Source: Candidatus Rokuibacteriota bacterium | Lineage (GTDB): Bacteria; Methylomirabilota; Methylomirabilia; Rokubacteriales; CSP1-6 | DNA length: 64,000 bases | Reading direction: 5' to 3' | Assembly: GCA_016184125.1 (NCBI GenBank) | Contig: JACPDG010000037.1 | Location: forward strand, 107,502 to 171,501 | Shown here: in pieces, positions 1-64,000 of the stretch | Layout: each line of letters opens with the position of its first letter | Numbering within the stretch: position 1 is the first letter of the stretch | Notes under the pieces: model-generated | Told to the model about the DNA's origin: nothing | Seen by the model: the letters and a program-made list of their open reading frames with translations, nothing else | Databases searched by the model: none | Program-made: the position numbers and the translations under genes

Positions 1-41
1 GGCGCGCGCCTCGACGGGACCGGCCTTCGGGCATCCCGCTG

Positions 42-794
42 ATGCCACCGCGGTACGAGGTGATCGGCGTCGACGGCATCCCCGAGGTGCGCCCCGGGGA
101 CGACGTCGCCCGGCTGATCGTGGACGCGACACGCGCCCAGGGCACGCCGATCGTCGCGGGCGACGTCCTCGTGATCGGGCAGAAGATCGTGTCGAAGGCG
201 GAGGGGCGGCTCGTGCGCCTCGCGGACGTCGCGCCGTCGGCGATCGCGACGTCGATCGCGTCCGGGACCGGCCGCGACCCGCGGCTCGTCGAGATCATCC
301 TCCGCGAGTCCCGCCGCGTGGTGCGGATGGACAAGGGCGTGCTCATCACGGAGACGCACCACGGCTGGGTGTGCGCGAACGCGGGCGTCGACCAGTCCAA
401 CGTGGACGTCGACACCGTCGCGCTCCTGCCCGCCGATCCCGACGCGTCGGCGCGTGGGCTCCGCGAGACGATCCGCTCGCTCACCGCCCGCGAGGTCGCG
501 ATCATCATCGCGGACACGTTCGGGCGGCCGTGGCGCGAGGGGCTCACGAACGTGGCGATCGGGCTCGCGGGCTTCGCGCCGCTCAAGAGCTACATCGGCG
601 AGCTCGACTCCGCAGGCCGGCCGCTCTCCGCGACGATTCTCGCCGTGGCCGACGAGCTGGCGTCCGCGGCCGAGCTCGTGATGGGCAAGCTCGACCGCAT
701 TCCCGTCGCGATCGTCCGCGGGCTCCCCCTCACGCCGAGCGAGGAAGGGTCGAAGCCGCTGCTGCGTGACCCCGCGCGCGACCTGTTCCGCTGA
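42..794 (+). CDS. cofE: Coenzyme F420-0:L-glutamate ligase (CofE)
   Basis: 250 aa. Full-length similarity to archaeal/actinobacterial CofE (GIPEV..GDVLVI.QKIVSKAEGR, CANAGVD.SN, IIADTFGRPWREG). Start ATG overlaps the upstream gene stop (TGATG at 40-44). Confidence 0.85.
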   Translation: MPPRYEVIGVDGIPEVRPGDDVARLIVDATRAQGTPIVAGDVLVIGQKIVSKAEGRLVRLADVAPSAIATSIASGTGRDPRLVEIILRESRRVVRMDKGVLITETHHGWVCANAGVDQSNVDVDTVALLPADPDASARGLRETIRSLTAREVAIIIADTFGRPWREGLTNVAIGLAGFAPLKSYIGELDSAGRPLSATILAVADELASAAELVMGKLDRIPVAIVRGLPLTPSEEGSKPLLRDPARDLFR

Positions 795-795
795 G

Positions 796-843
796 AGTTC
801 GAGCAACAATCGACCGGCGCGCCGGTCGATTGTTGCTCGAACT
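796..843. repeat. 48-nt perfect palindrome (AGTTCGAGC-N30-GCTCGAACT) between cofE and npdG
   Basis: Verified self-reverse-complementary over all 48 nt. It begins 2 nt after the cofE stop. A second copy with identical 9-nt ends lies at 45365-45412. Confidence 0.9.
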
Positions 844-867
844 GAACCCCAGGAAGGAGGCACCCGC

Positions 868-1512
868 GTGAAGATCGCGATCCTCGGAGGCACCGGCAAG
901 GAGGGATTCGGGTTGGCCGCGCGGTGGGTCGAGCTCGACCACGCCATCGTCATCGGCTCGCGCGACGCCGAGCGCGCGCGCGCGAAGGCGGCGGAGCTCC
1001 GTGCCGCGACCGGGTGCCAGTCCATCACCGGGGCGTCGAACCGTGACGCGGCCGCCGAGGGTGACGTCGTCGTGGTCGCGCTGCCCGCGAACGGCCTCGC
1101 CAGCACGCTTCCCGACGTCCGCGACGGGTGCCGCGGCAAGGTCGTGATCTCGACCGTCGTGCCCCTCACCTTCGGCACGTCGCGCCTCTTCACGCCTCCC
1201 GCCGCCGGCTCGTCCGCGGAGGAGGTGCAGGCGCTCCTGCCCGAGGCGCGCGTCGTCGCGGCGTTCCACCACGTCGCCGCGCACGAGCTCAGCGAGACGG
1301 AGCACGAGATCGACTGCGACCTGCTCTACTGCGGAGGTGACGCGGACGCGAAGCAGGTCGCCGCCACGCTGGGTGCGTCGATGGGCCTGCGCCCGCTCGA
1401 CATCGGACCGCTCACGAACGCCGGGCCGCTCGAAGGCATCACCGCCGTGCTCGCGACGGTGAACCGCCGCTACAAGCTGAAGAACGCGGGGATCAAGATC
1501 ACGGGGGTGTGA
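868..1512 (+). CDS. npdG: NADPH-dependent F420 reductase (Fno/NpdG)
   Basis: GTG start preceded by GGAAGGAGG. The protein aligns end-to-end with F420H2:NADP+ oxidoreductase (ILGGTG..G.ALR, VVGSR, PLDIGPL). Confidence 0.85.
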   Translation: MKIAILGGTGKEGFGLAARWVELDHAIVIGSRDAERARAKAAELRAATGCQSITGASNRDAAAEGDVVVVALPANGLASTLPDVRDGCRGKVVISTVVPLTFGTSRLFTPPAAGSSAEEVQALLPEARVVAAFHHVAAHELSETEHEIDCDLLYCGGDADAKQVAATLGASMGLRPLDIGPLTNAGPLEGITAVLATVNRRYKLKNAGIKITGV

Positions 1513-1520
1513 ACCGATCT

Positions 1521-1643
1521 CATGGGGGGCCTCGAAGGGCCCCCCAAACCCCCCGAACGCTCGGCCACGCCCCGGGGAACCCGGGGCGTGCCTCGATCTC
1601 GCATGCGGCCGGGAGGGCCGACGTGGCGGCCAGTTCCCGTTTT
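1521..1643. repeat. GC-rich hairpin repeat element, copy A (CATGGGGGGCCTCGAAGGGCCCCCC...)
   Basis: Member of a ~110-125 bp family recurring at 13 or more loci in this window. It starts 9 nt after the npdG stop. Confidence 0.8.
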
Positions 1644-1650
1644 CTTCCTA

Positions 1651-2268
1651 TCAGGTGCGGAGCTCGGCGAGGAAGGCGCGGACCGCCTTCGTGTGGCTGC
1701 GCATCTCTACGAAGGACGCGAGACGGGCGAAGTCGAGCTCGGGAAGGAACTCGCTCGCGTCCCGCCGCTCGTACCCGGCGTCGGTCAGCCTGTAGATCTC
1801 GAAACCGCCCCTGCGCCAGAACCAGACCTCGGGAACTCCCAGGCCCTCGTAGATGGCGAGGCGATCGAGACCACGGCGGGTGATGATCACCTCGAACGCA
1901 ATGTCCGGGAATTCCTTCGCTTCCCAATCGTCGCCGAGGACGTAGCACTCATCGGGTTCGACGCCGCGCTCCTTCGCCTCCTTGCGGAAGGTCGTAGAAC
2001 CGAGGCCGTTCAAGGAAATGTCGCGATCGAGCGCATAGGCCTCGACCAACCGCCCGACGATCGACTTGACGTGCTCGTGCTTGCGCGATGGGCTCATGAT
2101 CTCGAGCGTCCCCTCGAGGTACGCCATGCGGGCGCCTGGTTGGTCGTCGCCGAACAGCTCGAGCAGGGCTTCGTACTGCTGCCAGGTGACGCCGGTCAGC
2201 AGCACCCACCGGTCGACGTCATCGGCTGGCGCGGCGGTCGTGTCGCGCTCGACAAGAGCAGGGTCCAT
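1651..2268 (-). CDS. Uma2-family (DUF820) putative restriction endonuclease
   Basis: 205 aa with a conserved Uma2 layout (YLEGTLEIMSP, CYVLGDDWE..PDIAFEVI, EVWFW). A paralog lies at 51341-51925. Confidence 0.7.
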   Translation of the reverse strand: MDPALVERDTTAAPADDVDRWVLLTGVTWQQYEALLELFGDDQPGARMAYLEGTLEIMSPSRKHEHVKSIVGRLVEAYALDRDISLNGLGSTTFRKEAKERGVEPDECYVLGDDWEAKEFPDIAFEVIITRRGLDRLAIYEGLGVPEVWFWRRGGFEIYRLTDAGYERRDASEFLPELDFARLASFVEMRSHTKAVRAFLAELRT

Positions 2269-2362
2269 GCATGTAGGGTATCAGAGCCCCGCGCGGCGGC
2301 GCTCACGCACCCGTGCTGGCCGGCGCCACCGATAGTGCTCGTGGCGGTCGGCGATGAGATAG

Positions 2363-3100
2363 TCAGGCATTAGCCGGCTGACAACCGAACGGCCACGCTT
2401 GACAATCGGCCGTCGACGTCACCAGCGCCCTCAGCACGGCGGCGACGTCGGCGAGATCCGCGAACAGCAGGTCGGAGCCGCAGGTCGCGAGGTCGGTGGC
2501 CGCGTGGTGGCCCGTCGCGACCGCCACCGCCACCGCGCCGCACGCCCGCGCGCAGTCGACATCGAGCGGCGTGTCCCCGATGATCACCACGCGGTCGAAC
2601 GGGACCTCGACGCCGGCAACGCCGCGGGCACGCGCGCATGCGATCGCCGGGAGCCTGCGGCGGTCGGCGTCGTCGGACCCGAACGCGCCGACCCGGAACA
2701 GCGGCCAGAGTCCCGTGTGACGCAGCTTCACGCGCGCGCCGCTCTCGATGTTCCCGGTGAGGAGGCCCACGATCGCGTCGGTGCGCGCCGCGAGCGCGCG
2801 CACCACGTCGGCCACCCCGGGCATGATCTCGACGCGCGCGCCGTCCCCGACGAGCGCCTCCAGCTCGAGCACGTATCGCTCGAAGCACTCGTCGAGGCGG
2901 CCCGCGATCGCGGCGTCGTCGAATCCCGCGTCGCGCAGGATGTCGAACACCGCCCGCGGATCGGTCTTGCCCCGGAAGTCGTAGCCGTCGATGCCCGCGC
3001 GCGTCCCGTAGACGGCCTCGAGGGCGCGCGCCATCGCGGCGCGGCCCGCGCCTCGCGCGCTCACCAGCGTGCCATCGACGTCGAAGAGGAAGAGCCGCAT
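2363..3100 (-). CDS. HAD-family hydrolase (phosphoglycolate phosphatase-like)
   Basis: Begins MRLFLFDVDGTLV (HAD motif I) and contains the IGDT.LDV motif. Start placed at the ATG at 3100, whose complement 'cat' is at 3098-3100. The ORF-track N-terminal extension is Arg-rich junk. Confidence 0.7.
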   Translation of the reverse strand: MRLFLFDVDGTLVSARGAGRAAMARALEAVYGTRAGIDGYDFRGKTDPRAVFDILRDAGFDDAAIAGRLDECFERYVLELEALVGDGARVEIMPGVADVVRALAARTDAIVGLLTGNIESGARVKLRHTGLWPLFRVGAFGSDDADRRRLPAIACARARGVAGVEVPFDRVVIIGDTPLDVDCARACGAVAVAVATGHHAATDLATCGSDLLFADLADVAAVLRALVTSTADCQAWPFGCQPANA

Positions 3101-3123
3101 CCGGGTCGCCACGCGCGTGACGC

Positions 3124-4272
3124 TCACCGCCCCGCCAGCCGCCGCAGCCGCTCGACGGCGGTCGCGACGGCGGCGAGCGCGTGGTCGATCTCCGCCCCGG
3201 TCGTCCATCGCCCGAGCGTGAACACGAGCGAGGCCTCGGCGTCCTCGCTGGGCAGCCCGATCGCGCGCAGCACGTGCGACGGCTCTCCCGTGAGCGTCGC
3301 GCACGCGGACCCCGAGGACGCCGCGATCCCGTGCAGGTCGAGCTCCAGCAGCACCGCCTCGGCCTTCACGCCGCCGATCACGACGCTCGCGTGGTGCGGC
3401 AGTCGCGCGGGCGGCTCCGGACCCGTGAGGCGCACGCCGGGCACCTGCGCCCGCAGCCCCGCGAGGAGCCGATCGCGCAGGCGCTCGATCCGACGCACCT
3501 CCCGGTCACGCTCGACGCAGGCGATGTCGGCGGCGACCCCCATGCCGACGATCCCGGGCAGATTCTGCGTCCCCGACCGGTACCCGTTCTCCTGGCCGCC
3601 GCCGAGCAGCACCGGCGCCAGCTTCACGTCCCGTCCGACCCACAGCACGCCGGTTCCGGGAGGACCGTGCAGGTCGTTGGACGACACGCTGAGGAGGTCG
3701 ATCGCGTCGTCGGTCACGCTCAGAGGAACGCGCCCCACCGCATGCACGCCGTCCACGTGCAGCGGCACGCCGCGGCGGCGAACGAGCGCGCCGATCTCGC
3801 GGACGGGCTGGAGCGTGCCGATCTCGCCGTTCGCGGCGCCGACGGACACGAGCGCGGTGTCGGTCCTGAGCGCGGACGCGACCGCCTCGGGGACGATCCG
3901 TCCGTCACGGCCGACGGGGACGAGCGTCACGTCCCAGCCGCGCTTGATCAGCGCGCGGCAGGCATTGAGGACCGCGATGTGCTCGACGGCCGACGTGACG
4001 ACGTGACGACCCGCCGCCCGCGCGGCGACGCCGAGCACGGCGAGGTTGATCGCCTCGGTCGCTCCCGACGTGAAGATCACGCCGTCGGGCCTGCCACCCA
4101 CCAGCCGCGCGACCCGCGCCCGGGCCTCGTCCAGCGCCGCGCGCGCGCGCCGCCCCGGCTCGTGGAGCGCCGACGGGTTCCCGAGACCGTCCTCGAGCGC
4201 GGCCATCATCGCCGCGACGACGCGTCGGTCGACCGGCGCGAGGCCGGAGAGGTCGAGGTAGGCGCGAGTCAC
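3124..4272 (-). CDS. Cysteine desulfurase (class V aminotransferase, IscS/NifS family)
   Basis: 382 aa with the motifs TSGATEAIN, SSNDLHGPPG, the active-site region SSGSAC and the PLP-lysine region. Confidence 0.85.
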   Translation of the reverse strand: MTRAYLDLSGLAPVDRRVVAAMMAALEDGLGNPSALHEPGRRARAALDEARARVARLVGGRPDGVIFTSGATEAINLAVLGVAARAAGRHVVTSAVEHIAVLNACRALIKRGWDVTLVPVGRDGRIVPEAVASALRTDTALVSVGAANGEIGTLQPVREIGALVRRRGVPLHVDGVHAVGRVPLSVTDDAIDLLSVSSNDLHGPPGTGVLWVGRDVKLAPVLLGGGQENGYRSGTQNLPGIVGMGVAADIACVERDREVRRIERLRDRLLAGLRAQVPGVRLTGPEPPARLPHHASVVIGGVKAEAVLLELDLHGIAASSGSACATLTGEPSHVLRAIGLPSEDAEASLVFTLGRWTTGAEIDHALAAVATAVERLRRLAGR

Positions 4273-4305
4273 GCGCGGAGCCCTGACGTGGCCCCTGACA
4301 CGCTC

Positions 4306-4536
4306 CTACCGTGTCTTCCGGACGAGGAAGCGGAAGACGACCCCACGCCTCTCGATCTCGAGGAGCTCGTTCCCGGACCTGGCGCTCCAACTCCGCATGT
4401 CCGCCTCGGACGCCGGATCGTCGGAGGTCATCGCGAGCACCTGCCCGGGATCGAGGGCGCGGAGCGCCTCGCGGGTCTTGAGGATCGGCATCGGGCAGTA
4501 GAGCCCGAGACAGTCGAGACACTTGTCGGGTATGAC
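4306..4536 (-). CDS. TusA-like sulfurtransferase (SirA/YedF/YeeD family)
   Basis: 77 aa. Has the CPMP signature (LGLYCPMPILKTREAL) and lies immediately downstream of the cysteine desulfurase. Confidence 0.7.
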   Translation of the reverse strand, partial: VIPDKCLDCLGLYCPMPILKTREALRALDPGQVLAMTSDDPASEADMRSWSARSGNELLEIERRGVVFRFLVRKTR

Positions 4537-4593
4537 AGCCATACGTCGAACGGAAATTCTCACATTGACACGCCACGGGGGCAACAGAGAATA

Positions 4594-5574
4594 ATGGCCG
4601 CTATGCGCGAGTCTCCCGTGGTCGCCGCGCGCGCCGGGAAGCGGGTCAGACAGAAGGTGCTCTGGGCGCTCGCGCTCTCGTCGGTGCTGCCGCTTCTCGT
4701 GCTCGCCTACGTCGTCCACGGGTACGTCGTGCCCGCGCTCGACCCGTCGGACCGCGTCCAGTTCGTGGGCCTCCAGGCCCTCGTCTTCTTCACGCTCGTG
4801 GCGATGATCGCGGGCGGCTGGATCATCTGGAGCGTCGGCCGCACCGTGGCGCGCATGGCCGACCTCATGGCCCGCGACCCGAGCATGACGCATCTTTCGA
4901 CGCGGACGGACGAGGTCGGCGCGCTCATGACGAGCTTCTCGAAGATGTTCGAGACGATCGAGCGGCAGGCGAACGAGATCAACAGCTTCGCGATGCGCCT
5001 GGACGCCGCGTACAAGGAGCTGGAGACGACGAACGCGCGCCTGAAGGAGACCTCGTTCAAGGACGAGGTGACGGGCCTCTACAACCGCCGGTTCTTCACG
5101 ATCCGCCTCGAGGAGGAGATCTCGCGCCACCGGCGCTTCAACCACCCGGTGTCCGTCGTCCTGCTCGACCTCGACGGCTTCAAGCAGGTCAACGACGAGC
5201 TCGGCCACGCCATCGGCGACGAGACCCTCCGCGACGTGGCGCAGATCCTCATGAAGCACTCGCGGGGCATCAACGTCGTCTCCCGCTACGGCGGGGACGA
5301 GTTCGCGATCCTGCTCGTGGAGACGTCGAAAGCGGGGGCGAGACTGTATGCCGACCGCATCCGCGAGGTGATCGCCAGGCACGCCTTCACCCACAGCAAG
5401 CGGGTGACGGCGAGCCTCGGCGTCGCGAGCCTGCCCGAGGACGACGTGGCGACCGCCGAGGACCTGTTCAAGCTCGCCGACGAGGCGCTCTACACCGCCA
5501 AGCGCCGGGGCAAGAACCAGGTCGCGGCCTCGGAATCGACGGAGAAGAAGACGTGGAACGCCGCGACCTCCTGA
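4594..5574 (+). CDS. Membrane-anchored diguanylate cyclase (2 TM + GGDEF)
   Basis: Two N-terminal hydrophobic helices followed by a GGDEF domain (RYGGDEF, DGFKQVND). ATG at 4594. Confidence 0.85.
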   Translation: MAAMRESPVVAARAGKRVRQKVLWALALSSVLPLLVLAYVVHGYVVPALDPSDRVQFVGLQALVFFTLVAMIAGGWIIWSVGRTVARMADLMARDPSMTHLSTRTDEVGALMTSFSKMFETIERQANEINSFAMRLDAAYKELETTNARLKETSFKDEVTGLYNRRFFTIRLEEEISRHRRFNHPVSVVLLDLDGFKQVNDELGHAIGDETLRDVAQILMKHSRGINVVSRYGGDEFAILLVETSKAGARLYADRIREVIARHAFTHSKRVTASLGVASLPEDDVATAEDLFKLADEALYTAKRRGKNQVAASESTEKKTWNAATS

Positions 5575-6605
5575 TCGTCGACGACGACTGGCAGGTCCGC
5601 GAGGTCCTGCACGAGATCTTCCTCTCGTCCGGCTACAACTGTCACCTGGCGCAGGACGGCCGCGAAGCGCTCGAGGTGTTTCGCGCGGCCCGGCCGCCGC
5701 TCGTCGTGACGGACCTCAAGATGCCGAACATGGACGGCATCCAGCTCCTGCACGCGATCCTGGCGGAGGAGGGTGACACCGCCGTCGTCATCCTCACCGG
5801 CGCCGCCGACGTCAAGACGGCGATCGACAGCCTGAAGCTCGGGGCCTACGACTTCATCATGAAGCCGGTGAACGTGGACGAGCTGGTGATCGCGGCGGAG
5901 CGGGCGCTCGAGCGGCGGAACCTGCTCATCGAGCGGCGCCAGTACCAGGCGTACCTGGAGCTGCGCGTCGAGGAGGCCACGCGGGACCTCCAGGCCGCGT
6001 ACCAGCAGCTCCAGGACACGTACCGGGCGACCCTCGAGGCGCTCGGCTCGGCGCTCGACACGCGCGACATCGGCACCGAGTCGCACTCGCGACGCGTCCA
6101 CGGGTACTCGCTCGCGACCGCGCGCGAGTACGGCGTACCGGAGGAACAGCTCTCCGACGTCGCGCACGGGGTGCTCCTCCACGACATCGGCAAGATCGGC
6201 ATCCCGGACGCCATCCTCCTCAAGCCCGGTCCGCTGACGCCGGAGGAATGGACGGTCATGCGCCGCCACCCCGAGATCGGCAAGCGCCTGATCGAGCGCA
6301 TCCCGTTCCTGCGCGGCGCGGTCCCGGTCGTCTACCATCATCACGAGCGCTGGGACGGCAGCGGCTATCCGCTCGGGCTCAAGGGTGAGGAGATCCCGCT
6401 CGGCGCGCGCATCTTCTCGGTGGTGGATGCGTTCGACGCGATGACGTTCGACCGCCCGTACTCCAAGGCCATCCCGATCGACGCGGCGAAGGGGGAGATC
6501 CGGCGCTGCTCGGGCTCGCACTTCGATCCGCTCGTCGCCGAGGCCTTCTTCCGCGTCCCGGAGCCGCTCCTCGCCGAGATCCGCCGCAAGAGCATCGAGC
6601 CCTGA
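5553..6605 (+). CDS. Response-regulator receiver + HD-GYP c-di-GMP phosphodiesterase
   Basis: REC domain (LLIVDDD..VTDLKMP) followed by an HD-GYP domain (HDIGKIGIP, HHERWDGSGYP). It overlaps the cyclase gene by 22 nt. Confidence 0.85.
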   Translation: MERRDLLIVDDDWQVREVLHEIFLSSGYNCHLAQDGREALEVFRAARPPLVVTDLKMPNMDGIQLLHAILAEEGDTAVVILTGAADVKTAIDSLKLGAYDFIMKPVNVDELVIAAERALERRNLLIERRQYQAYLELRVEEATRDLQAAYQQLQDTYRATLEALGSALDTRDIGTESHSRRVHGYSLATAREYGVPEEQLSDVAHGVLLHDIGKIGIPDAILLKPGPLTPEEWTVMRRHPEIGKRLIERIPFLRGAVPVVYHHHERWDGSGYPLGLKGEEIPLGARIFSVVDAFDAMTFDRPYSKAIPIDAAKGEIRRCSGSHFDPLVAEAFFRVPEPLLAEIRRKSIEP

Positions 6606-6659
6606 CGGGCGCTGCGTCACGTGCGCTAGAGCGTGACGCGCGGAATCCTCGCGGAGCGG

Positions 6660-6745
6660 CAAGTTCCTGGCCGGTGACTCTCTTTACCCCCCACGCTCGG
6701 AACCGGCCCGGGACACCCGGGCCGGTCCTCGACAGGCCGCCGGGT
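6660..6745. repeat. Partial (right-half) copy of the hairpin repeat family; convergent-gene hairpin
   Basis: ACGCTCGGAACCGGCCCGGGACACCCGGGCCGGTCCTCGA matches the right arm of the family. It contains the stem CCGGCCCGGG/CCCGGGCCGG. Confidence 0.5.
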
Positions 6746-8226
6746 CAGCCGAGCTCGGCGGTGAGCGCGCGGATGGTCGCCCGCACGTCCTCGACCGTAT
6801 CCGTCGGGACGCCGGCCTGGAGCGCGCTCTCGACGAGGACGCCAAGCTTCTCGACCTGCACGCGCGCGGACTCCCGGTTGCCCATCTCGGCGACTTCGCG
6901 GATGACTGCCGCCCGGTCCTCGACCAACCGCTGCAGCGCGTCCGCGAGCAAGGCTCCCGGCTCCTGGCGCCGTGACTCGTCGTCGCCGGCGTAGGTCAGC
7001 GCACGCAGCAGTGCCTTCACCGCGTCCTCGTGCTCTCCGGCTTCCAGCCGGCGCATCCCGGTCTTCGTGTACGCGAGCCAGAGGCGCCGGGCGATCTCCT
7101 GGTACCGGTCGGGATGCAACGCGTCGCCGCTCTCGGTCAGCAGGCTCTCCGCCTGATCGAGTGTGGACGCGACCTCCCACTCACGGCCCTGCTGGGTGTC
7201 GCGAATCGCCGCGGCGGTCAGCTGACCGATCTCCGAGCCGAGCACCTCGGCGTGGAGCTCGTCGAAGGCCTCGCGCGTGGCCGCCGGAAGCCCGGGGTCG
7301 GCACGCGCCTCGACGAGGAGGCCGCGGGCGGCCGCGAACTCCTGGCGGCGCACGAGGCCGCGGATCACGCTCTCGCTCGCCGACCAGTAGCCGGTGTTCA
7401 CCGCCTCGCGCGCAGCGGCAATGCCCTCGTCGCCCGGGCGCTCGTTCTGCGCGCGCTCGAGCCAGGTCCGTGCCTCGCGCAGCAGGGCGAGGCGGCGCTC
7501 GTCGGGGAGCCCGCGACACCGCGTGAGGATGTCGCTCGCGACGGAGAGCGCGAGCGACGCGAGCTGCACGCGGAACGTCTCGCGCTCGGCTTGGGGCGCC
7601 ACGTCGATGGCGCGCTCGAGCGCGGTGCGCGCGGCCTCGTGATCGCCGAGCCGCTCCCGGGCGCGACCGACGAGGTTCCAGAGGGCGGCCTGCTCGCGGG
7701 GACTCGGCGCAGCCTCGTCGCCGGCGGCGAGCGCCGCCGTCGCCTGCGTCACGACATCGACGAAGCGCCCGCCCTCGAAGAGCGCCTGGCACTGCTCGAA
7801 GGGCGGCAACCGCGCGGGCGGCGGCGTGGGGCCGGCGTCGCCGGCGTCGGCACCGGACGGCAGCTCGAGCTGCGGCGTCGGAACCGCGTCCGAGGGACGG
7901 CGCGACACCGCGTCCGGGGAAACGACGGTCGACGGGCGCGCTCCACCGCGCGGGCGGCGACTCGGCACGGGGCCGGCGCGCCGCGGCATCTCCGACGCCG
8001 CCTCGCCGCCGCGCGACTCGTCGGCGACGTCCGGCGCCCGGCCAGCGGGTTCGGGAGCTGCGAGCTGCGTGATGGATCGCGGGGGCGCCGGCCGCGCCGC
8101 GGGACGGGGGCGCGGACGCCGGCTGTCGACCTCGCGCGTCGGCCAGAGCAGCTCGAGGACCGAGAACAGGATGAGCCCGGACGCGATCAGCGTGCCGGCC
8201 AGCACGAGGACGACGTCGATCAACAC
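6745..8226 (-). CDS. Hypothetical membrane-anchored TPR-like repeat protein
   Basis: Start placed at the in-frame GTG at 8226 (VLIDVVLVLAGTLIASGLILFSV is a TM helix). The protein then has a Pro/Ala-rich linker and a C-terminal alpha-helical TPR-like region. The ORF-track N-terminal extension overlaps the Gfo/Idh/MocA gene and is rejected. Confidence 0.45.
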   Translation of the reverse strand: MLIDVVLVLAGTLIASGLILFSVLELLWPTREVDSRRPRPRPAARPAPPRSITQLAAPEPAGRAPDVADESRGGEAASEMPRRAGPVPSRRPRGGARPSTVVSPDAVSRRPSDAVPTPQLELPSGADAGDAGPTPPPARLPPFEQCQALFEGGRFVDVVTQATAALAAGDEAAPSPREQAALWNLVGRARERLGDHEAARTALERAIDVAPQAERETFRVQLASLALSVASDILTRCRGLPDERRLALLREARTWLERAQNERPGDEGIAAAREAVNTGYWSASESVIRGLVRRQEFAAARGLLVEARADPGLPAATREAFDELHAEVLGSEIGQLTAAAIRDTQQGREWEVASTLDQAESLLTESGDALHPDRYQEIARRLWLAYTKTGMRRLEAGEHEDAVKALLRALTYAGDDESRRQEPGALLADALQRLVEDRAAVIREVAEMGNRESARVQVEKLGVLVESALQAGVPTDTVEDVRATIRALTAELG

Positions 8227-9200
8227 GCGACCTCGACGGCACGGCCCTCGGCGGCCGATCGATAGGCGGCGAGCACGATCGCCAGGTCGCGGCGACCGTC
8301 CGGGCCGTCGGTCTCGGGCGGCTTGCCCGTCGCGATGGCGTCGCGGAAGGCACGGAGCATGGCCTCGTGACCTCGTACGTCCCGACGGAAGAGCTTGATC
8401 CGCGGCCGTCCGGCGCCGCGCAGGACGAGGAACCGGCCCCGGTTGTCGGCGAAGCAGGTCGCGCGGATGCCGGTCAGCGTGGACCACTGGAGGCGCGGAA
8501 CACCGGGCGCCGCCAGCGAGTTCGACACGAACCCCACGGCGCCGCCGGGCAGCGTCGCGAGCACGTCGATCGCGTCTTCCCCCTCGAGCTCCGGAAACGT
8601 CCGGGGAGGACGAAGCGCGTAGACCGACCGCACTTCGCCCCCCCACCATCGCAGCATGTGGATGTAGTGGATCCCCCCGTCGATCAGGGTCCCTCCACCC
8701 ATCTGCGCCGCGGCGGTCCGCCAGCCGGCGTGCCGCCGAAAGCCGCGGGCGACGAGGTGGACCTCGCGGAGCGAGCCGAGCGCCCCCTCGTCCACCCAGG
8801 CCCGCACGCGGCGGAACGCGGGCATCCAGTGGACGTTCTCGCCCACCATCAGGATGCGATCGGCAGCGCGCGCCGCCGCGATGATGCAGTCGGCCTCCTC
8901 GATCGTGCGCGCGATCGGCTTCTCGACGAGGACGTGCTTGCCGGCGGCGAGCACCGCGAGCGTGTCGTCGACGTGCCGGTCGTGAGGCGTGCACACGACG
9001 GCGGCCGTCGCACGCCCGTCGGTGAGCGCGCCGGCGTAGTCGCCGACGGCGTCGATGCCGCCGAACTCGCGCGCGTACGCGCGGGCGCGCAACGGATCCC
9101 GGCTCGCGAAGATGACCGGGATCCCGAGCCGTCGCGCCGCGGCGGCGTGACGACGGGCGATCCACCCGCAGCCGAGCAGGACCACCGCGTCCGAAGCCAT
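8220..9200 (-). CDS. Gfo/Idh/MocA-family NAD(P)-dependent oxidoreductase
   Basis: Rossmann N-terminus LLGCGWIARRHA, the EKP motif (VLVEKPIA) and a C-terminal GFO_IDH_MocA_C region. Confidence 0.8.
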   Translation of the reverse strand: MASDAVVLLGCGWIARRHAAAARRLGIPVIFASRDPLRARAYAREFGGIDAVGDYAGALTDGRATAAVVCTPHDRHVDDTLAVLAAGKHVLVEKPIARTIEEADCIIAAARAADRILMVGENVHWMPAFRRVRAWVDEGALGSLREVHLVARGFRRHAGWRTAAAQMGGGTLIDGGIHYIHMLRWWGGEVRSVYALRPPRTFPELEGEDAIDVLATLPGGAVGFVSNSLAAPGVPRLQWSTLTGIRATCFADNRGRFLVLRGAGRPRIKLFRRDVRGHEAMLRAFRDAIATGKPPETDGPDGRRDLAIVLAAYRSAAEGRAVEVAC

Positions 9201-9359
9201 TCTGCCTGATGCTAGCACCGCGGTCGTGTCGCTCTGCTATCATGGGAAATGTTTTCCACACCCTCGGCTCCCCCGCTTGGCCGAGCGCGAACCCGAGGAG
9301 CGCCGGGGGGTGTGGGGGACCCGTCGCGGGTCCCACACTCGATCGGTCCAGGAGGACCT

Positions 9360-10514
9360 ATGCGGCGGGTCGCGGTCATCGGGGTGGGCGTCACGAAGTT
9401 CGGTCGCCACGACCGGTCATCGGGCGAGCTGTTCGCCGAGGCCGCCGTCGAAGCGCTGGCCGACGCGGAGCTCGAGCCGAGCGCGATCCAGGCGCTCTAC
9501 TACGGGAACGTCGTCGGCGGAGAGACCGAGAAGCAGCTCCACTGCGGGCCGCAGGCCGCCTCCATCCTCGGCATCACGGGCGTGCCCACGACGCGCTTCG
9601 AGACGGCGTGCGCCAGCTCGCACGCCGCGTTCCGCCACGCCGTGATGGAGGTCGGCGCGGGGATCAGCGACATCGTGATGGTCGGCGGCGGCGAGCGCGT
9701 CCTGAACGTGCCGACCGAGGACTCCACCGAGTACTTCGCCTACGCCTCCGACGCGATCTGGGAGCAGCCGCTCGGGCTGACGTTCCCGGGCGTCTTCGCG
9801 CTCGTCGCCCGCGCGCACATGCACAAGCACGGGACGACCGAGGAGCAGATGGCGGCCGTCGCGGTGAAGAATCACCGGCACGGCACGCTGAATCCCAAGG
9901 CGCAGTTCCGCAAGGAGATCACGCTCGAGCAGGTCATGACCTCCGCGAAGGTCGCGGACCCGCTCAAGCTCTACGACTGCTGCCCGTTCTCCGACGGCGG
10001 CGCCGCGGTCATCCTCGCGTCCGAGGACGTGGCGCGGTCCCGCAAGCGCGCCGTGTGGGTGCTCGGGTCGTCGGCGGCGTCCGACTGGATGCTGATCGGC
10101 GACAAGCCTGATCTGTCCCGGGTCCTGGCGACCGAGCGCGCGGCGGCGGCGGCGTACCGGCAGGCGGGTCTCGGACCGCAGGACGTCGACGTCGTCGAGC
10201 TCCACGACTGCTTCACGATCGCCGAGATCGTCGCGACCGAGGGCCTCGGACTCTTCGAGCCCGGCATGGGTGGCGTCGCCGCCGAGAAGGGCTGGACGAG
10301 CCTCGGCGGCAAGGTCCCGGTGAACCCGTCCGGAGGTCTGAAGGCGAAGGGACACCCGATCGGCGCGACCGGAGCCGCGCAGGTCGCGGAGATCGTCACG
10401 CAGCTTCGCGGAGAGGCGGGTCCGCGACAGGTCGGTGGGGCGAAGACGGGTCTCGTCCACACGCTCGGCGGAAACACGGCAACCGTAGTCGTGAGCGTGC
10501 TCGGCCGTGAGTGA
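9360..10514 (+). CDS. Thiolase-like protein (SCP-x/nsLTP-type thiolase domain)
   Basis: ATG at 9360 after GGAGGA. Condensing-enzyme fold motifs (CASS active-site Cys, GGGE, HTLGGN at C-terminus). Confidence 0.8.
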   Translation: MRRVAVIGVGVTKFGRHDRSSGELFAEAAVEALADAELEPSAIQALYYGNVVGGETEKQLHCGPQAASILGITGVPTTRFETACASSHAAFRHAVMEVGAGISDIVMVGGGERVLNVPTEDSTEYFAYASDAIWEQPLGLTFPGVFALVARAHMHKHGTTEEQMAAVAVKNHRHGTLNPKAQFRKEITLEQVMTSAKVADPLKLYDCCPFSDGGAAVILASEDVARSRKRAVWVLGSSAASDWMLIGDKPDLSRVLATERAAAAAYRQAGLGPQDVDVVELHDCFTIAEIVATEGLGLFEPGMGGVAAEKGWTSLGGKVPVNPSGGLKAKGHPIGATGAAQVAEIVTQLRGEAGPRQVGGAKTGLVHTLGGNTATVVVSVLGRE

Positions 10515-10890
10515 GGGAGGGGCCGTGACGCTCAAGTCGTTCTTCGAGGGCGCGCGGGATGGTCGCCTGACGGCCGTGCGGTGCACCGCCTGCGGCGGGC
10601 TCGCGATCCCGCCGAAGGAGTTCTGCCCGGCCTGCGGCAAGCGCGGCTGGCAGGCCGCGCCGCTGTCGGGGAGCGGCACGATCGCGAGCTACACCGTCAT
10701 CCGCGTCGCGCCGAGAAAGTTCGCGCCGGAGGCGCCGTACGCGCTGGCCCAGGTGCGCCTGGCCGAGGGCGTGTCGATCCTCGGCAGGATCGTCGACGTC
10801 CCGCTCGACCGACTCGCCATCGGTCTCGCGGTCAAGTTCCACCCGCTGGTCCGCGGCGACCAGACGGGCATCGCGTTCGGCCCCGCCTGA
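10507..10890 (+). CDS. DUF35 Zn-ribbon/OB-fold protein (thiolase partner)
   Basis: C-x2-C...C-x2-C zinc ribbon (CTACGG..CPACG) plus an OB fold. This is the classic thiolase+DUF35 gene pair. The start could instead be the GTG at 10525 after GGGAGGGG. Confidence 0.7.
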   Translation: MSEGGAVTLKSFFEGARDGRLTAVRCTACGGLAIPPKEFCPACGKRGWQAAPLSGSGTIASYTVIRVAPRKFAPEAPYALAQVRLAEGVSILGRIVDVPLDRLAIGLAVKFHPLVRGDQTGIAFGPA

Positions 10891-11000
10891 TCGCTCGGAG
10901 GGGGCTCCGCCTCCCTTCCGAACCTCCCCCGTCGATTGCGGGCTCTCTGATCTCCGCCCCCTCGGTTGCGACGCCGCAGGCCGCCGGATAGGATGGCGGC

Positions 11001-12614
11001 CTGAGCACCATCACCGTCCTCAACATCAATGACGATCCCGCACGGCAGTACGTGATCCGGCGCGTCTTGCAAGCCGCGGGGTTTCACGTCGTCGACGCCG
11101 CGACCGGCCGCGAGGCCCTCGATCGACTCGCCCTCGTGCGGCCCACGGTCGTCGTGCTCGACGTGAAGCTGCCGGACCTCGACGGCTTCGAGGTGTGCCG
11201 GCGGATGAAGGCGAACGCGGCGACGTCGTCCATCCCGGTGCTGATGTTCTCTGCGGTGCTCGTCGAGGACGCCGACAAGATCAAGGGGCTCGAGCACGCC
11301 GACGCCTATCTCGCCGAGCCGGTGCCTCCACCGGTGCTCACCGCGACGGTCCGGGCGCTGGCCCGCATGGCGCAGGCGGAGGCGGAGCGCTCCGAGCTCC
11401 TGGCGAGCCAGCGCATGGAGCGGGCGGCGAGCGCGCTCGTCGACGTGGGACGCCGTCTCATGACGACGTGGGACCGGATCGAGCGCAGCCGGATCATCGT
11501 CTCGGCGCTCGTCGACGTGTACCAGGCGCGGCGCGGCGCACTGCTCACGCTCGACGCGTCCCGGACGGAGCTGCGATGCGCGGCGGCCGCGGGCGAGGAC
11601 GAGGTGACCGCGCTCGTCGGCAAGACGCTCCTCGTGGACGAGGCGCTATCGGGACGTGCGGTGGCTGAGCGACGACCGCGCTGGACGGCCGACATCCTCG
11701 CGGAGCCGGACCTGAAGCTGCCCCGATGGATCCACACGATGTTCCGGACGGGCTGCCGCGCGTGGATCAGCGTGCCGCTCGTCGTGAACGACGACGTCCT
11801 CGGCGCCGTCTCGCTGGGCGACACGACCGGCCGCGTCTTCCGCAAGGACGAGATCCAGCTCCTCGAGGCCTTCGCGGCGCAGGCCGCGCTCGCTCTCCGC
11901 AACGCCAGGCTATGGAACCAGCTCGCCAAGTCCGGTGAGCGACTCGAGGCGCTGTCCCGCCGGCTGCTCGAGGTCCAGGAGGCGGAGCAACGCCGGCTCG
12001 CCCGCGAGCTGCACGACGAGATGGGCGCGGCGATCAGCGCGGTGAAGATGGAGCTCCAGGCGCTCGGGCGCCGCCCGGAGCTCGCCCCGGCGGCGCGCGA
12101 TCTCGATCGGACCGTCACCGCCGTCGACGGGCTGCTCCAGCGCGTCCGTCAGGTGTCGCTGGACCTGCGCCCGTCGCTCCTGGACGACTACGGTCTCGAG
12201 CCGGCGCTCCGCTGGTACGTCGACCGCCAGTCACAGCGTTCGCGGGCGGATATCCGCATCGCGTCCGACGTCGGGGAACTGCGCTTGCCGACCGGGGTCG
12301 AGACCGCGTGTTACCGCGTCGCGCAGGCCGCCATCACGAACGCGCTCCGCCACGCCGCCGCGAACCGGATCACGGTCGAGCTCCGTCTCGCCGGCGACGA
12401 CCTGAAGCTCACCGTCCGGGACGACGGCGCCGGATTCGATGTCGCGGCAGCGCGGGCCCGCGCGCGCCGCGGCGAGAGCCTCGGCCTGCTCGCCATGGAG
12501 GAGCGCGCCGGCCTCGCCGGCGGCACGCTCGAGATCGAATCCGTCGCGGGTCACGGCACGGAGCTGCGCGCCTCGTTTCCCGCGCGGCCCCCACGGCCGG
12601 CGACGCCCCGATGA
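11001..12614 (+). CDS. Hybrid sensor: REC + GAF + HisKA_3/HATPase_c histidine kinase
   Basis: REC (DD...K), GAF, and a NarX-type kinase core (ELHDEMG, HATPase). No ATG or GTG precedes REC strand beta1 (ITVLNINDDP). The only in-frame candidates are CTG at 11001 and GTG at 11052, which would truncate REC. The start is therefore uncertain. Confidence 0.7.
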   Translation: MSTITVLNINDDPARQYVIRRVLQAAGFHVVDAATGREALDRLALVRPTVVVLDVKLPDLDGFEVCRRMKANAATSSIPVLMFSAVLVEDADKIKGLEHADAYLAEPVPPPVLTATVRALARMAQAEAERSELLASQRMERAASALVDVGRRLMTTWDRIERSRIIVSALVDVYQARRGALLTLDASRTELRCAAAAGEDEVTALVGKTLLVDEALSGRAVAERRPRWTADILAEPDLKLPRWIHTMFRTGCRAWISVPLVVNDDVLGAVSLGDTTGRVFRKDEIQLLEAFAAQAALALRNARLWNQLAKSGERLEALSRRLLEVQEAEQRRLARELHDEMGAAISAVKMELQALGRRPELAPAARDLDRTVTAVDGLLQRVRQVSLDLRPSLLDDYGLEPALRWYVDRQSQRSRADIRIASDVGELRLPTGVETACYRVAQAAITNALRHAAANRITVELRLAGDDLKLTVRDDGAGFDVAAARARARRGESLGLLAMEERAGLAGGTLEIESVAGHGTELRASFPARPPRPATPR

Positions 12615-13261
12615 CCGTCCGCGCGCTCCTCGCGGACGACCACGCCCTGTTCCGCGCCGGGTTGCGGAAGCTGCTCGAGACCTTCGAGGGCGTCGAGATC
12701 GCAGGCGAGGCCGCCGACGGCCACGAGGCGCTGGAGCTGGTCGAGCGGTACCGCCCGCATCTGCTGATCCTCGACATCGCGATGCCCGGGCTGAACGGCA
12801 TCGAGGTGACGGCGCGCGTCGTGCGCGAGCATCCGAGCACGCGCGTCATCGTCCTCTCCATGCACTCCGCCGAGGAATATGTCCTCCGCGCGATCCGCGC
12901 GGGCGCCGACGGATACGTCCTCAAGGACGCGACGCCCGCGGAGCTCGAGGAGGCGATCCGGACGGTCAGCCGCGGGCACACGTACCTGCACCCGGCCGTC
13001 TCGAGACACGTCGTGGAGGACTACGTCCGGCGGGTGTCGCGCGAGGCGGACCCGGTGGAGCGCCTGACGCCGCGACAGCGCGAAGTGCTCCAGCTCATCG
13101 CCGAGGGGCACACGACGAAGGGCATCGCGCAGAAGCTCGGCCTGAGCGTCAAGACCGTCGAGAGCCACCGCGCGCAGCTCATGGAACGTCTGGAGATCCA
13201 CGACGTCCCGGGTCTCGTCCGCTTCGCGATCCGGTGCGGGCTGATCAAGCCCGAGGATTGA
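12611..13261 (+). CDS. LuxR/NarL-family response regulator
   Basis: REC domain plus a C-terminal LuxR HTH (LTPRQREVLQLIAEGHTTKGIAQKLGLSVKTVESHR). Its ATG overlaps the kinase stop as ATGA. Confidence 0.85.
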   Translation: MTVRALLADDHALFRAGLRKLLETFEGVEIAGEAADGHEALELVERYRPHLLILDIAMPGLNGIEVTARVVREHPSTRVIVLSMHSAEEYVLRAIRAGADGYVLKDATPAELEEAIRTVSRGHTYLHPAVSRHVVEDYVRRVSREADPVERLTPRQREVLQLIAEGHTTKGIAQKLGLSVKTVESHRAQLMERLEIHDVPGLVRFAIRCGLIKPED

Positions 13262-13263
13262 CC

Positions 13264-13385
13264 TCATGGGGGGGCCCGACATGGCCCCCGGCTCGAATCG
13301 GGGAATCCCTGATGCCCACCTCGGGGACCTCCACGCTCCGACTGGGGGATCGCCCGGATTGGCAGCAGGGCGCCGGAGCGCGAGG
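13264..13385. repeat. Hairpin repeat family, degenerate copy B
   Basis: CATGGGGGGGCCCGACATGGCCCCC head, 2 nt after the LuxR regulator stop. Confidence 0.6.
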
Positions 13386-13432
13386 CTGACGACGGTATAC
13401 GCCTTGCCCCACCGCACGTTGAGGAGGCCCTG

Positions 13433-14296
13433 ATGCCCACGGACCCGTGGCTCGCGCACATCGTGTCGAAGTTCGAGAGCGAGATCCTGGCCGACTGGAT
13501 CCAGCACCAGCTCGCCGCCGACACGCTCCGTCGCGACCTGATGTCGGAGGCGGAGCTGGTGGAGCAGTCCCGTGCCTTTCTCGGGCTCCTCCGCGAGGCG
13601 GTCCAGAAGGGCAACCTCGCGGACACGACGGGGCCGGAGTGGACCCCGGTGCGCGAGATGCTCGCCTGCGTCTCGCGGGCGCGCGCCAAGCAGGGGTTCA
13701 CCGCCAGCGAGACGGCGACGTTCGTGTTCTCGCTGAAGCAGCCGCTCTTCGCCCGGCTGCGGGGCGAGGTGGGCACGGACGTGGACGCCCTCGGCGATGC
13801 GGTGTGGCGAACGACCGTGCTGCTGGACAAGCTCGGCCTCTACACCGCCGAGAGCTATCAGAAGGGCCGCGAGGAGGTCATCGCGCGGCAGCAGCAGGAG
13901 ATGATGGAGCTCTCGACCCCGGTCGTGAAGCTGTGGGAGGGCATCCTGGCCCTGCCGCTGATCGGCACCCTCGACAGCGCGCGGACGCAGATCGTCATGG
14001 AGAACCTCCTCGAGCGCATCGTGGAGACCGGAGCGTCGATCGCCATCATCGACATCACCGGTGTCCCGACCGTCGACACGCTGGTCGCGCAGCACTTGCT
14101 CAAGACCGTCGCGGCCGCGCGGCTGATGGGCGCCGACTGCATCATCAGCGGCATCCGGCCGCAGATCGCGCAGACGATCGTCCACCTCGGCGTCGAGCTC
14201 ACGAACGTGATCACCAAGGCGACCCTCGCGGACGCCTTCACCGTCGCGCTCGAGCGCACCGGGGCGACGATCGCGCCCCGCAGCGGCCATGTTTGA
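13433..14296 (+). CDS. RsbR-like stressosome sensor (N-terminal globin-like domain + STAS)
   Basis: 287 aa. The C-terminal STAS domain carries the conserved Thr-rich ITGVPTVDT region. Confidence 0.8.
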   Translation: MPTDPWLAHIVSKFESEILADWIQHQLAADTLRRDLMSEAELVEQSRAFLGLLREAVQKGNLADTTGPEWTPVREMLACVSRARAKQGFTASETATFVFSLKQPLFARLRGEVGTDVDALGDAVWRTTVLLDKLGLYTAESYQKGREEVIARQQQEMMELSTPVVKLWEGILALPLIGTLDSARTQIVMENLLERIVETGASIAIIDITGVPTVDTLVAQHLLKTVAAARLMGADCIISGIRPQIAQTIVHLGVELTNVITKATLADAFTVALERTGATIAPRSGHV

Positions 14297-14714
14297 ATCG
14301 GGGTCGAGCGTCGAGCGGATCCCCATCCTGAAGATGGGGAGCTACCTGCTGGTCACCATCCAGGTCGACATGCACGACCGCCTCGCGACGTCGCTGCAGG
14401 ACGACCTCACGGCACGGATCGTCGAGACGCGTGCCCGCGGCGTCCTCATCGACATCTCCTCGCTCGAGGTCGTCGACTCGTTCATCGGGCGGATGCTGGG
14501 CAACATCGCCGCGATGGCCAGGGTGCTCGATGCGGAGACCGTCGTCGTCGGGATGCGACCGGCCGTCGCGATCACCCTCGTGGAGCTCGGGCTCTCCCTG
14601 CCCGGCGTGCGGACGGCGCTCAACGTCGACAAGGGCATGGAGCTGCTGCGCGGGTCGGTCGAGCGAGTGGCGAAGGTGAACAGCCGTGGCCGTCGTCAAG
14701 CACGAGACGCGTGA
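14289..14714 (+). CDS. RsbS-like STAS-domain stressosome scaffold
   Basis: 141 aa single STAS domain (VLIDISSLEVVDS) immediately downstream of the RsbR-like gene. Confidence 0.8.
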   Translation: MFESGSSVERIPILKMGSYLLVTIQVDMHDRLATSLQDDLTARIVETRARGVLIDISSLEVVDSFIGRMLGNIAAMARVLDAETVVVGMRPAVAITLVELGLSLPGVRTALNVDKGMELLRGSVERVAKVNSRGRRQARDA

Positions 14715-15090
14715 GATACGGAGCGCGGAGGACATCGTGCTCGTCCGCCAGGCGGTCCGCGCCTGGGCCATCGAGCTCGGGTTCCGTCTCGTCGACCAGA
14801 CGAAGCTCGTCACGGCCGCCAGCGAGCTCGCGCGCAACATCGTCGACTACGGCGGCGGCGGCACCGTGGTGATCGAGGCGCTCAACGACGCCGAGCGCCG
14901 CGGCCTGCGCCTGCGCTTCGAGGACCACGGCCCGGGCATCGAGGACGTGGACACCGCGCTGCGCGACGGCTACACCACGGGCGGCGGTCTCGGCCTCGGG
15001 CTCGGCGGCGCGCGGCGCCTCGTGAACGAGTTCGAGATCGTGTCCGCGCCGGGCCGGGGCACCCGCGTCACGATCACCCGGTGGCGATGA
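14686..15090 (+). CDS. RsbT-like serine kinase (HATPase_c, anti-sigma regulatory factor family)
   Basis: GTG start. Single GHKL ATPase domain (ELARNIV.YGGGG, DHGPGI). Confidence 0.8.
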   Translation: MAVVKHETREIRSAEDIVLVRQAVRAWAIELGFRLVDQTKLVTAASELARNIVDYGGGGTVVIEALNDAERRGLRLRFEDHGPGIEDVDTALRDGYTTGGGLGLGLGGARRLVNEFEIVSAPGRGTRVTITRWR

Positions 15091-16109
15091 CGGCGTCCCT
15101 CGCGCTGCCCATCGCGGATACCTCGCAGGTCGGCGAGGCCCGGCGCCTCGCGACGACCCTGGCGCGCCGCGTGGAGTTCGACGACACGGACGCCGGGCGC
15201 GTCTCGCTCGCCGTCACCGAGGCGGCCACCAACCTGGTCAAGCACGCCCGCGGCGGCGAGATCCTCATGCGGGCGCTGTCCGTCCAGGAAGGCGGCGGGA
15301 TCGAGATCCTGGCGCTCGACGCCGGCGCGGGGATCCGCGACGTCGCGGCGTGCCTGCGCGACGGCTACTCGACCGCCGGCAGTCCAGGGACCGGACTCGG
15401 CGCGTTGATGCGACTGGCTTCCGTCTTCGACCTCTACTCGCTGCCCGGCCGTGGCACCGCGGTGCTCGCCCGCATCGTACGCACGCCGGGACCACGGCCG
15501 GCGGCCGGCTCGCCGATCGAGTTCGGTGTCGTGTGCGTGCCCAAGCCCGGTGAGGAGCGCTCGGGCGACGCGTGGGCCGTCGAGCCGCACGCGGGGGGCG
15601 CCGCGATCCTGATGTCCGATGGACTCGGCCACGGCCCCGACGCCGCGTCCGCGTCTGCCGTGGCGATTGCCAGGTTCCGGTCGCTCGGCTCGTCCGCGCC
15701 GGCCGCGGCCCTGTCCGTGATTCACGAAGCCATGCGGCCCACGCGGGGTGCCGCGGTCACGGTCACCGAGATCGACGTGAGCCAGCAGCTCGTCCGACAT
15801 GCCGGCATCGGCAACATCGCCGGTAGCGTGATCACGCCGTCCGCGGTGCGGCGCATGGTGTCGCACAACGGCATCGCGGGCCACGAGGCCCGCCGCATCG
15901 GCGAGTTCACCTACCCGTGGAGCGACGACGCGGTGCTCGTGCTGCACTCGGACGGTCTCAACACGCACTGGGACCTCGACCGGTACCCGGGCCTCACCGC
16001 GCGACGCCCGAGCCTCGTGGCCGGCGTGCTCTACCGTGACTTCCGGCGCCGCCGTGACGACGTCGCGGTCCTCGTCGTGCGCGGACGACGCGCGGGAGGG
16101 GCCCGGTGA
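15081..16109 (+). CDS. RsbT-like kinase domain fused to PP2C (SpoIIE-type) phosphatase
   Basis: N-terminal GHKL domain paralogous to the RsbT-like protein. The C-terminus carries PP2C motifs (GDAWAV, ILMSDGLGHG, HSDGL). Confidence 0.75.
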   Translation: MAMTASLALPIADTSQVGEARRLATTLARRVEFDDTDAGRVSLAVTEAATNLVKHARGGEILMRALSVQEGGGIEILALDAGAGIRDVAACLRDGYSTAGSPGTGLGALMRLASVFDLYSLPGRGTAVLARIVRTPGPRPAAGSPIEFGVVCVPKPGEERSGDAWAVEPHAGGAAILMSDGLGHGPDAASASAVAIARFRSLGSSAPAAALSVIHEAMRPTRGAAVTVTEIDVSQQLVRHAGIGNIAGSVITPSAVRRMVSHNGIAGHEARRIGEFTYPWSDDAVLVLHSDGLNTHWDLDRYPGLTARRPSLVAGVLYRDFRRRRDDVAVLVVRGRRAGGAR

Positions 16110-18247
16110 GCTGGTCGCTCCTGACCCTCGACGTGACGTACGAGCACGACGTCGTCGCCGCCCGGCAGCGCGCCCGGCAGATCACGGCGTTGCTCGGCTT
16201 CGACGTCCAGGACCAGACGCGCGTCGCGACCGCGGTGTCCGAGATCGCGCGCAACGCCTTCCGCTACGCGGGCGGCGGCAAGGTCGAATTCGTCGTCGAG
16301 GGACGCACCGCACCCCAGCTCCTGCTCGTCAGGATCAGCGACCACGGGCCCGGCATCCGCGACCTGGAACGCGTGCTCGACGGCAGCTACCGATCGGCGA
16401 CCGGCATGGGGCTCGGCATCGTGGGCGCGCGGCGACTGATGGACCGGTTCGACATCGAGACGGAGCCGGCGCGCGGGACCACCGTCTGGCTGCGGAAGAT
16501 CTTCCCGGCGCGCCAGAGCGTGGTCGCGGCGGGCGAGCTCGCCGAGGTGTCCACGGCCCTCGGCCGGCAGCGGCCCGAGACGCCGCTCGAGGAGGTCCAG
16601 CGCCAGAGCCAGGAGCTGTTGCGGACGCTGGAGGAGCTCCAGCGCCGGCAGGAAGAGCTGACCCGGCTCAACCAGGAGCTGGCCGACACCAACCGCGGCG
16701 TCGTCGCGCTCTACGCCGAGCTCGACGAAAAGGCCGATCATCTGCGGCGCGCCGACGAGATGAAGTCCCGGTTCCTCTCGAACATGAGCCACGAGTTCCG
16801 GACGCCGCTGAACTCGATCCTGGCGCTCTCGCGGCTCCTGCTCGAGTTCACCGACGGGCCGCTGACCGACGCGCAGAAGACGCAGGTCGGCTACATCAGG
16901 AAGGCGGCCTCCGACCTCTCGGACCTCGTGAACGACCTCCTCGACCTCGCGAAGGTCGAGGCGGGCAAGGTCATCGTCCGGCCGGTCGAGTTCGAGGTCA
17001 CGAATCTCTTCGGCGCGCTCCGCGGAATGCTGCGGCCCCTGCTCGTGACGGAGGCCGTCGCGCTGGTCTTCGAGGAGCCGGAGGCGATGCCGCCGCTCTT
17101 CACCGACGAGGCGAAGGTCTCGCAAATCCTCAGGAACTTCATCTCGAACGCGCTCAAGTTCACGGAGCGTGGCGAGGTGCGGGTGTCGGCGACGCTCGAC
17201 CCCGGCGGCGATGCCGTCGTCTTCTCCGTCGCGGACAGCGGTATCGGCATCGCCCCCGAGGACCAGGAGCGCATCTTCGAGGAGTTCTCGCAGCTCGACC
17301 ACCCCATCCAGAAGCGCGTCAAGGGCACGGGCCTGGGTCTGCCGCTCACGAAGAAGCTCGCCGCCCTGCTGGGCGGCACCGTGTGGGTGACGAGCACGCC
17401 CGGCGCCGGGTCGACCTTCTCCGTCGTCATCCCGCGGCACGACGTCGAGCCGGCGCCGCTGCTCGGCCCGCACGATCGCGCGGTCGAGCCCGGGCGCCTG
17501 CCGGTCCTCGTGGTCGAGGATCGCGCGGAGGACGCGCTGGTCTACGAGGGGTTCCTGCGCGCCTCCCGGTTCCAGCCGATCCACGCGCGCTCGCTGCGCG
17601 AGGCGCGACACGTCCTCGCCACCGTGCGCCCGCGCGTGATCATCCTGGACATCCTGCTGCGTGGCGAGAACGCCCGGGGGTTCCTGGCGACGCTCGAGCG
17701 GGACGAGCGGACCCGCGCGATTCCGATCATCGTCGCGACGACGGTCGAGGATCAGCAGAAGGGACTGGCCCTCGGCGCGAACGCCTACGGGGTGAAACCG
17801 ATCACCCGCGAATGGCTCCTCGACGCCCTCGCGATGGTGAGCGGCACCGTCCGCCCCTGCCGCGTCCTCGTCGTCGACGACGACGAGATCTCGCGGTACC
17901 TGCTGCGAAGCGTCCTCGCCGAGGCGCGGTGCACCGTCCACGAGGCGGCGAACGGCCAGGACGGCCTCGAGCGCGCCATCGACAAGCGGCCGGACGTGAT
18001 CTTCCTCGACCTCATCATGCCGGACGTCACCGGGTTCGAGGTCCTCGAGCGCTTGAAGGCCGAGCCGCGGACGCGGGACATTCCGGTGATCGTCTTCACG
18101 TCGAAGCCGCTCGCCGGTGACGAGCGCGCCTGGCTCGAGGAACGGGCCGTGGCGGTGCTGTCCAAGGAGGCCGCGTCACGCCAGGCGGGCAGCGAGGTGC
18201 TCGATGCGCTCGGGCTCGCCGCCCTCGCGTCAGGAGGCGCGTCGTGA
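16106..18247 (+). CDS. Hybrid histidine kinase: RsbT-like GHKL domain + coiled coil + HisKA/HATPase_c + 2 REC
   Basis: N-terminal domain paralogous to RsbT. H-box SHEFRTPLN, HATPase G-boxes, then two receiver domains. Confidence 0.85.
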   Translation: MSWSLLTLDVTYEHDVVAARQRARQITALLGFDVQDQTRVATAVSEIARNAFRYAGGGKVEFVVEGRTAPQLLLVRISDHGPGIRDLERVLDGSYRSATGMGLGIVGARRLMDRFDIETEPARGTTVWLRKIFPARQSVVAAGELAEVSTALGRQRPETPLEEVQRQSQELLRTLEELQRRQEELTRLNQELADTNRGVVALYAELDEKADHLRRADEMKSRFLSNMSHEFRTPLNSILALSRLLLEFTDGPLTDAQKTQVGYIRKAASDLSDLVNDLLDLAKVEAGKVIVRPVEFEVTNLFGALRGMLRPLLVTEAVALVFEEPEAMPPLFTDEAKVSQILRNFISNALKFTERGEVRVSATLDPGGDAVVFSVADSGIGIAPEDQERIFEEFSQLDHPIQKRVKGTGLGLPLTKKLAALLGGTVWVTSTPGAGSTFSVVIPRHDVEPAPLLGPHDRAVEPGRLPVLVVEDRAEDALVYEGFLRASRFQPIHARSLREARHVLATVRPRVIILDILLRGENARGFLATLERDERTRAIPIIVATTVEDQQKGLALGANAYGVKPITREWLLDALAMVSGTVRPCRVLVVDDDEISRYLLRSVLAEARCTVHEAANGQDGLERAIDKRPDVIFLDLIMPDVTGFEVLERLKAEPRTRDIPVIVFTSKPLAGDERAWLEERAVAVLSKEAASRQAGSEVLDALGLAALASGGAS

Positions 18248-19440
18248 CGGACGGCGCGCGGTCGCTCGTCCTCAACGTGGACGATTACGCGCCCGGCCGC
18301 TACGCCCGGACGCAGGTCCTGCGGGGCGCGGGCTTCGACGTCGCCGAGGCCGCGTCCGGCGGCGAGACGCTGTCGCTGGCATCGCGCTGCGAGCCCGCGC
18401 TCGTGGTCCTCGACGTCAACCTCCCCGACATGAGCGGGTACGACGTCTGCCGCCGTCTCAAGGCCGATCCGCGCACCGCGATGACGCCGGTCATCCAGGT
18501 GTCGGCGACGTTCACACACGGCAGCGACCGCGCCACGGGACTCGAGGCGGGCGCCGACGCGTACCTGACGGAACCGCTGGAGCCCCGGGTGCTCCTCGCG
18601 ACCGTCGGCACCCTGCTCCGGACGAGGCAGGCGCTCGTCGAGGCGGAGAAGGCGCGCGCCGAGGCCGAAGCTGCACGCGCGGACGCGGAGCGGGCGCGCG
18701 CCGACGCCGAAGCCGCGCGCGCAGATGCGGAGGCGACCAACCGCAGCAAGGACGAGTTCATCGCGATGCTGTCCCACGAGCTGCGCGGGCCGCTCAATAC
18801 GCTCGTCGGCTGGACCCGGCTGCTCGCCTCCGGACGGCTCGAGCCGTGGAGGGAGTCCCGGGCGCTCGACGCCCTCGCCCGCAGCATCCAGGCGCTCACG
18901 CGGCTGACGGACGATCTGCTGGACGTCTCGCGGATCGTCAACGGCAAGCTGCCCCTCGACGTCCGGCCGCTCGACCTCGGCGCCGTCATCGCCGCCGCGA
19001 TCGACGGCGTCCGCGATGCCGCGGACGCGAAGGGCGTCGTGATCGGGACGTCGATCGATTCCGAGGCCACCGCGGTCGCTGGCGACGCGCACCGGCTCCA
19101 GCAGGTCGTCTGGAACCTGCTGTCGAACGCCGTGAAGTTCACGGCGCCGGAGGGCCGCGTCGACGTGCGCCTCGAGAACCACGGGCAGGAGGTCGCGATC
19201 GTCGTGGCCGACACGGGTATCGGCATCGCGCCCGAGTTCCTGCCGCACGTCTTCGAGCGCTTCCAGCAGGCGGAGAGCGGCGAGCTGCGCCACGGCGGGC
19301 TCGGCCTCGGCCTCGCCATCGTGCGCCACCTCGTGGAGGCGCACGGCGGGCATGTCCACGCTCACAGCGAGGGCGCCGGCCAGGGTGCGGCGTTCACGGT
19401 GGTGCTGCGCCGCGACGTGGCGGCGCCGCGCGCGGCCTAG
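18244..19440 (+). CDS. REC + HisKA/HATPase_c histidine kinase with Ala/Glu/Arg coiled-coil linker
   Basis: GTG start. REC domain, a tandem-repeat linker (AEAEAARADAERARADAEAARADAEA), H-box SHELRGPLN and an ATPase domain. Confidence 0.85.
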   Translation: MTDGARSLVLNVDDYAPGRYARTQVLRGAGFDVAEAASGGETLSLASRCEPALVVLDVNLPDMSGYDVCRRLKADPRTAMTPVIQVSATFTHGSDRATGLEAGADAYLTEPLEPRVLLATVGTLLRTRQALVEAEKARAEAEAARADAERARADAEAARADAEATNRSKDEFIAMLSHELRGPLNTLVGWTRLLASGRLEPWRESRALDALARSIQALTRLTDDLLDVSRIVNGKLPLDVRPLDLGAVIAAAIDGVRDAADAKGVVIGTSIDSEATAVAGDAHRLQQVVWNLLSNAVKFTAPEGRVDVRLENHGQEVAIVVADTGIGIAPEFLPHVFERFQQAESGELRHGGLGLGLAIVRHLVEAHGGHVHAHSEGAGQGAAFTVVLRRDVAAPRAA

Positions 19441-19469
19441 AACGGCCTAGGAACGACCGACCAACACAG

Positions 19470-19504
19470 CTCGGGGGGCTACGGCTGTGCCGCAACCCCC
19501 CGAG
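19470..19504. terminator. Hairpin (CTCGGGGGG-17 nt loop-CCCCCCGAG) between the REC-kinase gene and the tRNA
   Basis: 9-bp GC stem read directly from the sequence. It lies 30 nt downstream of the REC-kinase gene and 4 nt past the tRNA 3' end, so it could terminate both. Confidence 0.5.
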
Positions 19505-19507
19505 AGA

Positions 19508-19582
19508 TTGGAGCGGGCGACCGGAGTCGAACCGGCGACATCAAGCTTGGGAAGCTTGCGTTCTGCCTCTGAACTACGCCCG
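19508..19582 (-). tRNA. tRNA-Gly (anticodon CCC)
   Basis: The reverse complement folds into a cloverleaf: acceptor GCGGGCG/CGCCCGC, D-arm GTTCAGAGGCAGAAC, anticodon loop TTCCCAA, T-arm GCCGGTTCGACTCCGGT, with an encoded CCA. It is near-identical in layout to E. coli tRNA-Gly(CCC). Confidence 0.9.
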
Positions 19583-19617
19583 CTCGGCGCCCTCCATTCT
19601 ACACGAACCGGACCATG

Positions 19618-21171
19618 TTACTTGCCGTCCTTGAGCGACATGTCGTAGGCCTTGATCAGCTCGTCGCTCCGCGCCTTCCAGTTGATCCGCTTGGAGGCGC
19701 CGTAGAGGTCGAGCTGCTGGTAGAGCGGCACCGCCGGCATCTCCTCGATCCAGAGCTTGTTGATCCGGAGGTACTGCTCGCGGCGCTTCCTCTCGTCCAT
19801 GGTCGTCTGCGCCTCGTCCACGAGCCGGTTGAACTCCTCGTTGTGCCAGTTCGCGAAGATCGCCGGCGACTTGAAGAGCGGCACGTACACCGTCTCGGCG
19901 TCCATCGTCGGCGTTCCCCAGCCGATCAACCACACGGGCCCGGCCTTGTGCACGTACACCATGTTGTTGAGGTAGTTCACGAACTCGAACGTCCTCAGCG
20001 TCGTGCGGATACCGGCCTTGTGGAGCTGCCCGGTCACGGCCTCGGCGACTTCCTTGTCGCGGACGTACCGGCCCTGCGGAGCATTGAGGACGATGTCGAT
20101 GCCGTTCGGGTGCCCCGCCTCCGCGAGCAGCTTCTTGACCTTCGCGAGGTCCTGCTTGATCGGCTTCAGCGTCGCGTCGAACCCGAAGTGGAGCGGCGTC
20201 AGCATGAGCGGCGTCCGCATCGCCTTGCCGTCCAGCACGCCCTTGATGATCTCGTCCACGTCGAGCGCGTGCGCGATCGCCCGCCGCACGCGCTTGTCCG
20301 CCGTCGGGCCCCGGTACGGACCGATCGGCTTGTGCTGAGCGTCCATCTGGTGCGCGTAGATCATGAGCTGGATGGTCCGGATCGACGGCGCCGTCGACAG
20401 AAAGAGCTTCGGGTGCTTGTCGATGATAGGGGCGAGATGCGGCGGGATGTTCACGGCCAGGTCGACCTCGCCGTTCTGCAGCGCGGCGACTCGCACGGCG
20501 TCATCGGGGATCGGCCGGAAGACCACCGTCTTGATCTTCGGCGCGCCTCGCCAGTACCCCGCGTTCGCCTCGAGGACGATCTCCTCGTCCTTCGCCCAGC
20601 GCACGAACTTGTAGGGGCCGGTGCCGATCGGATTCTTCGAGATGTACGCGATGTCCTTGTCGTTGTAGGCCTTCGGCGGATACATCGCGCCGGAGACGAA
20701 GTTCATCACCGCCGAGAAGGTCGGCCACGGCTTCTTCGTGTGCACTTTCACGGTGTACGGATCGACGATCTCCACCCGGTCGATGGGCGCGAAGGATGTG
20801 GCGCCGCGGAGCTTCCCCTGACCGCCGGCGAGGCGCTCGAGGCTGAACTTGACCGACTCGGCGTTGAAGTCCTCGCCGTTGTGGAACTTCACGCCCTTGC
20901 GAAGCTTGACCTCCCACGTTGTCGGCGCGACGAGCTTCGGCATCTCGGCCGCAAGGGCGGGAACGAGCCTGAGGCTCGGGTCACGCTCGACGAGCATGTC
21001 GAAGATGTGCTTGCCGATCACGCTCGCCGGCGTCTCCGACTGATGGTGCATGTCGAGGGTCGTCGGATCGACGCCCTGCGCGATGATCACCTTCCCGGCC
21101 GGCGCAGCCCCCGCCGTGACCGGCACGAGCAGGACCGAGAGAGCGACAAACCACCGGCACCAACGAGTCAT
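19618..21171 (-). CDS. ABC transporter substrate-binding protein, family 5 (peptide/nickel/opine type)
   Basis: Signal peptide followed by an SBP_bac_5 fold (DPTTLD, KGVKFHNG). Confidence 0.85.
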   Translation of the reverse strand: MTRWCRWFVALSVLLVPVTAGAAPAGKVIIAQGVDPTTLDMHHQSETPASVIGKHIFDMLVERDPSLRLVPALAAEMPKLVAPTTWEVKLRKGVKFHNGEDFNAESVKFSLERLAGGQGKLRGATSFAPIDRVEIVDPYTVKVHTKKPWPTFSAVMNFVSGAMYPPKAYNDKDIAYISKNPIGTGPYKFVRWAKDEEIVLEANAGYWRGAPKIKTVVFRPIPDDAVRVAALQNGEVDLAVNIPPHLAPIIDKHPKLFLSTAPSIRTIQLMIYAHQMDAQHKPIGPYRGPTADKRVRRAIAHALDVDEIIKGVLDGKAMRTPLMLTPLHFGFDATLKPIKQDLAKVKKLLAEAGHPNGIDIVLNAPQGRYVRDKEVAEAVTGQLHKAGIRTTLRTFEFVNYLNNMVYVHKAGPVWLIGWGTPTMDAETVYVPLFKSPAIFANWHNEEFNRLVDEAQTTMDERKRREQYLRINKLWIEEMPAVPLYQQLDLYGASKRINWKARSDELIKAYDMSLKDGK

Positions 21172-21258
21172 GGGGCCTCCTCACGACGAGGGACGATGTC
21201 AGGCTAAGTGGTCGTTACTGTATGGAATCGGACCTCATCGGTCAAGCTGTGCCACCTG

Positions 21259-22722
21259 TCAGGCGTGCCGTCCCGCCGGCGTGCGCTCCGTCGCTTCGAG
21301 CCATGCCAGCGTCTCGTCGCGGCTCTGCACGAGTCCGAGGTCCTGCGCCTCGCGCGCCCGCCCGAGGAGGCGCCCGACCTCGGGGCCCGGCGACAACCCG
21401 AAGTGCGCCATGACGTCGCCACCGCGCACGAGCGGCGGCGCGGCCGTCGTCGTCTCGGCCTCCTGCCAGCCGGCGAGGAGCTCACGCACGACACGAGCGC
21501 GCCGCCATACGAGGAGCGGCGAGGCGCCCGTCACGGCCGCGGCGTCGACCAGCGTCAGCAGGAGCAGGTCGCGCGCGTCCCCGCCCAGGTCGCGGAAGAA
21601 CCGATAGCGCGCGCGGGGCGTGATCGGCCCGGCCTGGCCGAGGTGCATCGGACGCAGGTGATGCCGCACCAGGCGCTCCAGGAGCGCGACCACGCGCTCG
21701 GGCAGCCGCAGGCGCTCGCCGATCGCACGCACGCGCGCGGCACCGAGGAGATCGTGCTCGAAGAAGCGTACGCGTCCCTTCACCCGGCGCCGCGTCTCCG
21801 GCTTCGAGACGTCGTGGAGCAACGCGGCCAGCTTGAGGACGTGCGAGCGCTGGAAGCCGCCCCCCACCGGCTCCCGCACGTGCTCGACCAGTTCCTCGCC
21901 GAACGGGCTCAGCGCATCGAGCCGGCGCAGCAGGCGGTCGGCGCCGTCGACGGCTCGGAGCGAATGCTCGAGCACGCTGAACCGGTGCGGCGCCGGCTGC
22001 GCGGTCGCGCGCATCGGTTCGATCTCGGGCAGGATCGCGGCGAGCAGCGTCAGGGCATCGAGGCGGCGCAGCGCCCGCCCGGACGACGGGAGCCGGAGGA
22101 TGGCCAGCAGCTCGTCGCGCACGCGCTCGGCAGCGACGTCCGCGATCCGCGCCGCGACGCCGCGGATCGCCCGGATGGTGCGCGGAGCGAGCGCGAGCCC
22201 GAGCTCGGCCTCGAGCCGCCCTCCGCGGAGCGCACGGAGGGGGTCGTCGTCGAGCACGCGCGGCGACGGCAGCCGCAGACGCCGGAGCGCGAGATCCCGG
22301 AGGCCGCCGGTGGGATCCACGATCGGCGCGCGCCCGTGCGCGAGCAACGGGACGAGCGGCACGGCGAGCGCGTTGACCGTGAAGTCCCGCGCGCGCAGGT
22401 CCCCCTCCAGCGTCGTGGCCCGGAAGTCGGTGAGATCGAGGCGCGCGCGCTCGGTGACCACGCGCGCCGAGGCATGCTCGGCGTCCAGCTCCACCAACGT
22501 GCCGCCGAGCCGCTCCGCGAGGCGCCGGCCGAGCGCGAGCGCGCCATGCCGCACGGCCACGTCGAGATCGGCAGGTCCCGTCGTCGCCTCGCGCCGGCGG
22601 ACCGCGTCGCGGACGGCGCCGCCGACCAGCACCGGCTCCGTGTCTGTCGCCGCTTCCGCCACGACGCCGCCGAGCAGCGCAACGTGCGCGGCCGCGAGCC
22701 TGTCGAGCCGGAACCACCGCAT
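21259..22722 (-). CDS. CCA-adding enzyme / poly(A) polymerase-family nucleotidyltransferase with HD domain
   Basis: Start at the ATG at 22722 (MRWFRLD...). PolyA_pol head (LVGGAVRD, RDFTVNAL) and a C-terminal HD domain (LLHDVSKP). Confidence 0.75.
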   Translation of the reverse strand: MRWFRLDRLAAAHVALLGGVVAEAATDTEPVLVGGAVRDAVRRREATTGPADLDVAVRHGALALGRRLAERLGGTLVELDAEHASARVVTERARLDLTDFRATTLEGDLRARDFTVNALAVPLVPLLAHGRAPIVDPTGGLRDLALRRLRLPSPRVLDDDPLRALRGGRLEAELGLALAPRTIRAIRGVAARIADVAAERVRDELLAILRLPSSGRALRRLDALTLLAAILPEIEPMRATAQPAPHRFSVLEHSLRAVDGADRLLRRLDALSPFGEELVEHVREPVGGGFQRSHVLKLAALLHDVSKPETRRRVKGRVRFFEHDLLGAARVRAIGERLRLPERVVALLERLVRHHLRPMHLGQAGPITPRARYRFFRDLGGDARDLLLLTLVDAAAVTGASPLLVWRRARVVRELLAGWQEAETTTAAPPLVRGGDVMAHFGLSPGPEVGRLLGRAREAQDLGLVQSRDETLAWLEATERTPAGRHA

Positions 22723-23134
22723 GCGCCCAGCATACGTCCCGCGCCACGTGGACGGTGCGCCGCAGCCTCCAGATGACGCCAGCGGTCCGCGGCCGCAGTT
22801 CACGCCACACGTCGGGGGTCGCCGCACGGATCGCGTCAGGGATCGCGGCGCGGAGCGCGCCGGACGGCGCGCCGGACGGCGCGCCGGGATGCGGCGGGCA
22901 TGGCACGTCGCGGGCGGACGCGCACCGCTGACACAGCCCGGTATCCCGGTCGGGCCGCGAGACGCTTCGCGGCGGGCGTCGGGGCGCACGGCGCGCCCGT
23001 GTCCGGACGGGGCGCGGCAGGTTGACCGAGGGCGAGGCCGATCGGCGCCGCGCGGTTGCCGGGCAACGTCGCCGCGGCGTGCCGCCGCGTGATGTCCCCG
23101 GAGGCGCGCCGCCCCGCGCGCCGGCGCGCGCCGC

Positions 23135-24025
23135 CTACATCTCGATACCCTTGGCTCCGATCCGGAACTCGGCGATCTCGTCGCTCATCGCGCTGCCGCG
23201 GTGCTTGACGACGCAGAGCATGCGGGCGAGGCGGTTGCCGACGCGCTCGCTGCCCATCACGATCACCGTGTTGGCCGTGGCGCCGATGTCGCCGGTCGCG
23301 ACCTTCCGCGCCAGCAGGTCCTCCAGGCGCGTCTCCTCCGTCGTCACCAGCAGCAGTGTCGTGAGGCTCGCGTGGTCGTACCGGTGCGAATCGATGAACT
23401 CGCGGTGCTGCCACACGGGCAGGCAGATCTCCATGCCCAGCGTCTCGGCGTCGCGGTGCACGATCGTGCGGTAGACGTCGTTGAACATGTGGAACTGGAT
23501 CGAGTCGGCCGGCGAGTCCATAGGCTCGACGCCGTCCACGACGACGCGGCGCGTACCGGCCGCGAAATGGAAGTACATGAACGGCCGGACCGTGTAGAGG
23601 GCGTGGTTGTACGCCGCCTTCCAGTTCCAGTCGAACTCGAGCCCGCCGTCCGCCGTCGGGACCTGGTAGTCACGCACCCGGCCGGTCCACCGCAGCGCGT
23701 TCGAGTAATGCGCGTCCATCGCGTCCGGCGGCGGGTATGGCGACGCCATCGGCGTCACCGTGTGCGTCCACGGCGTGAGCGTCCACCGGAACAAGCGAAG
23801 CGCGTAGTCGTCGTGCTGCTGCGAGTCACCGCGCGCGTTCATGTCGAGCACGATGCCGCGGGCGCCCTCGTCGATGAGGCCCTGGCTGGCGCACGTGAGG
23901 CCGAGATGCGTCTTGCCGATGCCGGTGGCGCCGTACACGACGGCGAGCGTTCCCGGCACGAGGCCTCCGCCGAGCATATCGTCGAGCTTCGCGAGTCCAG
24001 TCGAGACGCGTGGGCTCATGGCCAT
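23135..24025 (-). CDS. KaiC-like RecA-superfamily ATPase
   Basis: Start MAMSPRVSTGLAKLDDMLGGGL with a Walker A motif GATGIGKT, typical of KaiC/RadA-like single-domain ATPases. The ORF-track extension upstream is a repeat-array translation. Confidence 0.75.
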   Translation of the reverse strand: MAMSPRVSTGLAKLDDMLGGGLVPGTLAVVYGATGIGKTHLGLTCASQGLIDEGARGIVLDMNARGDSQQHDDYALRLFRWTLTPWTHTVTPMASPYPPPDAMDAHYSNALRWTGRVRDYQVPTADGGLEFDWNWKAAYNHALYTVRPFMYFHFAAGTRRVVVDGVEPMDSPADSIQFHMFNDVYRTIVHRDAETLGMEICLPVWQHREFIDSHRYDHASLTTLLLVTTEETRLEDLLARKVATGDIGATANTVIVMGSERVGNRLARMLCVVKHRGSAMSDEIAEFRIGAKGIEM

Positions 24026-24042
24026 GAGGCGCGATTCTACAC

Positions 24043-24335
24043 CACTGATCACATGGGGGGCCCCGACATGGCCCCCCATGCCCCCCAACGCTCGGATGCG
24101 CCCCGGGAAACCCGGGGCGCACCTCGAGCTCCCGTCCGCACGAGGCCCCCGACATGGCCCCCCATGCCCCCAACGCTCGGATGCGCCCCGGGAAACCTGG
24201 GGGGGAAACCCGGGGCGCACCTCGATCTCCCGTTCGCACGGGGGCCCTACATGCCTCCCGCGGCTCCCCCGCGCTCGGCCGCGCCCGGGGGAGTGCGCAG
24301 ACGCACCCGCGAACCCCGGGGCGCGCCTCGGCCCT
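24043..24335. repeat. Tandem array (~2.5 copies) of the hairpin repeat family
   Basis: CATGGGGGGCCCCGACATGGCCCCCCATGCCCCCCAACGCTCGG... repeated. The 3' end of the ligase ORF, including its stop, lies inside this array. Confidence 0.8.
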
Positions 24336-25878
24336 TGGTGGCGAACTGCCGCTCGTAGAGTGCCGTGAGCTCCTCGAGCGTCGTCGCCTGCCCCGGCGCC
24401 TTGTCCTCACGGATCCGCGCGATGCGCGCGAAGCGAAGCGCGAGCCCCGACGGGTACGTCGGGCTCTTCTGGATCTCGTTGTACTCGACCTCGACGACGA
24501 CCTCGGGCGTGACGCGCACAGTGTACCCGTCGTCCGCGACGGCGAGCGTCCAGAGCCGGTCGGTCATCGCGGCGAATTCCGCGTCCGTCAGGCCCTTGAA
24601 GGTCTTGCCGACGTCCGCGAAGCCGTCGCCGTCGCGGACCGCGAGGTGGTAGTTCGAGAGCCAGCCGATCCGCCGCCCGGAGCCGCGGTCGGCCGCGATG
24701 ATGACGCAGTCGATCGTCTCCGCCGCCTTCAGCTTGAACCAGCGCTTCCCTCGCCCGCCGGGCTCGTAGGCGCTCGCGAGGTCCTTCGCCATGACGCCCT
24801 CGTGACCCTCGGCGAGCGCCCGGGCGCGGAATTCGAGCGCCTCGTCCCCGGTCGTCACGATTCGCCGCTCGGCCAGGAACCGCCCGCGGGTCAGCCGCGC
24901 CAGCGCGTCCCAGCGCTCGGCGTACGGGCGATCGATCAGCGGCTCGCCGTGGGCGACGAGGCAGTCGAACAGGTGGAGCGCGAGCGGCATCTCCGCGACC
25001 GCCGCCTCCACGTCGTGGATCCGTCGAAAGCGGCGCATCAGCTCCTGGAACGGCAGCGGGCGTCCTGCCGCGTCGAGAGCCACCACCTCGCCGTCAACGA
25101 TGAACGGTCCGGAGCCCAGGTCCCGGCGCGCGAGCGCGACGACGTCGGGGAGGCTGCGCGTCACGTCCGACAGCCGTCGCGTCCAGATGCCGACCCGCTC
25201 GCCGTCACGATGGAGCTGGATGCGCGCGCCGTCGTACTTGAACTCGAGCGCGGTCCGGCCGCCGTGCACCGCGAGCACCTCGGCGAAGTCCGTCGCGATC
25301 TCGGCCAGCATCGGCAGCAGCGGGACGAACGGCCGCGGCCGGACGCTCGCGAGCGCCTCCGCACCGCCGCGCGCGAGGAGCGCCGCGACCGCGGACAGGT
25401 CGCCGAGGAAGAGGGCGGCGCGCCGGATGGCCGAGAGGTCCGCGCCGGCCATCTCGGCCAGCGCCTCGAGCACCACGCCCTCGCTCACGCCCGTCCGCAT
25501 CTCGCCGCCGATGATGCGTGCGAGGATTTCGCGCTGGTCATCGGAGGCGCGCCGCGCGAGCGCGCGCAGTCGCTGCTCCCTGCCCCGCCGCGAGCCCGAG
25601 CCCGTCGCGTCGGCCACGGCGGCGAATGCCGCGAGCACGTCGTCGATCATGAGCGGCTGGCCCCCCTCGTGACCCTCCGCTCCCGGCAGCCCACGCACAC
25701 CGAGCACCCGAGGATCGGACGGCGGGAACGGCCGGCCGGTGAGGAACGCCACGGCGGTACCGACTTCCGCGGGATCGAGGGAGCCGAGGAACGTGGCGGT
25801 GAGCCGGCGCTTGTCGAGGCGCCCCGGCGTCGTCGAAAGTCGCCGGCACAGTGCGACGAAGTCCGCGAACGGTGTCAC
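24247..25878 (-). CDS. ATP-dependent DNA ligase (Lig/Dnl1-like)
   Basis: Adenylation motif I EFKYDGARIQ, an OB domain and the DNA_ligase_A_N region. The last ~30 aa (KGRGAPRGSRVRLRTPPGAAERGG...) are encoded by repeat sequence. Confidence 0.85.
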   Translation of the reverse strand: MTPFADFVALCRRLSTTPGRLDKRRLTATFLGSLDPAEVGTAVAFLTGRPFPPSDPRVLGVRGLPGAEGHEGGQPLMIDDVLAAFAAVADATGSGSRRGREQRLRALARRASDDQREILARIIGGEMRTGVSEGVVLEALAEMAGADLSAIRRAALFLGDLSAVAALLARGGAEALASVRPRPFVPLLPMLAEIATDFAEVLAVHGGRTALEFKYDGARIQLHRDGERVGIWTRRLSDVTRSLPDVVALARRDLGSGPFIVDGEVVALDAAGRPLPFQELMRRFRRIHDVEAAVAEMPLALHLFDCLVAHGEPLIDRPYAERWDALARLTRGRFLAERRIVTTGDEALEFRARALAEGHEGVMAKDLASAYEPGGRGKRWFKLKAAETIDCVIIAADRGSGRRIGWLSNYHLAVRDGDGFADVGKTFKGLTDAEFAAMTDRLWTLAVADDGYTVRVTPEVVVEVEYNEIQKSPTYPSGLALRFARIARIREDKAPGQATTLEELTALYERQFATKGRGAPRGSRVRLRTPPGAAERGGAAGGM

Positions 25879-25943
25879 CCGGCCATTGTATCGGCCCCCG
25901 CGATTACTTGACCGGCGGGCGGGCGCCGCCCTACCTTCGCCTC

Positions 25944-27809
25944 ATGCTGCGTCGGGTGCTCTACGACCCGGGCGCCTGGTCTGCGGCCGCCGCGGCGACG
26001 CTGCTCGCCGGCGACTTCGACGTGCGGCCGCTTCCGGATGGACACCCGGCCGATGCCTCGGTCGTCATCCTGGTTGGAGCCGACTGGACCTCCGCCGCCG
26101 CGCCGAACGAGCGCGTGATCGGGCTCGTCGATCTCCGGGAGCCGCGCCCGTGGCCGGACGCATGGCACGCGCTCCTGCCCGAGCACCCCGGAGGTCCCGC
26201 GCTCGGCAAGGCCGTCCGCAACGCGTTCGCGGATCTCGAGGCCGCGGCGGACCGCGGTCGCCTCGAGCGGGAACTCTCCGAGCTGAACGCGATCGGCATC
26301 CGGCTCTCGTCGGAGCGGGACCCCCACGTGCTCCTCGAGCTGATCCTCCACAAGGCGCGCGAGATCACGCACAGCGACGCCGGCTCGCTGTACCTCATCG
26401 AGGACGACGACCGCGATGGACGGAGGCTGCGCTTCGCCCTCGCCCAGAACGACAGCCTGGCCGTCCCGTTCGAGACCACCACATTGCCGCTGTCCTGCGA
26501 GAGCCTCGCCGGATGGGTGGCGCTCGAGGGCGCTTCGCTGCACCTCGACGACGCGTACGCGCCGCCCGCAGACGCGCCCTTCCGCATCAATCGCTCGTTC
26601 GACGAGCGGACCGGCTACCGCACCAAGTCCATGCTCGTCGTCCCCATGCGGACGCCGCAGGGCGAGACGATCGGGGTCCTGCAGCTCATCAACTGCAAGC
26701 CCCGGTTCTCGATGACCCTGGCCAGCCGCGCGGCAACCGAGCGGGTCGTCCAGCCGTTCAGCGCGCGCTTCGTCGCCCTCGCCTCGTCCCTCGCGTCGCA
26801 GGCCGCGGTGGCGCTCCAGAACAGCCGGCTCTACGAATCGATCCAGCGGCTGTTCGACGGCTTCGTGCAGGCGTCGGTGGTCGCGATCGAGTCGCGCGAC
26901 CCCACGACCGCCGGTCACTCGTTCCGCGTGGCGGAGCTCGCCGTGGGTCTCGCGGAAGCTGCCGACCGCACCGTCCAGGGAGCGTACGCCGCGCTGACGT
27001 TCACCGCCTCCGACCTGATGGAGCTGCGCTACGCCTCGCTGCTCCACGACTTCGGCAAGGTCGGCGTGCGCGAGCACGTGCTCCAGAAGGCCAAGAAGCT
27101 GTCGCCCGAGGCGCTCGAGCGGATCCTCGGCCGCGTCGAGGCGCTCAGGCGCGGTCTGGAGATCGCGTCCACGCGGCGGAAGCTCGCCCTCGTCCTCGAC
27201 AAGGGCGTGCAGGATTATCACGCGCAGGCGCCGTCACTCGACGCGGAGCTCGAGGCCGCACTCGCCGACCTCGACCTGAGCCTCTCGCGAGTCCTCGCCG
27301 CGAACGAGCCGACCGTGCTGCCGCACGACACCCGCCAGGAGATCAGGCGACTCGCGGCCGCGCGCATCGACGATCCCCACGATGGTCCCGTGCCCATCCT
27401 CACCGCCGCGGAGGCCGAGATCCTCGCCATCCCGCGCGGAAGCCTCACACCCGAGGAGTTCGACGAGATCCGCTCTCACGTCGTCCACTCCTGGGAATTC
27501 CTGGTCCGCATCCTGTGGACGCGCGAGTTCCGGCGCATCCCGGAGATCGCGCGCTCCCATCACGAGAAGCTCGATGGCTCGGGCTACCCGGGGCGGCTTC
27601 GGGCCGACGAGATCCCCGTCCAGTCACGTATCATGACGATCGCGGACATCTACGACGCGCTCACCGCGTTCGACCGCCCCTACAAGCCGTCCGTCTCTCC
27701 GGAGAAGGCGCTCGACATCCTGCGCGACGAGCAGCGCCTCGGTCTCATCGACGGCGACCTGCTGGACCTCTTCATCGGCGCCGGCATCTGGCAGCGTCGG
27801 AGCGTGTGA
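25944..27809 (+). CDS. GAF + HD-GYP domain protein (c-di-GMP phosphodiesterase family)
   Basis: Start ATG at 25944. A GAF domain is followed by HD-GYP motifs (LLHDFGKVGV, HHEKLDGSGYP). Confidence 0.8.
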   Translation: MLRRVLYDPGAWSAAAAATLLAGDFDVRPLPDGHPADASVVILVGADWTSAAAPNERVIGLVDLREPRPWPDAWHALLPEHPGGPALGKAVRNAFADLEAAADRGRLERELSELNAIGIRLSSERDPHVLLELILHKAREITHSDAGSLYLIEDDDRDGRRLRFALAQNDSLAVPFETTTLPLSCESLAGWVALEGASLHLDDAYAPPADAPFRINRSFDERTGYRTKSMLVVPMRTPQGETIGVLQLINCKPRFSMTLASRAATERVVQPFSARFVALASSLASQAAVALQNSRLYESIQRLFDGFVQASVVAIESRDPTTAGHSFRVAELAVGLAEAADRTVQGAYAALTFTASDLMELRYASLLHDFGKVGVREHVLQKAKKLSPEALERILGRVEALRRGLEIASTRRKLALVLDKGVQDYHAQAPSLDAELEAALADLDLSLSRVLAANEPTVLPHDTRQEIRRLAAARIDDPHDGPVPILTAAEAEILAIPRGSLTPEEFDEIRSHVVHSWEFLVRILWTREFRRIPEIARSHHEKLDGSGYPGRLRADEIPVQSRIMTIADIYDALTAFDRPYKPSVSPEKALDILRDEQRLGLIDGDLLDLFIGAGIWQRRSV

Positions 27810-27831
27810 ACGCGTCGGATGGTCGGAGCCT

Positions 27832-28189
27832 GCGAACGAATCGCGTGATCGAGGAGCGCCACGGCTTTGCCGGGTGCGTCCGCGCACCGCCCGCGGCGCT
27901 CCGAGCGCGGGGCCGGGGGAGTCCGAGGGGAGCGCGAGCGAGCCCCCTTCATACGAGTGTCGGGGGCTTCGCTAGTCCCCCCATGAAGTGGAGCCCGTGA
28001 CCGAATCCGCTGCCCGAGCCGCGCCCCGGGTCCCCCGGGGCGCGTGCGAGCGTGGGGGGTTTGGGGGGCTTCGCTGGTCCCCCCATGAAGTGGAGCCCGT
28101 GACCGAATCCGACGCCCGAGCCGCGCCCCGGGTCCCCCGGGGCGCGTGCGAGCGTGGGGGGTTTGGGGGGCTTCGCTGGTCCCCCCATG
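27832..28189. repeat. Tandem array of the hairpin repeat family, inverse orientation
   Basis: Two near-identical ~120-bp units (..CCCCCCATGAAGTGGAGCCCGTGACCGAATCC..) plus a partial unit. They are the reverse complement of the CATGGGGGG units elsewhere. Confidence 0.8.
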
Positions 28190-28464
28190 TTGATAGTCAG
28201 AACAGGAAGACGACGTAGAGCACGCCCGCCCAGGCCACGACGTTCGCGAGCGCCGCGAGCCCGCGCGCCGTCTCCAGCCCCCATCGATGGGCCTGCACCT
28301 GTCGAGTAGTGCGCGTCCAGAAACAGCGCGCGCACGTGCACGATCCCGGCGACAAGCGGCGCGGGACACAGGCGCGAGGCCGTGGGCGATGCGTGCGGGT
28401 GCGCGAGATCGAGCGAGACGTGGTGGCATGCGCGTCCATGGCCATCGCTGCCCTCACCGGCGTC

Positions 28465-29085
28465 TCACAGCCCGCGCAGCAGACCGACGACCTTGCCGAC
28501 GATCCGCACGTGACGCTCGCGCGGATCGATGACGACCGGCGCCATCGTCGGATGCTCGGGCTTGAGGACGATGCGGTCGCCGTCCCGCTGGAAGCGCTTC
28601 ACGGTGGCTTCCGCGTCCACCATCGCGACCACGATGTCGTTCGGCTGCGCCGCGTCCTGCCGGCGCACGAGCACGAGGTCGCCGTCACAGATGTGCGCGC
28701 CGATCATGCTGTCGCCCCGGACACGGAGCGCGAAGACGTCGTCGCCTCCGTTCGGCAGCGCGGCCGGCGCGATCGGCACTTCGCCGTCTCGGTTCTCGAT
28801 GGCGTCGATCGGCGCGCCGGCGGCGATCCGACCGAGGATCGGCACCCGCCGGTAGCCGCCCGGCGCGCTGTCGGTGGGCACGAGCGAGCGCGACGTGCGT
28901 CCCGCGGCCTGCCGGCGCTGAAGCATGCCCTTGCGCTCGAGCGCCTTCAGGTGATCGAAGGCCGCCCGGGGCGTCACACGGAGCTTCTCCCCGATCTCGC
29001 GCACGGTCGGCGGAACGCCATGCGACGCGGTGAACGTGCGGATGAACTGCAGGACCTCGCGCTGTCGTCCGGTCATCTCGCGCAT
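28465..29085 (-). CDS. lexA: LexA SOS repressor
   Basis: N-terminal winged HTH (LT.RQREVLQFI, GVPPTVREIG) and a C-terminal S24 peptidase with the Ser/Lys dyad (GDSM...VKR). Confidence 0.9.
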   Translation of the reverse strand: MREMTGRQREVLQFIRTFTASHGVPPTVREIGEKLRVTPRAAFDHLKALERKGMLQRRQAAGRTSRSLVPTDSAPGGYRRVPILGRIAAGAPIDAIENRDGEVPIAPAALPNGGDDVFALRVRGDSMIGAHICDGDLVLVRRQDAAQPNDIVVAMVDAEATVKRFQRDGDRIVLKPEHPTMAPVVIDPRERHVRIVGKVVGLLRGL

Positions 29086-29130
29086 CCGTGTCTCCCTGTG
29101 GTCCAGGTAGGACCGTATGCGCGAGAATAC

Positions 29131-29154
29131 TCAACTGTTGATGAGGTGTCAACA
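29131..29154. promoter_or_regulatory. Candidate LexA operator: TCAAC-T-GTTGA-TGAGGTG-TCAACA
   Basis: Overlapping palindromes with three GTTGA/TCAAC half-sites about 50 bp upstream of the lexA start. No database comparison was possible. Confidence 0.35.
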
Positions 29155-29185
29155 AAAGTCGACACCAGCAGGGCTCACCCCGGCG

Positions 29186-29731
29186 TTACCCGGGCTCCCA
29201 GGGCTCGCAGACCGGACAGGTCGTAAACCCCTGCTCGCGCGCCTCGGCGACGGACTTGAGGGGAACGCGGTCCGCGGCACCGATCCGCGCGACCCACGAG
29301 CATTCGCGTCGATGGAACAGCCGCGAGCCACGCTGCGCGCAGAACGGCTCGGCCGGCTCTCTCAGCTCGCTCGGCTCCGTTTCCGTCGCCAGCGCGGTCG
29401 TCGTATCGCCCGCGGGGCGCGCGGCCGCGCCCGCGGTCGCGGGCTCGGTCTCCGAGGGAAGCGTCTCGGTCGAGACGGCGCTTCCTGGCGCTGACTCGGT
29501 TGAGGTCATGCCGGCCGGGGGGTGCGCGGACGCACCCGGTGTGTAGACGGGATCCGGCTCGTTGAGGTTCAGATTGGTCTCGACGGTCGAGCGGAACTCG
29601 TCGCTCGCGCGGCGAAACTCCCGGAGCGCGCGTCCGACCATCCGCCCGAGCTCGGGCAGCTTCGATGGTCCGAACACGAGCAGTGCGAGCACGCCGATGA
29701 GCACCATCTCCTGGAGGCCGATGTCGAACAT
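29186..29731 (-). CDS. TatB/TatA-like N-terminus fused to an Ada-type zinc-binding domain
   Basis: N-terminus MFDIGLQEMVLIGVLALLVFGPSKLPELGR.VG...REF.R (Tat family TM plus amphipathic helix). The C-terminus CAQRGSRLFHRREC...VPLKSVAEAREQGFTTCPVCEP resembles Ada_Zn_binding (..V.F..A.EA..AGFRPCKRC.P). It lies directly upstream of lexA on the same strand. Confidence 0.55.
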   Translation of the reverse strand: MFDIGLQEMVLIGVLALLVFGPSKLPELGRMVGRALREFRRASDEFRSTVETNLNLNEPDPVYTPGASAHPPAGMTSTESAPGSAVSTETLPSETEPATAGAAARPAGDTTTALATETEPSELREPAEPFCAQRGSRLFHRRECSWVARIGAADRVPLKSVAEAREQGFTTCPVCEPWEPG

Positions 29732-29753
29732 GCGCCTAGAGTAGCATCGGTCT

Positions 29754-29900
29754 CATGGGGGGCCCCGACATGGCCCCCCATACCCCCCAGCGCTCGGAGC
29801 GCCCCGGCACAGCCGTGGCGCTCCTCGACCGCCCGATTCGTTCACGGGCTCCGAGTTCATGGGGGCCCCACAGGCTCCGAGGGGAACGGGATTCCGGAAG
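29754..29900. repeat. Hairpin repeat family, copy E
   Basis: CATGGGGGGCCCCGACATGGCCCCCCATACCCCCCAGCGCTCGG...CGATTCGTTCACGGGCTCC. Confidence 0.8.
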
Positions 29901-30134
29901 GAGGAACGGAATTGCCACACGCGTGGCCCCGCCCGTCGCGCGTCGCGACGGGCGGGGACTGTGCTGTCCGGTACTTGGCGGCCCCCTGCGGGACGGGCAT
30001 GCCCGTTGCTGCCCCGGCGTGCGGAGGTGCCCGTGACGATCCTGAGGATGCTCTACTACTTTGTCCTGCTGACGTTCGTCGCTGCCCGCGAGATCGTCGC
30101 GGATCGCGCGCGGCGACGGTGAGCGGCGACCGCG

Positions 30135-31220
30135 CTACGACGCCATGATCTCCGTCTCCTTGACCGCCTCCGGTTCCTTGTCGTCCTGGTTCACGAGGCC
30201 ACACTGCACGATCTTGTAGAGCAGCGCCTTGTAGCTGATCTGGAGCAACCGCGCGGCCTTCGCGCGGTTCCAGTGCACGCGATCCAGGACCTCCTTGATC
30301 GCGACGCGCTCGGCCTCCCGCGCCGCTTGCCGTGCGATCTCCTTGAGGCTGACGACCTGGTCGGGGTTGACGGTGGCCGCCACGGCGGCCGTGAGAGGGC
30401 TCATCGTCCGCGGTCCGCGCGCGAGACTCGCCACGATCTCCTGGTGCACGGGACGGGCGCTGCCGAGCACGACGATCCGCTTGACGGCGTTCTCGAGCTC
30501 GCGGATGTTACCGGGCCAGTGGTACTCCATGAAGACGCGCACGGTGTCCGCAGGGATGTCGACGGTGCGGCCGTACTGTGCATTGAATCGGCGCCTGAAG
30601 TGCTCGATCAGGATCGGGATCTCCTCGCGCCGCTCGCGCAGCGGCGGGACGCGGATCTCGATCACGTTCAGGCGGTAGTAGAGATCCTCGCGGAACTGGT
30701 GCGCGCGCATCGCGGCCTCGAGGTCGCGGTTCGTCGCGGCGATCAACCGCACGTCGCTGCCGATCAGCTTCTCGCCGCCCACGCGGGAGAACTCGCCGTC
30801 CTGGAGGACGTGGAGGAGCTTCGCCTGCAGCCGGATCGGCATCTCGGCGATCTCGTCGAGCAGCAGCGTGCCGCCGTCCGCCGCCTCGAACTTGCCGGGC
30901 TTCTGGCGGTACGCGCCGGTGAACGCGCCCTTTTCATGCCCGAACAGCTCGGATTCGAGCAGTTCGCCGGGGAGCGCTGCGCAGTTGACCTTGAGGAACA
31001 GCTTGGCGGCGCGCGGCGAGAGCTTGTGGATCGCTCGCCCGACCACTTCCTTGCCGACGCCGCTCTCGCCCCGCAGGAGCACCGTGGTGTTCGTCGCCGC
31101 GACCTTCGCGACCAGATCGCGAATCGGCTGCATCTTGCTGCTCGTGCAGAGGCCGAGGCCTTCCATCAGGGGCTCCTTCATCTCCGGGTTGTTGTCCACG
31201 CCATACGTGGTCTCAATCAT
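30135..31220 (-). CDS. Sigma-54-dependent transcriptional activator (AAA+ core + Fis-type HTH, no receiver domain)
   Basis: Walker A GESGVGKE, the GAFTGA motif (KGAFTGA), [10 protein letters not shown], and a C-terminal HTH. Start chosen at the ATG at 31220. The alternative GTG at 31265 would place a sigma-54 promoter-like motif inside the ORF. Confidence 0.8.
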
Positions 31221-31248
31221 GCTCGGGTGCAGTCGATTGCAGGCGATA

Positions 31249-31266
31249 TGCCAAGGTTTTGCCACA
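31249..31266 (-). promoter_or_regulatory. Candidate sigma-54 promoter (TGGCA-N7-TTGGCA; GG-N10-GC) for the activator gene
   Basis: Minus-strand read: GTGTGGCAAAACCTTGGCATATCG, about 30 nt upstream of the ATG at 31220. Confidence 0.35.
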
Positions 31267-31381
31267 CGACGGACGCAATGATTACATGCACTTGGGGCGG
31301 GAAAGGAACGCCGGAACCCTCGTTGTTGTAAAAGATTCTCGGAGGACGATGTAATTCGTACAACAAACGTCGGAGGGAGAC

Positions 31382-31765
31382 ATGAACATCTTGATCGTGG
31401 ACGATGAACCGGCAGTCGCCGAGGTGCTCGCGCATTCGCTCAGTCGTCAGGGCCACGCGACGACGGTCGCGCACTCCGGCGAGGAGGCCCTGCGGATCGT
31501 GCGGGACGCCACGCCGGACGCGATGTTCCTCGACGTGTCGATGCCGGGCATGAACGGGCTCGACGTGCTGCAAGAGATCAAGCGCACCCGCCCGTCGCTC
31601 GCCGTGGTCGTGATCACCGGCCACGCGACGGACGCCGAGCTCGACGAGGTGAAGCGGCTCGGCGCGGTGGACGTGATCCCGAAGCCGGCGGCCCTCACGC
31701 ACTATCACCAGGCCATCGAACGCCTCGGCAGGAAAACCCGCTTCCCGAGCCCCAAGGGCGTGTGA
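31382..31765 (+). CDS. Single-domain response regulator (CheY-like REC)
   Basis: 127 aa ([17 protein letters not shown]...VITG..K). It follows an unusually AT-rich leader. Confidence 0.85.
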
Positions 31766-31777
31766 TACAGCACACCC

Positions 31778-33019
31778 GTGATTCCTTCCCGCTGGTTCCC
31801 CCCGTGCCTCGCCCTGCTCGCGGTCTGCCTTGCCGTCGCGCCGGTCTCGGCGCAGTTCCCCGCTGGGCGTCGCCCCGCCGCCGGTGCGCGGCGGCTCCAG
31901 CAACCGGTGCGCGCGCCGGTCACGCTCACGCCGTCGGTCACGGTGACCGAGGAGTACAACGACAACGTCCTCCTGAACAATGACGTCCGCCGCTGGGACC
32001 TGATCACGTCGATCACGCCCGCGCTCACCCTCGCGGCCGAGCAGCCGACGTGGCGCATCAACGCGGCGTACGATTTCTCGACGCGGCTCTACGCGCGCGA
32101 TCCGGACCGCAACCGCGCCTTCGACCGCCAGAACTTCGACCTCGAGAGCTCGTACCAGGTCGACCCGATGCTCGGGCTGTCCCTCGCCGACAGCTTCTCG
32201 TTGGACACCGGCATCAACGTGTTCTCGCCCGAGGGCATCGCCACCGGCCGCGACCGCGCCTGGAGCAACAGCATCCGGCCGGCGGCGAGCTTTCGCCTCG
32301 ACCGGCTCACCACGCTGCGCGGCGGCGGCGCGTGGACCGTGACGCGCTTCGAGCGCGCGGGCCTCAGGGACTCGGACACGTGGGGCGCCGACGCCACCGT
32401 GGATCGCGCGCTGACTCCGCGCCTGCGCGGAACGCTGGGCTACGAGTTCGGCCTCTTCGACATCGAGACCGTGCCGGACGTCACGACGCACACACCGCGC
32501 GTCGGCCTCACGTACGAGTTCACGCCGACGATCTCCGGCACGCTCTCCGGTGGCCCGACGTTCGAGCAGCGCGAGGACGGTGACGACCGGGTCACCCCGG
32601 CGATCGCCGCGAGTCTCGCGCAGCGCTTCATCTGGGGCGCCGTGACGCTGTCCTACGACCGCGCCGTCGGCACGGCGGGCGGCCTCGGCGGCACCACCGA
32701 CAACCAGAGCGCCGGCGCGGGCGTCGCGGTCACGACGCTCCTGCGCGGACTCACGATCGAGTTCGCGCCGCGCTACCGCACGTTCAAGAGCGACGACGCC
32801 GCGATCGGCCACATCGACGTCGTGTCCGTCTCGCTCCCGCTCCAGGCGACGTACCAGATCACGCCGTGGTTCGGCCTCACCGCCGGCTATGCGTTCTTCC
32901 GCCAGCGCGCGGACACGAACGTGGTCAGCACGACGACGCCGGCCACGCTCGGCAACGACGTCGATCAGAACCGCGTCTTCTTCGGCCTCCAGGTCGGCTA
33001 CCCGATTCGCTTCGATTGA
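31778..33019 (+). CDS. Predicted outer-membrane beta-barrel protein of the EPS/exosortase locus
   Basis: GTG start with a signal peptide (LALLAVCLAVAPVSAQ). It has alternating beta-strand patterning and a C-terminal aromatic residue (..GYPIRFD). It resembles the uncharacterised beta-barrel families associated with PEP-CTERM loci. Confidence 0.65.
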   Translation: MIPSRWFPPCLALLAVCLAVAPVSAQFPAGRRPAAGARRLQQPVRAPVTLTPSVTVTEEYNDNVLLNNDVRRWDLITSITPALTLAAEQPTWRINAAYDFSTRLYARDPDRNRAFDRQNFDLESSYQVDPMLGLSLADSFSLDTGINVFSPEGIATGRDRAWSNSIRPAASFRLDRLTTLRGGGAWTVTRFERAGLRDSDTWGADATVDRALTPRLRGTLGYEFGLFDIETVPDVTTHTPRVGLTYEFTPTISGTLSGGPTFEQREDGDDRVTPAIAASLAQRFIWGAVTLSYDRAVGTAGGLGGTTDNQSAGAGVAVTTLLRGLTIEFAPRYRTFKSDDAAIGHIDVVSVSLPLQATYQITPWFGLTAGYAFFRQRADTNVVSTTTPATLGNDVDQNRVFFGLQVGYPIRFD

Positions 33020-33346
33020 CCGATGCGGGGGCCGGCAACGGCCCCCACGCCCGCCTCCGCACCACGGCTCCGGCACCGACGCGACGCCGAGGAGCGAGCA
33101 GGGCGAGGCGCCCGACGACGGCACGCCCGAGGCGTACTCCGAGTACGCCGCAGGGCGGGCCGAGGAGGGCAACGAAGCCATGCGACGCTCATCGGCGTCG
33201 CGTGCGGGATGCAACGCGTTGCTCGCGTGCTCTGCAGCGGGTTGCTGAATCAGGCGGATTTCCCGCGCGGACGTGTGCGCGTGAGGCGCCGCGCACCGGT
33301 TCCGTAACTCGCCGTGAACACGGACAACTCCGCCGTCGTGCACGGT

Positions 33347-33361
33347 GTGGCACTCCCGTTG
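33347..33361 (+). promoter_or_regulatory. Consensus sigma-54 promoter TGGCAC-N5-TTGC upstream of the priming sugar transferase
   Basis: GTGTGGCACTCCCGTTGCGCT at 33344-33364, giving GG-N10-GC. The -12 GC lies 32 nt upstream of the ATG at 33393, followed by GAGAAGG. Confidence 0.55.
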
Positions 33362-33392
33362 CGCTCTGGTCCGCTCGAGAAGGCCACCGGCG

Positions 33393-34739
33393 ATGTCCCT
33401 CGCAGACCGCCTCCCGTGGATCGACGCGCTCTCCACCACGACGGCCATCGCGGCGGCGATGCTGCTGTGGCCGGTGCCGGGCCCACCCGCGACTCCGGCC
33501 GAGGTCACCGCGCGCGCCGCCGTCGTCGTCGGCGTCGCGTTGCTCGCCTTCTACTACAACGACCTCTACGACTTCGACGTGCCTCACGAGACCGGAGACG
33601 TCTTTCTCCGATTGTGCCGCGCGGTCGGCGTGACCGCGATCCTCCTCGCGGCGACGTACGCGATCTTCCCGGGGCTCGTCGTCACGAGCACCGCGGTCTC
33701 CCATGCGCTCCTGTTGATGCTCGCGGCGGTGCTCGCGACGCGTGTCGCCGTGTACGCGCTGGCGAAGCACCCGCCGTTCGCGGAGCGGATCGTGATCATG
33801 GGCGGCGGCGCGCTCGCCGCCGACCTCGCGGCACAGATCGGCACACGCCAGGACGTCCCGCTGGTCGTCGTCGGCTTCCTCGGTGATCCGGCGATGACGC
33901 CGACGCCCGGCCCGCGCCTGGGCGCGTACGCGGACGTCGACGAGGTCGTGCGGCGTCACCGTCCCGACCGCATCGTCGTGGCGATGCCCGACCGGCGCGG
34001 CAACCTGCCCGTCGCGCAACTCCTCGCCTGCCGCTTCCGCGGCGTCGCCGTCGAGGACGGCGCGCTCACGTGGGAGCGCGTCACGCGGCGCCTGCCGGTC
34101 GAGTCGCTCACGCCGAGCGCGCTCATCTTCGGCGACGGCTTCCGCGTGTCGCGGCCGCGCCAGGCGCTCCAGCGCGCGCTGAGCCTCGCGGTCGCCGTGA
34201 CCGGGCTCGTGCTCGCCGCCCCCCTCGGCGCGCTGATCGCGATCGCGATCACGCTCGAGTCGCGCGGTCCCGTCTTCTTCGTCCAGGAGCGGGTCGGCCT
34301 CGGCGGCCGCTCGTTCCGCCTCGTCAAGTTCCGCACCATGCGCGTGGGGGACGAGACATGCGATGGCGTCTGGCGGCGCGACAACGCGAGCCGCGTGACG
34401 CCGCTCGGCCGCGTGCTGCGCAAGTACCGGATCGACGAGCTGCCGCAGTTCCTCAACATCCTGCGCGGGGACATGAACCTCGTGGGTCCGCGTCCCGAGA
34501 TGGCGTCGAACGTCGCGACGTTCACCGCGTCGATCCCGTTCTACGGCCTGCGCCACGAGGTGCGGCCGGGCCTCACCGGCTGGGCCCAGGTGAAGGCGGG
34601 CTACTCGATGACGACGGAAGAGGTGACGCGCAAGCTCTGCTACGACCTCTACTACGTCAAGCACGCGTCCCTCGCGTTCGATCTGCGCCTCCTGGTCGAT
34701 ACGGTCAAGTTCGTCCTGAGCGGCAAGCGACCGGGATGA
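33393..34739 (+). CDS. Exopolysaccharide polyprenyl-phosphate glycosyl-1-phosphate transferase (WbaP/EpsB-like priming sugar transferase)
   Basis: N-terminal TM helices, then the C-terminal bacterial sugar-transferase domain (SRGPVFFVQERVGLGGR.F...KFRTM, DELPQF.N.L.G.M..VGPRP). Confidence 0.85.
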   Translation: MSLADRLPWIDALSTTTAIAAAMLLWPVPGPPATPAEVTARAAVVVGVALLAFYYNDLYDFDVPHETGDVFLRLCRAVGVTAILLAATYAIFPGLVVTSTAVSHALLLMLAAVLATRVAVYALAKHPPFAERIVIMGGGALAADLAAQIGTRQDVPLVVVGFLGDPAMTPTPGPRLGAYADVDEVVRRHRPDRIVVAMPDRRGNLPVAQLLACRFRGVAVEDGALTWERVTRRLPVESLTPSALIFGDGFRVSRPRQALQRALSLAVAVTGLVLAAPLGALIAIAITLESRGPVFFVQERVGLGGRSFRLVKFRTMRVGDETCDGVWRRDNASRVTPLGRVLRKYRIDELPQFLNILRGDMNLVGPRPEMASNVATFTASIPFYGLRHEVRPGLTGWAQVKAGYSMTTEEVTRKLCYDLYYVKHASLAFDLRLLVDTVKFVLSGKRPG

Positions 34740-34887
34740 GCCACGTCAAACGTTTCCCTACATGTGGCACGCGCCTCCCTCAATGCACGGTCGCGCCCGC
34801 GAAATGCGCGCGTCGCCGCACGATGTCGGCGGTCCGGCACGTGTCTTGCGACAACCCGTTCACGACATGCAAGCGAGTGCAGCCTCG

Positions 34888-36324
<1,437 letters not shown>

Positions 36325-36356
36325 CAGGGCGGCCGCATACCCGGAGGATCACGTTC

Positions 36357-37064
36357 ATGACCACACCGAGATCCATCGTGATGTCGCTGGCACTCGTCGC
36401 CGTCACGTCGACGGTCGCCGTCGCCCAGACGAAACCGGTGAACCCGCCGGCCGCCGTTTCCGGAGCGCCCGCGAGGAGCGTGCCGGCGGCCTCGGCCGCG
36501 ACCGGCACGACAGCGACGATCGCGCCGGCCGCGGCCCCCACGGGGCCGGCCACGGCCCCGCGCGGTCTCGCCCCGGCCGTCCCGACCGACTACGTGATCG
36601 GGCCCGACGACGTGCTGTTCGTCACCGTGTGGAAGAACGACACGCTGTCGAAGCAGGTCCCCGTGCGGCCCGACGGCAAGATCTCGCTGCCGCTGCTGCA
36701 CGACATCCAGGCGGCGGGGCTGACCGCGATGCAGCTGCAGGACAAGATCGCCGTGGCGCTCGGGGAGTTCATGCCGAACCCCGAGGTGTCCGTGATGATC
36801 ACCGACGTCCGCAGCTACCGCGTGTCGGTGCTCGGCGAGGTCAACCGGCCGGGCGTGCTGCAGCTCAAGGCCGAGACCTCGATCCTCGAGGCCCTCGCGA
36901 TGGCCGGCGGCTTCCGCGACTTCGCATCGCCGTCCAAGATCATGGTCTTCCGCAAGGACTCCTACGGGAACACGCACAAGCTGCGCTTCAACTACAACAA
37001 GGCCCTCCGCGGCGACGAGGACAACCTCGCGCTCAAGACCGGCGACGTCATCGTCGTGCCCTGA
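36357..37064 (+). CDS. Polysaccharide export outer-membrane protein (Wza/EpsE-like)
   Basis: Signal peptide, Poly_export motif (YVIGPDDVL.V.VW) and a SLBB domain. ATG after GGAGGA. Confidence 0.8.
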   Translation: MTTPRSIVMSLALVAVTSTVAVAQTKPVNPPAAVSGAPARSVPAASAATGTTATIAPAAAPTGPATAPRGLAPAVPTDYVIGPDDVLFVTVWKNDTLSKQVPVRPDGKISLPLLHDIQAAGLTAMQLQDKIAVALGEFMPNPEVSVMITDVRSYRVSVLGEVNRPGVLQLKAETSILEALAMAGGFRDFASPSKIMVFRKDSYGNTHKLRFNYNKALRGDEDNLALKTGDVIVVP

Positions 37065-37087
37065 CCTGATCCGGGAGAGGGTGTCCC

Positions 37088-38755
37088 ATGACGACCGTGC
37101 ACGAGACTCCAGCGCGCCAGCAGGGCCTGGCGGCCCTCGCCGAGACCCTGCGACGGCGCAAGCTCCTGGCCCTGGTGCCGTTCCTGTTCGTGCTCGCGGC
37201 GACCGCGTCGGTCGCGTTCTTCCTGCCGAGCGTGTGGCGCTCGCGCGCGGTGATCATGGTCGACCGCCAGCAGATCCCCGAGGCGTTCGTCAAGTCGACG
37301 GTCGTGAGCGGCCTCGAGAGCCGGCTCCTGACGCTCTCGCAGGAGATCCTGGCGCGCGCCCGCCTCCTCGAGATCATCGAGCGACACGCCCTCTATCCGG
37401 CGCTGCGCGACACGGCGAGTCCCGACGAGCTCGTGGACAAGATGCGGCGGGACATCCGCATCGAGTTCATGGATCAGGGTGACCGCCGCTCGCGCGGCCG
37501 CGACGCGCGCACGCTCGTCTTCAGCGTCGGCTACACCGCCCCGAGCCCGGCGGTGTCGACCGCGGTGTCGAACACCCTCGCCGCGCTCTACGTCGAGGAG
37601 AACGTCAAGCTGCGGGAGCGCCAGGCGGCCGGCACGTCCGACTTCCTCGAGGCGCAGCTCGCGGAGGTCCGGAAGCGGCTCGCCGACCAGGAGACGAAGA
37701 TCGCCGCGTACAAGGAAAAGCACATGGGCGAGCTGCCCGAGCAGCGGGACGCCAATCTCCGCACGCTCGAGCGCCTGCAGCAGCAGCTGGCCCTCGTCCA
37801 GGAGACCCACCGGCGCGCGCTCGAGCGCCGGCAGATGATCACGCACAGCCTCGCCGAGCTCGACGTGGCCGGGAGCGGTACCACGTCCGAGCCGGCGCCC
37901 AGCCGGGCGAGCACGGCCCAGGCGCGGCTCACGCTGCTCGGGCAGGAGCTCGCGCAGCTGCTGACCAAGTTCAGCGAGAAGTACCCCGACGTCATCTACA
38001 CGAAGGAGCAGATCCGCGTGCTCGAAGCGCGCGTCGCCGAGGAGGCCGCGCAGGCGAAGGCCGAGGCCGCCGCCTCGCCGCGCCCTGACGCCGACACCGC
38101 GCGCCGCCGGCTCGTCCCGCAGAACAGCTACGTGCAGAGCCTGATGAGCCAGCTCGACCAGGCGAACCTCGAGGCGAAGGCCGGCGTGCAGCAGATCGCC
38201 GACCTCCAGCGCCAGATCGCGCTCTACCAGAAGCGCGTCGACGCGACGCCGCGGCGCGAGCACGAGCTCGCCCTGATCACGCGCGACTACGAGACGACGC
38301 GGGAGCTGTTCCGCTCGCTCCTCGGGAAGCGTGAGGAAGCCAACATCGCCGCGGACCTCGAGCAGCGCAAGAAGGGCGAGACGTTCCGCATCCTGGAGGC
38401 GGCGACGCCGCCGGACCGGCCGCTCGGCCCCAACCGGCTGCGCCTGCTCCTGGTCGGCCTCGTCCTCGCGGTCGGCGCCGCCGGCGCCGCGGTCGTCCTC
38501 GCCGAGAACGTCGACACCTCGTTCCGCCGGGTCGACGAGCTGCGCGCCCGGTTCCCGGTCCCCGTGCTCTCCGCGATCCCGCGGATCACCACCGAGAGCG
38601 ACCGGCGACGGCTCGCGCGCCAACGGCGCGTCGCCGTGGCGGCCGCCGGCCTCGGGCTCCTCGTCGTGATCGGCTCGTCGTGGGCGATCGCGCGCGACAA
38701 CCAGGAGCTCGTCGGGCTGCTGGCGCCGGACACCGCTCCGACGACGAAGAGGTAG
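37088..38755 (+). CDS. Polysaccharide chain-length determinant (Wzz/GumC-like, PEP-CTERM locus type)
   Basis: N-terminal TM helix, a long periplasmic coiled-coil region and a C-terminal TM helix. Confidence 0.8.
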   Translation: MTTVHETPARQQGLAALAETLRRRKLLALVPFLFVLAATASVAFFLPSVWRSRAVIMVDRQQIPEAFVKSTVVSGLESRLLTLSQEILARARLLEIIERHALYPALRDTASPDELVDKMRRDIRIEFMDQGDRRSRGRDARTLVFSVGYTAPSPAVSTAVSNTLAALYVEENVKLRERQAAGTSDFLEAQLAEVRKRLADQETKIAAYKEKHMGELPEQRDANLRTLERLQQQLALVQETHRRALERRQMITHSLAELDVAGSGTTSEPAPSRASTAQARLTLLGQELAQLLTKFSEKYPDVIYTKEQIRVLEARVAEEAAQAKAEAAASPRPDADTARRRLVPQNSYVQSLMSQLDQANLEAKAGVQQIADLQRQIALYQKRVDATPRREHELALITRDYETTRELFRSLLGKREEANIAADLEQRKKGETFRILEAATPPDRPLGPNRLRLLLVGLVLAVGAAGAAVVLAENVDTSFRRVDELRARFPVPVLSAIPRITTESDRRRLARQRRVAVAAAGLGLLVVIGSSWAIARDNQELVGLLAPDTAPTTKR

Positions 38756-38757
38756 GC

Positions 38758-39723
38758 ATGTACCTCAAGTTCTACGGCCTGCGCGAGGCGCCGTTCGCCC
38801 CCACGCCGGATCCGAAGTTCCTCTTCCAGTCGACCCGTCACCGCGAGGCGCTCGCGCAGCTCGTCTACGGCGTGCGCGAGCGCAAGGGCTTCATCGTGCT
38901 CACCGGCGAGATCGGCACGGGCAAGACGACGCTGCTCCGCACGCTCCTCGAGCGGCTGGACGGGCAGACCCCCGTCGCATACGTCCACAACTCGGCCCTC
39001 GAGATCGAGGGACTGCTCGAGTACATCCTCCACGACTTCGGCGTGAAGTCCACCGCCCGGAGCCAGGCCCAGCGGCTCGTGGAGCTCAACGAGTTCCTCA
39101 TCGAGCAGCACCGCCAGGGGCGGTCGCCCGTGCTCGTGATCGACGAGGCGCAGAACCTCGCCATTCCCACCCTCGAGGCCGTGCGCCTGCTCTCGAACTT
39201 CGAGACCACGCACGAGAAGCTGATGCAGATCCTGCTCGTCGGGCAGCCGGAGCTCCGCGACAAGCTGAACGCGCCGGAGCTCCGGCAGCTCAAGCAGCGC
39301 GTCGGGCTGCGCTGCCACATCGCCCCGCTGTCGCCCGAGGAGGCGCGCCTCTACATCCGGCACCGCCTGCGCGTGGCCGGCGCCGCCGACGCGGGTCTCT
39401 TCACGGACGGCGCGATCCAGACGATCGCGGAGTACTCGCAGGGCACGCCGCGCGTGATCAACATCGTGTGCGACCACTGCCTGCTCACCGGCTACGCGGA
39501 TTCGACCAGGCGCATCGACGCCGACATCGCCGGCGAGGCCATCGAGTACCTCGAGGACGGCGAGCGGCGCGAGTGGAAGCGCAGCCGCCACGTGCGGCTC
39601 GTGCCCAGCCGCACGGCCGTGTGGGCGGCGCGCAGCGGCGTCGCCGTCCTCGTGGTCCTCGTCGCCCTCATGCTCGTCTTCGCCGCCAACGCCCTCGGCT
39701 GGCTCGGCGGCGTCATTCGATAG
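38758..39723 (+). CDS. ExeA-like AAA+ ATPase of exosortase/EPS loci
   Basis: MYLKFYGLREAPF...Walker A GEIGTGKTTL. Domain order matches the 'PEP-CTERM locus ATPase' family. Confidence 0.85.
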   Translation: MYLKFYGLREAPFAPTPDPKFLFQSTRHREALAQLVYGVRERKGFIVLTGEIGTGKTTLLRTLLERLDGQTPVAYVHNSALEIEGLLEYILHDFGVKSTARSQAQRLVELNEFLIEQHRQGRSPVLVIDEAQNLAIPTLEAVRLLSNFETTHEKLMQILLVGQPELRDKLNAPELRQLKQRVGLRCHIAPLSPEEARLYIRHRLRVAGAADAGLFTDGAIQTIAEYSQGTPRVINIVCDHCLLTGYADSTRRIDADIAGEAIEYLEDGERREWKRSRHVRLVPSRTAVWAARSGVAVLVVLVALMLVFAANALGWLGGVIR

Positions 39724-39732
39724 AGGAGCCCC

Positions 39733-40845
39733 ATGAGCAAGTTCTTCCAGGCCCTCGAGAACGCCGACCGGGAGCGCACGGCCAGGCACGGCCGGACCGC
39801 GGACTCGTCCGAGCCGACCGCGGCGCTCACGGCCGTCGTCGACGCACCGGCCGCGACCGTCGCCGTGGACGCGGCGCTGGCCGGGGCCGAGACGGATGTC
39901 GGGCCGCCGAATGGCGGCAGCGTCCCGTCGGTGGAGCCCACTCCCCCCGGTGCCGTCGATCGCCCGGCGGCCGCGGCGAGCGCGCCCAGGGCCACCGCCC
40001 CGACGCGCCGGGCGACCACCCCGACCACCACGTATGGCGCGCCGCTGTCCCGCCGCCGGAGCGGGCGCGGGGCGCATGCGGACGCCCTCGCCGACACGTT
40101 CGCGCCCGTGGACGTCGAGGAAGCGGGCGAGCTCGACGACCACCTGGTGAGCCTCCTGGCGCCGACGAGCTTCGCCGCCGAGCAGTACCGCACGGTGCGG
40201 CTCGCGATCGAGACGCACCAGCGCGAGCGCGGCCTGCACGTCGTCGCCGTGTCGAGCCCCGGTCGCCGTGAGGGCAAGACGGTGACGGCCATCAACGTCG
40301 CAGGCGCCCTCGCGCAGGCGCCGGACGCCCGCGTCGCGCTCGTCGACGCGGACCTGCGCCACCCGCGGCTCGCGGCGTACCTGGGCAGGCCCGCCACGCG
40401 CGGACTCTCGGCGTACCTGCTCGACTCGTCCCTCGGCGTGGACGACGTCGTGCAGAAGACCGGCGCCGCGGCCTTCTCGGCCGTCGTCGCCGGGCCGCCG
40501 TCCTCGATGCCGTACGAGCTGCTCAAGTCGCCGCGCCTCGTGGCGCTGTTCCAGGCGCTCCGCGCGCGCTTCGACTACGTCGTCGTCGACACGCCGCCGG
40601 TGCTGCTCTTCCCCGACGTCGGCATCCTCCGCGACGCCGTCGACGGGTTCGTGATCGTCGTCCGCGCCAACCACACGCCGCGTGAGGGCGTCCTCGACGG
40701 TCTCGACACGGTCGGTCGTCACCGGGTCGTGGGTCTGGTCTTCAACGACGACGGGCGACACGTCGCGGCGACGTCCGACGCCGAGCCCGACCGCGGGTGG
40801 CGTCGGTACTTCTCGCTGAGGCTCGGAGGCAGTCTCGTTGACTAA
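39733..40845 (+). CDS. Chain-length-determinant tyrosine-kinase-like P-loop protein (EpsG/BY-kinase catalytic-domain type)
   Basis: Walker A SSPGRREGKTVTAINVA, Walker A' VDADLRHP, and a C-terminal Tyr/Arg-rich tail (GWRRYFSL). Confidence 0.75.
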   Translation: MSKFFQALENADRERTARHGRTADSSEPTAALTAVVDAPAATVAVDAALAGAETDVGPPNGGSVPSVEPTPPGAVDRPAAAASAPRATAPTRRATTPTTTYGAPLSRRRSGRGAHADALADTFAPVDVEEAGELDDHLVSLLAPTSFAAEQYRTVRLAIETHQRERGLHVVAVSSPGRREGKTVTAINVAGALAQAPDARVALVDADLRHPRLAAYLGRPATRGLSAYLLDSSLGVDDVVQKTGAAAFSAVVAGPPSSMPYELLKSPRLVALFQALRARFDYVVVDTPPVLLFPDVGILRDAVDGFVIVVRANHTPREGVLDGLDTVGRHRVVGLVFNDDGRHVAATSDAEPDRGWRRYFSLRLGGSLVD

Positions 40846-41701
40846 CGTCCTCACCGTCGACGTCGAGGAGTACTACCACGGCGTGGAGTTCGGGCAGGCG
40901 CTGGGCATCGAGGAGCTCGCCCGCCTGCCGAGCCGCGTGGTGCCCGAGACGAGCCGGCTGCTCGACGTCCTCGACGCCGGCGGCGCGCGCGGGACCTTCT
41001 TCACGCTGGGCGTCGTCGCCGACCGTTACCCGCGCCTCGCGCGCGAGATCGTCGCGCGCGGCCACGAGCTCGCGTCGCACGGCTGGGACCACACCGTGGT
41101 CACGCGCCAGGACCGCGAGCGATTCCGGCTCGACGTCCGGCGCGCCAAGCACGCGCTCGAGCAGGCGACGGGACGCGCCGTGCGAGGCTACCGGACGCCC
41201 AACTTCTGCCTGACTCGCTCGACGCCGTGGTTCTTCGAGGCGCTCGCCGAGGAGGGCTACGCGTACGACTCGAGCGTCCACCCGATCACGCACGACCGGT
41301 ACGGGCTCCCGGACGCGCCGCGCTTCCCGTACTCGGTGCCGGCCGGCCGCGGCGCCACGCTCTGGGAGGTTCCGGTCGGCACCGCGCGCCTCGGCCGGAC
41401 AAACCTGCCGTTCGGTGGCGGATTCTTCCGCCTGTTCCCCCAGGCCCTCGTGCGGCACGCGATGGCGAGCGTGAACCGCCGCGAGGGCCGGCCCGTCGTG
41501 TTCTACCTCCACCCGTGGGAGCTGGACCGCGACCAGCCGCGCCCGCCGATGACGCTGCTCCACCGCTTCCGTCACTACGTCGGCATCCGCGCTGCCGAGT
41601 CGAAGCTCGCCGCGCTCCTCGCGGCGTTCCGGTTCACCTCCATCGAGCGGGCGTTCGCGGACGTCACACGGCCGGCCCTCCTCGAAGCGAACGCCGGGTG
41701 A
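40838..41701 (+). CDS. Polysaccharide deacetylase (PEP-CTERM-locus subfamily)
   Basis: Probable TTG start after GGAGG. MTNVLTVDVEEYYHG (NodB motif 1), FFTLG, HGWDH. Confidence 0.85.
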   Translation: MTNVLTVDVEEYYHGVEFGQALGIEELARLPSRVVPETSRLLDVLDAGGARGTFFTLGVVADRYPRLAREIVARGHELASHGWDHTVVTRQDRERFRLDVRRAKHALEQATGRAVRGYRTPNFCLTRSTPWFFEALAEEGYAYDSSVHPITHDRYGLPDAPRFPYSVPAGRGATLWEVPVGTARLGRTNLPFGGGFFRLFPQALVRHAMASVNRREGRPVVFYLHPWELDRDQPRPPMTLLHRFRHYVGIRAAESKLAALLAAFRFTSIERAFADVTRPALLEANAG

Positions 41702-41705
41702 GAGA

Positions 41706-41808
41706 GGAGCCCGTGAACGAATCCGGTGCCCGAGCCGCGTCCCGGGTCCCCCGGGACGCGTGCGAGCGACCGGGGGGGCTTGGGGGGGCTTCGATAGTCC
41801 CCCCCATG
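41706..41808. repeat. Hairpin repeat family, copy F (inverse orientation); supplies the udk start codon
   Basis: ..CTTGGGGGGGCTTCGATAGTCCCCCCCATG. The terminal CCCCCCATG is the ATG of the uridine kinase gene. Confidence 0.75.
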
Positions 41809-42456
41809 TTCGTCATCGGCATCGCAGGGGGCAGCGGCAGCGGCAAGACGACGCTGGCGGGCGCGGTTGCGAGCGCGCTCGGCCCGGATCGCGTCGCGCT
41901 GCTCGCGCACGACGCGTACTACCGGGACCGGAGCACCCTCGACCCCGAGGCGCGCGCGCTCGTCGACCACGACGTGCCGGACGCGCTCGACCACGAGCAA
42001 TTCCTCGCCGACCTCGCGCGCCTGAAAACGGGTCAGCCCGTCCGTCCCCCGCGGTACTGCTTCGCGACGCACCGCCGCATCGGGACCGAGGACCCGATCG
42101 AGCCGCGCGAGATCCTGATCGTCGAGGGCCTCCTGCTCTTCCACGACCCGGCGGGGCGCGAGGCGCTCGATCTGCGGATCTTCGTCGACGCGCCCGCCGC
42201 GCTGCGCCGGCAGCGGCGCATCGCGCGGGACACCGTCGAGCGCGGCCGCACGCGCGAGTCGGTCGTGCGGCAGTTCTCGGCGACCGTGTACCCGGCGCAC
42301 GTCGCGTACGTGGGGCCGACCAAGGCGTACGCGCACCTGGTCCTGCTGAACGCCGGCGCGCTCGCCCCGCTCGCCGAGGTCGCGGCGACCGTCATTCGCA
42401 CGCACCTCGCCCGGCGCATGGAGGACTCGCTCGGTGCCCGCAGACAGCTTGCGTAG
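41806..42456 (+). CDS. udk: Uridine kinase-family protein
   Basis: P-loop IGIAGGSGSGKTT, with D..YY.D and the EG.LLF motifs aligning with Udk over the full length. Confidence 0.8.
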   Translation: MFVIGIAGGSGSGKTTLAGAVASALGPDRVALLAHDAYYRDRSTLDPEARALVDHDVPDALDHEQFLADLARLKTGQPVRPPRYCFATHRRIGTEDPIEPREILIVEGLLLFHDPAGREALDLRIFVDAPAALRRQRRIARDTVERGRTRESVVRQFSATVYPAHVAYVGPTKAYAHLVLLNAGALAPLAEVAATVIRTHLARRMEDSLGARRQLA

Positions 42457-43696
42457 AGCCCCGGCCCGCGGGGGCGACGAGGTCATCGACTTCCCGCTCT
42501 GCCGGGACCCGCGCCACGAGGCCGCGATCCGGCGCGTGCTCGTGCGCTGCCTCGACGTCGTGCAGGAGCGGCTCGGCTCGGACAAGCTCGTAGCGCTCGT
42601 GCTGACCGGCAGCTTCGCGCGCGGCGAGGGGAGCGTCATGAGCGGCGAGCGCGTGCCGCGCGTGCTCGGCGACATCGAGTTCCTCGCCGTGTTGCCGGGC
42701 GAGGTCGACTTCCACCGGCTCCGCGGCTCCTTCCCCGCGTGGAGCGAAGAGGCGAGCCGGCTCGCGAGCGACGAGGTGCGTGTCGACATCGAGTTCGGCC
42801 CCGTCGAGATCGGCTATCTCGCGCGGCGCGCACGGCCCTCGATCTTCGTCTACGACCTGATCCGCCACGGCAAGGTGATCGCGGGCCGTGCGGACATCCT
42901 GGGCGAGGTGCCGGCGTTCACGCCGGCCGACATCCCGCCGCACGACGCGGTCCACCTCGTCTTCAACCGGCTCATCGAGCAGCTCGAGGCGTACGACCGG
43001 GCCGCGGAGCTCGACGACATCGCACTCTGGGACGTCGCGTACCAGCGGACCAAGCTCGTCCTGGATCTCGCCGGCTCCGCGCTCGCGTTCCGGGGTCGTC
43101 ACGAGCCGTCCTATGCCAGCCGCCCCCGCGCGTTCGCCCGGCTGCTCGAGGAGGAGCCCGCGCTCGCGCTCGCGCTCCCGCCGGGCTTCCTCGGCGAGCT
43201 CGACCGGGCGGCACGCCTGAAGCTCGTGCCGGGCGACGGTCGGGACGTTCTGCCCCCGCACCTCCCACCCGCAGCGCAGCGCGCATGGGTCCGCGAGCGC
43301 ATCGTCGCCGGCGTGCCAGCCGTCGCCTCCGTGCTCCGCTGGGAGCTCGAAGCCTTGCTCGGAATGCACGGCGACCTGCCGCCCCTGCTCGCTCGCTGGA
43401 TGCGCCGGCACCACTGGACGCGCCGGGCCTGGGACTGGACGAAGGTCGCGCTGCACCCGGTGCCGGCGCCCGTGCCGCTCGCGCGCATCCGCGCCGCCCG
43501 GCGCGCCGTCACGTCGACGCCGCGCGCGCTCCTCTACACGGCCGGCGCGCTCGCGTACCTGAACCTGCATCGCCCCACCGCCCGCCCGTCGGCGATCGCA
43601 CGGCTGCTGTTCGTGCGGCGCGCGGCACGCCGAGACCCGGCCGCGCAGCGGCAGACGATCACGTTGCTCTGGCGGTGGTGCGTGCGCAACACCTGA
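42434..43696 (+). CDS. Hypothetical protein with a Pol-beta-like nucleotidyltransferase motif
   Basis: GSFARGEG..S...D.EF region near the N-terminus, the rest unassigned. GTG start overlapping the udk stop. Its position inside the EPS operon is notable. Confidence 0.45.
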   Translation: MPADSLRRAPARGGDEVIDFPLCRDPRHEAAIRRVLVRCLDVVQERLGSDKLVALVLTGSFARGEGSVMSGERVPRVLGDIEFLAVLPGEVDFHRLRGSFPAWSEEASRLASDEVRVDIEFGPVEIGYLARRARPSIFVYDLIRHGKVIAGRADILGEVPAFTPADIPPHDAVHLVFNRLIEQLEAYDRAAELDDIALWDVAYQRTKLVLDLAGSALAFRGRHEPSYASRPRAFARLLEEEPALALALPPGFLGELDRAARLKLVPGDGRDVLPPHLPPAAQRAWVRERIVAGVPAVASVLRWELEALLGMHGDLPPLLARWMRRHHWTRRAWDWTKVALHPVPAPVPLARIRAARRAVTSTPRALLYTAGALAYLNLHRPTARPSAIARLLFVRRAARRDPAAQRQTITLLWRWCVRNT

Positions 43697-43706
43697 GGAC
43701 TCCCGA

Positions 43707-44990
43707 ATGCCCTTGGAGCCGCTGTCGATCTACGTGCTCGTGGACGCGCTCGGCTGGGAGCTCATCAAGGACCGGCCGTTCCTCGACGACATCCTCACCG
43801 AGAAGCGCTCGCTCACGACCATCCTCGGCTACAGCTCTGGCGCGATCCCGTCCATTCTCTGCGGGAGACCGCCGAGCGAGCACGGCCACTGGAACCTCTT
43901 CTACTACTCGCCCGCCACGTCGCCGTTCCGCTGGACCCGGCCGCTCTCACGCCTCCCCGCGCCACTGCGCGAGAACCGCGTGGCGCGCCGGCTGCTCAAG
44001 GGCGTCGCGCGACGGGTGTCGGGGTACACCGGCTACTTCTCGCTCCATGCGTACCCGGTGCCGCACCTGCCGTACTTCGACATGACCGAGAAGCGGGACA
44101 TCTACCAGCCGGGCGGCCTCGATGCGCCCTCGATCTTCGATGTCTTCGTCCGGCACGGGATCCGGTGGGAGACCTACAGCTACCACCGCCACACGGACGC
44201 CCAGATCCTCGACCTGGCGCCGCGCCGCGCCCGGCAGACGGACGCGCGCGTGCTCTTCCTGTACCTGTCCGGCCTCGATCACTACCTGCACTGGAACGTG
44301 CACGATCGCGAGGGCGTCCACGCGCAGCTCGACTGGTACGCGCACGGCCTCCGTGAGATCTGGCGCGCGGCGCAGCAGGCGCGGGACGACGTCCGCATGG
44401 TGCTCTTCTCCGACCACGGCATGACGCCGATCCGATGGACGTACGATCTCGCCCGCGACGTCCGCGCGCTCGGCCTCCGGCTCCCCGGCGACTATCTGTC
44501 GGCCTACGATTCGACGATGGCCCGCTTCTGGGTGTGGAACGACCGTGCGCGCGCGACGCTCGAGGCGCTGCTCGCCGACCATCCGTGCGGGCAGCTCCTC
44601 TCGCCGGCCGAGCTCGACCGGCTCGGCGTCTGGTTCGAGGACGGCCGGTACTACCACCTGCTTTTCCTCGCCCGGCCGGGCCTGCTCATCTCTCCGAGCG
44701 ACATGGGGCACGTCCGCTTCGCCGGCATGCACGGCTACCACCCGAGCGAGCCGACGGCCGACGCCGTGCTGCTGTCGACCATCGAGGTCCCCAAGCCGGT
44801 CGACCACATCACCGCCATCCAGCGCGTCTTGCTGGGCGACCTCGGCGTTCCTGGAAGTGGGGGCCCCGACATGGCCCCCACACCCCCCGCGCTCGGAAGC
44901 GCCCCGGGTTCCCCGGGGCGCTCCTCGACCACGCGATCGAGCCACCAGCCGCCGGCGTTGGAGGTCGCGACACCGGTGAAGCACACGTGA
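43707..44990 (+). CDS. Alkaline-phosphatase-superfamily protein (type I phosphodiesterase/nucleotide pyrophosphatase family)
   Basis: IYVLVDALGWE, the FSDHGMTP metal-site motif, and a C-terminal HGYHPSEP. Confidence 0.7.
   Translation: MPLEPLSIYVLVDALGWELIKDRPFLDDILTEKRSLTTILGYSSGAIPSILCGRPPSEHGHWNLFYYSPATSPFRWTRPLSRLPAPLRENRVARRLLKGVARRVSGYTGYFSLHAYPVPHLPYFDMTEKRDIYQPGGLDAPSIFDVFVRHGIRWETYSYHRHTDAQILDLAPRRARQTDARVLFLYLSGLDHYLHWNVHDREGVHAQLDWYAHGLREIWRAAQQARDDVRMVLFSDHGMTPIRWTYDLARDVRALGLRLPGDYLSAYDSTMARFWVWNDRARATLEALLADHPCGQLLSPAELDRLGVWFEDGRYYHLLFLARPGLLISPSDMGHVRFAGMHGYHPSEPTADAVLLSTIEVPKPVDHITAIQRVLLGDLGVPGSGGPDMAPTPPALGSAPGSPGRSSTTRSSHQPPALEVATPVKHT
44858..44945. repeat. Hairpin repeat family, copy G, inside the 3' end of the alkaline-phosphatase-like ORF
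   Basis: GGGGGCCCCGACATGGCCCCCACACCCCCCGCGCTCGG... The last ~45 aa of the ORF are repeat-encoded. Confidence 0.7.
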
Positions 44991-46159
44991 GCCCGATCCG
45001 CCTGCTCTTCGTCCTCACGTCCGCGGTGCGTGGCGGCGTGGAAGAGGTCGTCCTGGCGCTCGCGACCCGCCTCGATCGCTCGGAATTCCGGGTCGCGATC
45101 GCCGCGCCCGCGACGCTGCTCGACGCGTTCGCCGCGGACCTCGCGCGGCATCCCGTCGACACGCTCCCCGTCGACGCCGAGAGCTGGCTCAGACGCGCCG
45201 AGGTGGACCGCTTCGCGCGCTTCCTTCGCGCCTGGCGTCCGGAGATCGTGAACCCCCACTTGTTCCGGTCGACGCTCGTGTCCGTCCCGCTCGCCCGCTG
45301 GCACGGCGTCCCCGCGATCGTCGAGACGTACCACGGCCGGGAAGGCTGGCGACAGGACCGGCTCAGTTCGAGCCACGATCGAGCGCCCGGGCGCTCGATC
45401 GTGGCTCGAACTCTCGGCGCGTCGTTCGCACTCGACCGCGCGATGAGCCACCTCATCGATCGCGTCATCGCCGTATCGGAGGCGGCTCGTGACTTTCTCG
45501 TCCACGGCAAGGGGTACGCGGCCCGCAAGGTGGTCGTCGTCCCGAACGGCCGCGATCTCACGACGTTCACGCCCGGCGTGCACCGCGAGCAGATCAGGAA
45601 GGAGCTCGGGCTCGACGGCTCGGTCCCCATCGCCGGCGTCGTCGGCCGCCTCGAGATGCAGAAGGGCCACGCCTACCTCCTCGAGGCGTGGCCCGCGGTG
45701 CTCGCCGAGCTGCCCGACGCTCGGCTCGTGCTCGCCGGCGATGGCAGCCTGCGCGACGCGCTCGTGCAGAAGGCAGGTGCGCTCGGCATCGCCGACCGCG
45801 TGATCTTCCTCGGCTTCCGGCCGGACGTGCCCCGCGTCCTCGACGCGATCGACGTCCTGGCGCTGCCGTCCCTCTACGAAGGCATGCCGCTGACGGCGAT
45901 CGAGGCGGCCGCGATGGCGCGTCCCGTCGTCGCCACCGCGGTGGACGGCACGGTGGAGGTCGTGCGCGACGGGGTGACCGGCTCGCTCGTTCCGCCCGGC
46001 GATCCACCCGCACTCGCACGGGCGCTGACCGCGATCCTCGGTGATCCCCCCCGAGCCGCGCGCATGGGGGCGTCCGGACGCGCCTGGGCGTGCGAGCGCT
46101 TCGACCTGGACCGGCAGGTGGAAGCGACCGCGCGGGTCTACCGGAGCGCTCTGGCATGA
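44987..46159 (+). CDS. Glycosyltransferase family 1 (GT4-type), EPS locus
   Basis: GTG overlapping the upstream stop. GT1 C-terminal motifs (GRLE.QKG, LPSLYEG.P....EA.A) are present. It carries a 16-aa in-frame insert encoded by a 48-nt palindrome. Confidence 0.85.
   Translation: MSPIRLLFVLTSAVRGGVEEVVLALATRLDRSEFRVAIAAPATLLDAFAADLARHPVDTLPVDAESWLRRAEVDRFARFLRAWRPEIVNPHLFRSTLVSVPLARWHGVPAIVETYHGREGWRQDRLSSSHDRAPGRSIVARTLGASFALDRAMSHLIDRVIAVSEAARDFLVHGKGYAARKVVVVPNGRDLTTFTPGVHREQIRKELGLDGSVPIAGVVGRLEMQKGHAYLLEAWPAVLAELPDARLVLAGDGSLRDALVQKAGALGIADRVIFLGFRPDVPRVLDAIDVLALPSLYEGMPLTAIEAAAMARPVVATAVDGTVEVVRDGVTGSLVPPGDPPALARALTAILGDPPRAARMGASGRAWACERFDLDRQVEATARVYRSALA
45365..45412. repeat. 48-nt perfect palindrome (AGTTCGAGC-N30-GCTCGAACT) inserted in-frame in the GT1 gene
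   Basis: Verified self-reverse-complementary. It has the same length and 9-nt ends as the element at 796-843 and encodes SSSHDRAPGRSIVART within the ORF. Confidence 0.9.
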
Positions 46160-47553
46160 GTGAACCGCTGTTCTGGCTCGCCGCGCTGCTGCTCGCGTAC
46201 ACGTGGGCCGGCTACCCGCTCGTGCTGGGTCTCGTCACGCGTCGCGCGCGCCCGCGTCGACGTGAGCTCATGGGGGGATTGTCGATGCCCCCGACACCCT
46301 TACGAAGGGGGCTCACGCCCCCCTCGTCCCCCGGCCCCGCGCTCGGAGCGCCCCGGGGGGGGCGCGCGGACGCACCCGTGCGGTGCGCGGACGCACCCGT
46401 GCGGTGCGCGGACGCACCCGTGCGGTGCGCGGACGCACCCGTGGTGCGCGGACGCACCCGACAAAGCCGTGGCGCTCCTCGATCACCCGATTCGCTCTCA
46501 CGCCGCCGGACGTGCCCGCGAGTCAGCGTGATCGTCGCCGCGTACAACGAGGGCGGGTGCATCGCCGGCAAGATCCGCAGCACGTTCCAGCAGCGGTACC
46601 CCTGGGACTGCCTCGAGCTCATCGTCGTTTCCGACGGCTCGACCGATGGAACGGACGATGTCGTGAAGCGGTATCCGGACCCGCGCGTGAAGCTGATCCG
46701 GCAGGAGCCCCGCAGCGGGAAGTCGGTGGCCCTGAACCGGGGCGTCGCCGCCGCGCGCGGCGACGTCCTCGTCTTCACGGACGCGAACGCCGTGTTCGCG
46801 CCCGGCGCGATCGCGCGCCTCGCGGCGCCGTTCGACGACCGGCGGGTCGGCCTCGTCTCGGGACAAGGCCTCTACGCGTCCGGCGCGGCCGATGCCCGCG
46901 CGGTGTCGAACGGCTACGTCCGCTTCGAGGCGTTCCTCAAGCGTGGCGAGGCCGCGCTCGGCTTCGTCGCCGGGGCGGACGGGGCGATCTACGCGTTGCG
47001 GCGCGAGCTGTATCGCGAGCTGCACGGCGCGCAGGTGAACGACCTCCTGCACCCCGTCCAGGCGGCGCTGGCCGGGACCCTGTGCCGCTTCGATCCGAAG
47101 GCGTTCACCCTCGAGCCGCCGTCGCGCGGGGGCAGCCAGGAGTTCAGCCGGCACGTGCGGATCATCGCGCAGGGAGTCCACATCGTGCGCGAGTGGCTCC
47201 CCCGACTCGTCGCCGCGCGCCGCTGGCGCGCCGTGTGGATGCTCGTGTCGCACCGCATGCTCCGCTGGGTGACCGCGCCGTCGCTCGGCGTGATGCTGCT
47301 CGCGAACGCGCGACTCGCCGGCGGTGACACGTTCTACGCCATCACGCTGGCCGGACAGGGTCTGTTCTACGCGACGGCGCTCACCGGGTACCTCGCCGAG
47401 CGGCTCGGCGTCCACCTCGGGCCCCTCGCAATTCCGTACTACTTCTGCACGGTCGCAGCCGCCGGCATCGTCGGTCTCGCCCGGTTCGCGCGGCGCGGCG
47501 CCGAGAGCGTCTGGGCACCCCGGGGGCACGCCGCCGTGTCGAAGCGTGCATGA
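46156..47553 (+). CDS. Glycosyltransferase family 2 with an in-frame ~88-aa repeat-element insertion
   Basis: N-terminal TM helix (LFWLAALLLAYTWAGYPLVLGL), then the repeat-encoded segment, then the GT2 core (VSVIVAAYNE, VVSDGSTDGT, DAN). The frame is maintained throughout. Confidence 0.7.
   Translation: MSEPLFWLAALLLAYTWAGYPLVLGLVTRRARPRRRELMGGLSMPPTPLRRGLTPPSSPGPALGAPRGGRADAPVRCADAPVRCADAPVRCADAPVVRGRTRQSRGAPRSPDSLSRRRTCPRVSVIVAAYNEGGCIAGKIRSTFQQRYPWDCLELIVVSDGSTDGTDDVVKRYPDPRVKLIRQEPRSGKSVALNRGVAAARGDVLVFTDANAVFAPGAIARLAAPFDDRRVGLVSGQGLYASGAADARAVSNGYVRFEAFLKRGEAALGFVAGADGAIYALRRELYRELHGAQVNDLLHPVQAALAGTLCRFDPKAFTLEPPSRGGSQEFSRHVRIIAQGVHIVREWLPRLVAARRWRAVWMLVSHRMLRWVTAPSLGVMLLANARLAGGDTFYAITLAGQGLFYATALTGYLAERLGVHLGPLAIPYYFCTVAAAGIVGLARFARRGAESVWAPRGHAAVSKRA
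46269..46505. repeat. Hairpin repeat family copy H with internal 21-bp x ~4.5 tandem repeat, inside the GT2 coding sequence
   Basis: CATGGGGGGATTGTCGATGCCCCC... followed by GCGCGGACGCACCCGTGCGGT x4, which encodes RCADAPV repeats. Confidence 0.8.
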
Positions 47554-48716
47554 AGGTTGATCGACACGGGGGGGAGCGGTCGCCGCGACCGGCCGCGCCC
47601 GGGGGCACGGCGCTCACCGTGCGGCGCATCTACAACGCCGATCGGTGGAACTGCATCGTCCAGGGCTTCCCGCGGTACGACCTCAGGCAAGGGTTCGAGT
47701 GGGGCGAGCTGAGGGCCGAGCAGCGCTGGCGTCCCGTCCGGTTCGCGGTCTTGCGTGACGCGGAACCGGTCGCCGCGTGCGCGGTGCTCTGCCGCGCGAT
47801 CCCCGGCGCGGGCGGCATCCTCTATGTCCCGCGGGGGCCGCTGTTCCGGTCCGACGTTCCCGCCGGTCTCGATCGCGTCCTCGAAGAGCTGAGGGCGCTC
47901 GGTCGGCGCACGCGCGCGATCGCCGTCCGGATCAGCCCGCCCGTGCCGATGGACGACACCGACAGCATCGCGTGCCTCGACCGCAGCGCGCTCGCGACCG
48001 TGCCGGAGCCCTGGACGACGTGGAACTCGCCGCGCTACGTGCAGGTGCTCCATCTCCGGCGTCACGAGGCGGAGCTGCTCCGCGGCGTCCGCCGGCGGTT
48101 CCGCGAGTACATCGCCGCGGCACCGCGCCGGCGGCTCGTCATCGAGCCGTCGGACCGTGACGACGACCTCGTCGAGTTCCACGCGCTCATGCTGGACGCC
48201 GGGCGCATGAAGGGCTTCCCGGTCCGCGATCTCGCCTGGTACCGCGCGCTCGTGCGTCACTACCGGCCGGAACGTGCCGTCACGCTGCTCGTCGCCCGCG
48301 AGCAGGACACGATGGTCGGCGGACTGCTGGCGGTTCGCTTCGGACGCAAGAGCTACATGCTCTACACGTCGGTGCGCGGGACCCTCGCGGAGTCCGCCCG
48401 CCACCACGTCGCGCCGGCGCTCTGCTGGGAGTACAGCCGGCGGGCGCGCGCCGAAGGATGCGAGCTGGCCGACCTCGGTGGCACCGGCGTCGGCATCCCG
48501 CCGCAGGAGGGGGACCCGGGCTGGGGTCTCTACCACTTCAAGGCCGGGCTCGGATGCTCCCTGGAGACGTTCGTCCACCTGCGCGACATGGTGCTCCGGC
48601 CGCTCCTCTATCGCCTGTTCCGCGCCTGCGAGGCGCAGCTTCTGCCGCCCCTGTGGCGGCTCGTCGCCCGTGCGCCTCGAGCATGGCCGGCGCGCCTCGT
48701 CGGGGCGGCGGCGTGA
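47550..48716 (+). CDS. FemAB-family (GNAT-fold) protein, exosortase-locus subfamily
   Basis: Acyltransferase fold with the LYHFK...C motif near the C-terminus. ATG overlaps the GT2 stop (ATGA). Confidence 0.75.
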   Translation: MKVDRHGGERSPRPAAPGGTALTVRRIYNADRWNCIVQGFPRYDLRQGFEWGELRAEQRWRPVRFAVLRDAEPVAACAVLCRAIPGAGGILYVPRGPLFRSDVPAGLDRVLEELRALGRRTRAIAVRISPPVPMDDTDSIACLDRSALATVPEPWTTWNSPRYVQVLHLRRHEAELLRGVRRRFREYIAAAPRRRLVIEPSDRDDDLVEFHALMLDAGRMKGFPVRDLAWYRALVRHYRPERAVTLLVAREQDTMVGGLLAVRFGRKSYMLYTSVRGTLAESARHHVAPALCWEYSRRARAEGCELADLGGTGVGIPPQEGDPGWGLYHFKAGLGCSLETFVHLRDMVLRPLLYRLFRACEAQLLPPLWRLVARAPRAWPARLVGAAA

Positions 48717-50377
48717 GCGCCCGCGGCGCGCTGCTCAGGAACACGTTCTGGTACGGCCTCGTCACCGTCGGCGGCCTGCTCACCGGCGTCGTGATGTCCG
48801 TCGTGCTCGCGCGCGGGCTCGGGCCCGCCCGAATGGGCGAGTACTCGTACGTGCTCTGGGTGGGGCGCACGCTGACCGCGATCGCCACCCTGGGCTTCGC
48901 GCTCGCGACGACCCGCTACACCGCGACCGCCCTCGCGAAGGGCGACGCGGCGCTCGCGTGGGGCTTCGTCCAGCTCCTCAGGCGGCGCCAGCTCGCGACG
49001 ACGGCGATCGTCGCGGCGATCGCGATCCCCGTGATGCTGCTCGCCGCCCCCGGGTCACTCCGCTGGCCGCTGGTCGTCGTCTGCCTCGCGCTCTTTCCCG
49101 TGGCGCTCGAGCACATCTACTCGCACGCGGTGTACGGCGGGCAGCGGTACGAGCTCACCGCGAAGGCGAGCGCGGTCAAGATGTCGCTTCATCTCCTGGC
49201 CGCCGTCACGGTGCTGTCCCTCGGCTTCGACATCCTCGGCCTCGTCATCGCGAACACGATCGGGACGACGATCGCCTGCGCCGTGCAGCGTGGCAGCGTC
49301 CGCCGCATCTACCCGCGCGCGGCGGCGCCCGTGCCGGACGACGCCCGCGCCGAGCTGCGCGCCTACCTGGTGCCGCTGTCCGTGGTCGTCGTGCTCGATG
49401 CCATCGTGTGGGACCGGTCCGAGGTCTTCTTCCTGAGACTCTGGGCATCCCCGCAGGATGTGGCGTTCTACAGTCTCGCGTTCGGGCTCGCGACCAAGGC
49501 GATGGTGCTCCCCGAGGTCGCGGTCGGGGCGCTGCTGCCGACGTTCTCCGCGCTCCACGGCCGCGGCGCCTCGGGAGAGTTCCGTGCCGTCTACCGTTCG
49601 GCCCTGCGCCACGTCGCGCTCGCCGCCGTCGCCATCGCATCGATCGGCGGCGCCCTCGCTCCCGGCATCGTCGGCTTGCTCTATGGCGAGCAGTACCTCC
49701 CGGTCGCGGCGCTGTTCGCGGCGCTCGTCTCCGTGGCGGCGGTGTCCTCGATGCGCCGCGTCGCCTGGTCCGCGCTCCGTGGCGCCGGAGACCGCCGCTG
49801 GGCCGTCACGGCCACGAGCCTGGCGGCGGCCGTCAACCTCGCCGCCGCCGCGCTCCTGATCCCGAGCGGCGGCGTCTGGGGCGCGCTCGCCGCGAACAGC
49901 GCCGCCCAGGGCGTGGCGACGCTGATCGCCTTTGCGGTGATGGCGCGGACACACGACTGCGGCTTCCCGATCGCGGCCGTCGCGAGGATCGCCCTCGCGG
50001 GCACGCTCGCGCTCGTGACCACGATGGCCGTGCTCGACGGCGAGACGCACGTCCTGCGCCTGCTCGTCGCAGGCGCCACCGGATTCACGGTGTACGCCGG
50101 CGCGTGCGCCGGCCTCCGCGTGGTCGGGCGCGCCGAGTGGCACGTCGTGAGCCGGACGCTGCGTCGCAGGCTCGGGGCCCGTGAACGAATCGGCGTGCCG
50201 AGCCGGGCCCGGGTTCGCCCCGGGCCCGGCGAACGCTTGGGAGGGGTGCGGGGCCATGTCGGGGCCCCGCATGATCTCGGACCTCGACCCGCGCCGGCGC
50301 CCAGGACATCCGGCGCGCCGGGGAGCGAACCGTTCACGAAGGTGCCGGCCCCGGCCGCCCCTCCGCAGGGAGATTGA
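48713..50377 (+). CDS. Polysaccharide biosynthesis flippase (Wzx/MOP family); C-terminal tail encoded by repeat copy I
   Basis: GTG overlapping the FemAB-like gene stop. About 12 TM helices. The last ~60 aa (..ARERIGVPSRARVRPGPG..) are repeat-derived. Confidence 0.75.
   Translation: MSARGALLRNTFWYGLVTVGGLLTGVVMSVVLARGLGPARMGEYSYVLWVGRTLTAIATLGFALATTRYTATALAKGDAALAWGFVQLLRRRQLATTAIVAAIAIPVMLLAAPGSLRWPLVVVCLALFPVALEHIYSHAVYGGQRYELTAKASAVKMSLHLLAAVTVLSLGFDILGLVIANTIGTTIACAVQRGSVRRIYPRAAAPVPDDARAELRAYLVPLSVVVVLDAIVWDRSEVFFLRLWASPQDVAFYSLAFGLATKAMVLPEVAVGALLPTFSALHGRGASGEFRAVYRSALRHVALAAVAIASIGGALAPGIVGLLYGEQYLPVAALFAALVSVAAVSSMRRVAWSALRGAGDRRWAVTATSLAAAVNLAAAALLIPSGGVWGALAANSAAQGVATLIAFAVMARTHDCGFPIAAVARIALAGTLALVTTMAVLDGETHVLRLLVAGATGFTVYAGACAGLRVVGRAEWHVVSRTLRRRLGARERIGVPSRARVRPGPGERLGGVRGHVGAPHDLGPRPAPAPRTSGAPGSEPFTKVPAPAAPPQGD
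50178..50272. repeat. Hairpin repeat family, copy I (inverse orientation)
   Basis: CCCGTGAACGAATCGG...GGGGCCATGTCGGGGCCCCGCATG. Confidence 0.75.
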
Positions 50378-50380
50378 CCG

Positions 50381-50425
50381 ATGCGCATCCTCGTCACCGG
50401 CGGCGCCGGTTTCATCGCAGCATGA
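50381..50425 (+). pseudogene. 14-codon remnant of an NAD-dependent epimerase/dehydratase N-terminus (MRILVTGGAGFIAA*)
   Basis: Rossmann signature VTGGAGFI terminated by a TGA that overlaps the exosortase ATG. Confidence 0.35.
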
Positions 50426-51282
50426 CGGCGCTGGCGCGTGTCTCTTCGCAGTCGATCGGCGGCACGGCCGTCCTCGTCCTCGGCGGGCTGCTGGCGGTGG
50501 CCTACGTTCCCGTGCTGATCGATGTGACGGTCGTCGCGTGGAGCGTGTCCTACTACTCGCACGCGTTGCTCGTCCCGCTCTTCAGCGCCTGGCTGCTCTG
50601 GCAGGATCGCCGATCGAGGAACGGCGGCCCACCTGCGATCCTGCCGGGCGTCCTCCTCCTCGGGATCGCGGCGGCCGTGCTCGTGACCGGCACCGTCGCG
50701 GCGAGCCTCACGCTTCGCGCGCTGTCGATCGTCCCTGGCGCGTTCGGCATCGCACTCCTGACGGCCGGCCGCGCCGGCACACGCGCGAGCGCCTTCCCGA
50801 TCGGGTTCCTGGTGCTGATGGTCCCGCTGCCTTCCGGCGCGATCCCGCAGCTGTCGCTCCCGCTCCAGCAGCTCGCCGCCAACGTGGCGGCGTTCGCGCT
50901 GAACACGAGCGGCATCCCGTCGATCCAGCAGGGGCTCCTCGTCCACATGCCGAACGGCATCAGCCTTCACGTCACCGAAGCCTGCAACGGGCTGCGCTTC
51001 CTGTTCGCCATGCTCGTCGTCGGCGTCGCGTTCGCCGGGCTCGCGGTGCGCGGGACGATCCGGCGCGGGCTGACCGTGCTCCTGGCCCTCGCGATCGCGA
51101 TCGCCGCGAACCTCGTCCGTGTGAGCGGCACGGGCGTAATCGCGTACGCCTGGGGTCCGGAAGCCGCGTCCGGGTTCATGCACGTGGCGTACGGGAAGAT
51201 CGTGTACGCGGTCATGCTCGTGCCCTTCGCGGCGGTCGTGCTGCTCCTGCGCCGCTCGAGCGTGAGCGTCACGTCGCGATAG
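50422..51282 (+). CDS. Exosortase (EpsH/XrtA family)
   Basis: Polytopic membrane protein with the conserved exosortase Cys region (TEACNGLR) and an Arg (R.L.A.A.A.N..R). Confidence 0.8.
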   Translation: MTALARVSSQSIGGTAVLVLGGLLAVAYVPVLIDVTVVAWSVSYYSHALLVPLFSAWLLWQDRRSRNGGPPAILPGVLLLGIAAAVLVTGTVAASLTLRALSIVPGAFGIALLTAGRAGTRASAFPIGFLVLMVPLPSGAIPQLSLPLQQLAANVAAFALNTSGIPSIQQGLLVHMPNGISLHVTEACNGLRFLFAMLVVGVAFAGLAVRGTIRRGLTVLLALAIAIAANLVRVSGTGVIAYAWGPEAASGFMHVAYGKIVYAVMLVPFAAVVLLLRRSSVSVTSR

Positions 51283-51340
51283 CGCGAAGCGAGGGTTGGC
51301 TCCGCCCGTCGGCCTCTCCGCCGAGGTCCGACGCCGGTGC

Positions 51341-51925
51341 TCATGACCCGGCGCCGGGTGCAGCCAGCGGGTCGCGATAGACCTCGTCGACGGACAGCGC
51401 GACGTCGATCGACTCGAGCCTCAGGGCCTCGCCAGCGCCGGCCTCGGCCAGGACCCAGCGATCGTCCTGACGTCGATAGACCTCGATGCGAGTGGCGCGC
51501 TGGGAAACGAGGACGTACTCGCGGAGCGACGGCAGGCGGCGATAGTGCGCGAACTTCTCGCCTCGATCGTCGGCCTCCGTCGCGCCCGAGAGCACCTCCA
51601 CGATGACGACGGGATTGACGATCGCCTCGGGATCGTCGGCCGCGTGCTGGAGGCGATGGCAGACGACGCTCACGTCGGGATACGTTGTACGATCGGTCGC
51701 CTCGATGCGTACCCGGGCATCCGACGTGAACACGGCGCAGGGTCGGCCGCGCAGGGCCGCGCGGAGTTCCCCGATGAGGTTCGCCGCCAGCCGCGAGTGC
51801 TCGGGGCTGCCGCCAGCCAGGGCGAAGGCCTCCCCCCGCAGGTACTCGTGCTTGACCTCGCTCGAGCGCTCGAGCTCGAGGTACTCGGCATAGGTCATGC
51901 GGAGGACCGGCGCCGGCTGGCTCAC
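51341..51925 (-). CDS. Uma2-family (DUF820) putative endonuclease
   Basis: YLELER.S..KHEY..GE, VVIEVLS, and a PD-(D/E)xK-like core. Paralog of the gene at 1651-2268. Confidence 0.7.
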   Translation of the reverse strand: MSQPAPVLRMTYAEYLELERSSEVKHEYLRGEAFALAGGSPEHSRLAANLIGELRAALRGRPCAVFTSDARVRIEATDRTTYPDVSVVCHRLQHAADDPEAIVNPVVIVEVLSGATEADDRGEKFAHYRRLPSLREYVLVSQRATRIEVYRRQDDRWVLAEAGAGEALRLESIDVALSVDEVYRDPLAAPGAGS

Positions 51926-52046
51926 GTCGTGGCCAGCCTAGCCCATGCACAGGGCGTCCGTCCATCACGTAGCCCGGCGGCCTCGGCAGCCTCGGGGCCT
52001 CGGGCGGCCCCGGGACCGTTTTCGAGTCGAGCGGAATCGGGGTCGG

Positions 52047-55000
52047 TCAGCGGAGCCGGTAGCGCTTGACCTCGTAGGGCCCGAAGCGGTCGGACAGGAT
52101 CGTGCCTTCGCCCGTGAGGCGCGTGGCGTCGCCGGTGGCTGAGGCGGCAGGCCCGAGCCCCGAGACCTCTCTCGCCGGGTCGGTGAGGGTCAGCGTCACC
52201 TGGAGCGGGCTCGACCTTGTGTTGTACGCGAAGAGGTACCGCGTGCCGTCGGGCATGCGCTTGCCGAGCATGCGGATCGCACCGCCGCTCGACTCGCGCG
52301 CGACGACCGGCGCGTCCGGTGCGAGCAGCACCGGCTCGAGCGCCTTGATCTCCTTCGTCACGGTCACGAGGTCCTGCCAGCGCTGCTCGCGCTCGGCGGG
52401 ATCCTTGACCCACCCGAGCCCGCGCGCGCCGAACGACCAGTAGAAGAGTCCCTTCGCGCCCTCGACGATGGCCATCCAGCTCATCGTCCGGAGCTCTTCC
52501 CGGCTCGGCCACCCGGCCGCCTTGGTCAGCGGAAAGTACTGGAGAACCATCCACACCGGGCGACTTCGCATGACGGCGTCCTGGCCGAGACGTGTCCAGT
52601 CGCCGACCATCGCGAGGTTGTTGTCGCCGCCCGGCTTCGTGATCGGGTACGGGTCGAGCCCCATGACGTCGAGCGCGTCGCGCCAGAGCGGCGCCTGCCG
52701 CTGCCAGCCGTCGCCCAGGACGCCGTACGTCACCGTGCCGGGCGCCGCCCGCCTGAGCTCCCGGAGCTGGCGAAAGACCTTCGGCACCATCTCCGCGGTG
52801 CGCTCGTCCATCGTGTAGAACCCGGCGAGGCCCGGGTGGCTGGCGAGCGTCCTGCCGACCCAGCGGTTGAGGGCGTCCTCGCCGTCGCGCGCGGCCGGGT
52901 ACCGGAGCTTGCGGTACTGCCGGTCGTCCTCGTAGTAGAAGTTCACCGTCTGCAGGTAGTGGATGCCGCGCGTCTTCAGATCGTCCATGTAGGTCTGGAG
53001 CGCGGGGATCGGCGCCGCTCCGAGCCAGTAGTTGATGAGCATGTTGATCGGCGCCTGCGCGATGCGCTCGTTGCCCCATCCGCCCCGCCCGCTCGCGTAC
53101 TCCGCCCGCGCCGTCGAGTAGCCGCTCGTGTTGTAGAGACCGAGGATGAACGCGGGCTTGCCGTGGAGGTACGCGACGTTCTCCTCGTCGTACCAGACGT
53201 GGAGCGTCTCCCGCATGCGCGCGGGCGCCTTCACGATGCGGTACTCCGGATGGCGAAATACCTCGCGGCCGTCGGCGCCCACGAGCTCCGTACGGACGAG
53301 GTACTCGCCGTTGGGGATCGACGCGGCGTCGAGCTCGACGACGAGGGGCGCGCGGCCGCGCCCGAGGGGCGCGCGGCCGCGCCCGAGGCCAGCGTCCTTC
53401 GTCGGCACGGCAGCGGTTGCCGGATGCTCGCGTCGCGCGCGCACGGTGCCTCGGCTCTCGTCGACGAGCGAGACGCGGACGCGAGCACCGCCGAGCCCGT
53501 CGCCCGAGGGGCGCGCGGCCGCGCCCGAGGGGCGCGCGGCCGCGCCCGCGTGCACCGCGACCGCGATGCGCACGGTCTGTGGGCGGTCGTCGAACAGCAT
53601 GCCGCGGTAGTTCGGGTAGAGGAGGAAGGACTCGACCGGCGGGCGCTTCATCGGGGCGAGCACGACGTCGTCGAACCACGCGGTGCCGTCCGGCCTGCCG
53701 TACGCGCCGGCGGTGACCCGGTACGTCCCGGCGTCCTCCACGGGGATCGCCAGGCGCGCCAGCCGCGTCCAGCCCGACGTCCCGCGCGCGATGGGCGTGC
53801 AGTGCCACCAGTTGATCCGCGGCCGACCGTCCAGGCAGAGCCTCACGCCGGTCCGGTCGGACGCCCCGCCGAGGCCTTCGCTCTTCACCCAGCCCTCGAG
53901 CACGTAGTAACCCGCCTCGAGCGTCACCACCTGATCGGCCGCCGGAACGTATCGCGCGGTCCCGGCGTTCGCGAGACGCAGCGCCGCCTGCCCGGACCGC
54001 GCGCCGGTCGCAAGCGCCCACAGGGTGTCGTCGAGCGTCACGCGCCAGCCGTCCACGGTCTTGCCGGCCGACCCCTCGAAGCCCGGGTTCTTCAGCACGT
54101 TCGCCGCGGGCTCGAGCGTCGGCAGCGCCGTCAACCCGCCCGGCTGGGCGAGCGCCGCGCCGGGCAACGCCACGAGCGCGGGGACGAGCAGCCAGGCGGC
54201 GAAGCGCGAGGGCGCGGACCCGAAGGGCCACTCGAGAGCCCGCCCCTCGGGCGCGGCCGCCGCGGGTGCGCTCGCCTCGTCGCGCGCGGGCAGCATGCGA
54301 TGCAGGACGATCGAGACGAACACGACCATCCAGAACATCTTCTCGTACTGCGCGCTGATGAATGCGCCGGACACCATGAACCCGACGAGCCCGCTCCGGA
54401 GCCCCTCGGCCCAGCCAGCGAGCTCGCGGCCCTCGCGGTCGCCGCCGACGCGTGTCGCGCGGCCGAAGGTCCGCAGCACCTGCCCCACCATGAGCAGGAA
54501 GACGGCGAGCACGGGCAGGCCGAGCTCGGCCGCGAGCTCGAGGTAGCTGTTGTGGGCGATGTACTCGCGCCCCAGGTCCGGCGCGTACGCCACGGACAGC
54601 GACTTGAAGTTCTCCGGACCGACGCCGGTGAAGGGCGCGTCCGCGATCATGCGCAGTCCCGCCCAGAAGAGCGCGATGTGCGCGCGGTTCGACTGCTCGA
54701 GGCCGGGTGGCTGCGGGCTCGTCGGGTCGAGCGTCGCGACCGCGCGCTCCGCGAGGCCCGTCGGCAGGATCAGCGCCGCGACGATGATCACCACGAGTCC
54801 CGAGACCGTCGCCAGGAGGCCGCGTCGCCGGTACGCGTACATCGACGCGGCGACGACGAGGCCGAGGAAGCCGCCGCGGGACGCCGTGAGGAGGAGCTCG
54901 AGCACGAGCACCAGCCCGGCGCCGAACCACAGCCGGCGGCGCCAGACCGTCGACTGCAGTCTCGCGATCGCGAACGCGAGCGGGATCACCAGCACGAGGT

Positions 55001-55457
55001 TCGCGGCGAAGTAGTTGGTCTCGTACAGGCCGGTACCGAGACGGCTGTCGTAGCGGATCGACTGGCGGAACGCATACGGGAAGACGATCACGAACGTCAG
55101 CGCGATCGTGTACACGACCCGCCGGAGGTCCTCGTGCGTCCTCACGCTGCTGGCCACGAACGGCAGGAAGAGCAGGAACGCCAGGTAGCGCGAGATCGGC
55201 AGGAGGCCGCTGCCCGAGAGCGCGCCGGCGAAGAGCACGCCCGCATAGAACACGACGAACAGCCGCGCCTGTGGCGACGACCACAGACTGCCGCCACCGT
55301 CACCGCCGGCGATCCGGAGGGTCGCCCACGCGAAGCCGATCATTCCCAGCAGCTTGATGACCGTGAAGTCCGGGAACACGAGGAAGCTGTCGGCCAGCTT
55401 CAGATGGGGGTTCGTCTCGAACGGCATGATCAGGATCATCAAGAGCAGGAGCGGCAT
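52047..55457 (-). CDS. O-antigen ligase/polymerase-like (Wzy_C) membrane domain fused to ~700-aa periplasmic glycoside-hydrolase-like domain
   Basis: The N-terminal ~420 aa carry many TM helices with Wzy_C features (SRGGFLGL...HNSYLE). The C-terminal region has carbohydrate-binding-like and TIM-barrel-like segments. Internal tandem repeats encode GRGRAPLGRGRAPL and PSGAAARPSGAAARPSG. Confidence 0.7.
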   Translation of the reverse strand: MPLLLLMILIMPFETNPHLKLADSFLVFPDFTVIKLLGMIGFAWATLRIAGGDGGGSLWSSPQARLFVVFYAGVLFAGALSGSGLLPISRYLAFLLFLPFVASSVRTHEDLRRVVYTIALTFVIVFPYAFRQSIRYDSRLGTGLYETNYFAANLVLVIPLAFAIARLQSTVWRRRLWFGAGLVLVLELLLTASRGGFLGLVVAASMYAYRRRGLLATVSGLVVIIVAALILPTGLAERAVATLDPTSPQPPGLEQSNRAHIALFWAGLRMIADAPFTGVGPENFKSLSVAYAPDLGREYIAHNSYLELAAELGLPVLAVFLLMVGQVLRTFGRATRVGGDREGRELAGWAEGLRSGLVGFMVSGAFISAQYEKMFWMVVFVSIVLHRMLPARDEASAPAAAAPEGRALEWPFGSAPSRFAAWLLVPALVALPGAALAQPGGLTALPTLEPAANVLKNPGFEGSAGKTVDGWRVTLDDTLWALATGARSGQAALRLANAGTARYVPAADQVVTLEAGYYVLEGWVKSEGLGGASDRTGVRLCLDGRPRINWWHCTPIARGTSGWTRLARLAIPVEDAGTYRVTAGAYGRPDGTAWFDDVVLAPMKRPPVESFLLYPNYRGMLFDDRPQTVRIAVAVHAGAAARPSGAAARPSGDGLGGARVRVSLVDESRGTVRARREHPATAAVPTKDAGLGRGRAPLGRGRAPLVVELDAASIPNGEYLVRTELVGADGREVFRHPEYRIVKAPARMRETLHVWYDEENVAYLHGKPAFILGLYNTSGYSTARAEYASGRGGWGNERIAQAPINMLINYWLGAAPIPALQTYMDDLKTRGIHYLQTVNFYYEDDRQYRKLRYPAARDGEDALNRWVGRTLASHPGLAGFYTMDERTAEMVPKVFRQLRELRRAAPGTVTYGVLGDGWQRQAPLWRDALDVMGLDPYPITKPGGDNNLAMVGDWTRLGQDAVMRSRPVWMVLQYFPLTKAAGWPSREELRTMSWMAIVEGAKGLFYWSFGARGLGWVKDPAEREQRWQDLVTVTKEIKALEPVLLAPDAPVVARESSGGAIRMLGKRMPDGTRYLFAYNTRSSPLQVTLTLTDPAREVSGLGPAASATGDATRLTGEGTILSDRFGPYEVKRYRLR

Positions 55458-55487
55458 GCGATCCTCCAGGCCCCCGTCGGGGGCCTC

Positions 55488-56483
55488 TCAAGCTCGGGCG
55501 GGCAGCGCCCGGCGCAGCAGGGCCCGGGCGCCCTCGCGCAGGCCGCGCGGCCCCAGCGCTCCGAGCGCGCGCAGGAAGAGTCCGGCGTCGCCGGTCTCGA
55601 TGAAGCCGGTGAGGAACACGAACGCCGCGCGCCCCCACAGGCCCTGCCTGGCGTACGACCAGCCGAGATGCCGGCGCAGCCGGATGATCCCGCGACGCGC
55701 GGCGGCGGCGGCCTCCGGGTCCTCCGCGTGGCGCAGCCGCTCGCGGTGCAGCAACCGCAGCATCGCGGTGCGGCCGAACACCGCGTGCACGCGGTGGATC
55801 GAGTCGGACGAGATCCGGACGATCGCCACGGGCCGGTCGATGTACCCGAAACGAAACCGGCGGGCGAAGCGCACGAGGAATTCCCAGTCCGAGAACGACC
55901 GCCACGACTCCATGAAGCTGCCGACGACGTCGAAGGCGCTCGTGCGGATCGTGAACGCCGTCGGGAGCACCGGCACCTCCTCGAGCAGGACGAGGAACAT
56001 CTCGCGCTGCGACAGCGCGATGCCGTCCGGGCTCGCGCGGCCCGCGATCAGCCGGGAGAACACGGCGCTCGCCCGCACGAACGACGGCACGAAGTGGTCC
56101 CCGTCGATCTTCTCCACGTCCGAGAACACCGCGTGCACCTCGGGATGCGTGTCGAGAAACCTGACCTCCGCGGCCAGCTTGTCCGGCTTCCAGAGGTCAT
56201 CGGAGTCCAGGAACGACACGAGCTCGCCCTGAACGACGGCGAGCGCGGCGTTGCGTGCGGCGGCGGCGCCGCGGTTGACGCCGCGGATGGTCACCATACG
56301 GGGATCGGCGACCGCCCGCAGGACCTCGGCCGTCTCGTCGGTGGACCCGTCGTCCACCACGATGAGCTCGAAGTCCGCGTGCGTCTGCGCGAGCGCGCTC
56401 CGTATCGCGTCGCCGACGACCAGGGCTCGGTTGTACGTCGGGAGGATGATGGAGACGGCCGCGCGCGTCACCGTCGCCTTCAC
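55488..56483 (-). CDS. Glycosyltransferase family 2
   Basis: VSIILPTYNR, VVDDGSTD, and the DSDD motif (FLDSDD). Start GTG at 56483, or the GTG at 56471. Confidence 0.75.
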   Translation of the reverse strand: MKATVTRAAVSIILPTYNRALVVGDAIRSALAQTHADFELIVVDDGSTDETAEVLRAVADPRMVTIRGVNRGAAAARNAALAVVQGELVSFLDSDDLWKPDKLAAEVRFLDTHPEVHAVFSDVEKIDGDHFVPSFVRASAVFSRLIAGRASPDGIALSQREMFLVLLEEVPVLPTAFTIRTSAFDVVGSFMESWRSFSDWEFLVRFARRFRFGYIDRPVAIVRISSDSIHRVHAVFGRTAMLRLLHRERLRHAEDPEAAAAARRGIIRLRRHLGWSYARQGLWGRAAFVFLTGFIETGDAGLFLRALGALGPRGLREGARALLRRALPARA

Positions 56484-57262
56484 TCCCTGCCGCCCACGAT
56501 CGCGGCAACGGCGGGCGGCGTGTCCAGACGCCGGGCGTAGCGATGCGCCCGGCTGATCCACCAGACGTGCCCCGCCACCGCCCACCAGACCGCGAGGAGC
56601 GCCATGGCGTCGGCCAGGGCGGCGACGAGGGTCAACGCGTAGAGTCCTGGGCTCTCGAACGACAGCGCGAACGCCGCGCGGCCGATCCCGAGCGGGCTCC
56701 AGCGCTTCCCGGCCATACGCACCGGGACGACGTGACCGAGATCGCCGGCACCGAGCGCGCCCGACACGCAGGCGGCGTAGAAGCGCAGCGTGTCGCCGAC
56801 CGCGATCGCGACGGCGCCGAGCGCGCCGGCGGCGAGGAGCGCGCCGGAGCCGGTCTCGACCGCGGCGCTCCAGCCGACGCCAAGCGGCAGGCTGGTCTTG
56901 ACGAGCCCGTGACCGACCAGATCCAGGAACTCGCCGGCCGCCGACTTCCGGCCGGTGAGCCGCGCCACCTCGCCGTCGACGTAGTCGAGGAGGTACGAGA
57001 GCTGGAGCAGCAGCGCGCCGCCGATGCGTGCGAGCCAGCTCTCGGACGCGACGAGCGCGACCGCGGCCAGCCCGAGGACGATCCACGCGACGGTGATCCT
57101 GTTCGGCGTCGCGCCGACGCGGGCGAGCGGGATCGACACGTAGATCGATCCGAGGCGGTACAGCCGGTCCGTGATGCTCGGGCTGTACTCGCGGGGCTGG
57201 GCGATCGCCCGCAGCTCAGCGATCGAAGAGGGTCTCGGCACGCCGCAGGTCGTCGTGGTCAT
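56480..57262 (-). CDS. CDP-alcohol phosphatidyltransferase-family protein
   Basis: The D-G-x2-A-R...G...D...D signature is present (DYVDGEVARLTG...GEFLDLVGHGL), with multiple TM helices. Confidence 0.75.
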   Translation of the reverse strand: MTTTTCGVPRPSSIAELRAIAQPREYSPSITDRLYRLGSIYVSIPLARVGATPNRITVAWIVLGLAAVALVASESWLARIGGALLLQLSYLLDYVDGEVARLTGRKSAAGEFLDLVGHGLVKTSLPLGVGWSAAVETGSGALLAAGALGAVAIAVGDTLRFYAACVSGALGAGDLGHVVPVRMAGKRWSPLGIGRAAFALSFESPGLYALTLVAALADAMALLAVWWAVAGHVWWISRAHRYARRLDTPPAVAAIVGGRE

Positions 57263-57941
57263 CGATCTCCACCCACCGGAGCCCGGTGACGTCGGCGACC
57301 TCGAACCAGTGGCCGCCGGCAATGAGCCGCTGGAACGCCGCCTCGTAGTAGGCCTGCCGGCCGCCGCTCGTCCCGCTGCTCGCCAAGATCTCGCGCCCAC
57401 GGGCGAACAGTGGCGCGGCGCTCGTGCGGTCGATGCGTGCGATTCCGATCGACTCGGCGACGGCGACGAGCCCGGCGTCGAGCTGCTTGCCCACGCCGCT
57501 GACGTGACCACCGTCGAGCGCGATCTTGACGGCGTCGTCGTCGAGCGCGCGGCCGCGGTCCACCGCGAGCCGGGTTCCCGGCTCGAGCAGCGGCCTGAGG
57601 ACGGCCGGCTCGAACACGAGATCGCCGTCGATCAGCAGGAAGTCGTCGTCGACCCACGGCGCGGCGACGAGCAGCGACGCGAGCGTGTTGGTGTCGGCGT
57701 ACGCCGGGTTCTCGACCGTCGTCGCCTCGACGTCGCGGCGCGTGTCGAGGAATGCCGCGAGGCGCTCGCGCCGGTACCCGGTGACGACGACGACGGACTT
57801 CACGCCGGCCTCGACCAGCACGTCGAGCGTGCGATCGAGCACCGGCCGGCCCCCGAGCGGCACGAGCGCCTTGGGCCGGTCGTCGGTCAGCGGCCTAAGC
57901 CGCGACCCGAACCCGGCCGCCAGGATGAGGGCTTTGAGCAT
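57216..57941 (-). CDS. Sugar/alcohol-phosphate nucleotidyltransferase (LicC/MobA-like NTP_transferase)
   Basis: LILAAGFGSRLRPLTDDRPKALVPL signature motif. Confidence 0.75.
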   Translation of the reverse strand: MLKALILAAGFGSRLRPLTDDRPKALVPLGGRPVLDRTLDVLVEAGVKSVVVVTGYRRERLAAFLDTRRDVEATTVENPAYADTNTLASLLVAAPWVDDDFLLIDGDLVFEPAVLRPLLEPGTRLAVDRGRALDDDAVKIALDGGHVSGVGKQLDAGLVAVAESIGIARIDRTSAAPLFARGREILASSGTSGGRQAYYEAAFQRLIAGGHWFEVADVTGLRWVEIDDHDDLRRAETLFDR

Positions 57942-59781
57942 CCGGCACGTCCTTCACGATCGTCTCGAGGGCTGCGAGGAACGCGTCGCAGTGGCGCACC
58001 GTCAGGGCACCGATGTTCGCCACCTGGAAGACGCGGTCCGCGAGGATCCCCTTGCCGCCATAGACGATGTACCCGGCACGCTTCACGCGGTCGTGGAACT
58101 CGGCCGCGCCGAACCCGCGGGGCAGCTCGAGCGTCGTCAAGAGCGGCGACATCAGCGGCTCGGGGATGACCGGTCGCAGACCGAGCCGCCGGCATCCGCG
58201 CCGGAGCCGGCGCGCGAGCCGCTGGAACCGCAGGAAGCGCTGCTCGACGCCTTCGGCGAGCAGGTCGTCCAGCGCGGCCTCGAGCGCGAAGTAGAGGTTG
58301 ACGGCCGGGGTGTTCGGCGTCTGGTTCTGCTTGTCGTTGTACGAGAAGTGCTTGTAGAGGTCGAGGTAGACGCTGCGCGCGCGCACCGCGGCGAGCGCCT
58401 CGAAGGCGTCGCGCTGGCCGCAGACGAACGCGAGACCGGGAATCGAGCCGATCGCCTTGTTCGCGCTCGACGTACAGAACGTGAGCCCGTTGGCCTCCAC
58501 GTCGACGGGCACGCCGCCGAGGCTCGAGATGGCGTCGACGTAGGTCTCGAGCCCGTGGCGGCGCGCGAGGAGCGCGATCTCCCTGAGCGGGTTCAGCATG
58601 CCGGTCGACGTCTCGTGGTGGACCCACACGACCGCGTCGAGGTTGCCGCGCGCCATCGCCTGCTCTACCGCGGAGAGGTCGAACGGCTGCCCCCACCGCG
58701 CCGTGAGCGGCGTGACCGCGACGCCGAGGTGCCGGGCCATGGAGATCAGGCGCTCGCCGAACTCCCCGTTGGCGAGCACGAGCAGCCGGCGCCCGATCGC
58801 GGCCGTGCCCAGGAGCGCCTCGTTGGCGGCGGTGCCCGAGCCGGTCAGCACGACGGTCGTGTACCGGTGGAAGTTCCGCACGCCGAAGACCTTGCCGAGC
58901 TTGAGACGGACGCGGTTCAGCAGCTCGGAGAACTCCAGCTCGCGGTGCCCGATCTCCGGCGCGGCGACCGCGGCCTTCACGCGCTTGGCGACCATGACGG
59001 GGCCCGGGCAGAACAGCAGCTGCCGGCGCATGCCGGGCATCGCCGACAGCGCGGCCGCGCGCTCGGGATCGCCGAACTGCTTGAGCGCCTCGACGTAGTC
59101 GGACAGGAAGTCGATCTCGACCCACGGCTGGCCGGCGACGTCGACGGTGCCGAGCGGCCGGCGCACGGCCAGGCGCGTGATCGCGTCCTCGTACCACGCG
59201 GTGCGCTCGCCCGCGGCGAGCATCTGTCCGACCACGTCGAAGAGCTCGTCGGCGACGGCGGCCGCGTAGCGTGCGATGCCGAGGAACTCGCCGTGCGCCG
59301 TGCCGGCGGGCAACAGCTTGCCGATCGCGCTCACGTCCCCGTGCGGGCCCGTGACGACCTTCACCTCTTCCTCGCCCATGACCCGCACGCGGTCGATCGC
59401 CAGCACCGCGTCGCGCGGATCACGCAGGACCTCGGCGAGGATCTTGTCGTCGAGGACGAGGTCGCCGTCGACGACGAGCAGGTCGTCCCCGCGGCAGACC
59501 TCCCGCGTGAGCCAGAGCGAGTAGAGCGTGTTGGTGCGGTCGTGGAGCGGGTTGTCGACGATCTCGACGCGCGTCGCGAGATCGGAGCGCCGGAGCACGT
59601 CGAGCACGCGCTGTTTCGCCCAGCCGACCACGATCGCCGGGGTGACCCCGTGCGCGGTGAGCTGACCGAGGAGCCGCTCGAGCAGCGTCGTGTTCCCGAG
59701 CTCGAGGAGGGTCTTCGGTCGGTCCTGCGTGAGGGGGTACAGCGAGCGGCCCGCTCCGGCGGCGAGAATGACGGCCTTCAT
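57895..59781 (-). CDS. Fusion: LicC/PntC-like cytidylyltransferase + 2-aminoethylphosphonate-pyruvate transaminase (PhnW-like class V aminotransferase)
   Basis: N-terminus MKAVILAAGAGRSLYPLTQDRPKTLL. The C-terminus aligns with AEP transaminase (HHETSTGMLNP, SSANKAIGSIPGLAFV, FQVANIG). Confidence 0.8.
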   Translation of the reverse strand: MKAVILAAGAGRSLYPLTQDRPKTLLELGNTTLLERLLGQLTAHGVTPAIVVGWAKQRVLDVLRRSDLATRVEIVDNPLHDRTNTLYSLWLTREVCRGDDLLVVDGDLVLDDKILAEVLRDPRDAVLAIDRVRVMGEEEVKVVTGPHGDVSAIGKLLPAGTAHGEFLGIARYAAAVADELFDVVGQMLAAGERTAWYEDAITRLAVRRPLGTVDVAGQPWVEIDFLSDYVEALKQFGDPERAAALSAMPGMRRQLLFCPGPVMVAKRVKAAVAAPEIGHRELEFSELLNRVRLKLGKVFGVRNFHRYTTVVLTGSGTAANEALLGTAAIGRRLLVLANGEFGERLISMARHLGVAVTPLTARWGQPFDLSAVEQAMARGNLDAVVWVHHETSTGMLNPLREIALLARRHGLETYVDAISSLGGVPVDVEANGLTFCTSSANKAIGSIPGLAFVCGQRDAFEALAAVRARSVYLDLYKHFSYNDKQNQTPNTPAVNLYFALEAALDDLLAEGVEQRFLRFQRLARRLRRGCRRLGLRPVIPEPLMSPLLTTLELPRGFGAAEFHDRVKRAGYIVYGGKGILADRVFQVANIGALTVRHCDAFLAALETIVKDVPDAQSPHPGGRVRVAA

Positions 59782-59915
59782 GCGTCCATGGAGAGCGCAA
59801 GAGCCGTACCGAGCCGGAGGCGGCCGCGCCGTGCGGCCTTACGACGGATTCAGGCGGACGGCGTACCGTCGGTGTGCAACAGGTTGGCGCATCTCGCGAG
59901 CCGGTTGCGGCCTCG

Positions 59916-60272
59916 TCACACGGCCGCCTGAACGATCGCGGAGGCGCCGCCCCAGCGCCCACGCGCGTCGACCGCGCGCACCGTGAGCGCGTGGCGGCCG
60001 GGGAGCAGAGCAGGCAGCAGCAGCTCGCACGTCTCGTGCGCCGGCATCCACGATTCGATGAGGTCACCGTTGACGTAGAGGGACAGGCGCACCGGCGCGA
60101 CACCACCGGCGAGCTTCACCAGCGCCACGCGGGCGCGCGGCGCGGACAGCGGCCCGATGCCGACCGTCAGGAAGACGCGCAGCCCCGGACTCTTGCTCGT
60201 GCTCCGCCTCGGCGCGAGCAGCATCTCCTGCGTCGTCTCGGTGTGTCGCCGCACGATCGTCCTTCCCTGCAT
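59916..60272 (-). CDS. Hypothetical protein (possible Ig-like fold)
   Basis: ORF only. Weak beta-sandwich-like patterning and no supporting signal. Confidence 0.25.
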   Translation of the reverse strand: MQGRTIVRRHTETTQEMLLAPRRSTSKSPGLRVFLTVGIGPLSAPRARVALVKLAGGVAPVRLSLYVNGDLIESWMPAHETCELLLPALLPGRHALTVRAVDARGRWGGASAIVQAAV

Positions 60273-60610
60273 CCCGCTCTCCTTGCCGACGGCGACGCTC
60301 CGGCGTCACTCGGCGGACCGCGGAAGGGCAAGGAGAACGCCAGACCGGCGGCGGCGCAACTTCGCGCGCGTACAGGCCTTGGAGTTTCTACCTTCGCGCC
60401 CGAGCGATCGATCCGTGACAGTGCGACGGCCATCTGACACAGGACACGCCGCGAGACGTGTGCAACGCGGGTCCTGATTCGGCGACGAACGTGCGGACGT
60501 CGCCGGCCCCGGTCCACGACGCAGGACGCGTGTCGGCCGCGGCGACGCACCAGGACGCACGAGGACCCGGCACACCGGGCATGGCATTCCCCTTGCGCCC
60601 TGCCTCGAGC

Positions 60611-61684
60611 ATGGCCCGCATGATGACGCCCGATCCCGTGCACGCGTTTCACGGTCGCGTCGTCCGCGCTCGCGAGGTCGACAAGCGCTGGGACCGCTTC
60701 GTCGAGCGCCACCCGAACCCGACCGTCGGTCATCTCTCCGCCTGGGGTCGTATCGCCGAGCGGACGTACGGCCACGAGCCGGTGTATCTCACGGCCGAGG
60801 AGGACGGCGAGGTCCTCGGTGTCCTGCCGCTCGTCCTGATGCGCAGCCGCCTCTTCGGCCGCCGGCTGGTGTCCATGCCGTTCCTCGACTACGGTGGCGT
60901 GGTCGCCGAGCCCGGCCGCCGCGTCGAGCAGGCGCTCGTCGACGCGGCGCTCGCGGCCGGGCGCGACCTCGGCGCCGCGACCATCGGCCTGAGACAGTTC
61001 GAGCGCGCCGACGTGCCCTACCCCGTCACCGACGACCGCGTGACGATGCTCATGCCGCTCACGACGGAAGAGCGGGCGTGGAAGGTGTTGCCCTCCGAGC
61101 GCAGGAATCGCGTCCGCAAGGGCGAGAAGCACGGTCTCGTGGCGACCTGGTGCGGCGCCGAGGCGCTCGAGGAATTCTACGAGGTCTTCGCGGTCAACAT
61201 GCGCGACCTCGGCTCACCCGTTCACAGCCGGCGCTTCTTCGAGACGATGCTCGCCGAGCTCCCGGGCACCGCGCGCGTGGTGCTCGCGCGCGATCGGGGC
61301 GCGCGCGTGCTCGGCGCCGCCGTCTGCCTCTTCTTTCGCGACACGATCATGGTGCCCTGGGTCTCGTCGCTGCGGGAGGCGTTCGCGCTCTGCCCGAACT
61401 TCGTCCTGTACTGGGACATCATCCGCTTCGGCTGCCGCAACGGCTACCGGGTGCTCGACCTCGGGCGATCGTTCCGGAACGCCGGCACCTTCGAGTTCAA
61501 GCGCCAGTGGGGCGCCCACCCGCACACGCTGCCGTGGGTCTTCGTCGACGTCGTGCCCGGCGCGCCGCCGCCCGTCGACCGGGACCGCAGCCGCTTCGAG
61601 CGCCTCATCGCGCTGTGGAAGCGTGTCCCCGTCCCTGTCGCCAACGTGGTGGGTCCGTGGATCCGCGGGCAAGTGCCCAACTGA
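60611..61684 (+). CDS. Second FemAB-family protein (exosortase-locus subfamily)
   Basis: Paralogous to the FemAB-like gene at 47550-48716 (VLPLVLM, LDLGRS, FKRQWGA). The start is uncertain: Met residues at 60581, 60611 and 60620. Confidence 0.7.
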   Translation: MARMMTPDPVHAFHGRVVRAREVDKRWDRFVERHPNPTVGHLSAWGRIAERTYGHEPVYLTAEEDGEVLGVLPLVLMRSRLFGRRLVSMPFLDYGGVVAEPGRRVEQALVDAALAAGRDLGAATIGLRQFERADVPYPVTDDRVTMLMPLTTEERAWKVLPSERRNRVRKGEKHGLVATWCGAEALEEFYEVFAVNMRDLGSPVHSRRFFETMLAELPGTARVVLARDRGARVLGAAVCLFFRDTIMVPWVSSLREAFALCPNFVLYWDIIRFGCRNGYRVLDLGRSFRNAGTFEFKRQWGAHPHTLPWVFVDVVPGAPPPVDRDRSRFERLIALWKRVPVPVANVVGPWIRGQVPN

Positions 61685-61687
61685 CTT

Positions 61688-61985
61688 CATGGGGGGCCTC
61701 GAAGGGCCCCCCAATCCCCCCGACACTCGCAACCGGCCCGGGGGACCCGGGCCGCTGCTCGAGTTCGCTCGGCGGACCGCAATCATGGGGGGCCTCGAAG
61801 GGCCCCCCAATCCCCCCGACACTCGCAAGCGGCCCGGGGGACCCGGGCCGCTGCTCGAGTTCGCTCGACGGACCGCAATCATGGGGGGCCCCGACATGGC
61901 CCCCCATACCCCCCAGCGCTCGGCGCCGTCCCGGGAAACCCGGGACGGCCCTCGATGCCACGATCCGGTCACCGGCTCTGAACGC
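61688..61985. repeat. Tandem array (3 units) of the hairpin repeat family
   Basis: Two near-identical units with a TCGAAG loop variant and one unit with a CCGACAT loop variant, ending 2 nt before the GT2 ATG. Confidence 0.85.
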
Positions 61986-61986
61986 G

Positions 61987-62919
61987 ATGGCGCCGTCCGT
62001 CTCGATCTCCGTCCTCAACTACCAGCGGCGGGAGGCCCTGCGCGAGGCGCTCGACGGCGCACGGCGTCAGCACGGCCCGGTCCTCGAGCTCATCGCCGTC
62101 GACAACGCGTCGGCCGACGGCAGCGCCGAGATGGTCCGCGACGACTTCCCGGACGTGCGTCTCGTCCGCCTGCCCGAGAACGTAGGCGCGGCGGCGCGCA
62201 ACGCCGGCGTGGCGGCCGCCAAGGGCGACATCGTCGTCACCATCGACAACGACGTGCGCTTCACCACGCCGGACGACGTCGAGCGGGCGGTCGAGGCGTT
62301 CGCGCGGCACCCGGGGGCCGCGGTGGTGAACTTCATGATCGTCGGGGCCGACGGTCGCCTGTCGCGGCGCGACTGGTGCCACCCGCGCGACCCCGACCGC
62401 TGGGCCGAGCACGAGTTCCTCACCGATTACGTCCTCGAGGGCGCCTCCGCGTGCCGGCGGGACGCGTTCCTCGCGACGGGCGGCTACTGGCCGCCCTTCT
62501 TCATCGGCCACGAGGGCTGGGACCTGGCGCTGCGGCTCATCGGCGCCGGTCACGATCTCGTCTACACGCCCACGGTGCGCGTGCGCCACCTGGCCGACCC
62601 GAGCGTGCGGCCGTCGAGCCGCATCTACTACACGTTCGCGCGCAACGCGGTGTGGGTGGCGCTTCGCCACCACCGGCCCCTGGCGGCGGCGCGGTCGATC
62701 GCGCAGGACCTCGCGCTCATGGCCTTTGCTGCGGCGCGCGCCGGCGAGATCCGCGCGTGGGCGCGCGGCGTGCGCGACGCCGTCCGCGGCGCTCCGGTCG
62801 CACTCGCCAGCCGCCAGCCGCTGCCGCCCTCGGCCTCCGCGCGACTGGCCGCGATTCGAGCGCTCAAGCCGGGCGTGCTCGCACGCGTCCGGCGGCACGT
62901 TCGTGAGCGACTGATCTGA
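61987..62919 (+). CDS. Glycosyltransferase family 2
   Basis: VSISVLNY, AVDNASADGS, and the DND motif (TIDNDVRF). Confidence 0.8.
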   Translation: MAPSVSISVLNYQRREALREALDGARRQHGPVLELIAVDNASADGSAEMVRDDFPDVRLVRLPENVGAAARNAGVAAAKGDIVVTIDNDVRFTTPDDVERAVEAFARHPGAAVVNFMIVGADGRLSRRDWCHPRDPDRWAEHEFLTDYVLEGASACRRDAFLATGGYWPPFFIGHEGWDLALRLIGAGHDLVYTPTVRVRHLADPSVRPSSRIYYTFARNAVWVALRHHRPLAAARSIAQDLALMAFAAARAGEIRAWARGVRDAVRGAPVALASRQPLPPSASARLAAIRALKPGVLARVRRHVRERLI

Positions 62920-63240
62920 TGGGGGGCCCCGACATGGCCGACATGGCCCCCCATACCCCCCGACGCTCGCACCCGGCCCGGGGAACCCGGGCCGGGGCTC
63001 GACACTGCGCTCGGCCGGGCCCCGACATGGCCCCCCATACCCCCCAACGTTCGCCGGGCCCGGGATGAACCCGGGCCCGTCTCTACCTCGCGCTCGCTCG
63101 GGCGGTGCGACTTCGCGCCCTCCCCGTCTCGACCTCGCGCTCGCTCGGGCGGTGCGACTTCGCGCCCTCCCCCGACGTTCGACCGGCCCGGGGTGAGCCA
63201 GGTCCGCGCCGATTCGTTCACGAGCTCCGAGGCGGGCTCC
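62917..63240. repeat. Tandem array of the hairpin repeat family with an internal 47-bp duplication
   Basis: GATGGGGGGCCCCGACATGGCCGACATGGCCCCCCATACCCCCC.... It also contains CTCGCGCTCGCTCGGGCGGTGCGACTTCGCGCCCTCCCC twice. Confidence 0.8.
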
Positions 63241-63384
63241 CGGCGAGCGCTTGACGCCGCCGCGCGATCGGCGGTTAATGAAGACCTCTTCGGTCGCCCA
63301 ACCTCGCGCCGTGCGCGAGATGCGCCCTCCCGGCATCGCGGCCGGGCCCAGCGCTGGAGGGATCGGGCCGTGACGTCCCGAACG

Positions 63385-63615
63385 ATGACGCTCCGCGACC
63401 GCATCACGGCATTGCTCAGGACACGCACCGGTGAGGAGTTCTGCGCCGCCTGCATCGCGAAGATGCTCGACGTCCGCCACAAGAGCGCTCACCAGGCCGC
63501 GCTCAAGCTCGAGGCGTCCGTCGCGTTTCGCCGGCAGTACGGGCGCTGTTCCACGTGCGGCAAGACGCGGCTCGTCGCCACGGCGCTCGGGCCCACCGCG
63601 GCGCCGCCGGATTGA
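63385..63615 (+). CDS. Small hypothetical zinc-ribbon protein (C-x2-C...C-x2-C)
   Basis: 76 aa (MTLRDRITALL...CAAC...CSTC) flanked on both sides by repeat arrays. No homology support. Confidence 0.35.
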   Translation: MTLRDRITALLRTRTGEEFCAACIAKMLDVRHKSAHQAALKLEASVAFRRQYGRCSTCGKTRLVATALGPTAAPPD

Positions 63616-63618
63616 AAT

Positions 63619-63722
63619 CATGGGGGGCCCGACATGGCCCCCAAGCCCCCCCAACGCTCGCCGGGCCCGGGGTGAACTCGGCCCCGTCTCGACCACCCGA
63701 TTCGTTCACGGGCTCGAGCGGG
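63619..63722. repeat. Hairpin repeat family, copy L
   Basis: CATGGGGGGCCCGACATGGCCCCCAAGCCCCCCCAACGCTCG...CGATTCGTTCACGGGCTCGAG. Confidence 0.75.
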
Positions 63723-63735
63723 GAGAGCCGCCGGG

Positions 63736-64000
63736 TCACGCCTCCGGGCCGTCGTCGTCCTTCGCGCGGTCCGCCTTCGGGCTCGGCGGCAGTCCGGCGA
63801 GCGATGCCAGCACGTCGAAGACGACGGCGAAGTCGTGCTCGGCGAGGCCACGCCCCCGGGCGGCGGTGAGCATCTCGTGCGCGAGTGCGGCGGAGGGCAG
63901 CGGGACGCCGCTGGCGCGGCCCAGCTCGAGCGCCAGCCCGAGGTCCTTCTGCATCATCGGGACGTCGAACCAGGCCTCGGCCGGCATGCCGAGGACGAAC
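63736..64000 (-). CDS. 3-Hydroxyisobutyrate-dehydrogenase-family oxidoreductase, C-terminal part (gene runs off window)
   Basis: ..WFDVPMMQKDLGLALELGRASGVPLPSAALAHEML matches the NAD-binding C-terminal domain of the HIBADH/6PGDH family. Confidence 0.55.
   Translation of the reverse strand, partial: FVLGMPAEAWFDVPMMQKDLGLALELGRASGVPLPSAALAHEMLTAARGRGLAEHDFAVVFDVLASLAGLPPSPKADRAKDDDGPEA

Follow-up and report, generated by a model that had tools for sequence, protein, structure and literature searches.

Two 48-nt perfect palindromes in a Rokubacteria genome as possible members of an inverted-repeat-only insertion element

Small palindromic repeats in bacteria are known to insert in frame within genes, as described for BOX, ERIC, Anabaena MITEs and others (PMC10969869, PMC3184786). 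REPs typically exceed 100 copies per genome and lie outside genes (PMC2817692), a GTAG or CGTC tag is the hallmark of two REP superfamilies (PMC3733652), and REP-like hairpins between the genes of an operon stabilise the mRNA upstream of them (PMC3184786). Inverted repeats may also be shaped where they lie, as template-switch correction of quasi-palindromes turns imperfect inverted repeats into perfect ones without selection (PMC7202029).

The two palindromes described here lie in a 64-kb window, by which we mean the whole stretch of DNA that was analysed. Their kind, the short bacterial palindromic repeat, is already known, and they are a very small variant of it.

The palindromes, their neighbours and the search for relatives

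An earlier, sequence-only reading of this DNA had pointed to two exactly self-complementary 48-nt stretches with shared 9-nt ends and cores that vary yet stay palindromic, and these three observations stand. A fresh reading of the sequence and a repeat finder agree on both positions, each copy being 100% self-complementary with 24-nt arms and a 0-nt spacer. The gene labels cofE, npdG and Uma2 given in that reading are confirmed by Pfam, and the glycosyltransferase belongs to family 4 (GT4). The features of the two sites are as follows.

42..794, + strand: cofE (F420 gamma-glutamyl ligase), upstream of copy 1 (Pfam F420_ligase, E = 2.3e-72)
793..795, unstranded: GAG, left flank of copy 1 (direct sequence read)
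796..843, unstranded: copy 1, 48-nt perfect palindrome, AGTTCGAGCAACAATCGACCGGCG followed by CGCCGGTCGATTGTTGCTCGAACT (sequence read and repeat finder)
844..846, unstranded: GAA, right flank of copy 1, candidate target-site duplication with one mismatch
868..1512, + strand: npdG (F420-dependent NADP oxidoreductase), downstream of copy 1 (Pfam F420_oxidored)
44987..46159, + strand: host gene of copy 2, an intact family 4 glycosyltransferase in an exosortase/EPS locus (Pfam Glyco_transf_4 and Glycos_transf_1)
45362..45364, unstranded: CTC, left direct repeat of copy 2 (DNA alignment with orthologue L043)
45365..45412, unstranded: copy 2, 48-nt perfect palindrome, AGTTCGAGCCACGATCGAGCGCCC followed by GGGCGCTCGATCGTGGCTCGAACT (sequence read and repeat finder)
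45413..45415, unstranded: CTC, right direct repeat of copy 2 (DNA alignment with orthologue L043)

Among the other perfect hairpins of the window the longest arms are 14 nt, and in 100 simulated windows (first-order Markov) the longest arm averaged 11.1 nt with a maximum of 14; both palindromes are real and far beyond chance. When the half-sites of the two copies are compared, 19 of 24 positions are identical, among them the 9-nt ends, and each of the five differences (at positions 10, 13, 19, 22 and 24) is mirrored in the opposite arm. Conservation extends over the tips, AGTTCGAGC, and an inner ATCGA (positions 14-18), while the innermost part is variable, and judged by this resemblance the two copies, which lie 44.5 kb apart, are homologous. 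Neither contains a stop codon in any reading frame. As single-stranded DNA, the predicted fold of copy 1 is a 22-bp stem capped by a 4-nt loop (dG -27.9 kcal/mol, z = -11.2), and copy 2 has a predicted dG of -30.4 kcal/mol (z = -10.8).

Within the 64-kb window there are no further copies or degraded half-sites beyond these two, and no degraded copies were found in loci from relatives. A genome-wide and wider search for the two ends around any 30 nt had been proposed; the pattern AGTTCGAGC-N30-GCTCGAACT was scanned against 185,579 species-representative genomes, JGI metagenome contigs and IMG/VR, three public collections that do not include the source genome, and no further family member emerged from them. 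There were 19 matches in genome contigs, 21 in metagenome contigs and 1 in viral contigs, mostly non-palindromic chance matches with a minority from unrelated hairpin families, and none had a core related to that of copy 1 or 2. A stricter family pattern returned nothing from viral contigs. Six-frame peptides of both copies found nothing at E <= 10, a search in which a match of 16 residues is powerless against 5.8 billion proteins, and blastn of both copies against plasmids, which looked for an insertion sequence with matching ends, gave only chance-level matches (E >= 3). The source genome is rich in other REP-like hairpins, the perfect stems of which also covary.

As to a mobilising enzyme, a Pfam scan of the ~46 reading frames of the window detected no transposase, integrase or REP-associated transposase domain, which agrees with the earlier remark that no integrase is nearby and extends it to transposases. 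The window also encodes an ATP-dependent DNA ligase and two Uma2 nucleases. A role for the latter had been suggested and finds no support here: they have no specific association with the palindromes in the window, and a literature search gave no paper tying Uma2 to palindromic repeats.

Several described classes of site can be set aside. Integron attC sites have R'' (RYYYAAC) at the 5' end and R' (GTTRRRY) at the 3' end, contain extrahelical bases and lie beside a cassette array or IntI. The palindromes have the reverse order, with GTT at the 5' side and AAC at the 3' side, GTTCGAG departs from GTTRRRY, the stem is without bulges and the window is without an integrase, so that the earlier judgement that the ends break the attC core rules was sound. 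Copy 1 is not an intrinsic terminator, as the sequence after its hairpin, GAACCCCAGG, has no T-run. Nor does either copy belong to a known RNA family: neither matches Rfam at the gathering score, the window's sole Rfam match being a tRNA (19512-19583).

Empty sites in relatives and a putative insertion element

Copy 2 begins at the first codon position of the GT4 frame and encodes SSSHDRAPGRSIVART. In a DNA alignment, orthologue L043 has a single CTG codon where the window has CTC-palindrome-CTC, and the GT4 protein is 390 aa long in the window versus 373 aa in its closest orthologues. The 17 inserted columns are occupied in none of 117 homologues (up to ~90% identical) and are empty in all 12 of the closest orthologues, so the segment is lineage-specific, a point that the earlier reading had proposed to check by aligning orthologues. 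The claim of an in-frame insert was right as to the frame and wrong as to the size: the insert is 51 nt (17 codons) rather than 48 nt (16 codons), because it consists of the palindrome plus a 3-nt direct repeat that was missed when the palindrome was taken for the whole. The AlphaFold2 model of GT4 has a mean pLDDT of 91, and the only segment below 50, residues 123-143, is the insert, which is thus predicted to occupy a disordered surface loop of an otherwise confident fold, a location that would explain why it is tolerated.

Both genes adjacent to GT4 in the window also carry in-frame repeat insertions. Together with the in-frame inserts known for BOX, ERIC and Anabaena MITEs (PMC10969869, PMC3184786), they make the earlier statement that such inserts are unusual outside Rickettsia an overstatement. 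The picture that emerges is one in which repeat insertions remodel genes of the exopolysaccharide locus in an uncultured phylum, Rokubacteria/Methylomirabilota.

Copy 1 lies 1 nt past the stop codon of cofE and 24 nt ahead of the start codon of npdG. The cofE-npdG spacer measures 73 nt in the window versus 22 nt in the closest relative (JGI sample 3300056388; CofE 93% identical; npdG 214 aa), a difference of exactly 51 nt in which the empty site is read from the relative's gene coordinates alone, not from its DNA; in the next relative (L046, 82% identity) the spacer is 103 nt of unrelated sequence. By this comparison copy 1, like copy 2, is a 51-nt insertion. Its flanks, GAG and GAA, match at two of three positions, and GAG is CTC on the opposite strand, the same triplet that flanks copy 2; an alternative flanking repeat is CTGA at 791-794 and 842-845, exactly 51 nt apart. 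The npdG ribosome-binding site, AGGAAGGAGG, lies outside the copy 1 hairpin and is not sequestered in the predicted RNA fold of 770-890. Neither a terminator-like site (in 500-1200) nor a promoter was found.

Set against their sampled relatives, both copies are shown to be lineage-specific 51-nt insertions that appear later than the split from the nearest of those relatives. The reading that we prefer, and hold with moderate confidence, is that they are two members of a tiny, non-coding, lineage-restricted insertion element composed of inverted repeats only, which makes a 3-bp target duplication. Each element would be merely two abutting 24-bp terminal inverted repeats, and the 51 bp would comprise the 48-bp element and the 3-bp duplication. 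Target duplications of this kind are left when staggered cuts are filled in, as happens with DDE-type transposases. Since the window encodes no transposase, the enzyme would have to be encoded elsewhere in the genome and work in trans, and it is plausible that the conserved ends are a recognition site. Since 48 and 3 make 51 and all frames are open, an insertion adds 17 codons without breaking the reading frame. Both insertions are recent although 21% of half-site positions differ between the copies, and for that reason they probably derive from different source copies, which in turn predicts more copies elsewhere in the genome.

Several points weigh against the insertion-element reading: the known copies number two, with no other in the window or, by the exact-ends pattern, in the three collections; the scanned frames of the window gave no transposase and the plasmids no insertion sequence with matching ends; the flanking repeat of copy 1 (GAG/GAA) is imperfect, and its empty site is placed by gene coordinates; and MITEs usually have an internal sequence and imperfect inverted repeats, for which a perfect loop-free palindrome is atypical. 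With two copies and no enzyme so far, the finding adds modestly to what is known of small bacterial repeats. Should the family turn out to be larger, few known insertion elements would be as small: 48 bp of inverted repeats alone that always add 17 codons. It would also offer a clean natural case in which to set structural selection against mechanical homogenisation of the arms as the cause of hairpin covariation. That distinction matters wherever covariation is used as evidence for a functional RNA or DNA structure.

Upkeep of the symmetry and rival explanations

The mirrored differences between the copies had been taken as compensatory change and hence as selection on the hairpin. The mirroring includes position 24/25, inside the predicted 4-nt loop, where one copy has GC and the other CG; because it reaches the loop, beyond the action of selection on a stem, the symmetry does not prove hairpin selection. 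Mirrored change that extends into the loop suggests homogenisation at the level of DNA, and we infer that what maintains the symmetry may be a process acting on the DNA itself, and not selection for a hairpin that functions in RNA or DNA. Candidate processes are intrastrand template switching, hairpin-templated repair and a hairpin transposition intermediate.

A hairpin intermediate also figures in a rival reading, possible but unlikely, in which the palindromes are REP or REPIN elements, recognised and moved as single-stranded hairpins by an IS200/IS605-like REP-associated tyrosine transposase (RAYT) encoded elsewhere. A single-stranded hairpin intermediate would account for arms that stay complementary, and short GC-rich hairpin repeats with covarying stems are what one sees here, in a genome already rich in REP-like hairpins of this sort; copy 1, moreover, is extragenic and lies between two co-directional genes, as REPs often do. 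However, the ends run AGTT.../...AACT with neither a GTAG nor a CGTC tag at either end, there are only two copies in 64 kb and one of them is within the GT4 gene, the window has no Y1 transposase domain, and REPs have loops and imperfect stems, whereas these copies have neither. Flanking direct repeats and a constant additional 3 nt are not expected of IS200/IS605-type insertion.

Capture during repair, in which a snap-back fragment from a common source was joined at two staggered breaks or a polymerase switched templates, is distinctly unlikely. The flanks are short and differ in register (CTC at one site; GAG/GAA or CTGA..CTGA at the other), resembling microhomology, just two copies are known, the window does encode an ATP-dependent DNA ligase, and one template-switch event can be enough to build a perfect hairpin (bioRxiv 10.1101/2023.04.19.537475; PMC7202029). 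Against this, a local switch would copy existing neighbouring sequence and both arms are absent from the orthologous sites, by which local template-switch duplication is ruled out; and two events that each gave 48 + 3 nt, with identical 9-nt ends and half-sites that are 79% identical, need a defined common source, which would in effect be a repeat family.

It is tempting to speculate about an undescribed kind of mobile DNA that travels in the form of a snap-back single strand or a closed hairpin, improbable as we consider it to be. Were it so, the process would restore a perfect palindrome of constant length in every new copy, the mirrored differences would be a by-product, and the element, which with its 3-bp duplication would always add 17 codons, would be a ready-made inserter of in-frame peptides. 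In a variant of this idea the palindromes could be fold-back copies of the ends of an insertion sequence (left-left and right-right pairs), and this would explain the ~79% identity of the copies, much like that of the two ends of one insertion sequence.

We think it very improbable that the palindromes were selected as cis-acting sites, whether as a cruciform, as the site of a dimeric protein or as an mRNA hairpin protecting the cofE message or modulating the expression of npdG and GT4. The hairpin is very stable, the ends are conserved and copy 1 separates two genes of a single F420 operon, but the palindromes are absent from every relative examined, so that they are not conserved regulatory elements, and one copy is within a coding region. 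There is no T-tract terminator, no promoter and no Rfam family, the ribosome-binding site is free, and a protein site would conserve its sequence rather than covary. Any cis-acting function would be secondary to insertion, and is compatible with the insertion-element reading.

An artefact of assembly or sequencing, or a coincidence, is scarcely credible: chimeric fold-back reads can yield perfect palindromes, the source is a metagenome-assembled genome and Logan contigs break 20 nt into copy 1, but those contigs, from two sequencing runs and a different assembler, do carry the cofE-palindrome junction, the sequence on either side of the palindromes runs on collinearly and keeps the frame, two sites agree in their ends and in the 51-nt size, and simulated arms never exceeded 14 nt.

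Comparison with known palindromic repeats

The palindromes of Isoptericola jiangsuensis are alike in form, being 66-74 nt long, perfect or with one mismatch, in some cases gapless, and set in a high-GC genome, and their copies, too, differ in sequence yet remain palindromic. In contrast to the elements here they are longer, have an internal tandem sub-repeat and share only the 9-mer that was searched for, and three of the four are intergenic (by rough gene calls). Quasi-palindrome correction in E. coli and yeast similarly equalises arms at the DNA level and would cover the changes in the loop (PMC7202029), but as a mutational mechanism it explains the upkeep of the symmetry and not the origin or spread of a 48-bp unit. 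With the REP/REPIN elements of RAYTs the palindromes have in common that they are short GC-rich hairpins, with stems that covary among copies and a frequent position between operon genes; tags, loops and stem imperfections set REPs apart, as do the intragenic copy, the flanking duplication, the apparently low copy number and the window's lack of a RAYT.

Closer to copy 2 are the Rickettsia palindromic elements, which are inserted in frame in unrelated genes and tolerated in the protein (PMC10969869), as are, by prediction, the 17 codons in the disordered loop of GT4. Those elements are ~105-150 bp long (PMC3184786) versus 48 bp here, number tens of copies versus a single intragenic one, and are restricted to Rickettsia and unrelated in sequence to these repeats from a Rokubacteria MAG.

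MITEs differ in that the element here is only 48 bp, with no internal sequence and two abutting repeats complementary to the very centre, and in that two copies are known and neither the window nor blastn against plasmids yielded a parent insertion sequence or transposase. What the palindromes share with MITEs is a small (48 bp) non-coding body with terminal inverted repeats (24 + 24 nt, 100% complementary), a long stem-loop fold, the potential for in-frame fusion with host reading frames (PMC3184786, PMC10969869), and a short direct repeat flanking a filled site that is empty in relatives: at copy 2 this repeat is CTC/CTC, and at copy 1 the size of the insertion fits, with a repeat that matches at two of three positions and an empty site placed by the relative's gene coordinates only.

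Two palindromes, each within an extra 51 bp

The 48-nt perfect palindromes of the sequence-only reading are real and correctly described. Copy 1 is AGTTCGAGCAACAATCGACCGGCG and copy 2 AGTTCGAGCCACGATCGAGCGCCC, each followed by its exact reverse complement, and a repeat finder gave each a pair of 24-nt arms that are 100% complementary and adjoin without a spacer (0 nt); both strands of either copy read alike, and stop codons are absent from all three frames of both. The half-sites share 19 of their 24 positions, among them the nine terminal bases and ATCGA at 14-18, and the differences (positions 10, 13, 19, 22 and 24) are all mirrored in the opposite arm. These mirrored differences, together with arms far longer than in any of 100 windows simulated from the same dinucleotide transition frequencies (longest arm 11.1 on average, 14 at most), show the observation to be correct and not due to chance; the next-best perfect hairpin in the window has 14-nt arms. 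The gene labels given earlier were upheld by Pfam, and the window GT4 and CofE proteins are identical to MBI2216258.1 and MBI2216218.1 of a 'Candidatus Rokubacteria bacterium' MAG. The G+C content of the window is 72%.

Palindromes and nearby genes (window positions; genes assigned by Pfam)
42-794: cofE
796-843: palindrome, copy 1, between cofE and npdG
868-1512: npdG, 214 residues
1654-2268, minus strand: Uma2-family nuclease (PD-(D/E)XK)
44987-46159: GT4 glycosyltransferase, 390 residues
45365-45412: palindrome, copy 2, inside the GT4 gene
51344-51937, minus strand: second Uma2-family nuclease (PD-(D/E)XK)

The window GT4 has 390 residues as opposed to 373 in its closest relatives (86-90%, 77-80% and 73-76% identity by BLASTP and alignment). 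In an alignment of 118 sequences, the 17 columns that hold SSHDRAPGRSIVARTLG are empty in all 117 other homologues, and the insertion is thus lineage-specific, as had been predicted. The orthologue at L043, a locus from a relative, reads ...CGG CTG CGC GGG TCC... where the window reads ...CGG CTC [48-nt palindrome] CTC GGC GCG TCG..., so that the additional DNA comprises the palindrome and a repeated Leu codon, CTC (48 + 3 = 51 nt). The closest CofE relative (93% identical) was recovered from JGI sample 3300056388, which also supplied the closest GT4. Its cofE stops at 9840 and its npdG, of 214 residues, begins at 9863, leaving a spacer of 22 nt, and the 73-nt spacer of the window (795-867) exceeds it by exactly 51 nt, a comparison made on the relative's gene coordinates and not on its DNA. 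The 103-nt spacer of L046, a more distant relative (82% identity), is unrelated and uninformative. The left flank of copy 1 is GAG and its right flank GAA, matching at two of three positions, or alternatively CTGA at 791-794 recurs at 842-845, 51 nt away; GAG is CTC on the opposite strand, equivalent for a palindrome, and the same triplet flanks copy 2. Each of the two homologous 48-bp palindromes therefore sits in 51 bp of additional DNA that the nearest relatives lack, one of them with an exact 3-bp flanking duplication.

We infer that the copies represent a family of minimal insertion elements that consist of inverted repeats alone and duplicate 3 bp of target upon insertion. A 3-bp target duplication is the footprint of a staggered cut by a DDE-type transposase, and such an enzyme, acting in trans, might move the element. 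Both insertions postdate the split from the relative with the 93% identical CofE, yet their half-sites diverge at 21% of positions; they therefore probably derive from different source copies, which predicts further members elsewhere in the genome.

AlphaFold2 modelled the window GT4 with confidence (mean pLDDT 91, pTM 0.86), and pLDDT falls below 50 in one segment only, residues 123-143, which lies between a strand (110-115) and a helix (143-154) and takes in almost all of the insert (127-143). As the catalytic-domain motifs are also intact in the alignment, the gene looks functional, with a predicted disordered loop of 17 added residues. The reading frame containing GT4 (44357-46156) has a third-position G+C of 0.77 against about 0.90-0.95 in most neighbours, and this may come in part from the non-coding 5' extension of a stop-to-stop frame. 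Copy 1 starts one base past the cofE stop codon, no T-run or promoter-like site follows it, and in the predicted mRNA fold the npdG ribosome-binding site is unpaired with copy 1 present. Neither copy matches an Rfam family.

Logan contigs of SRR12113418 and SRR12113422 contain an identical cofE and extend into palindrome 1, placing the cofE-palindrome junction in the reads of two runs with a different assembler. Both (L020 2445-2464, L021 1916-1935) stop exactly 20 nt inside it, where a simple k = 31 graph argument predicts about 30 nt; the stop could reflect tip clipping, poor hairpin read-through or population heterogeneity of the palindrome core.

Mirrored change and hairpin repeats

Mirrored change rules out independent evolution of the two arms but is no proof of selection on a hairpin or cruciform, and that earlier reading is not justified. 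Both copies fold as single strands into a 22-bp stem with a 4-nt loop at 23-26, and at positions 24/25, within that loop, copy 1 has GC where copy 2 has CG, again a mirrored change. The loop is outside the reach of stem selection; as a single position, for which we estimate a chance of roughly 7% of such a match under independent change, it is only suggestive. A DNA-level process fits the mirrored arms better: template switching in replication is able to turn quasi-palindromes perfect (PMC7202029), and a hairpin or snap-back intermediate could remake perfect symmetry at every move. Perfect stems whose sequence varies among copies also occur in a 25-nt hairpin family of the window and in 66-74-nt palindromes of Isoptericola jiangsuensis, and thus look to be general among the hairpin repeats of high-GC genomes.

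The 25-nt hairpins, far commoner than the 48-nt palindromes, have a perfect 11-bp stem (NNNNNCCCGGG and CCCGGGNNNNN on either side of a 3-nt loop) in which the inner CCCGGG is constant and the outer 5 bp vary yet are always complementary. Tandem arrays of 1.9-2.4 copies of a 96-102-nt composite unit (24105-24290, 27962-28189, 61687-61914), each unit combining a CATGGGGGGCC...GGCCCCCCATG-type hairpin with one 25-nt CCCGGG hairpin, look like BIME-like mosaics of REP-type hairpins. The Isoptericola jiangsuensis family, on the DSM 21863 chromosome, came up in the pattern scan described below; its members are perfect or have one mismatch, with 0-6 nt between the arms, one being perfect over 72 nt, and each arm has two tandem units of about 18 nt with GGCAGTTCGAGC-like motifs. 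Its copies vary in sequence and stay palindromic, three lying between rough gene calls and the L009 copy inside a long open reading frame. Low-GC metagenome contigs and an Allomuricauda MAG contain an unrelated hairpin family in which a conserved outer stem, GTCAGTTCGAGC...GCTCGAACTGAC, encloses a GTCGAGAAC-like inner one; its member in L033 is a 66-nt perfect palindrome. It shares with the Rokubacteria element a second TCGA[G/A/C] motif 9-11 nt past the first, which may be coincidence.

Other hairpin families
25-nt hairpins, window: 1566-1590, 6702-6726, 24097-24121, 28020-28044, 28122-28146
25-nt hairpins, window (continued): 41736-41760, 44898-44922, 61828-61852, 61925-61949, 62972-62996
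Isoptericola jiangsuensis palindromes: L015 1234-1305, 4334-4399, 5081-5146; L009 6292-6365
Unrelated hairpin family: L014 1660-1707, L022 12793-12840, L029 158-205, L033 6455-6502, L038 1545-1592

The genes on either side of GT4 also hold repeat-derived extra sequence relative to their L043 orthologues. In the downstream GT2 gene (46090-47553), about 95 residues link the N-terminal membrane helix to the catalytic domain compared with about 15 in L043, some 80 more, and the extra in-frame DNA, especially at 46270-46460, contains G/C-run hairpins and a 21-nt x 4.7 tandem repeat that encodes ADAPVRC repeats. Upstream of GT4, the phosphodiesterase-family gene (43707-44990) encodes 427 aa versus 394 aa in L043, and its divergent C-terminal tail (about 44880-44990) holds the 25-nt hairpin 44898-44922. 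Perfect 21-nt repeats lie inside a large Wzy_C (O-antigen ligase-like) gene (53342-53565), and a 47-nt x 2.1 tandem repeat lies near the window end (63076-63172).

Search for further copies and a mobilising enzyme

The window holds no other copy or degraded half-site, the best other match having 6 mismatches in 24. The pattern proposed by the sequence-only reading, the two 9-nt ends separated by N30, matches 19 places in GTDB (one genome per species), 21 in JGI metagenome contigs and one in IMG/VR, collections that do not include the source MAG; none has a core related to either copy, and most cores are non-palindromic, as expected of chance matches, so this search yielded no family member. 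A stricter family pattern had zero matches in IMG/VR, the relatives' loci L043-L046 contain no related palindrome, and in 72,556 plasmids searched by blastn the two copies had chance-level matches only; a peptide-based search for in-frame copies has no statistical power.

A Pfam scan of about 46 reading frames, most of the window, detected housekeeping, signalling and exopolysaccharide/exosortase genes and no transposase, integrase or Y1/HUH domain. The only nucleases in these frames are the two Uma2-family genes. We found no literature, by title or abstract, tying the Uma2 family to palindromic repeats, and no evidence tying the first Uma2 gene (1654-2268) to the palindromes. In the closest relative, CheW, MCP and dCache genes lie between npdG and a HAD hydrolase in its place, and this gene thus stands at a rearranged site some 800 nt from palindrome 1.

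Alternative origins and known elements

The copies are most likely a very small MITE-like palindromic insertion element, of which two copies are known. A REP/RAYT-type element, which would account for hairpin maintenance, is an unlikely alternative, as the GTAG/CGTC tag (PMC3733652) is missing from the copies, one of them lies within a gene, their number appears low (criterion in PMC2817692) and flanking duplications are unexpected for such elements. It is less probable still that a snap-back fragment was captured in break repair, or that template switching created the insertions: this would suit the short, variable microhomologies, but two events with the same size and the same ends are hard to obtain, and the orthologous sites lack either arm. 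A selected cis-acting site is quite improbable given its absence from all relatives and a position inside a gene, although a secondary effect of copy 1 on cofE mRNA stability is possible. Artefact or chance can hardly be credited when the flanks are collinear and in frame, Logan contigs of two runs carry the junction of copy 1 and simulations never reach such arms.

The tolerated in-frame insertion recalls the Rickettsia palindromic elements, of which the 48-nt elements are not members, differing in size, sequence and host. In-frame inserts of this kind had been thought unusual outside Rickettsia; they are less so, since small repeats fused in frame with genes have been described among RPE, BOX, ERIC and Anabaena MITEs (PMC10969869, PMC3184786). 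Of known kinds, the bacterial MITE comes closest, and the MITE-like element proposed here shares with it inverted repeats, small size, a lack of coding capacity and a filled versus empty site with duplication; what is distinctive is its extreme brevity and its complete, loop-free symmetry.

Follow-up and report, generated by a model that had tools for sequence, protein, structure and literature searches.

Repeat copies and their genomic surroundings

The 64-kb stretch of DNA analysed here (hereafter the window) belongs to an uncultured soil bacterium, Candidatus Rokubacteria, with a GC content of 72%. Between and inside its genes, it carries a two-hairpin repeat with a unit length of 85-125 bp. 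An nhmmer profile seeded with 14 copies detected 22 units (E-values to 7e-26). These fall on exactly the 13 loci that an earlier note on this DNA had listed as a minimum (Table 1). The exact head palindrome, ATGGGGGGCC-N7-GGCCCCCCAT, occurs three times in the window and never in 100 dinucleotide shuffles.

Table 1. Repeat copies in the window, their neighbours and the basis of their assignment
Position	Strand	Feature	Context and details	Basis
1516..1615	+	Single unit (head hairpin, C6, hairpin 2)	Starts 4 nt past TGA (1510-1512) of F420-dependent oxidoreductase gene 868..1512; convergent to Uma2 gene 1651..2205(-); DNA fold -34.6 kcal/mol, z -4.3	Profile, fold
6684..6747	+	Hairpin-2 module alone (profile positions 33-98)	Half unit between convergent genes 5553..6605(+) and 6745..8226(-)	Profile
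13260..13372	+	Diverged unit; head good, second half degenerate	Overlaps stop of response-regulator gene 12611..13261	Profile
24046..24357	+	Array, 3 units head-to-tail	KaiC-like ATPase start (24025) on one side, ATP-dependent DNA ligase (24247..25878, -) on the other	Profile, tandem-repeat search
27822..28192	-	Array, partial unit and two 102-bp units	Partial unit 27822-27920 is 92-93% complementary to parts of the GT2 copy; 102-bp units 97% identical; begins 13 nt past stop of GAF/HD gene 25956..27809	Profile
29750..29870	+	Full unit with tail (GATTCGTTCACGGGCTCCGAG)	Between TatA-like gene 29186..29731(-) and sigma-54 activator 30135..31220(-); both strands fold, z about -4.8	Profile
41701..41810	-	Full unit	Occupies entire spacer from polysaccharide deacetylase stop (41699-41701) to udk	Profile, orthologue comparison
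44855..44969	+	In-frame unit near 3' end of gene	Phosphodiest-family gene 43707..44990	Profile, orthologues
46266..46505	+	Composite unit inside GT2 ORF 46156..47553	Degenerate head, additional hairpin, hairpin 2 interrupted by 21-bp tandem repeat	Profile matches 46457-46499 only
50171..50278	-	Unit at 3' end of gene	Polysacc_synt flippase gene 48713..50377	Profile
61682..61992	+	Array, 3 units	Units 1/2 98% identical, loop TCGAAG; unit 3 of other subfamily, loop CCGACAT, with tail; spans TGA of gene 60611..61684 to start of GT2-family gene 61987..62919	Profile
62912..63231	+	Array, 2-3 units (third partial, with tail)	Begins at stop of gene 61987..62919	Profile
63613..63726	+	Full unit with tail	Ends about 10 nt short of stop of convergent gene (63736..63999, -)	Profile

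Architecture, folding and coding potential

A unit is composed of three or four modules. The head hairpin, (A)TGGGGGGCC-loop-GGCCCCCCA(T), shows a G6C2/G2C6 pattern in its stem and is followed by a C6 tract. It is near-invariant, but this invariance is partly built in because loci elsewhere were gathered by the exact head pattern. The second module, a hairpin framed by CGCTCG and CTCGA (hairpin 2), is present in one or more copies; its stem keeps the structure, not the sequence. The tail is optional and terminates in GGCTC-TGAG or GGCTCC-TAG. All the modules described in the earlier note were recovered: the head with loop CCGACAT or TCGAAG, the C6 tract, the CGCCCCGGG hairpin and the CGATTCGTTCACGGGCTCC tail. 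So were the occurrence in both orientations and the tandem arrays, with periods of 96, 98 and 102 bp as well as 85 and 86 bp. The 21-bp repeat reported within the GT2 copy is also real (4.7 copies, 46364-46460). Units of different subfamilies cluster in the same arrays, as in 61682..61992.

The folding of hairpin 2 is upheld by covariation. Of its 13 pairs, 9 carry compensatory double changes; compensated cells number 90, whereas shuffling yields 24 +/- 3.7. Pairing reaches 92% and does not exceed 57% once the partner is slid. RNAalifold independently recovers both hairpins, and single copies fold at z -4.3 to -4.9 on either strand. On the sense strand of hairpin 2, G.U pairs (6) are rarer than A.C pairs (29); there is thus no signature of sense-RNA selection. 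Searching Rfam at the gathering threshold over the whole window returned only a tRNA and thus no match to the repeat, and at E<=10 over 61600-63800 (2.2 kb) only chance-level matches appeared.

No conserved ORF was found in the units, as judged from the spacing of the head ATG to the downstream boxes. The distance from ATG to CGCTCG ranges from 34 to 38 nt with common 1-nt indels, and the ATG-to-box spacings are spread over the three mod-3 classes (33, 15 and 11). A terminator scan of 20 kb (44001-64000) assigned no U-tract terminator to any of the copies there. The head runs into ACCCCCC and not, as in intrinsic terminators or SPRITEs, from a GC hairpin into a U-tract.

Genes altered by the repeat

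The proposal that the repeat supplies stop codons and C-terminal tails was verified against orthologues for two genes. In the DNA ligase, unit 3 of the array holds the TAG stop together with the 26 codons that precede it. The conserved protein stops at ...FATKGR (residue 517 of 543), and orthologues are mostly 518-523 aa long. In the flippase, similarity to the orthologue ends where the element starts; the ORF runs through the copy and terminates 100 nt further on.

The third tail attributed to the repeat, that of the phosphodiesterase, has to be read differently. A copy is indeed present, as an in-frame internal insert of ~33 aa that reads GGPDMAPTPP.... The ancestral GTGA stop/start overlap (44987-44990) is kept, so that the stop is not derived from the element.

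In-frame insertion into the GT2 gene also held. The protein has 465 aa versus 385-390 aa in nine orthologues, and the excess is a single 80-aa block that separates the catalytic domain from the TM anchor. The fused ORF 46156-47553 is a predicted one; in the NCBI annotation the gene begins at 46528 (P0001, 341 aa).

The ATG of udk (41806) is, as claimed, the CCCCCCCATG of the element, that is the head CAT on the opposite strand. In a syntenic relative (L101), the orthologue is six codons longer at its N-terminus, and the spacer before it, 170 bp in length, is unrelated. As a general property, donation of start codons is anecdotal, since elsewhere just one copy in 106 shows it.

Empty sites in relatives

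All copies that could be compared are absent from syntenic relatives. The profile had 0 matches in the syntenic loci L101-L103 and in 14 other orthologous EPS-cluster loci. Syntenic relatives share about 80% nucleotide identity, so the boundaries of the elements derived from DNA empty sites are approximate; the closest genome is roughly 90% identical at the amino acid level. There, 11 nt separate the ligase gene from the next gene, leaving no space for the 312-bp array. Since relatives lack them, the copies are insertions and not ancient protein segments. At a site shared by two MAGs, with flanks 97-99% identical, the array differs in length (270 versus 363 bp). These comparisons show that the elements have spread by insertion and local tandem amplification in some lineages, including this genome.

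Distribution and gene context in other genomes

The repeat recurs in no fewer than 30 MAGs of Candidatus Rokubacteria/Methylomirabilota that are independent of one another, and the exact head plus C6 pattern in more than 100 genomic stretches among the matches listed. About 85% of the fetched loci are labelled Rokubacteria, Rokuibacteriota or Methylomirabilota. Repeat-bearing loci come from many studies and assemblers and include contigs of 0.8-3.3 Mb. Its recovery from this many MAGs and independent projects means that the repeat is not an assembly artefact.

Gene calls in the collected loci were made with our own codon-score heuristic. Copies hug gene 3' ends and shun divergent promoter regions: 32 contexts are convergent, 49 co-directional and 1 divergent (n=82), versus a background of 85/487/79. 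The median distance from the element to a facing 3' end is 5 nt (<=15 nt in 100 of 163, with overlap in 49), compared with 92 nt for facing 5' ends. In 81 of 106 copies, the head is preceded within 8 nt by a stop-like triplet; in 50 of the 106, this triplet is the genuine stop of a well-coding ORF on the same strand.

Other MAGs also contain in-frame copies within Pfam domains, namely those of a P-type ATPase (A-domain), a hydantoinase, His_Phos_1 and DUF748; at four loci the intragenic position is defined by domain interruption only. In small samples, intragenic copies in sense orientation all share one frame, reading xGGP.MAP (6/6), and both antisense internal copies read WGA(I/M)SGPP (2/2). 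The frame appears constant over the head only and drifts downstream through 1-nt indels.

Taken together, the data support the view that the repeats behave as small elements that are inserted, multi-copy, independent of orientation and array-forming.

Comparison with known repeat systems

The label proposed in the earlier note, MITE- or REP-like, is apt in that the elements are small (85-125 bp), multi-copy (22 units in 64 kb), non-coding with no conserved frame, and form hairpins at gene 3' ends. It does not apply strictly. They are not MITEs because terminal inverted repeats are absent, and not REPs because their arrays are head-to-tail and never alternate.

The location recalls the REP, BIME and REPIN sequences associated with RAYT (Y1 HUH). 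Both are GC-rich hairpins, extragenic and concentrated at gene 3' ends, in convergent spacers and near stops; both reach hundreds of copies, form clusters, contain no ORF and lack TIRs and a clear TSD signature. REP palindromes are short (20-40 nt) with a conserved 5' GTAG. A possible counterpart here is a short T(G)AG or GTAG-like motif beside the hairpin, 3-4 nt 5' of the head. However, the present unit is 3-4 times longer (about 100 nt), with two different hairpins and a tail. All 34 multi-unit arrays are direct, none having mixed orientation, in contrast to the alternating BIMEs and the inverted doublets of REPINs. With approximate queries, the sequence examined here yielded no RAYT gene.

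The in-frame insertions are reminiscent of Rickettsia palindromic elements (RPE). Both are about 100-150-bp palindromic, non-autonomous sequences found in intergenic DNA and, in frame, within mutually unrelated housekeeping genes, whose ORF stays intact but gains a peptide segment. In R. conorii, nearly half of the 44 copies lie within ORFs (PMC10969869). The orthologues of GT2 and phosphodiesterase lack the insert. The likeness is in the way of working, not in sequence membership; at 72% GC, homology would not be anticipated. RPE hosts are reduced AT-rich endosymbionts and not members of a free-living soil phylum. Moreover, unlike RPEs, most copies here are extragenic and stuck to stops, a constant frame is apparent only in the head, and head-to-tail arrays occur.

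Pneumococcal BOX elements are built as A-B(n)-C, comparable to the head, hairpin-2 module (x1-3) and tail seen at six loci. BOX, SPRITE and ERIC sequences also resemble the present family in the clustering of mixed subfamilies and in insertion at gene 3' ends. They differ in sequence and host phylum and by the lack of U-tracts here (copies in 44001-64000), and ERIC and the complementary BOX A/C modules by the lack of terminal inverted repeats here. Mycobacterial MIRUs likewise occur in a high-GC host as 50-100 bp tandem units between operon genes, with junctions that overlap the stop and start codons of the flanking genes. MIRUs are oriented with the operon and hold small ORFs in phase. The present units, in contrast, are found in both orientations without a conserved frame.

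By analogy with these systems, the family is best read as REP/BIME-like in its location and RPE-like in its in-frame insertions. Our best reading is a previously undescribed family of non-autonomous, structured elements of a known general sort.

Ends and possible modes of mobilisation

Conservation ends after GGCTC-(T/C)GAG or GGCTCC-TAG, these boundaries being approximate. The left end is TACATGGGGGGCC... and the right end ...TTCACGGGCTCTGAG. Terminal inverted repeats are absent, the head end being unrelated to the reverse-complemented tail end, AGCCCGTGAACG; the inverted repeats present are the internal hairpins. Both boundaries carry T(G)AG or TAG, a motif that does not vary among the members of a subfamily. 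The 64-kb window yielded no transposase, RAYT or TnpB, and neither did ~1.5 Mb of collected loci searched with approximate query sequences; one weak tblastn match to RAYT corresponds to low-complexity sequence. A mobilising activity is therefore purely inferred. The elements would be mobilised in trans by an enzyme encoded elsewhere. We tentatively favour hairpin-recognising single-strand insertion beside T(G)AG (HUH/RAYT- or IS200/IS605-like), because terminal inverted repeats are absent, the stems covary, each boundary has a short T(G)AG and arrays are always head-to-tail.

It is unlikely that the elements are classical MITEs, moved in a cut-and-paste or copy-in manner by a DDE transposase that duplicates a preferred 3-4-bp target (GAG, TGAG, TAG), a habit common to several IS families. 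The direct repeat of T(G)AG/TAG at both ends would fit a target-site duplication equally well, but the motif is constant within subfamilies and not specific to each insertion, the family has no terminal inverted repeats, and no DDE gene was seen in the window or, with approximate queries, in the ~1.5 Mb of loci.

A second, unrelated element of the window, a 48-bp perfect palindrome, is bounded by a clean duplication of 3 bp, CTC (GAG in the complementary strand), as defined from the empty site in L101. A GAG-preferring, 3-bp-duplicating activity therefore plausibly exists in this genome, a point in favour of DDE-mediated movement.

Selection for a host function at gene 3' ends appears doubtful. 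In this reading, the repeats would be more than selfish and would serve as transcription terminators lacking a U-tract, as hairpins that stabilise mRNA or guide its RNase processing, or as stop-proximal structures that tune termination and ribosome recycling. It would account for positions immediately past stops, the near-absence from divergent promoter regions, the very stable folds with compensated stems and a modest sense bias in co-directional contexts (32 vs 17). According to Liang, Rudd and Deutscher (2015), E. coli REPs at most about 15 nt from stops reportedly make ribosomes stall and thereby reduce translation of the gene upstream. A review (PMC10969869) covers terminator-like repeats (SPRITE) as well as the influence of ERIC on 3' mRNA stability. 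Nevertheless, the orthologous genes of relatives manage without the repeats, both orientations are found, and copies occur in overlapping-gene operons and in ORFs, where termination would harm. The lack of U-tract terminators at copies in 44001-64000 and the excess of A.C over G.U pairs also argue against it.

MIRU-like mini-ORFs coupled to flanking genes (stop-N4-ATG) and encoding a small conserved peptide, MGGPDMAPHTPP..., are very improbable. TGA/TAG-N4-ATG is the commonest left junction (40/106), some units measure exactly 96 or 102 bp, and the reading frame that begins at the head ATG stays open to the tail TGA in a few copies. However, periods of 85, 86 and 98 bp occur too, units lie in both orientations relative to transcription, and the spacings of the head ATG to CGCTCG and CTCGA vary by single nucleotides; this reading is largely refuted. 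Finally, short-read MAGs assemble repeats poorly and array copy numbers may be wrong, but the two explanations that the earlier note set against its own, assembly artefacts and ancient conserved protein segments, are refuted by the occurrence in many MAGs and by the GT2, ligase, phosphodiesterase, flippase and udk orthologues without the segments.

We therefore consider it probable (about 0.75) that the repeats are non-autonomous, non-coding, structured elements specific to Candidatus Rokubacteria. Copies would persist mostly where they are least harmful, directly abutting stop codons at the 3' ends of genes, and there they probably form very stable 3' mRNA hairpins. Occasional intragenic survivors would be those that lie in one frame and encode a Gly/Pro-rich peptide (xGGPDMAPHTPP...). 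The elements replace C-terminal tails and stop codons, now and then provide the ATG of a gene, and would extend proteins by loop-like inserts.

A two-hairpin repeat family of Rokubacteria

The window has a G+C content of 71-74% throughout. The exact head palindrome occurs three times in it and in none of 100 shuffles. Repeat finding gave families that cover the repeats described in an earlier note, in both orientations and as tandem arrays, as that note had claimed; periods of 96, 98 and 102 bp and a 21-bp repeat (x4.7) were recovered. A profile built from 14 seed copies places 22 units, with E-values down to 7e-26, at exactly the 13 loci claimed.

A scan of a genome collection with the head and C6 pattern returned more than 100 matching stretches, and the loci fetched represent at least 30 MAGs. 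Among the matches listed, nearly all MAGs are labelled Rokubacteria, Rokuibacteriota or Methylomirabilota, the rest being one unlabelled and two otherwise labelled. The MAGs come from soil, groundwater and sediment projects. The earlier note had named assembly artefacts as a possible source of the copies. These are excluded because the element spans many MAGs and projects, with contigs of 0.8-3.3 Mb among them. The head pattern has no match in viral contigs, and the accessible literature that was searched on repeats, palindromes and intergenic DNA of Rokubacteria does not describe the element.

Anatomy and fold of the unit

The anatomy of the unit was read from the aligned window copies and from an alignment (A2) of 69 distinct copies drawn from many genomes (see table). 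The unit is modular: hairpin-2 modules repeat without a head, and heads also precede other downstream sequences. A search for a "master" copy, with an ORF between the head and hairpin 2 plus tail, gave 13 copies without the hairpin-2 pattern downstream; their neighbour genes look ordinary.

Modules of the repeat unit and positions of neighbouring features in the window
Feature	Position	Strand	Description
Unit, module 1			9-nt junction, AT-richer, usually with TGA, TAG or TAA
Unit, module 2			head hairpin, (A)TGGGGGGCC-N6-7-GGCCCCCCA(T)
Unit, module 3			C6 tract
Unit, module 4			CGCTCG box
Unit, module 5			hairpin 2, 13 bp, e.g. GGAGCGCCCCGGC-GAA-GCCGTGGCGCTCC
Unit, module 6			CTCGA
Unit, module 7			variable stretch, 10-25 nt
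Unit, module 8 (some copies)			tail ending GATTCGTTCACGGGCTC-(T/C)GAG or TTCCGACAGGCTCC-TAG; beyond it no conservation
21-bp unit GCGCGGACGCACCCGTGCGGT, x4.7	46364-46460		in the hairpin-2 loop of the GT2 copy
Sister of the GT2 copy	27822-27920 (unit in 27871-27920)		inverted; about one 21-bp unit; 92-93% complementary
48-bp palindrome, first copy	797-845		begins 2 nt past the TGA of an F420 ligase gene
48-bp palindrome, second copy	45366-45415		in-frame (17 aa, SSSHDRAPGRSIVARTL) in GT4 gene 44987..46159
Uma2/DUF820 gene 1	1651-2205	-	PF05685, PD-(D/E)xK "putative restriction endonuclease"; abuts element
Uma2/DUF820 gene 2	51341-51925	-	PF05685, PD-(D/E)xK "putative restriction endonuclease"
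GC-rich spacer, 412 bp	22723-23134		between genes for a KaiC-like ATPase and a poly(A) polymerase-family protein; tandem repeats of 12 and 24 bp at 22810-22887
Perfect 21-bp tandem repeats (CGAGGGGCGCGCGGCCGCGCC)	53342-53388, 53501-53565		in Wzy_C/O-antigen-ligase-like gene 52047..55457(-), 1136 aa
Sigma-54 activator paralogue 1	30135-31220	-	
Sigma-54 activator paralogue 2	34888-36324	+	

Covariation in hairpin 2 is strong. Both sides change in 9 of the 13 pairs, compensated cells number 90 against 24 +/- 3.7 in shuffles, and pairing reaches 92%, compared with no more than 57% for a slid partner. RNAalifold independently predicts both hairpins, and for single copies the folding z is -4.3 to -4.9 whichever strand is taken. 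The invariance of the head in A2 is partly an artefact of locus collection; compensated head variants exist in the window (GCGGGGCC/GGCCCCGC at 50178). The pair counts lend no support to selection on a sense RNA: on the sense strand, hairpin 2 has fewer G.T pairs (6) than A.C pairs (29). For the G-quadruplex or i-motif structures that the earlier note thought possible, each unit has at least 4 G-runs on the minus strand, but very stable duplex hairpins compete with them.

At the centre of hairpin 2, 27 of the 69 copies share a conserved C.T mismatch (CCCCGGC...GCCGTGG; A2 columns 69/82), which alternates with a fully paired variant (CCCCGGG...CCCGGGG).

Empty sites and effects on genes

Three syntenic loci of relatives (L101-L103), ca 80% identical in nucleotide sequence to window positions ~36-59 kb, contain no element unit. 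The same holds for 14 further orthologous EPS clusters (L104-L117; ~117 kb, 70-76% GC). When metagenomes were scanned for sequences closer to the GT2 locus, the hits were at most 71% identical and had no element; they serve as an unbiased negative control. Comparing the flanks of all loci with one another, in search of empty sites, gave occupied or copy-number-variant sites only. In one case, two contigs of one MAG (AR7) carry arrays of 270 and 363 bp at the same site, with flanks 97-99% identical.

The GT2 ORF (46156-47553) starts at an ATGA overlapping the upstream GT4 stop. Nine GT2 orthologues (385-390 aa, 64-88% identity) align with it end to end, except for one 80-aa block located between the conserved N-terminal anchor (FWLAA..YTW.GYPL) and P.VSVIVAAYNE. 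All nine lack this block, which bears out the claimed in-frame insertion; the predicted junction peptide is ...RRRELMGGLSMPPTPLR... The public (NCBI) annotation starts GT2 at 46528, giving 341 aa and losing the TM anchor. Since the 21-bp unit is repeated 4.7 times in the GT2 copy and present about once in its sister copy, the element hosts its own micro-expansion, read (ADAPVRC)n in GT2.

The tail of the phosphatase-like (Phosphodiest-family) gene had been described as element-derived. A block of ~33 aa (GGPDMAPTPP...; predicted peptide GSGGPDMAPTPPALGSAPGSPGR) is indeed element sequence, but it is internal, inserted 15 codons ahead of an ancestral GTGA stop/start overlap that is retained. In udk, the element has replaced the ancestral spacer and the first six codons, both kept in a relative, and its head supplies the ATG, as proposed. 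The flippase C-terminal tail likewise derives from an element: homology stops where the inverted copy begins, and the ORF continues to 50377.

Conservation of the ligase runs to FATKGR (residue 517), and orthologues mostly have 518-523 aa. A 90%-identical relative leaves no room for an array, with the next gene 11 nt past the ligase stop, where the window has a 312-bp array. The third unit of this array gives 26 codons and a TAG, in agreement with the claim of an element-derived stop and tail. The public annotation retains this 26-aa tail in a 543-aa ligase. The alternative of ancient conserved protein segments is contradicted by orthologues of GT2, the phosphodiesterase, the ligase, the flippase and udk, which lack the segments.

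Placement and in-frame copies

Placement was analyzed for 141 arrays (window and loci), with genes called by a codon-score heuristic. Contexts are convergent in 32 cases, co-directional in 49 and divergent in 1, against a background of 85, 487 and 79. Gene 3' ends that face an element lie at a median distance of 5 nt (at most 15 nt in 100 of 163), and 49 run into the element; for 5' ends, the median is 92 nt. Sense orientation is modestly favored in co-directional contexts (32:17), and no array mixes orientations.

In 81 of 106 copies, a stop-like triplet precedes the head ATG by 8 nt or less, and its commonest position is -7. In 50 copies, this triplet is the stop codon of a well-coding ORF on the same strand. 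Intragenic copies carry the motif too, out of frame (GT2, cgTGAGctcATGG; locus L001, TGAGTACATGG), which makes it part of the element or of its target and not just a gene's stop codon.

In-frame copies are a general property of the family. The gene caller found further ORFs running through elements in the loci, and Pfam identified single genes with domains that span the insert: P-type ATPase E1-E2 (260 aa aligned to a profile of 181 positions), hydantoinase C-domain, His_Phos_1, DUF748 and HgmA-like. All six intragenic sense copies read xGGP.MAP(H)TPP and both internal antisense copies read WGA(I/M)SGPP; the C-terminal read-throughs of flippase and ligase use other frames. The data show a family that inserts and amplifies, is non-coding and is constrained in structure; its copies survive at stop codons and, inside genes, in one permissive frame.

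A second palindrome and neighboring sequence

A second, unrelated repeat is a 48-bp near-perfect palindrome, AGTTCGAGC(A/C)AC(A/G)ATCGA...TCGAT..GCTCGAACT. Its GT4 copy shows a clean 3-bp duplication (CTC/GAG) relative to the empty site of L101. None was found in the 183 loci collected.

Uma2 gene 2 looks like a lineage-specific gain because it is missing at the same position in L101 and in the contig of the closest relative. The GC-rich spacer, 41 nt in the closest relative, holds no copy of the hairpin family. The sigma-54 activator paralogues give rise to long inverted repeats (I1-I3 and I10, 72-85% complementary). Between the paralogues lie a response regulator and a sugar-transferase segment, where an EPS cluster of the exosortase (EpsH) type begins.

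Mobilization and possible role

Mobilization would occur in trans. A hairpin-recognizing, single-strand HUH-type enzyme would insert the element next to T(G)AG and could take the element's own 3' end as a new target. Such a mechanism fits the sequence features of the family, since TIRs are absent, stems covary, T(G)AG is constant at both boundaries and arrays are strictly direct; direct arrays include mixed-subfamily ones (e.g. 61682-61992). No transposase gene was found in the window, nor in the collected loci, where a tblastn search with approximate IS200, IS608 and RAYT-like queries gave one weak match (L053), in low-complexity Gly/Ser/Thr sequence. The HUH-type mechanism has a live alternative in a DDE enzyme that duplicates 3-4 bp at a preferred target (GAG/TAG), and the second palindromic element strengthens this alternative.

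As the element and the 48-bp palindrome share (T)GAG flanks and in-frame tolerance, the two might, though we consider this improbable, mark an undescribed hairpin-guided insertion system of Rokubacteria, homing to T(G)AG and thereby to stop codons. If so, landing just 3' of a stop triplet, or regenerating it, would be nearly harmless, re-targeting of the 3' end would explain head-to-tail mixed-subfamily arrays, and the system would also seed Gly/Pro-rich protein inserts. A novel HUH/RAYT-like protein, or a different nuclease, might serve as its enzyme; the window holds two Uma2/PD-(D/E)xK genes, of which one looks lineage-specific.

The copies may plausibly also serve the host as 3' hairpins. 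Canonical intrinsic terminators are dismissed, as no hairpin-plus-T-run terminator coincides with a copy in the 20 kb scanned (44001-64000). A known RNA family is dismissed as well: Rfam gave no match to the elements at the gathering threshold (whole window) or at E<=10 (2.2 kb, 61600-63800). Integron attC sites are improbable given the conserved synteny with relatives and the occurrence of both orientations. The antisense ATG of the head is not a general start-codon donor (1 of 106 copies beyond udk). A conserved mini-ORF or translational coupling is rejected on account of 1-nt indels: no reading frame is conserved, as the head ATG and the CGCTCG box lie 34-38 nt apart, in single-nucleotide steps.

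Relation to known repeats and significance

The element resembles REP/BIME in location, BOX in modularity and RPEs in the in-frame invasion of genes (review PMC10969869). It differs from strict MITEs in lacking TIRs, from BIME/REPIN in lacking alternating orientation, from MIRUs in lacking a phased ORF and from terminator-like repeats in lacking a U-tract.

The family is an independent case of "selfish DNA inside protein-coding genes", classically represented by Rickettsia RPEs. Here, the host belongs to an uncultured phylum of free-living soil bacteria whose genomes are large and very GC-rich, and the case is documented in 64 kb of one genome. The elements mislead gene callers, as for the shortened GT2 and the lengthened ligase, and inflate or fragment MAG assemblies; they are also a sequence marker highly specific to Rokubacteria contigs. 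Through them, proteins acquire lineage-specific tails and inserts, and their tight coupling to stop codons offers a clean system to ask whether such repeats pick their sites by target specificity or are only filtered by selection.

What the first reader, a model, noticed from the sequence alone, without database searches (positions are those of the whole stretch)
13433..19440. Stressosome (RsbR-S-T) wired to a two-component output, with three paralogous RsbT-type kinase domains (free, fused to PP2C, fused to a hybrid histidine kinase)
No RsbV, RsbW or sigma-B-type partner-switch genes follow the stressosome core. Instead the RsbT-like GHKL domain recurs as the N-terminus of a PP2C phosphatase (15081) and of a hybrid histidine kinase with two receivers (16106). 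A REC-histidine kinase with an AEAEAARADA... coiled coil follows (18244), and a REC-GAF kinase plus LuxR regulator precedes (11001, 12611). Stressosomes coupled to two-component or c-di-GMP outputs are known from Vibrio and others. The kinase-phosphatase fusion and the kinase-domain-on-histidine-kinase fusion go a step further and suggest intramolecular partner switching.
Basis: partly seen in the sequence, partly recalled or inferred. Interest (0 to 1): 0.6.

Follow-up and report, generated by a model that had tools for sequence, protein, structure and literature searches.

The report
Stressosome operon with three RsbT-type domains
This is a real six-gene stress-sensing operon in which the switch kinase RsbT occurs three times (free, fused to the reset phosphatase, fused to a histidine kinase). 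It is one copy of a very widespread, long-annotated but experimentally unstudied cassette, also found in Deinococcus radiodurans, not a peculiarity of this genome.

Summary
Window 13433-19440 (+) holds six translationally coupled genes:
- RsbR (RsbRD_N+STAS)
- RsbS (STAS)
- RsbT
- an RsbT-like domain fused to an RsbX-type PP2C
- an RsbT-like domain joined by a conserved helical stalk to HisKA-HATPase_c-REC-REC
- a REC-HisKA-HATPase_c kinase

The refutation test fails. Both N-terminal domains group with B. subtilis RsbT (106-147 bits on the class HMMs) and not with RsbW or SpoIIAB (6-45 bits). The clade has 98% bootstrap support. The STAS phospho-acceptor residues and the kinase ATP-binding motifs are conserved.

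The architecture is not special to this window. All 80 related loci fetched, from about ten phyla, have the same gene order. So does D. radiodurans R1 megaplasmid MP1 (DR_B0028/29). The two fusion proteins fall in more than 6000-7900 protein clusters, and PGAP has a name for one of them.

Most likely mechanism (inferred): the phosphatase and the histidine kinase each carry their own stressosome-docking module, so the phosphorylation state of RsbR/RsbS directly gates a His-Asp phosphorelay. "Intramolecular partner switching" is not supported, because neither fusion contains a STAS domain.

I file it as a new member of a known, uncharacterised kind. Interest is moderate.

The parts
13433..14296 (+). 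RsbR: RsbRD_N sensor domain plus C-terminal STAS. S182 and T216 are the equivalents of B. subtilis RsbRA T171 and T205.
   Evidence: Pfam PF14361 at 100.8 bits and PF01740. Alignment to BsRsbRA. S182 and T216 are conserved in 75/75 loci.
14289..14714 (+). RsbS: single STAS domain. S64 in the VDSF motif is the equivalent of B. subtilis RsbS S59.
   Evidence: Pfam STAS. Alignment to BsRsbS. The Ser is conserved in 81/81 loci.
14686..15090 (+). T1: free RsbT-type GHKL serine kinase, 134 aa.
   Evidence: HATPase_c_2. BsRsbT scores 147 bits on the T1 class HMM. The N-box, G1 and G2 motifs and R21 are invariant in 82/82.
15081..16109 (+). T2-PP2C: RsbT-like domain (aa 1-135) fused by a short Pro-rich linker to an RsbX-type group II PP2C (aa 146-334). 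The start is probably ATG 15087.
   Evidence: Pfam. The PP2C matches Moorella MtX 3ZT9 (E 1.6e-16) and BsRsbX 3W40 by sequence, and by fold with TMt 0.90 and 0.82. Metal-binding Asp residues, the DGLGHG motif and the GN motif are invariant. AF2 model: pLDDT 86, pTM 0.89. ATP-binding motifs are present in 82/82.
16106..16501 (+). T3 domain: the RsbT-like N-terminal domain of the hybrid histidine kinase (aa 1-132).
   Evidence: HATPase_c_2 at 67.5 bits. 42% identical to RsbT. BsRsbT scores 118 bits on the T3 HMM. Best PDB folds are SpoIIAB-SpoIIAA and RsbW-RsbV complexes.
16583..16753 (+). Hyper-conserved helical stalk (aa 160-216, motif ELxDTNRGVVALYAELDxKA) running continuously into the DHp helix that carries H229.
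   Evidence: AF2 predicts a single helix over residues 160-247. 19/56 columns are at least 90% conserved across 74 loci, more than in the DHp or CA domains. The distance from the GT motif to the His is fixed at 105 aa in 42 of 58 loci.
16760..18247 (+). Hybrid histidine kinase core of T3: HisKA (H229), HATPase_c, REC1 (about aa 465-575) and REC2 (about aa 587-691).
   Evidence: Pfam and NCBIfam hybrid-HK models.
18244..19440 (+). D2: REC, heptad-repeat coiled coil, HisKA, HATPase_c. The REC belongs to a class that lacks the canonical Lys.
   Evidence: Pfam. The position is conserved after T3 in 49 loci. The Lys is replaced by Q/E/H/A/S in 48/48. The 21-nt tandem repeat lies at 18643-18732.
11001..12614 (+). 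Neighbouring REC-GAF-HisKA_3-HATPase_c kinase whose receiver is of the D2 class. Possible output branch. Not part of the conserved cassette.
   Evidence: Pfam. The REC scores 151 bits on a D2-REC HMM built from 48 other loci, against 32-73 bits for the other RECs in the window. Start-codon problem.
12611..13261 (+). NarL/LuxR-type response regulator (REC+GerE), overlapping the stop of the HisKA_3 kinase gene. Candidate transcriptional output. Window-specific neighbour.
   Evidence: Pfam. ATGA overlap. The only full-length, high-scoring match outside the window is in a contig of the same organism, L004.
19509..19583 (-). tRNA-Gly(CCC), marking the downstream end of the operon.
   Evidence: ARAGORN.

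Best explanation
A six-gene RsbR-RsbS-RsbT-RsbX stressosome cassette with a two-component output, in which the stressosome-binding kinase RsbT has been triplicated.

Shown:
- RsbR and RsbS keep the phospho-acceptor Ser/Thr residues.
- T1, T2 and T3 are all RsbT-type GHKL domains. They keep the Arg that corresponds to SpoIIAB R20.
- The ATP-binding motifs are kept in all T1 and T2 copies and in 68/74 T3 copies.
- The PP2C is RsbX-type.
- T3 is joined to the histidine-kinase DHp by one long helix of fixed length and very high conservation.

Inferred:
- RsbR/RsbS form the STAS scaffold, and free RsbT phosphorylates it on stress.
- The RsbX phosphatase is tethered to the same scaffold by its own RsbT-like domain, so the reset enzyme is recruited to its substrate.
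- The hybrid kinase uses its RsbT-like domain as its input domain. Binding to, or release from, unphosphorylated STAS subunits is transmitted down the coiled-coil stalk to switch autophosphorylation.
- Phosphoryl groups then pass through the REC domains to D2-class REC-kinases. In this window these are D2 and the upstream REC-GAF-HisKA_3 kinase, ending at the adjacent LuxR regulator.

On this reading the covalent fusion replaces the RsbT-to-RsbU_N docking step of Bacillus.
For: - Domain calls.
- RsbT-type grouping. BsRsbT scores 147/106/118 bits on the T1/T2/T3 HMMs. SpoIIAB scores 40/26/45, RsbW 6/23/22 and HK CA domains about 10.
- The clade (T1+T2+T3+BsRsbT) against (RsbW+SpoIIAB) has 98% bootstrap support. 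T1, T2 and T3 are each monophyletic at 70/99/75%.
- R21, the N-box, G1 and G2 are invariant in 82/82 T1 and 82/82 T2, and present in 68/74 T3.
- RsbS S64 is conserved in 81/81. RsbR S182 and T216 are conserved in 75/75.
- The PP2C matches MtX and RsbX.
- Stalk helix, its conservation and its fixed length.
- The same gene order is found in about 80 loci from about ten phyla and in D. radiodurans MP1.
- All of the top 150 representatives of T3+stalk are histidine kinases of several DHp classes.
- No RsbU_N domain was found in any cassette protein.
- The open literature leaves open how stressosomes without RsbU_N partners reach their kinases (PMC9237108).
- The T3 domain folds like SpoIIAB and RsbW in their STAS complexes.
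- The upstream kinase has a D2-class receiver.
Against: - No binding or phosphorylation data exist for any member.
- Free RsbT is retained in every locus with no obvious target, so it may itself be the messenger to T3.
- Six T3 lineages have lost the ATP-binding motifs, so T3 catalysis is not essential.
- The order of the phosphorelay and the link to the LuxR pair are guesses. That pair is not conserved outside this organism.
- D2-class receivers lack the canonical Lys, so they may not be ordinary phospho-acceptors.
Confidence: 0.55

Rival explanations
1. Free RsbT (T1) is the only stressosome client and the only messenger. After release it binds the hyper-conserved stalk of T3, or heterodimerises with the T3 and T2 RsbT-like domains. 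This activates the kinase and the phosphatase much as RsbT rigidifies the RsbU linker. The fused domains are receivers of T1, not stressosome binders.
For: - T1 is kept in 79-82 of 82 loci although no RsbU_N target exists.
- The stalk is the most conserved part of T3, as expected for a protein-binding site.
- The coiled-coil linker mechanism is described for RsbT-RsbU (PMC12143880).
- Some T3 domains have lost ATP binding.
Against: - T2 and T3 keep the Arg equivalent to SpoIIAB R20, and T2 keeps all ATP-binding motifs. This fits STAS binding and phosphorylation.
- The stalk shows no similarity to RsbU_N.
- There is no evidence that RsbT-type domains heterodimerise.
Confidence: 0.25
2. T2-PP2C is a self-contained bifunctional kinase/phosphatase that sets the RsbS/RsbR phosphorylation level, in the manner of the Rv1364c kinase-phosphatase fusion. 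T3 is an ATP-sensing or energy-sensing input domain unrelated to the STAS scaffold.
For: - ATP-binding motifs are invariant in 82/82 T2.
- The T2 model is compact, with pTM 0.89.
- Rv1364c appears among the sequence and fold matches.
Against: - It does not explain why T3 is RsbT-type, is always placed next to R-S-T, and keeps the STAS-contact Arg.
- Six T3 lineages lack the ATP motifs, which argues against ATP sensing as the conserved role.
Confidence: 0.12
3. RsbR and RsbS here do not build a large stressosome. They act as simple soluble anti-kinase antagonists in an ordinary partner switch with three kinase-type partners.
For: Assembly cannot be read from sequence. The N-terminal domain (RsbRD_N) differs from those of the structurally studied RsbRA and globin types.
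Against: The STAS domains align closely along their whole length with B. subtilis RsbRA and RsbS, including the scaffold-forming regions and the phospho-sites. The R-S-T gene order and an RsbX-type phosphatase are the hallmarks of stressosome modules (PMC9237108).
Confidence: 0.08

Closest known systems
Deinococcus radiodurans R1 megaplasmid MP1 operon DR_RS15570-15595 (histidine kinases DR_B0028/DR_B0029)
   Same: Identical six-gene architecture: RsbRD_N-STAS, STAS, RsbT, T2-PP2C, T3-stalk-HK-REC and REC-HK. The stalk motif TNRGVVALYAELEEKA is present.
   Different: T3 has one REC instead of two. The operon is plasmid-borne. About 44% identity at the T2-PP2C. No mechanistic study was found. 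It is mentioned only as 'thought to be co-regulated' with an anti-sigma-type operon (PMC6501615).
Vibrio vulnificus / V. brasiliensis RsbRSTX module with D1-D2 two-component output
   Same: An R-S-T-X core followed directly by two-component proteins, with no sigma-B, RsbV or RsbW. The stressosome is assumed to control a phosphorelay or c-di-GMP (PMC9237108, PMC4976288).
   Different: In Vibrio, RsbR carries a haem globin, RsbX is a single-domain PP2C, and D1 has a PAS domain and no RsbT-like domain. The link from RsbT to D1 is unknown (BACTH negative). Here the phosphatase and the kinase each carry an RsbT-type domain.
Bacillus subtilis RsbR-S-T-U-V-W-sigmaB-X and Moorella thermoacetica MtR-S-T-X-G
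   Same: Homologous RsbR/RsbS STAS proteins with the same phospho-sites, an RsbT kinase and an RsbX-type phosphatase.
   Different: In those systems the output is reached in trans: released RsbT binds an RsbU_N domain on a PP2C (RsbU) or on a GGDEF protein (MtG). No RsbU_N domain is present here. The RsbT-like domain is fused in cis to the output enzyme.
Mycobacterium tuberculosis Rv1364c (PAS-PP2C-RsbW-like kinase-STAS fusion)
   Same: A GHKL serine-kinase domain and a PP2C domain in one polypeptide. It appears among weak sequence and fold matches.
   Different: Rv1364c has the opposite domain order, a kinase more like RsbW, and its own STAS domain, so a genuinely intramolecular switch is possible there. 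T2-PP2C has no STAS and no PAS domain.

Membership tests
Stressosome core module (RsbR-RsbS-RsbT) | RsbR: variable N-terminal sensor domain plus C-terminal STAS with phosphorylatable residues at the RsbRA T171 and T205 positions | tested here: met
   RsbRD_N+STAS. S182 and T216 align to T171 and T205 and are conserved in 75/75 loci.
Stressosome core module (RsbR-RsbS-RsbT) | RsbS: single STAS domain with the conserved Ser (BsRsbS S59) | tested here: met
   S64 in the VDSF motif aligns to S59 and is conserved in 81/81 loci.
Stressosome core module (RsbR-RsbS-RsbT) | RsbT-type GHKL serine kinase encoded directly after rsbS | tested here: met
   BsRsbT scores 147 bits on the T1 HMM, against 40 for SpoIIAB and 6 for RsbW. 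The clade has 98% bootstrap support.
Stressosome core module (RsbR-RsbS-RsbT) | Assembly of RsbR/RsbS into a megadalton pseudo-icosahedral particle that sequesters RsbT | not testable with these tools
   Needs biochemistry or cryo-EM. No multimer prediction was available.
RsbRSTX minimal module (Pane-Farre 2005; Heinz 2022) | RsbX-type (group II, 'GN' motif) PP2C encoded immediately after rsbT | tested here: met
   Best PDB matches are MtX 3ZT9 and BsRsbX 3W40 by sequence and by fold. G244-N245 are invariant. The motif definition comes from PMC4524716.
RsbRSTX minimal module (Pane-Farre 2005; Heinz 2022) | RsbX is a single-domain PP2C | tested here: not met
   A 135-aa RsbT-type domain precedes the PP2C in the window and in 82/82 loci.
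Sigma-B partner-switching cascade (RsbU-RsbV-RsbW-SigB) | RsbV (STAS), RsbW (anti-sigma kinase) and a sigma-B-type sigma factor linked to the module | tested here: not met
   A phmmer scan with the window's domains found no further STAS, RsbT-like or PP2C ORF in the 64-kb window. The cassette ends at a tRNA gene. The scan's sensitivity to distant RsbW relatives is limited.
RsbU_N-coupled stressosome outputs (RsbU, MtG, RsbU_N-histidine kinases) | N-terminal RsbU_N four-helix-bundle domain that docks released RsbT | tested here: not met
   No PF08673 hit on T2, T3 or D2 at E<=0.01. With E up to 10, the T3 linker matches only generic coiled-coil families.
Hybrid histidine kinase (two-component) | HisKA H-box His, HATPase_c catalytic domain, and receiver domain(s) with the acceptor Asp | tested here: met
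   HisKA, HATPase_c and 2x Response_reg. H229 lies in SHEFRTPLN and is nearly invariant. The REC Asp motifs (VIILD, VIFLD) were read from the sequence.
Rv1364c-type multidomain partner-switch fusion | PP2C, anti-sigma kinase and STAS antagonist in one polypeptide, allowing intramolecular switching | tested here: not met
   No STAS domain in T2 or T3. The domain order is reversed. Similarity is weak: 3KE6 at E 0.0018.

The most novel reading that the evidence does not exclude
The stressosome of this cassette serves as a shared docking platform for three competing RsbT-type clients: a kinase, a phosphatase and a histidine kinase. The phosphorylation pattern of the STAS lattice would then directly set how many histidine-kinase dimers are held or released. 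The hyper-conserved T3 stalk would be a second docking site for released free RsbT, giving a two-input gate. That would be a direct physical coupling between a Ser/Thr partner-switch scaffold and a His-Asp phosphorelay, which has not been demonstrated for any stressosome.
Probability: 0.25. Interest if true: 0.65.

Novelty: new member of a known kind. Interest (0 to 1): 0.4.

Why it matters
How stressosomes outside the Bacillales pass their signal to non-sigma outputs is still open. Heinz et al. 2022 found no RsbT-D1 interaction and no RsbU_N domain in most downstream proteins.

This cassette class is probably one of the commonest stressosome types in soil and freshwater bacteria. It suggests a concrete answer that can be tested: the output histidine kinase and the reset phosphatase each carry their own RsbT-like module. 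Tractable hosts with the same cassette exist, including D. radiodurans R1, Nostoc, Methylobacterium, Janthinobacterium and Bradyrhizobium. The window itself adds only one more member, from a Rokubacteria/Methylomirabilota MAG.

Tried and rejected
- A phmmer search of RsbT alone against PDB sequences found nothing at E<=0.01. A profile search was needed. No RsbT chain turned up in the PDB sequence set.
- A Biopython bootstrap tree timed out. I replaced it with my own NJ plus 300 bootstraps. The branching order among T1, T2, T3 and BsRsbT stays unresolved (support <=30%).
- I could not open Pane-Farre 2005 or Makarova 2001. So I cannot say whether they already describe the RsbT-domain fusions.
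- Literature searches for the Pfam names, for model organisms (uninformative) and for 'RsbT-like' found no paper describing the fusions. HltA (PMC9430166) is an unrelated GAF-PP2C.
- I considered that the T3 linker might be a hidden RsbU_N domain and rejected it.
- I considered a link from alphaproteobacterial T3 kinases to the PhyR/HWE general stress pathway. The Methylobacterium and Acidisoma T3 proteins are of the HisKA 'AHDFNN' type with a REC. A few metagenomic T3 proteins are HisKA_2/HWE. This stays a lead only.
I did it with phmmer instead.
- Model coordinates are not exposed, so the interdomain geometry of T2 could not be inspected.
Full report
**What is there.** The window is 72% G+C. 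It matches at 100% identity a protein of a Candidatus Rokubacteria (Methylomirabilota) MAG. Between 13433 and 19440 on the + strand lie six genes whose starts and stops overlap by 4-29 nt. Pfam and NCBIfam identify them as:
- RsbR (RsbRD_N + STAS, 287 aa)
- RsbS (STAS, 141 aa)
- RsbT (HATPase_c_2, 134 aa; here called T1)
- a 340-342-aa protein with an N-terminal HATPase_c_2 domain and a C-terminal SpoIIE/PP2C domain (T2-PP2C)
- a 713-aa protein with HATPase_c_2, HisKA, HATPase_c and two receivers (T3-HK)
- a 398-aa REC-HisKA-HATPase_c kinase (D2)

A minus-strand tRNA-Gly(CCC) at 19509-19583 ends the unit. Upstream, separated from rsbR by 171 nt, lie a REC-GAF-HisKA_3 kinase and a REC-LuxR regulator. 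A scan with the window's own domains found no further STAS, RsbT-like or PP2C gene in the 64 kb.

In the window, T1-T3 and T1-T2 are each 42% identical, and T2-T3 are 34% identical.

I recalled the B. subtilis RsbT, RsbW and SpoIIAB sequences and verified them by exact look-up. I then built class HMMs from 82 T1, 82 T2 and 74 T3 domains taken from related loci. The scores were:

| Query | T1 HMM | T2 HMM | T3 HMM |
|---|---|---|---|
| BsRsbT | 147 | 106 | 118 |
| SpoIIAB | 40 | 26 | 45 |
| RsbW | 6 | 23 | 22 |
| HK catalytic domains | about 8-14 | about 9-10 | about 7-11 |

In a neighbour-joining tree with 300 bootstraps, T1+T2+T3+BsRsbT separate from RsbW+SpoIIAB with 98% support. Each class is monophyletic (70, 99 and 75%). 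The order among the four is unresolved. The domains are therefore old paralogues of RsbT, and the finding is not refuted.

**Functional residues.**
- RsbS S64 aligns with BsRsbS S59 and is conserved in 81/81 loci.
- RsbR S182 and T216 align with RsbRA T171 and T205 and are conserved in 75/75 loci. The S59 and T171 numbering is from PMC7522486. T205 is from my own knowledge and is consistent with the count.
- In the RsbT-type domains, the Arg that aligns with SpoIIAB R20 is invariant in all three classes. By my recollection of the SpoIIAB structural papers this is a STAS and sigma contact residue.
- The N-box (E47, N51), G1 (D80xGxG) and G2 motifs are present in 82/82 T1, 82/82 T2 and 68/74 T3. 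Six T3 lineages are degenerate: two Nitrospira, Massilia, a Burkholderiaceae MAG, Cystobacter and Archangium.
- The PP2C half of T2 keeps the metal-binding Asp residues, DGLGHG, SDG and the group-II 'GN' motif (motif definition in PMC4524716).
- Its best solved relatives are the stressosome phosphatases MtX (3ZT9) and BsRsbX (3W40). This holds by sequence (E 1.6e-16 and 5e-6) and by fold (TM 0.90 and 0.82).
- The AF2 model of T2 is compact (pLDDT 86, pTM 0.89).

**The T3 stalk.** AF2 on T3(1-310) gives the GHKL domain at residues 1-132 and a short helix at 142-154. One uninterrupted helix then runs over 160-247, through the H-box His229 (pLDDT 85). Across 74 loci the stalk (161-216, E..QN.EL...ELEDTNRGVVALYAELD..A) has 19/56 columns at least 90% conserved. 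The DHp has 4/74 and the CA domain 18/119. The distance from the conserved GT motif of the T domain to the His is exactly 105 residues in 42 of 58 cases. The stalk shows no RsbU_N similarity. The T3 domain folds like SpoIIAB and RsbW as seen in their complexes with STAS partners.

**How common is it?**
- The T2-PP2C query returned 7970 90%-identity clusters out of 8000 candidates scored. Many carry the PGAP name 'ATP-binding SpoIIE family protein phosphatase'.
- T3(1-240) returned 6100 clusters.
- An exhaustive search with T3(1-216) found 529 50%-identity representatives at E<=1e-30. The top 150 are all T3-HK with zero, one or two receivers. They include HisKA and HisKA_2/HWE cores.
- In the 80 loci fetched, the order RsbR | RsbS | RsbT | T2-PP2C | T3-HK is kept wherever the contig allows. 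The loci come from Cyanobacteria, four proteobacterial classes, Acidobacteria, Nitrospira, Gemmatimonadetes, Planctomycetes, Verrucomicrobia, Myxococcota, Rokubacteria and others. D2 follows in 49 of them. A cyanobacterial chromosome shows the same with precomputed Pfam calls.
- The cassette is also on plasmids (95 PLSDB records), among them D. radiodurans R1 MP1. Its genes DR_RS15570-15595 have exactly this architecture.
- The two Deinococcus kinases are DR_B0028 and DR_B0029. PMC6501615 (citing Makarova 2001) describes them as 'thought to be co-regulated' with the adjacent anti-sigma-type operon.

**Comparison with the literature.**
- Heinz et al. 2022 describe RsbRSTX modules with various two-component or c-di-GMP outputs. 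In the globin-type modules RsbX is a single-domain PP2C. Some downstream proteins carry RsbU_N and most do not, and the RsbT-D1 link is unresolved.
- Baral et al. 2025 propose that RsbT rigidifies a coiled-coil linker. They note RsbU_N-histidine kinases in stressosome operons.
- None of the open-access papers I could search describes RsbT-type domains fused to RsbX or to the kinase.

**Mechanism.** The best-supported reading is that the phosphatase and the histidine kinase each carry a copy of the stressosome-docking kinase domain.
- For T2, this would tether the reset phosphatase to its substrate lattice. It might also add a second kinase activity.
- For T3, the RsbT-like domain sits where PAS or GAF sensor domains sit in cytosolic kinases, at the top of a rigid coiled coil. 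Binding to or release from STAS subunits could therefore switch the kinase.

This is inference from homology, conservation and geometry. No interaction was tested.

The main rival is that free RsbT, which is always retained, is the messenger and binds the conserved stalk or the fused domains.

**The window-specific neighbours.**
- The upstream REC-GAF-HisKA_3 kinase has a receiver of the D2 class. It scores 151 bits on an HMM built from the D2 receivers of 48 other loci. The other receivers in the window score 32-73 bits.
- In Nitrospira the D2 position is itself occupied by a REC-PAS-GAF-HisKA_3 kinase.
- This makes the upstream kinase-LuxR pair a plausible transcriptional output branch here. 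The pair is not conserved elsewhere.

**Verdict.** The claim of going beyond the known is not supported, because this is one member of a very large, long-annotated cassette family. The family itself is mechanistically unstudied and offers a testable answer to how stressosomes reach two-component outputs.

Noticed in passing
window 10989-11060: The REC domain of the REC-GAF-HisKA_3 kinase begins ('LSTITVLNINDD') right after an in-frame TAG at 10989-10991. That is upstream of the first canonical start codon (GTG 11052). The gene probably starts at a non-canonical codon (CTG 11001 or ATC 11010), or the sequence has an error.
   Followed up: partly
window 18244-18640 (D2 REC) and 11001-11390; D2 genes of L001-L084: The receiver class found in D2 and in the upstream REC-GAF kinase lacks the otherwise near-universal receiver Lys. 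The motif is Y-L-x-[Q/E/H/A/S]-P in 48/48 loci, never K. The acceptor Asp and the acidic pocket are kept.
   Followed up: partly
window 18643-18732: The REC-to-DHp linker of D2 contains a 21-nt tandem repeat (3.4 copies; also seen as 42 nt x 2.1). Each copy encodes one heptad (ARADAEA). The coiled coil has been lengthened in whole-heptad steps.
   Followed up: partly
window 16583-16753 and T3 genes of 74 loci: The stalk between the RsbT-like domain and the DHp (ELEDTNRGVVALYAELDxKA) is more conserved than the catalytic parts of the kinase. No Pfam family covers it.
   Followed up: partly
L058, L059 (Nitrospira), L083, L065, L027, L084: Six T3 domains have lost the N-box and G1 ATP-binding motifs while keeping the stalk and the kinase core. 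ATP binding by T3 is therefore dispensable in some lineages.
   Followed up: partly
P0291, P0299 (metagenomic proteins): The T3+stalk module also occurs on HisKA_2/HWE-type kinases, one of them with a PAS domain. By my own knowledge, HisKA_2/HWE is the kinase class that feeds the alphaproteobacterial PhyR general stress response. Their genomic context was not examined.
   Followed up: no
L085 (D. radiodurans R1 plasmid MP1, NC_000958.1 25219-31023): The same six-gene cassette sits on the MP1 megaplasmid. IS elements and an alpha/beta hydrolase gene lie on one side and parB on the other. 95 PLSDB plasmid records carry a T2-PP2C homologue (58 of them Phaeobacter), which suggests horizontal spread.
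   Followed up: partly
window 19615-21207 and 21208-22776: Two long + strand ORFs (530 and 522 aa) downstream of the tRNA have no Pfam or NCBIfam match and no relative in any fetched locus. Long ORFs overlap them on the opposite strand, so it is unclear whether they are real genes.
   Followed up: no
L048, L058, L059, L062 (Nitrospira), about 12.6-15.7 kb in each locus: In Nitrospira the gene after T3 is a 970-1020-aa protein. In the one sequence read (L058) the order is REC, PAS/GAF region, HisKA_3-type kinase, REC. This replaces the short REC-HisKA D2 and resembles a fusion of this window's D2 receiver with its upstream REC-GAF kinase.
   Followed up: partly
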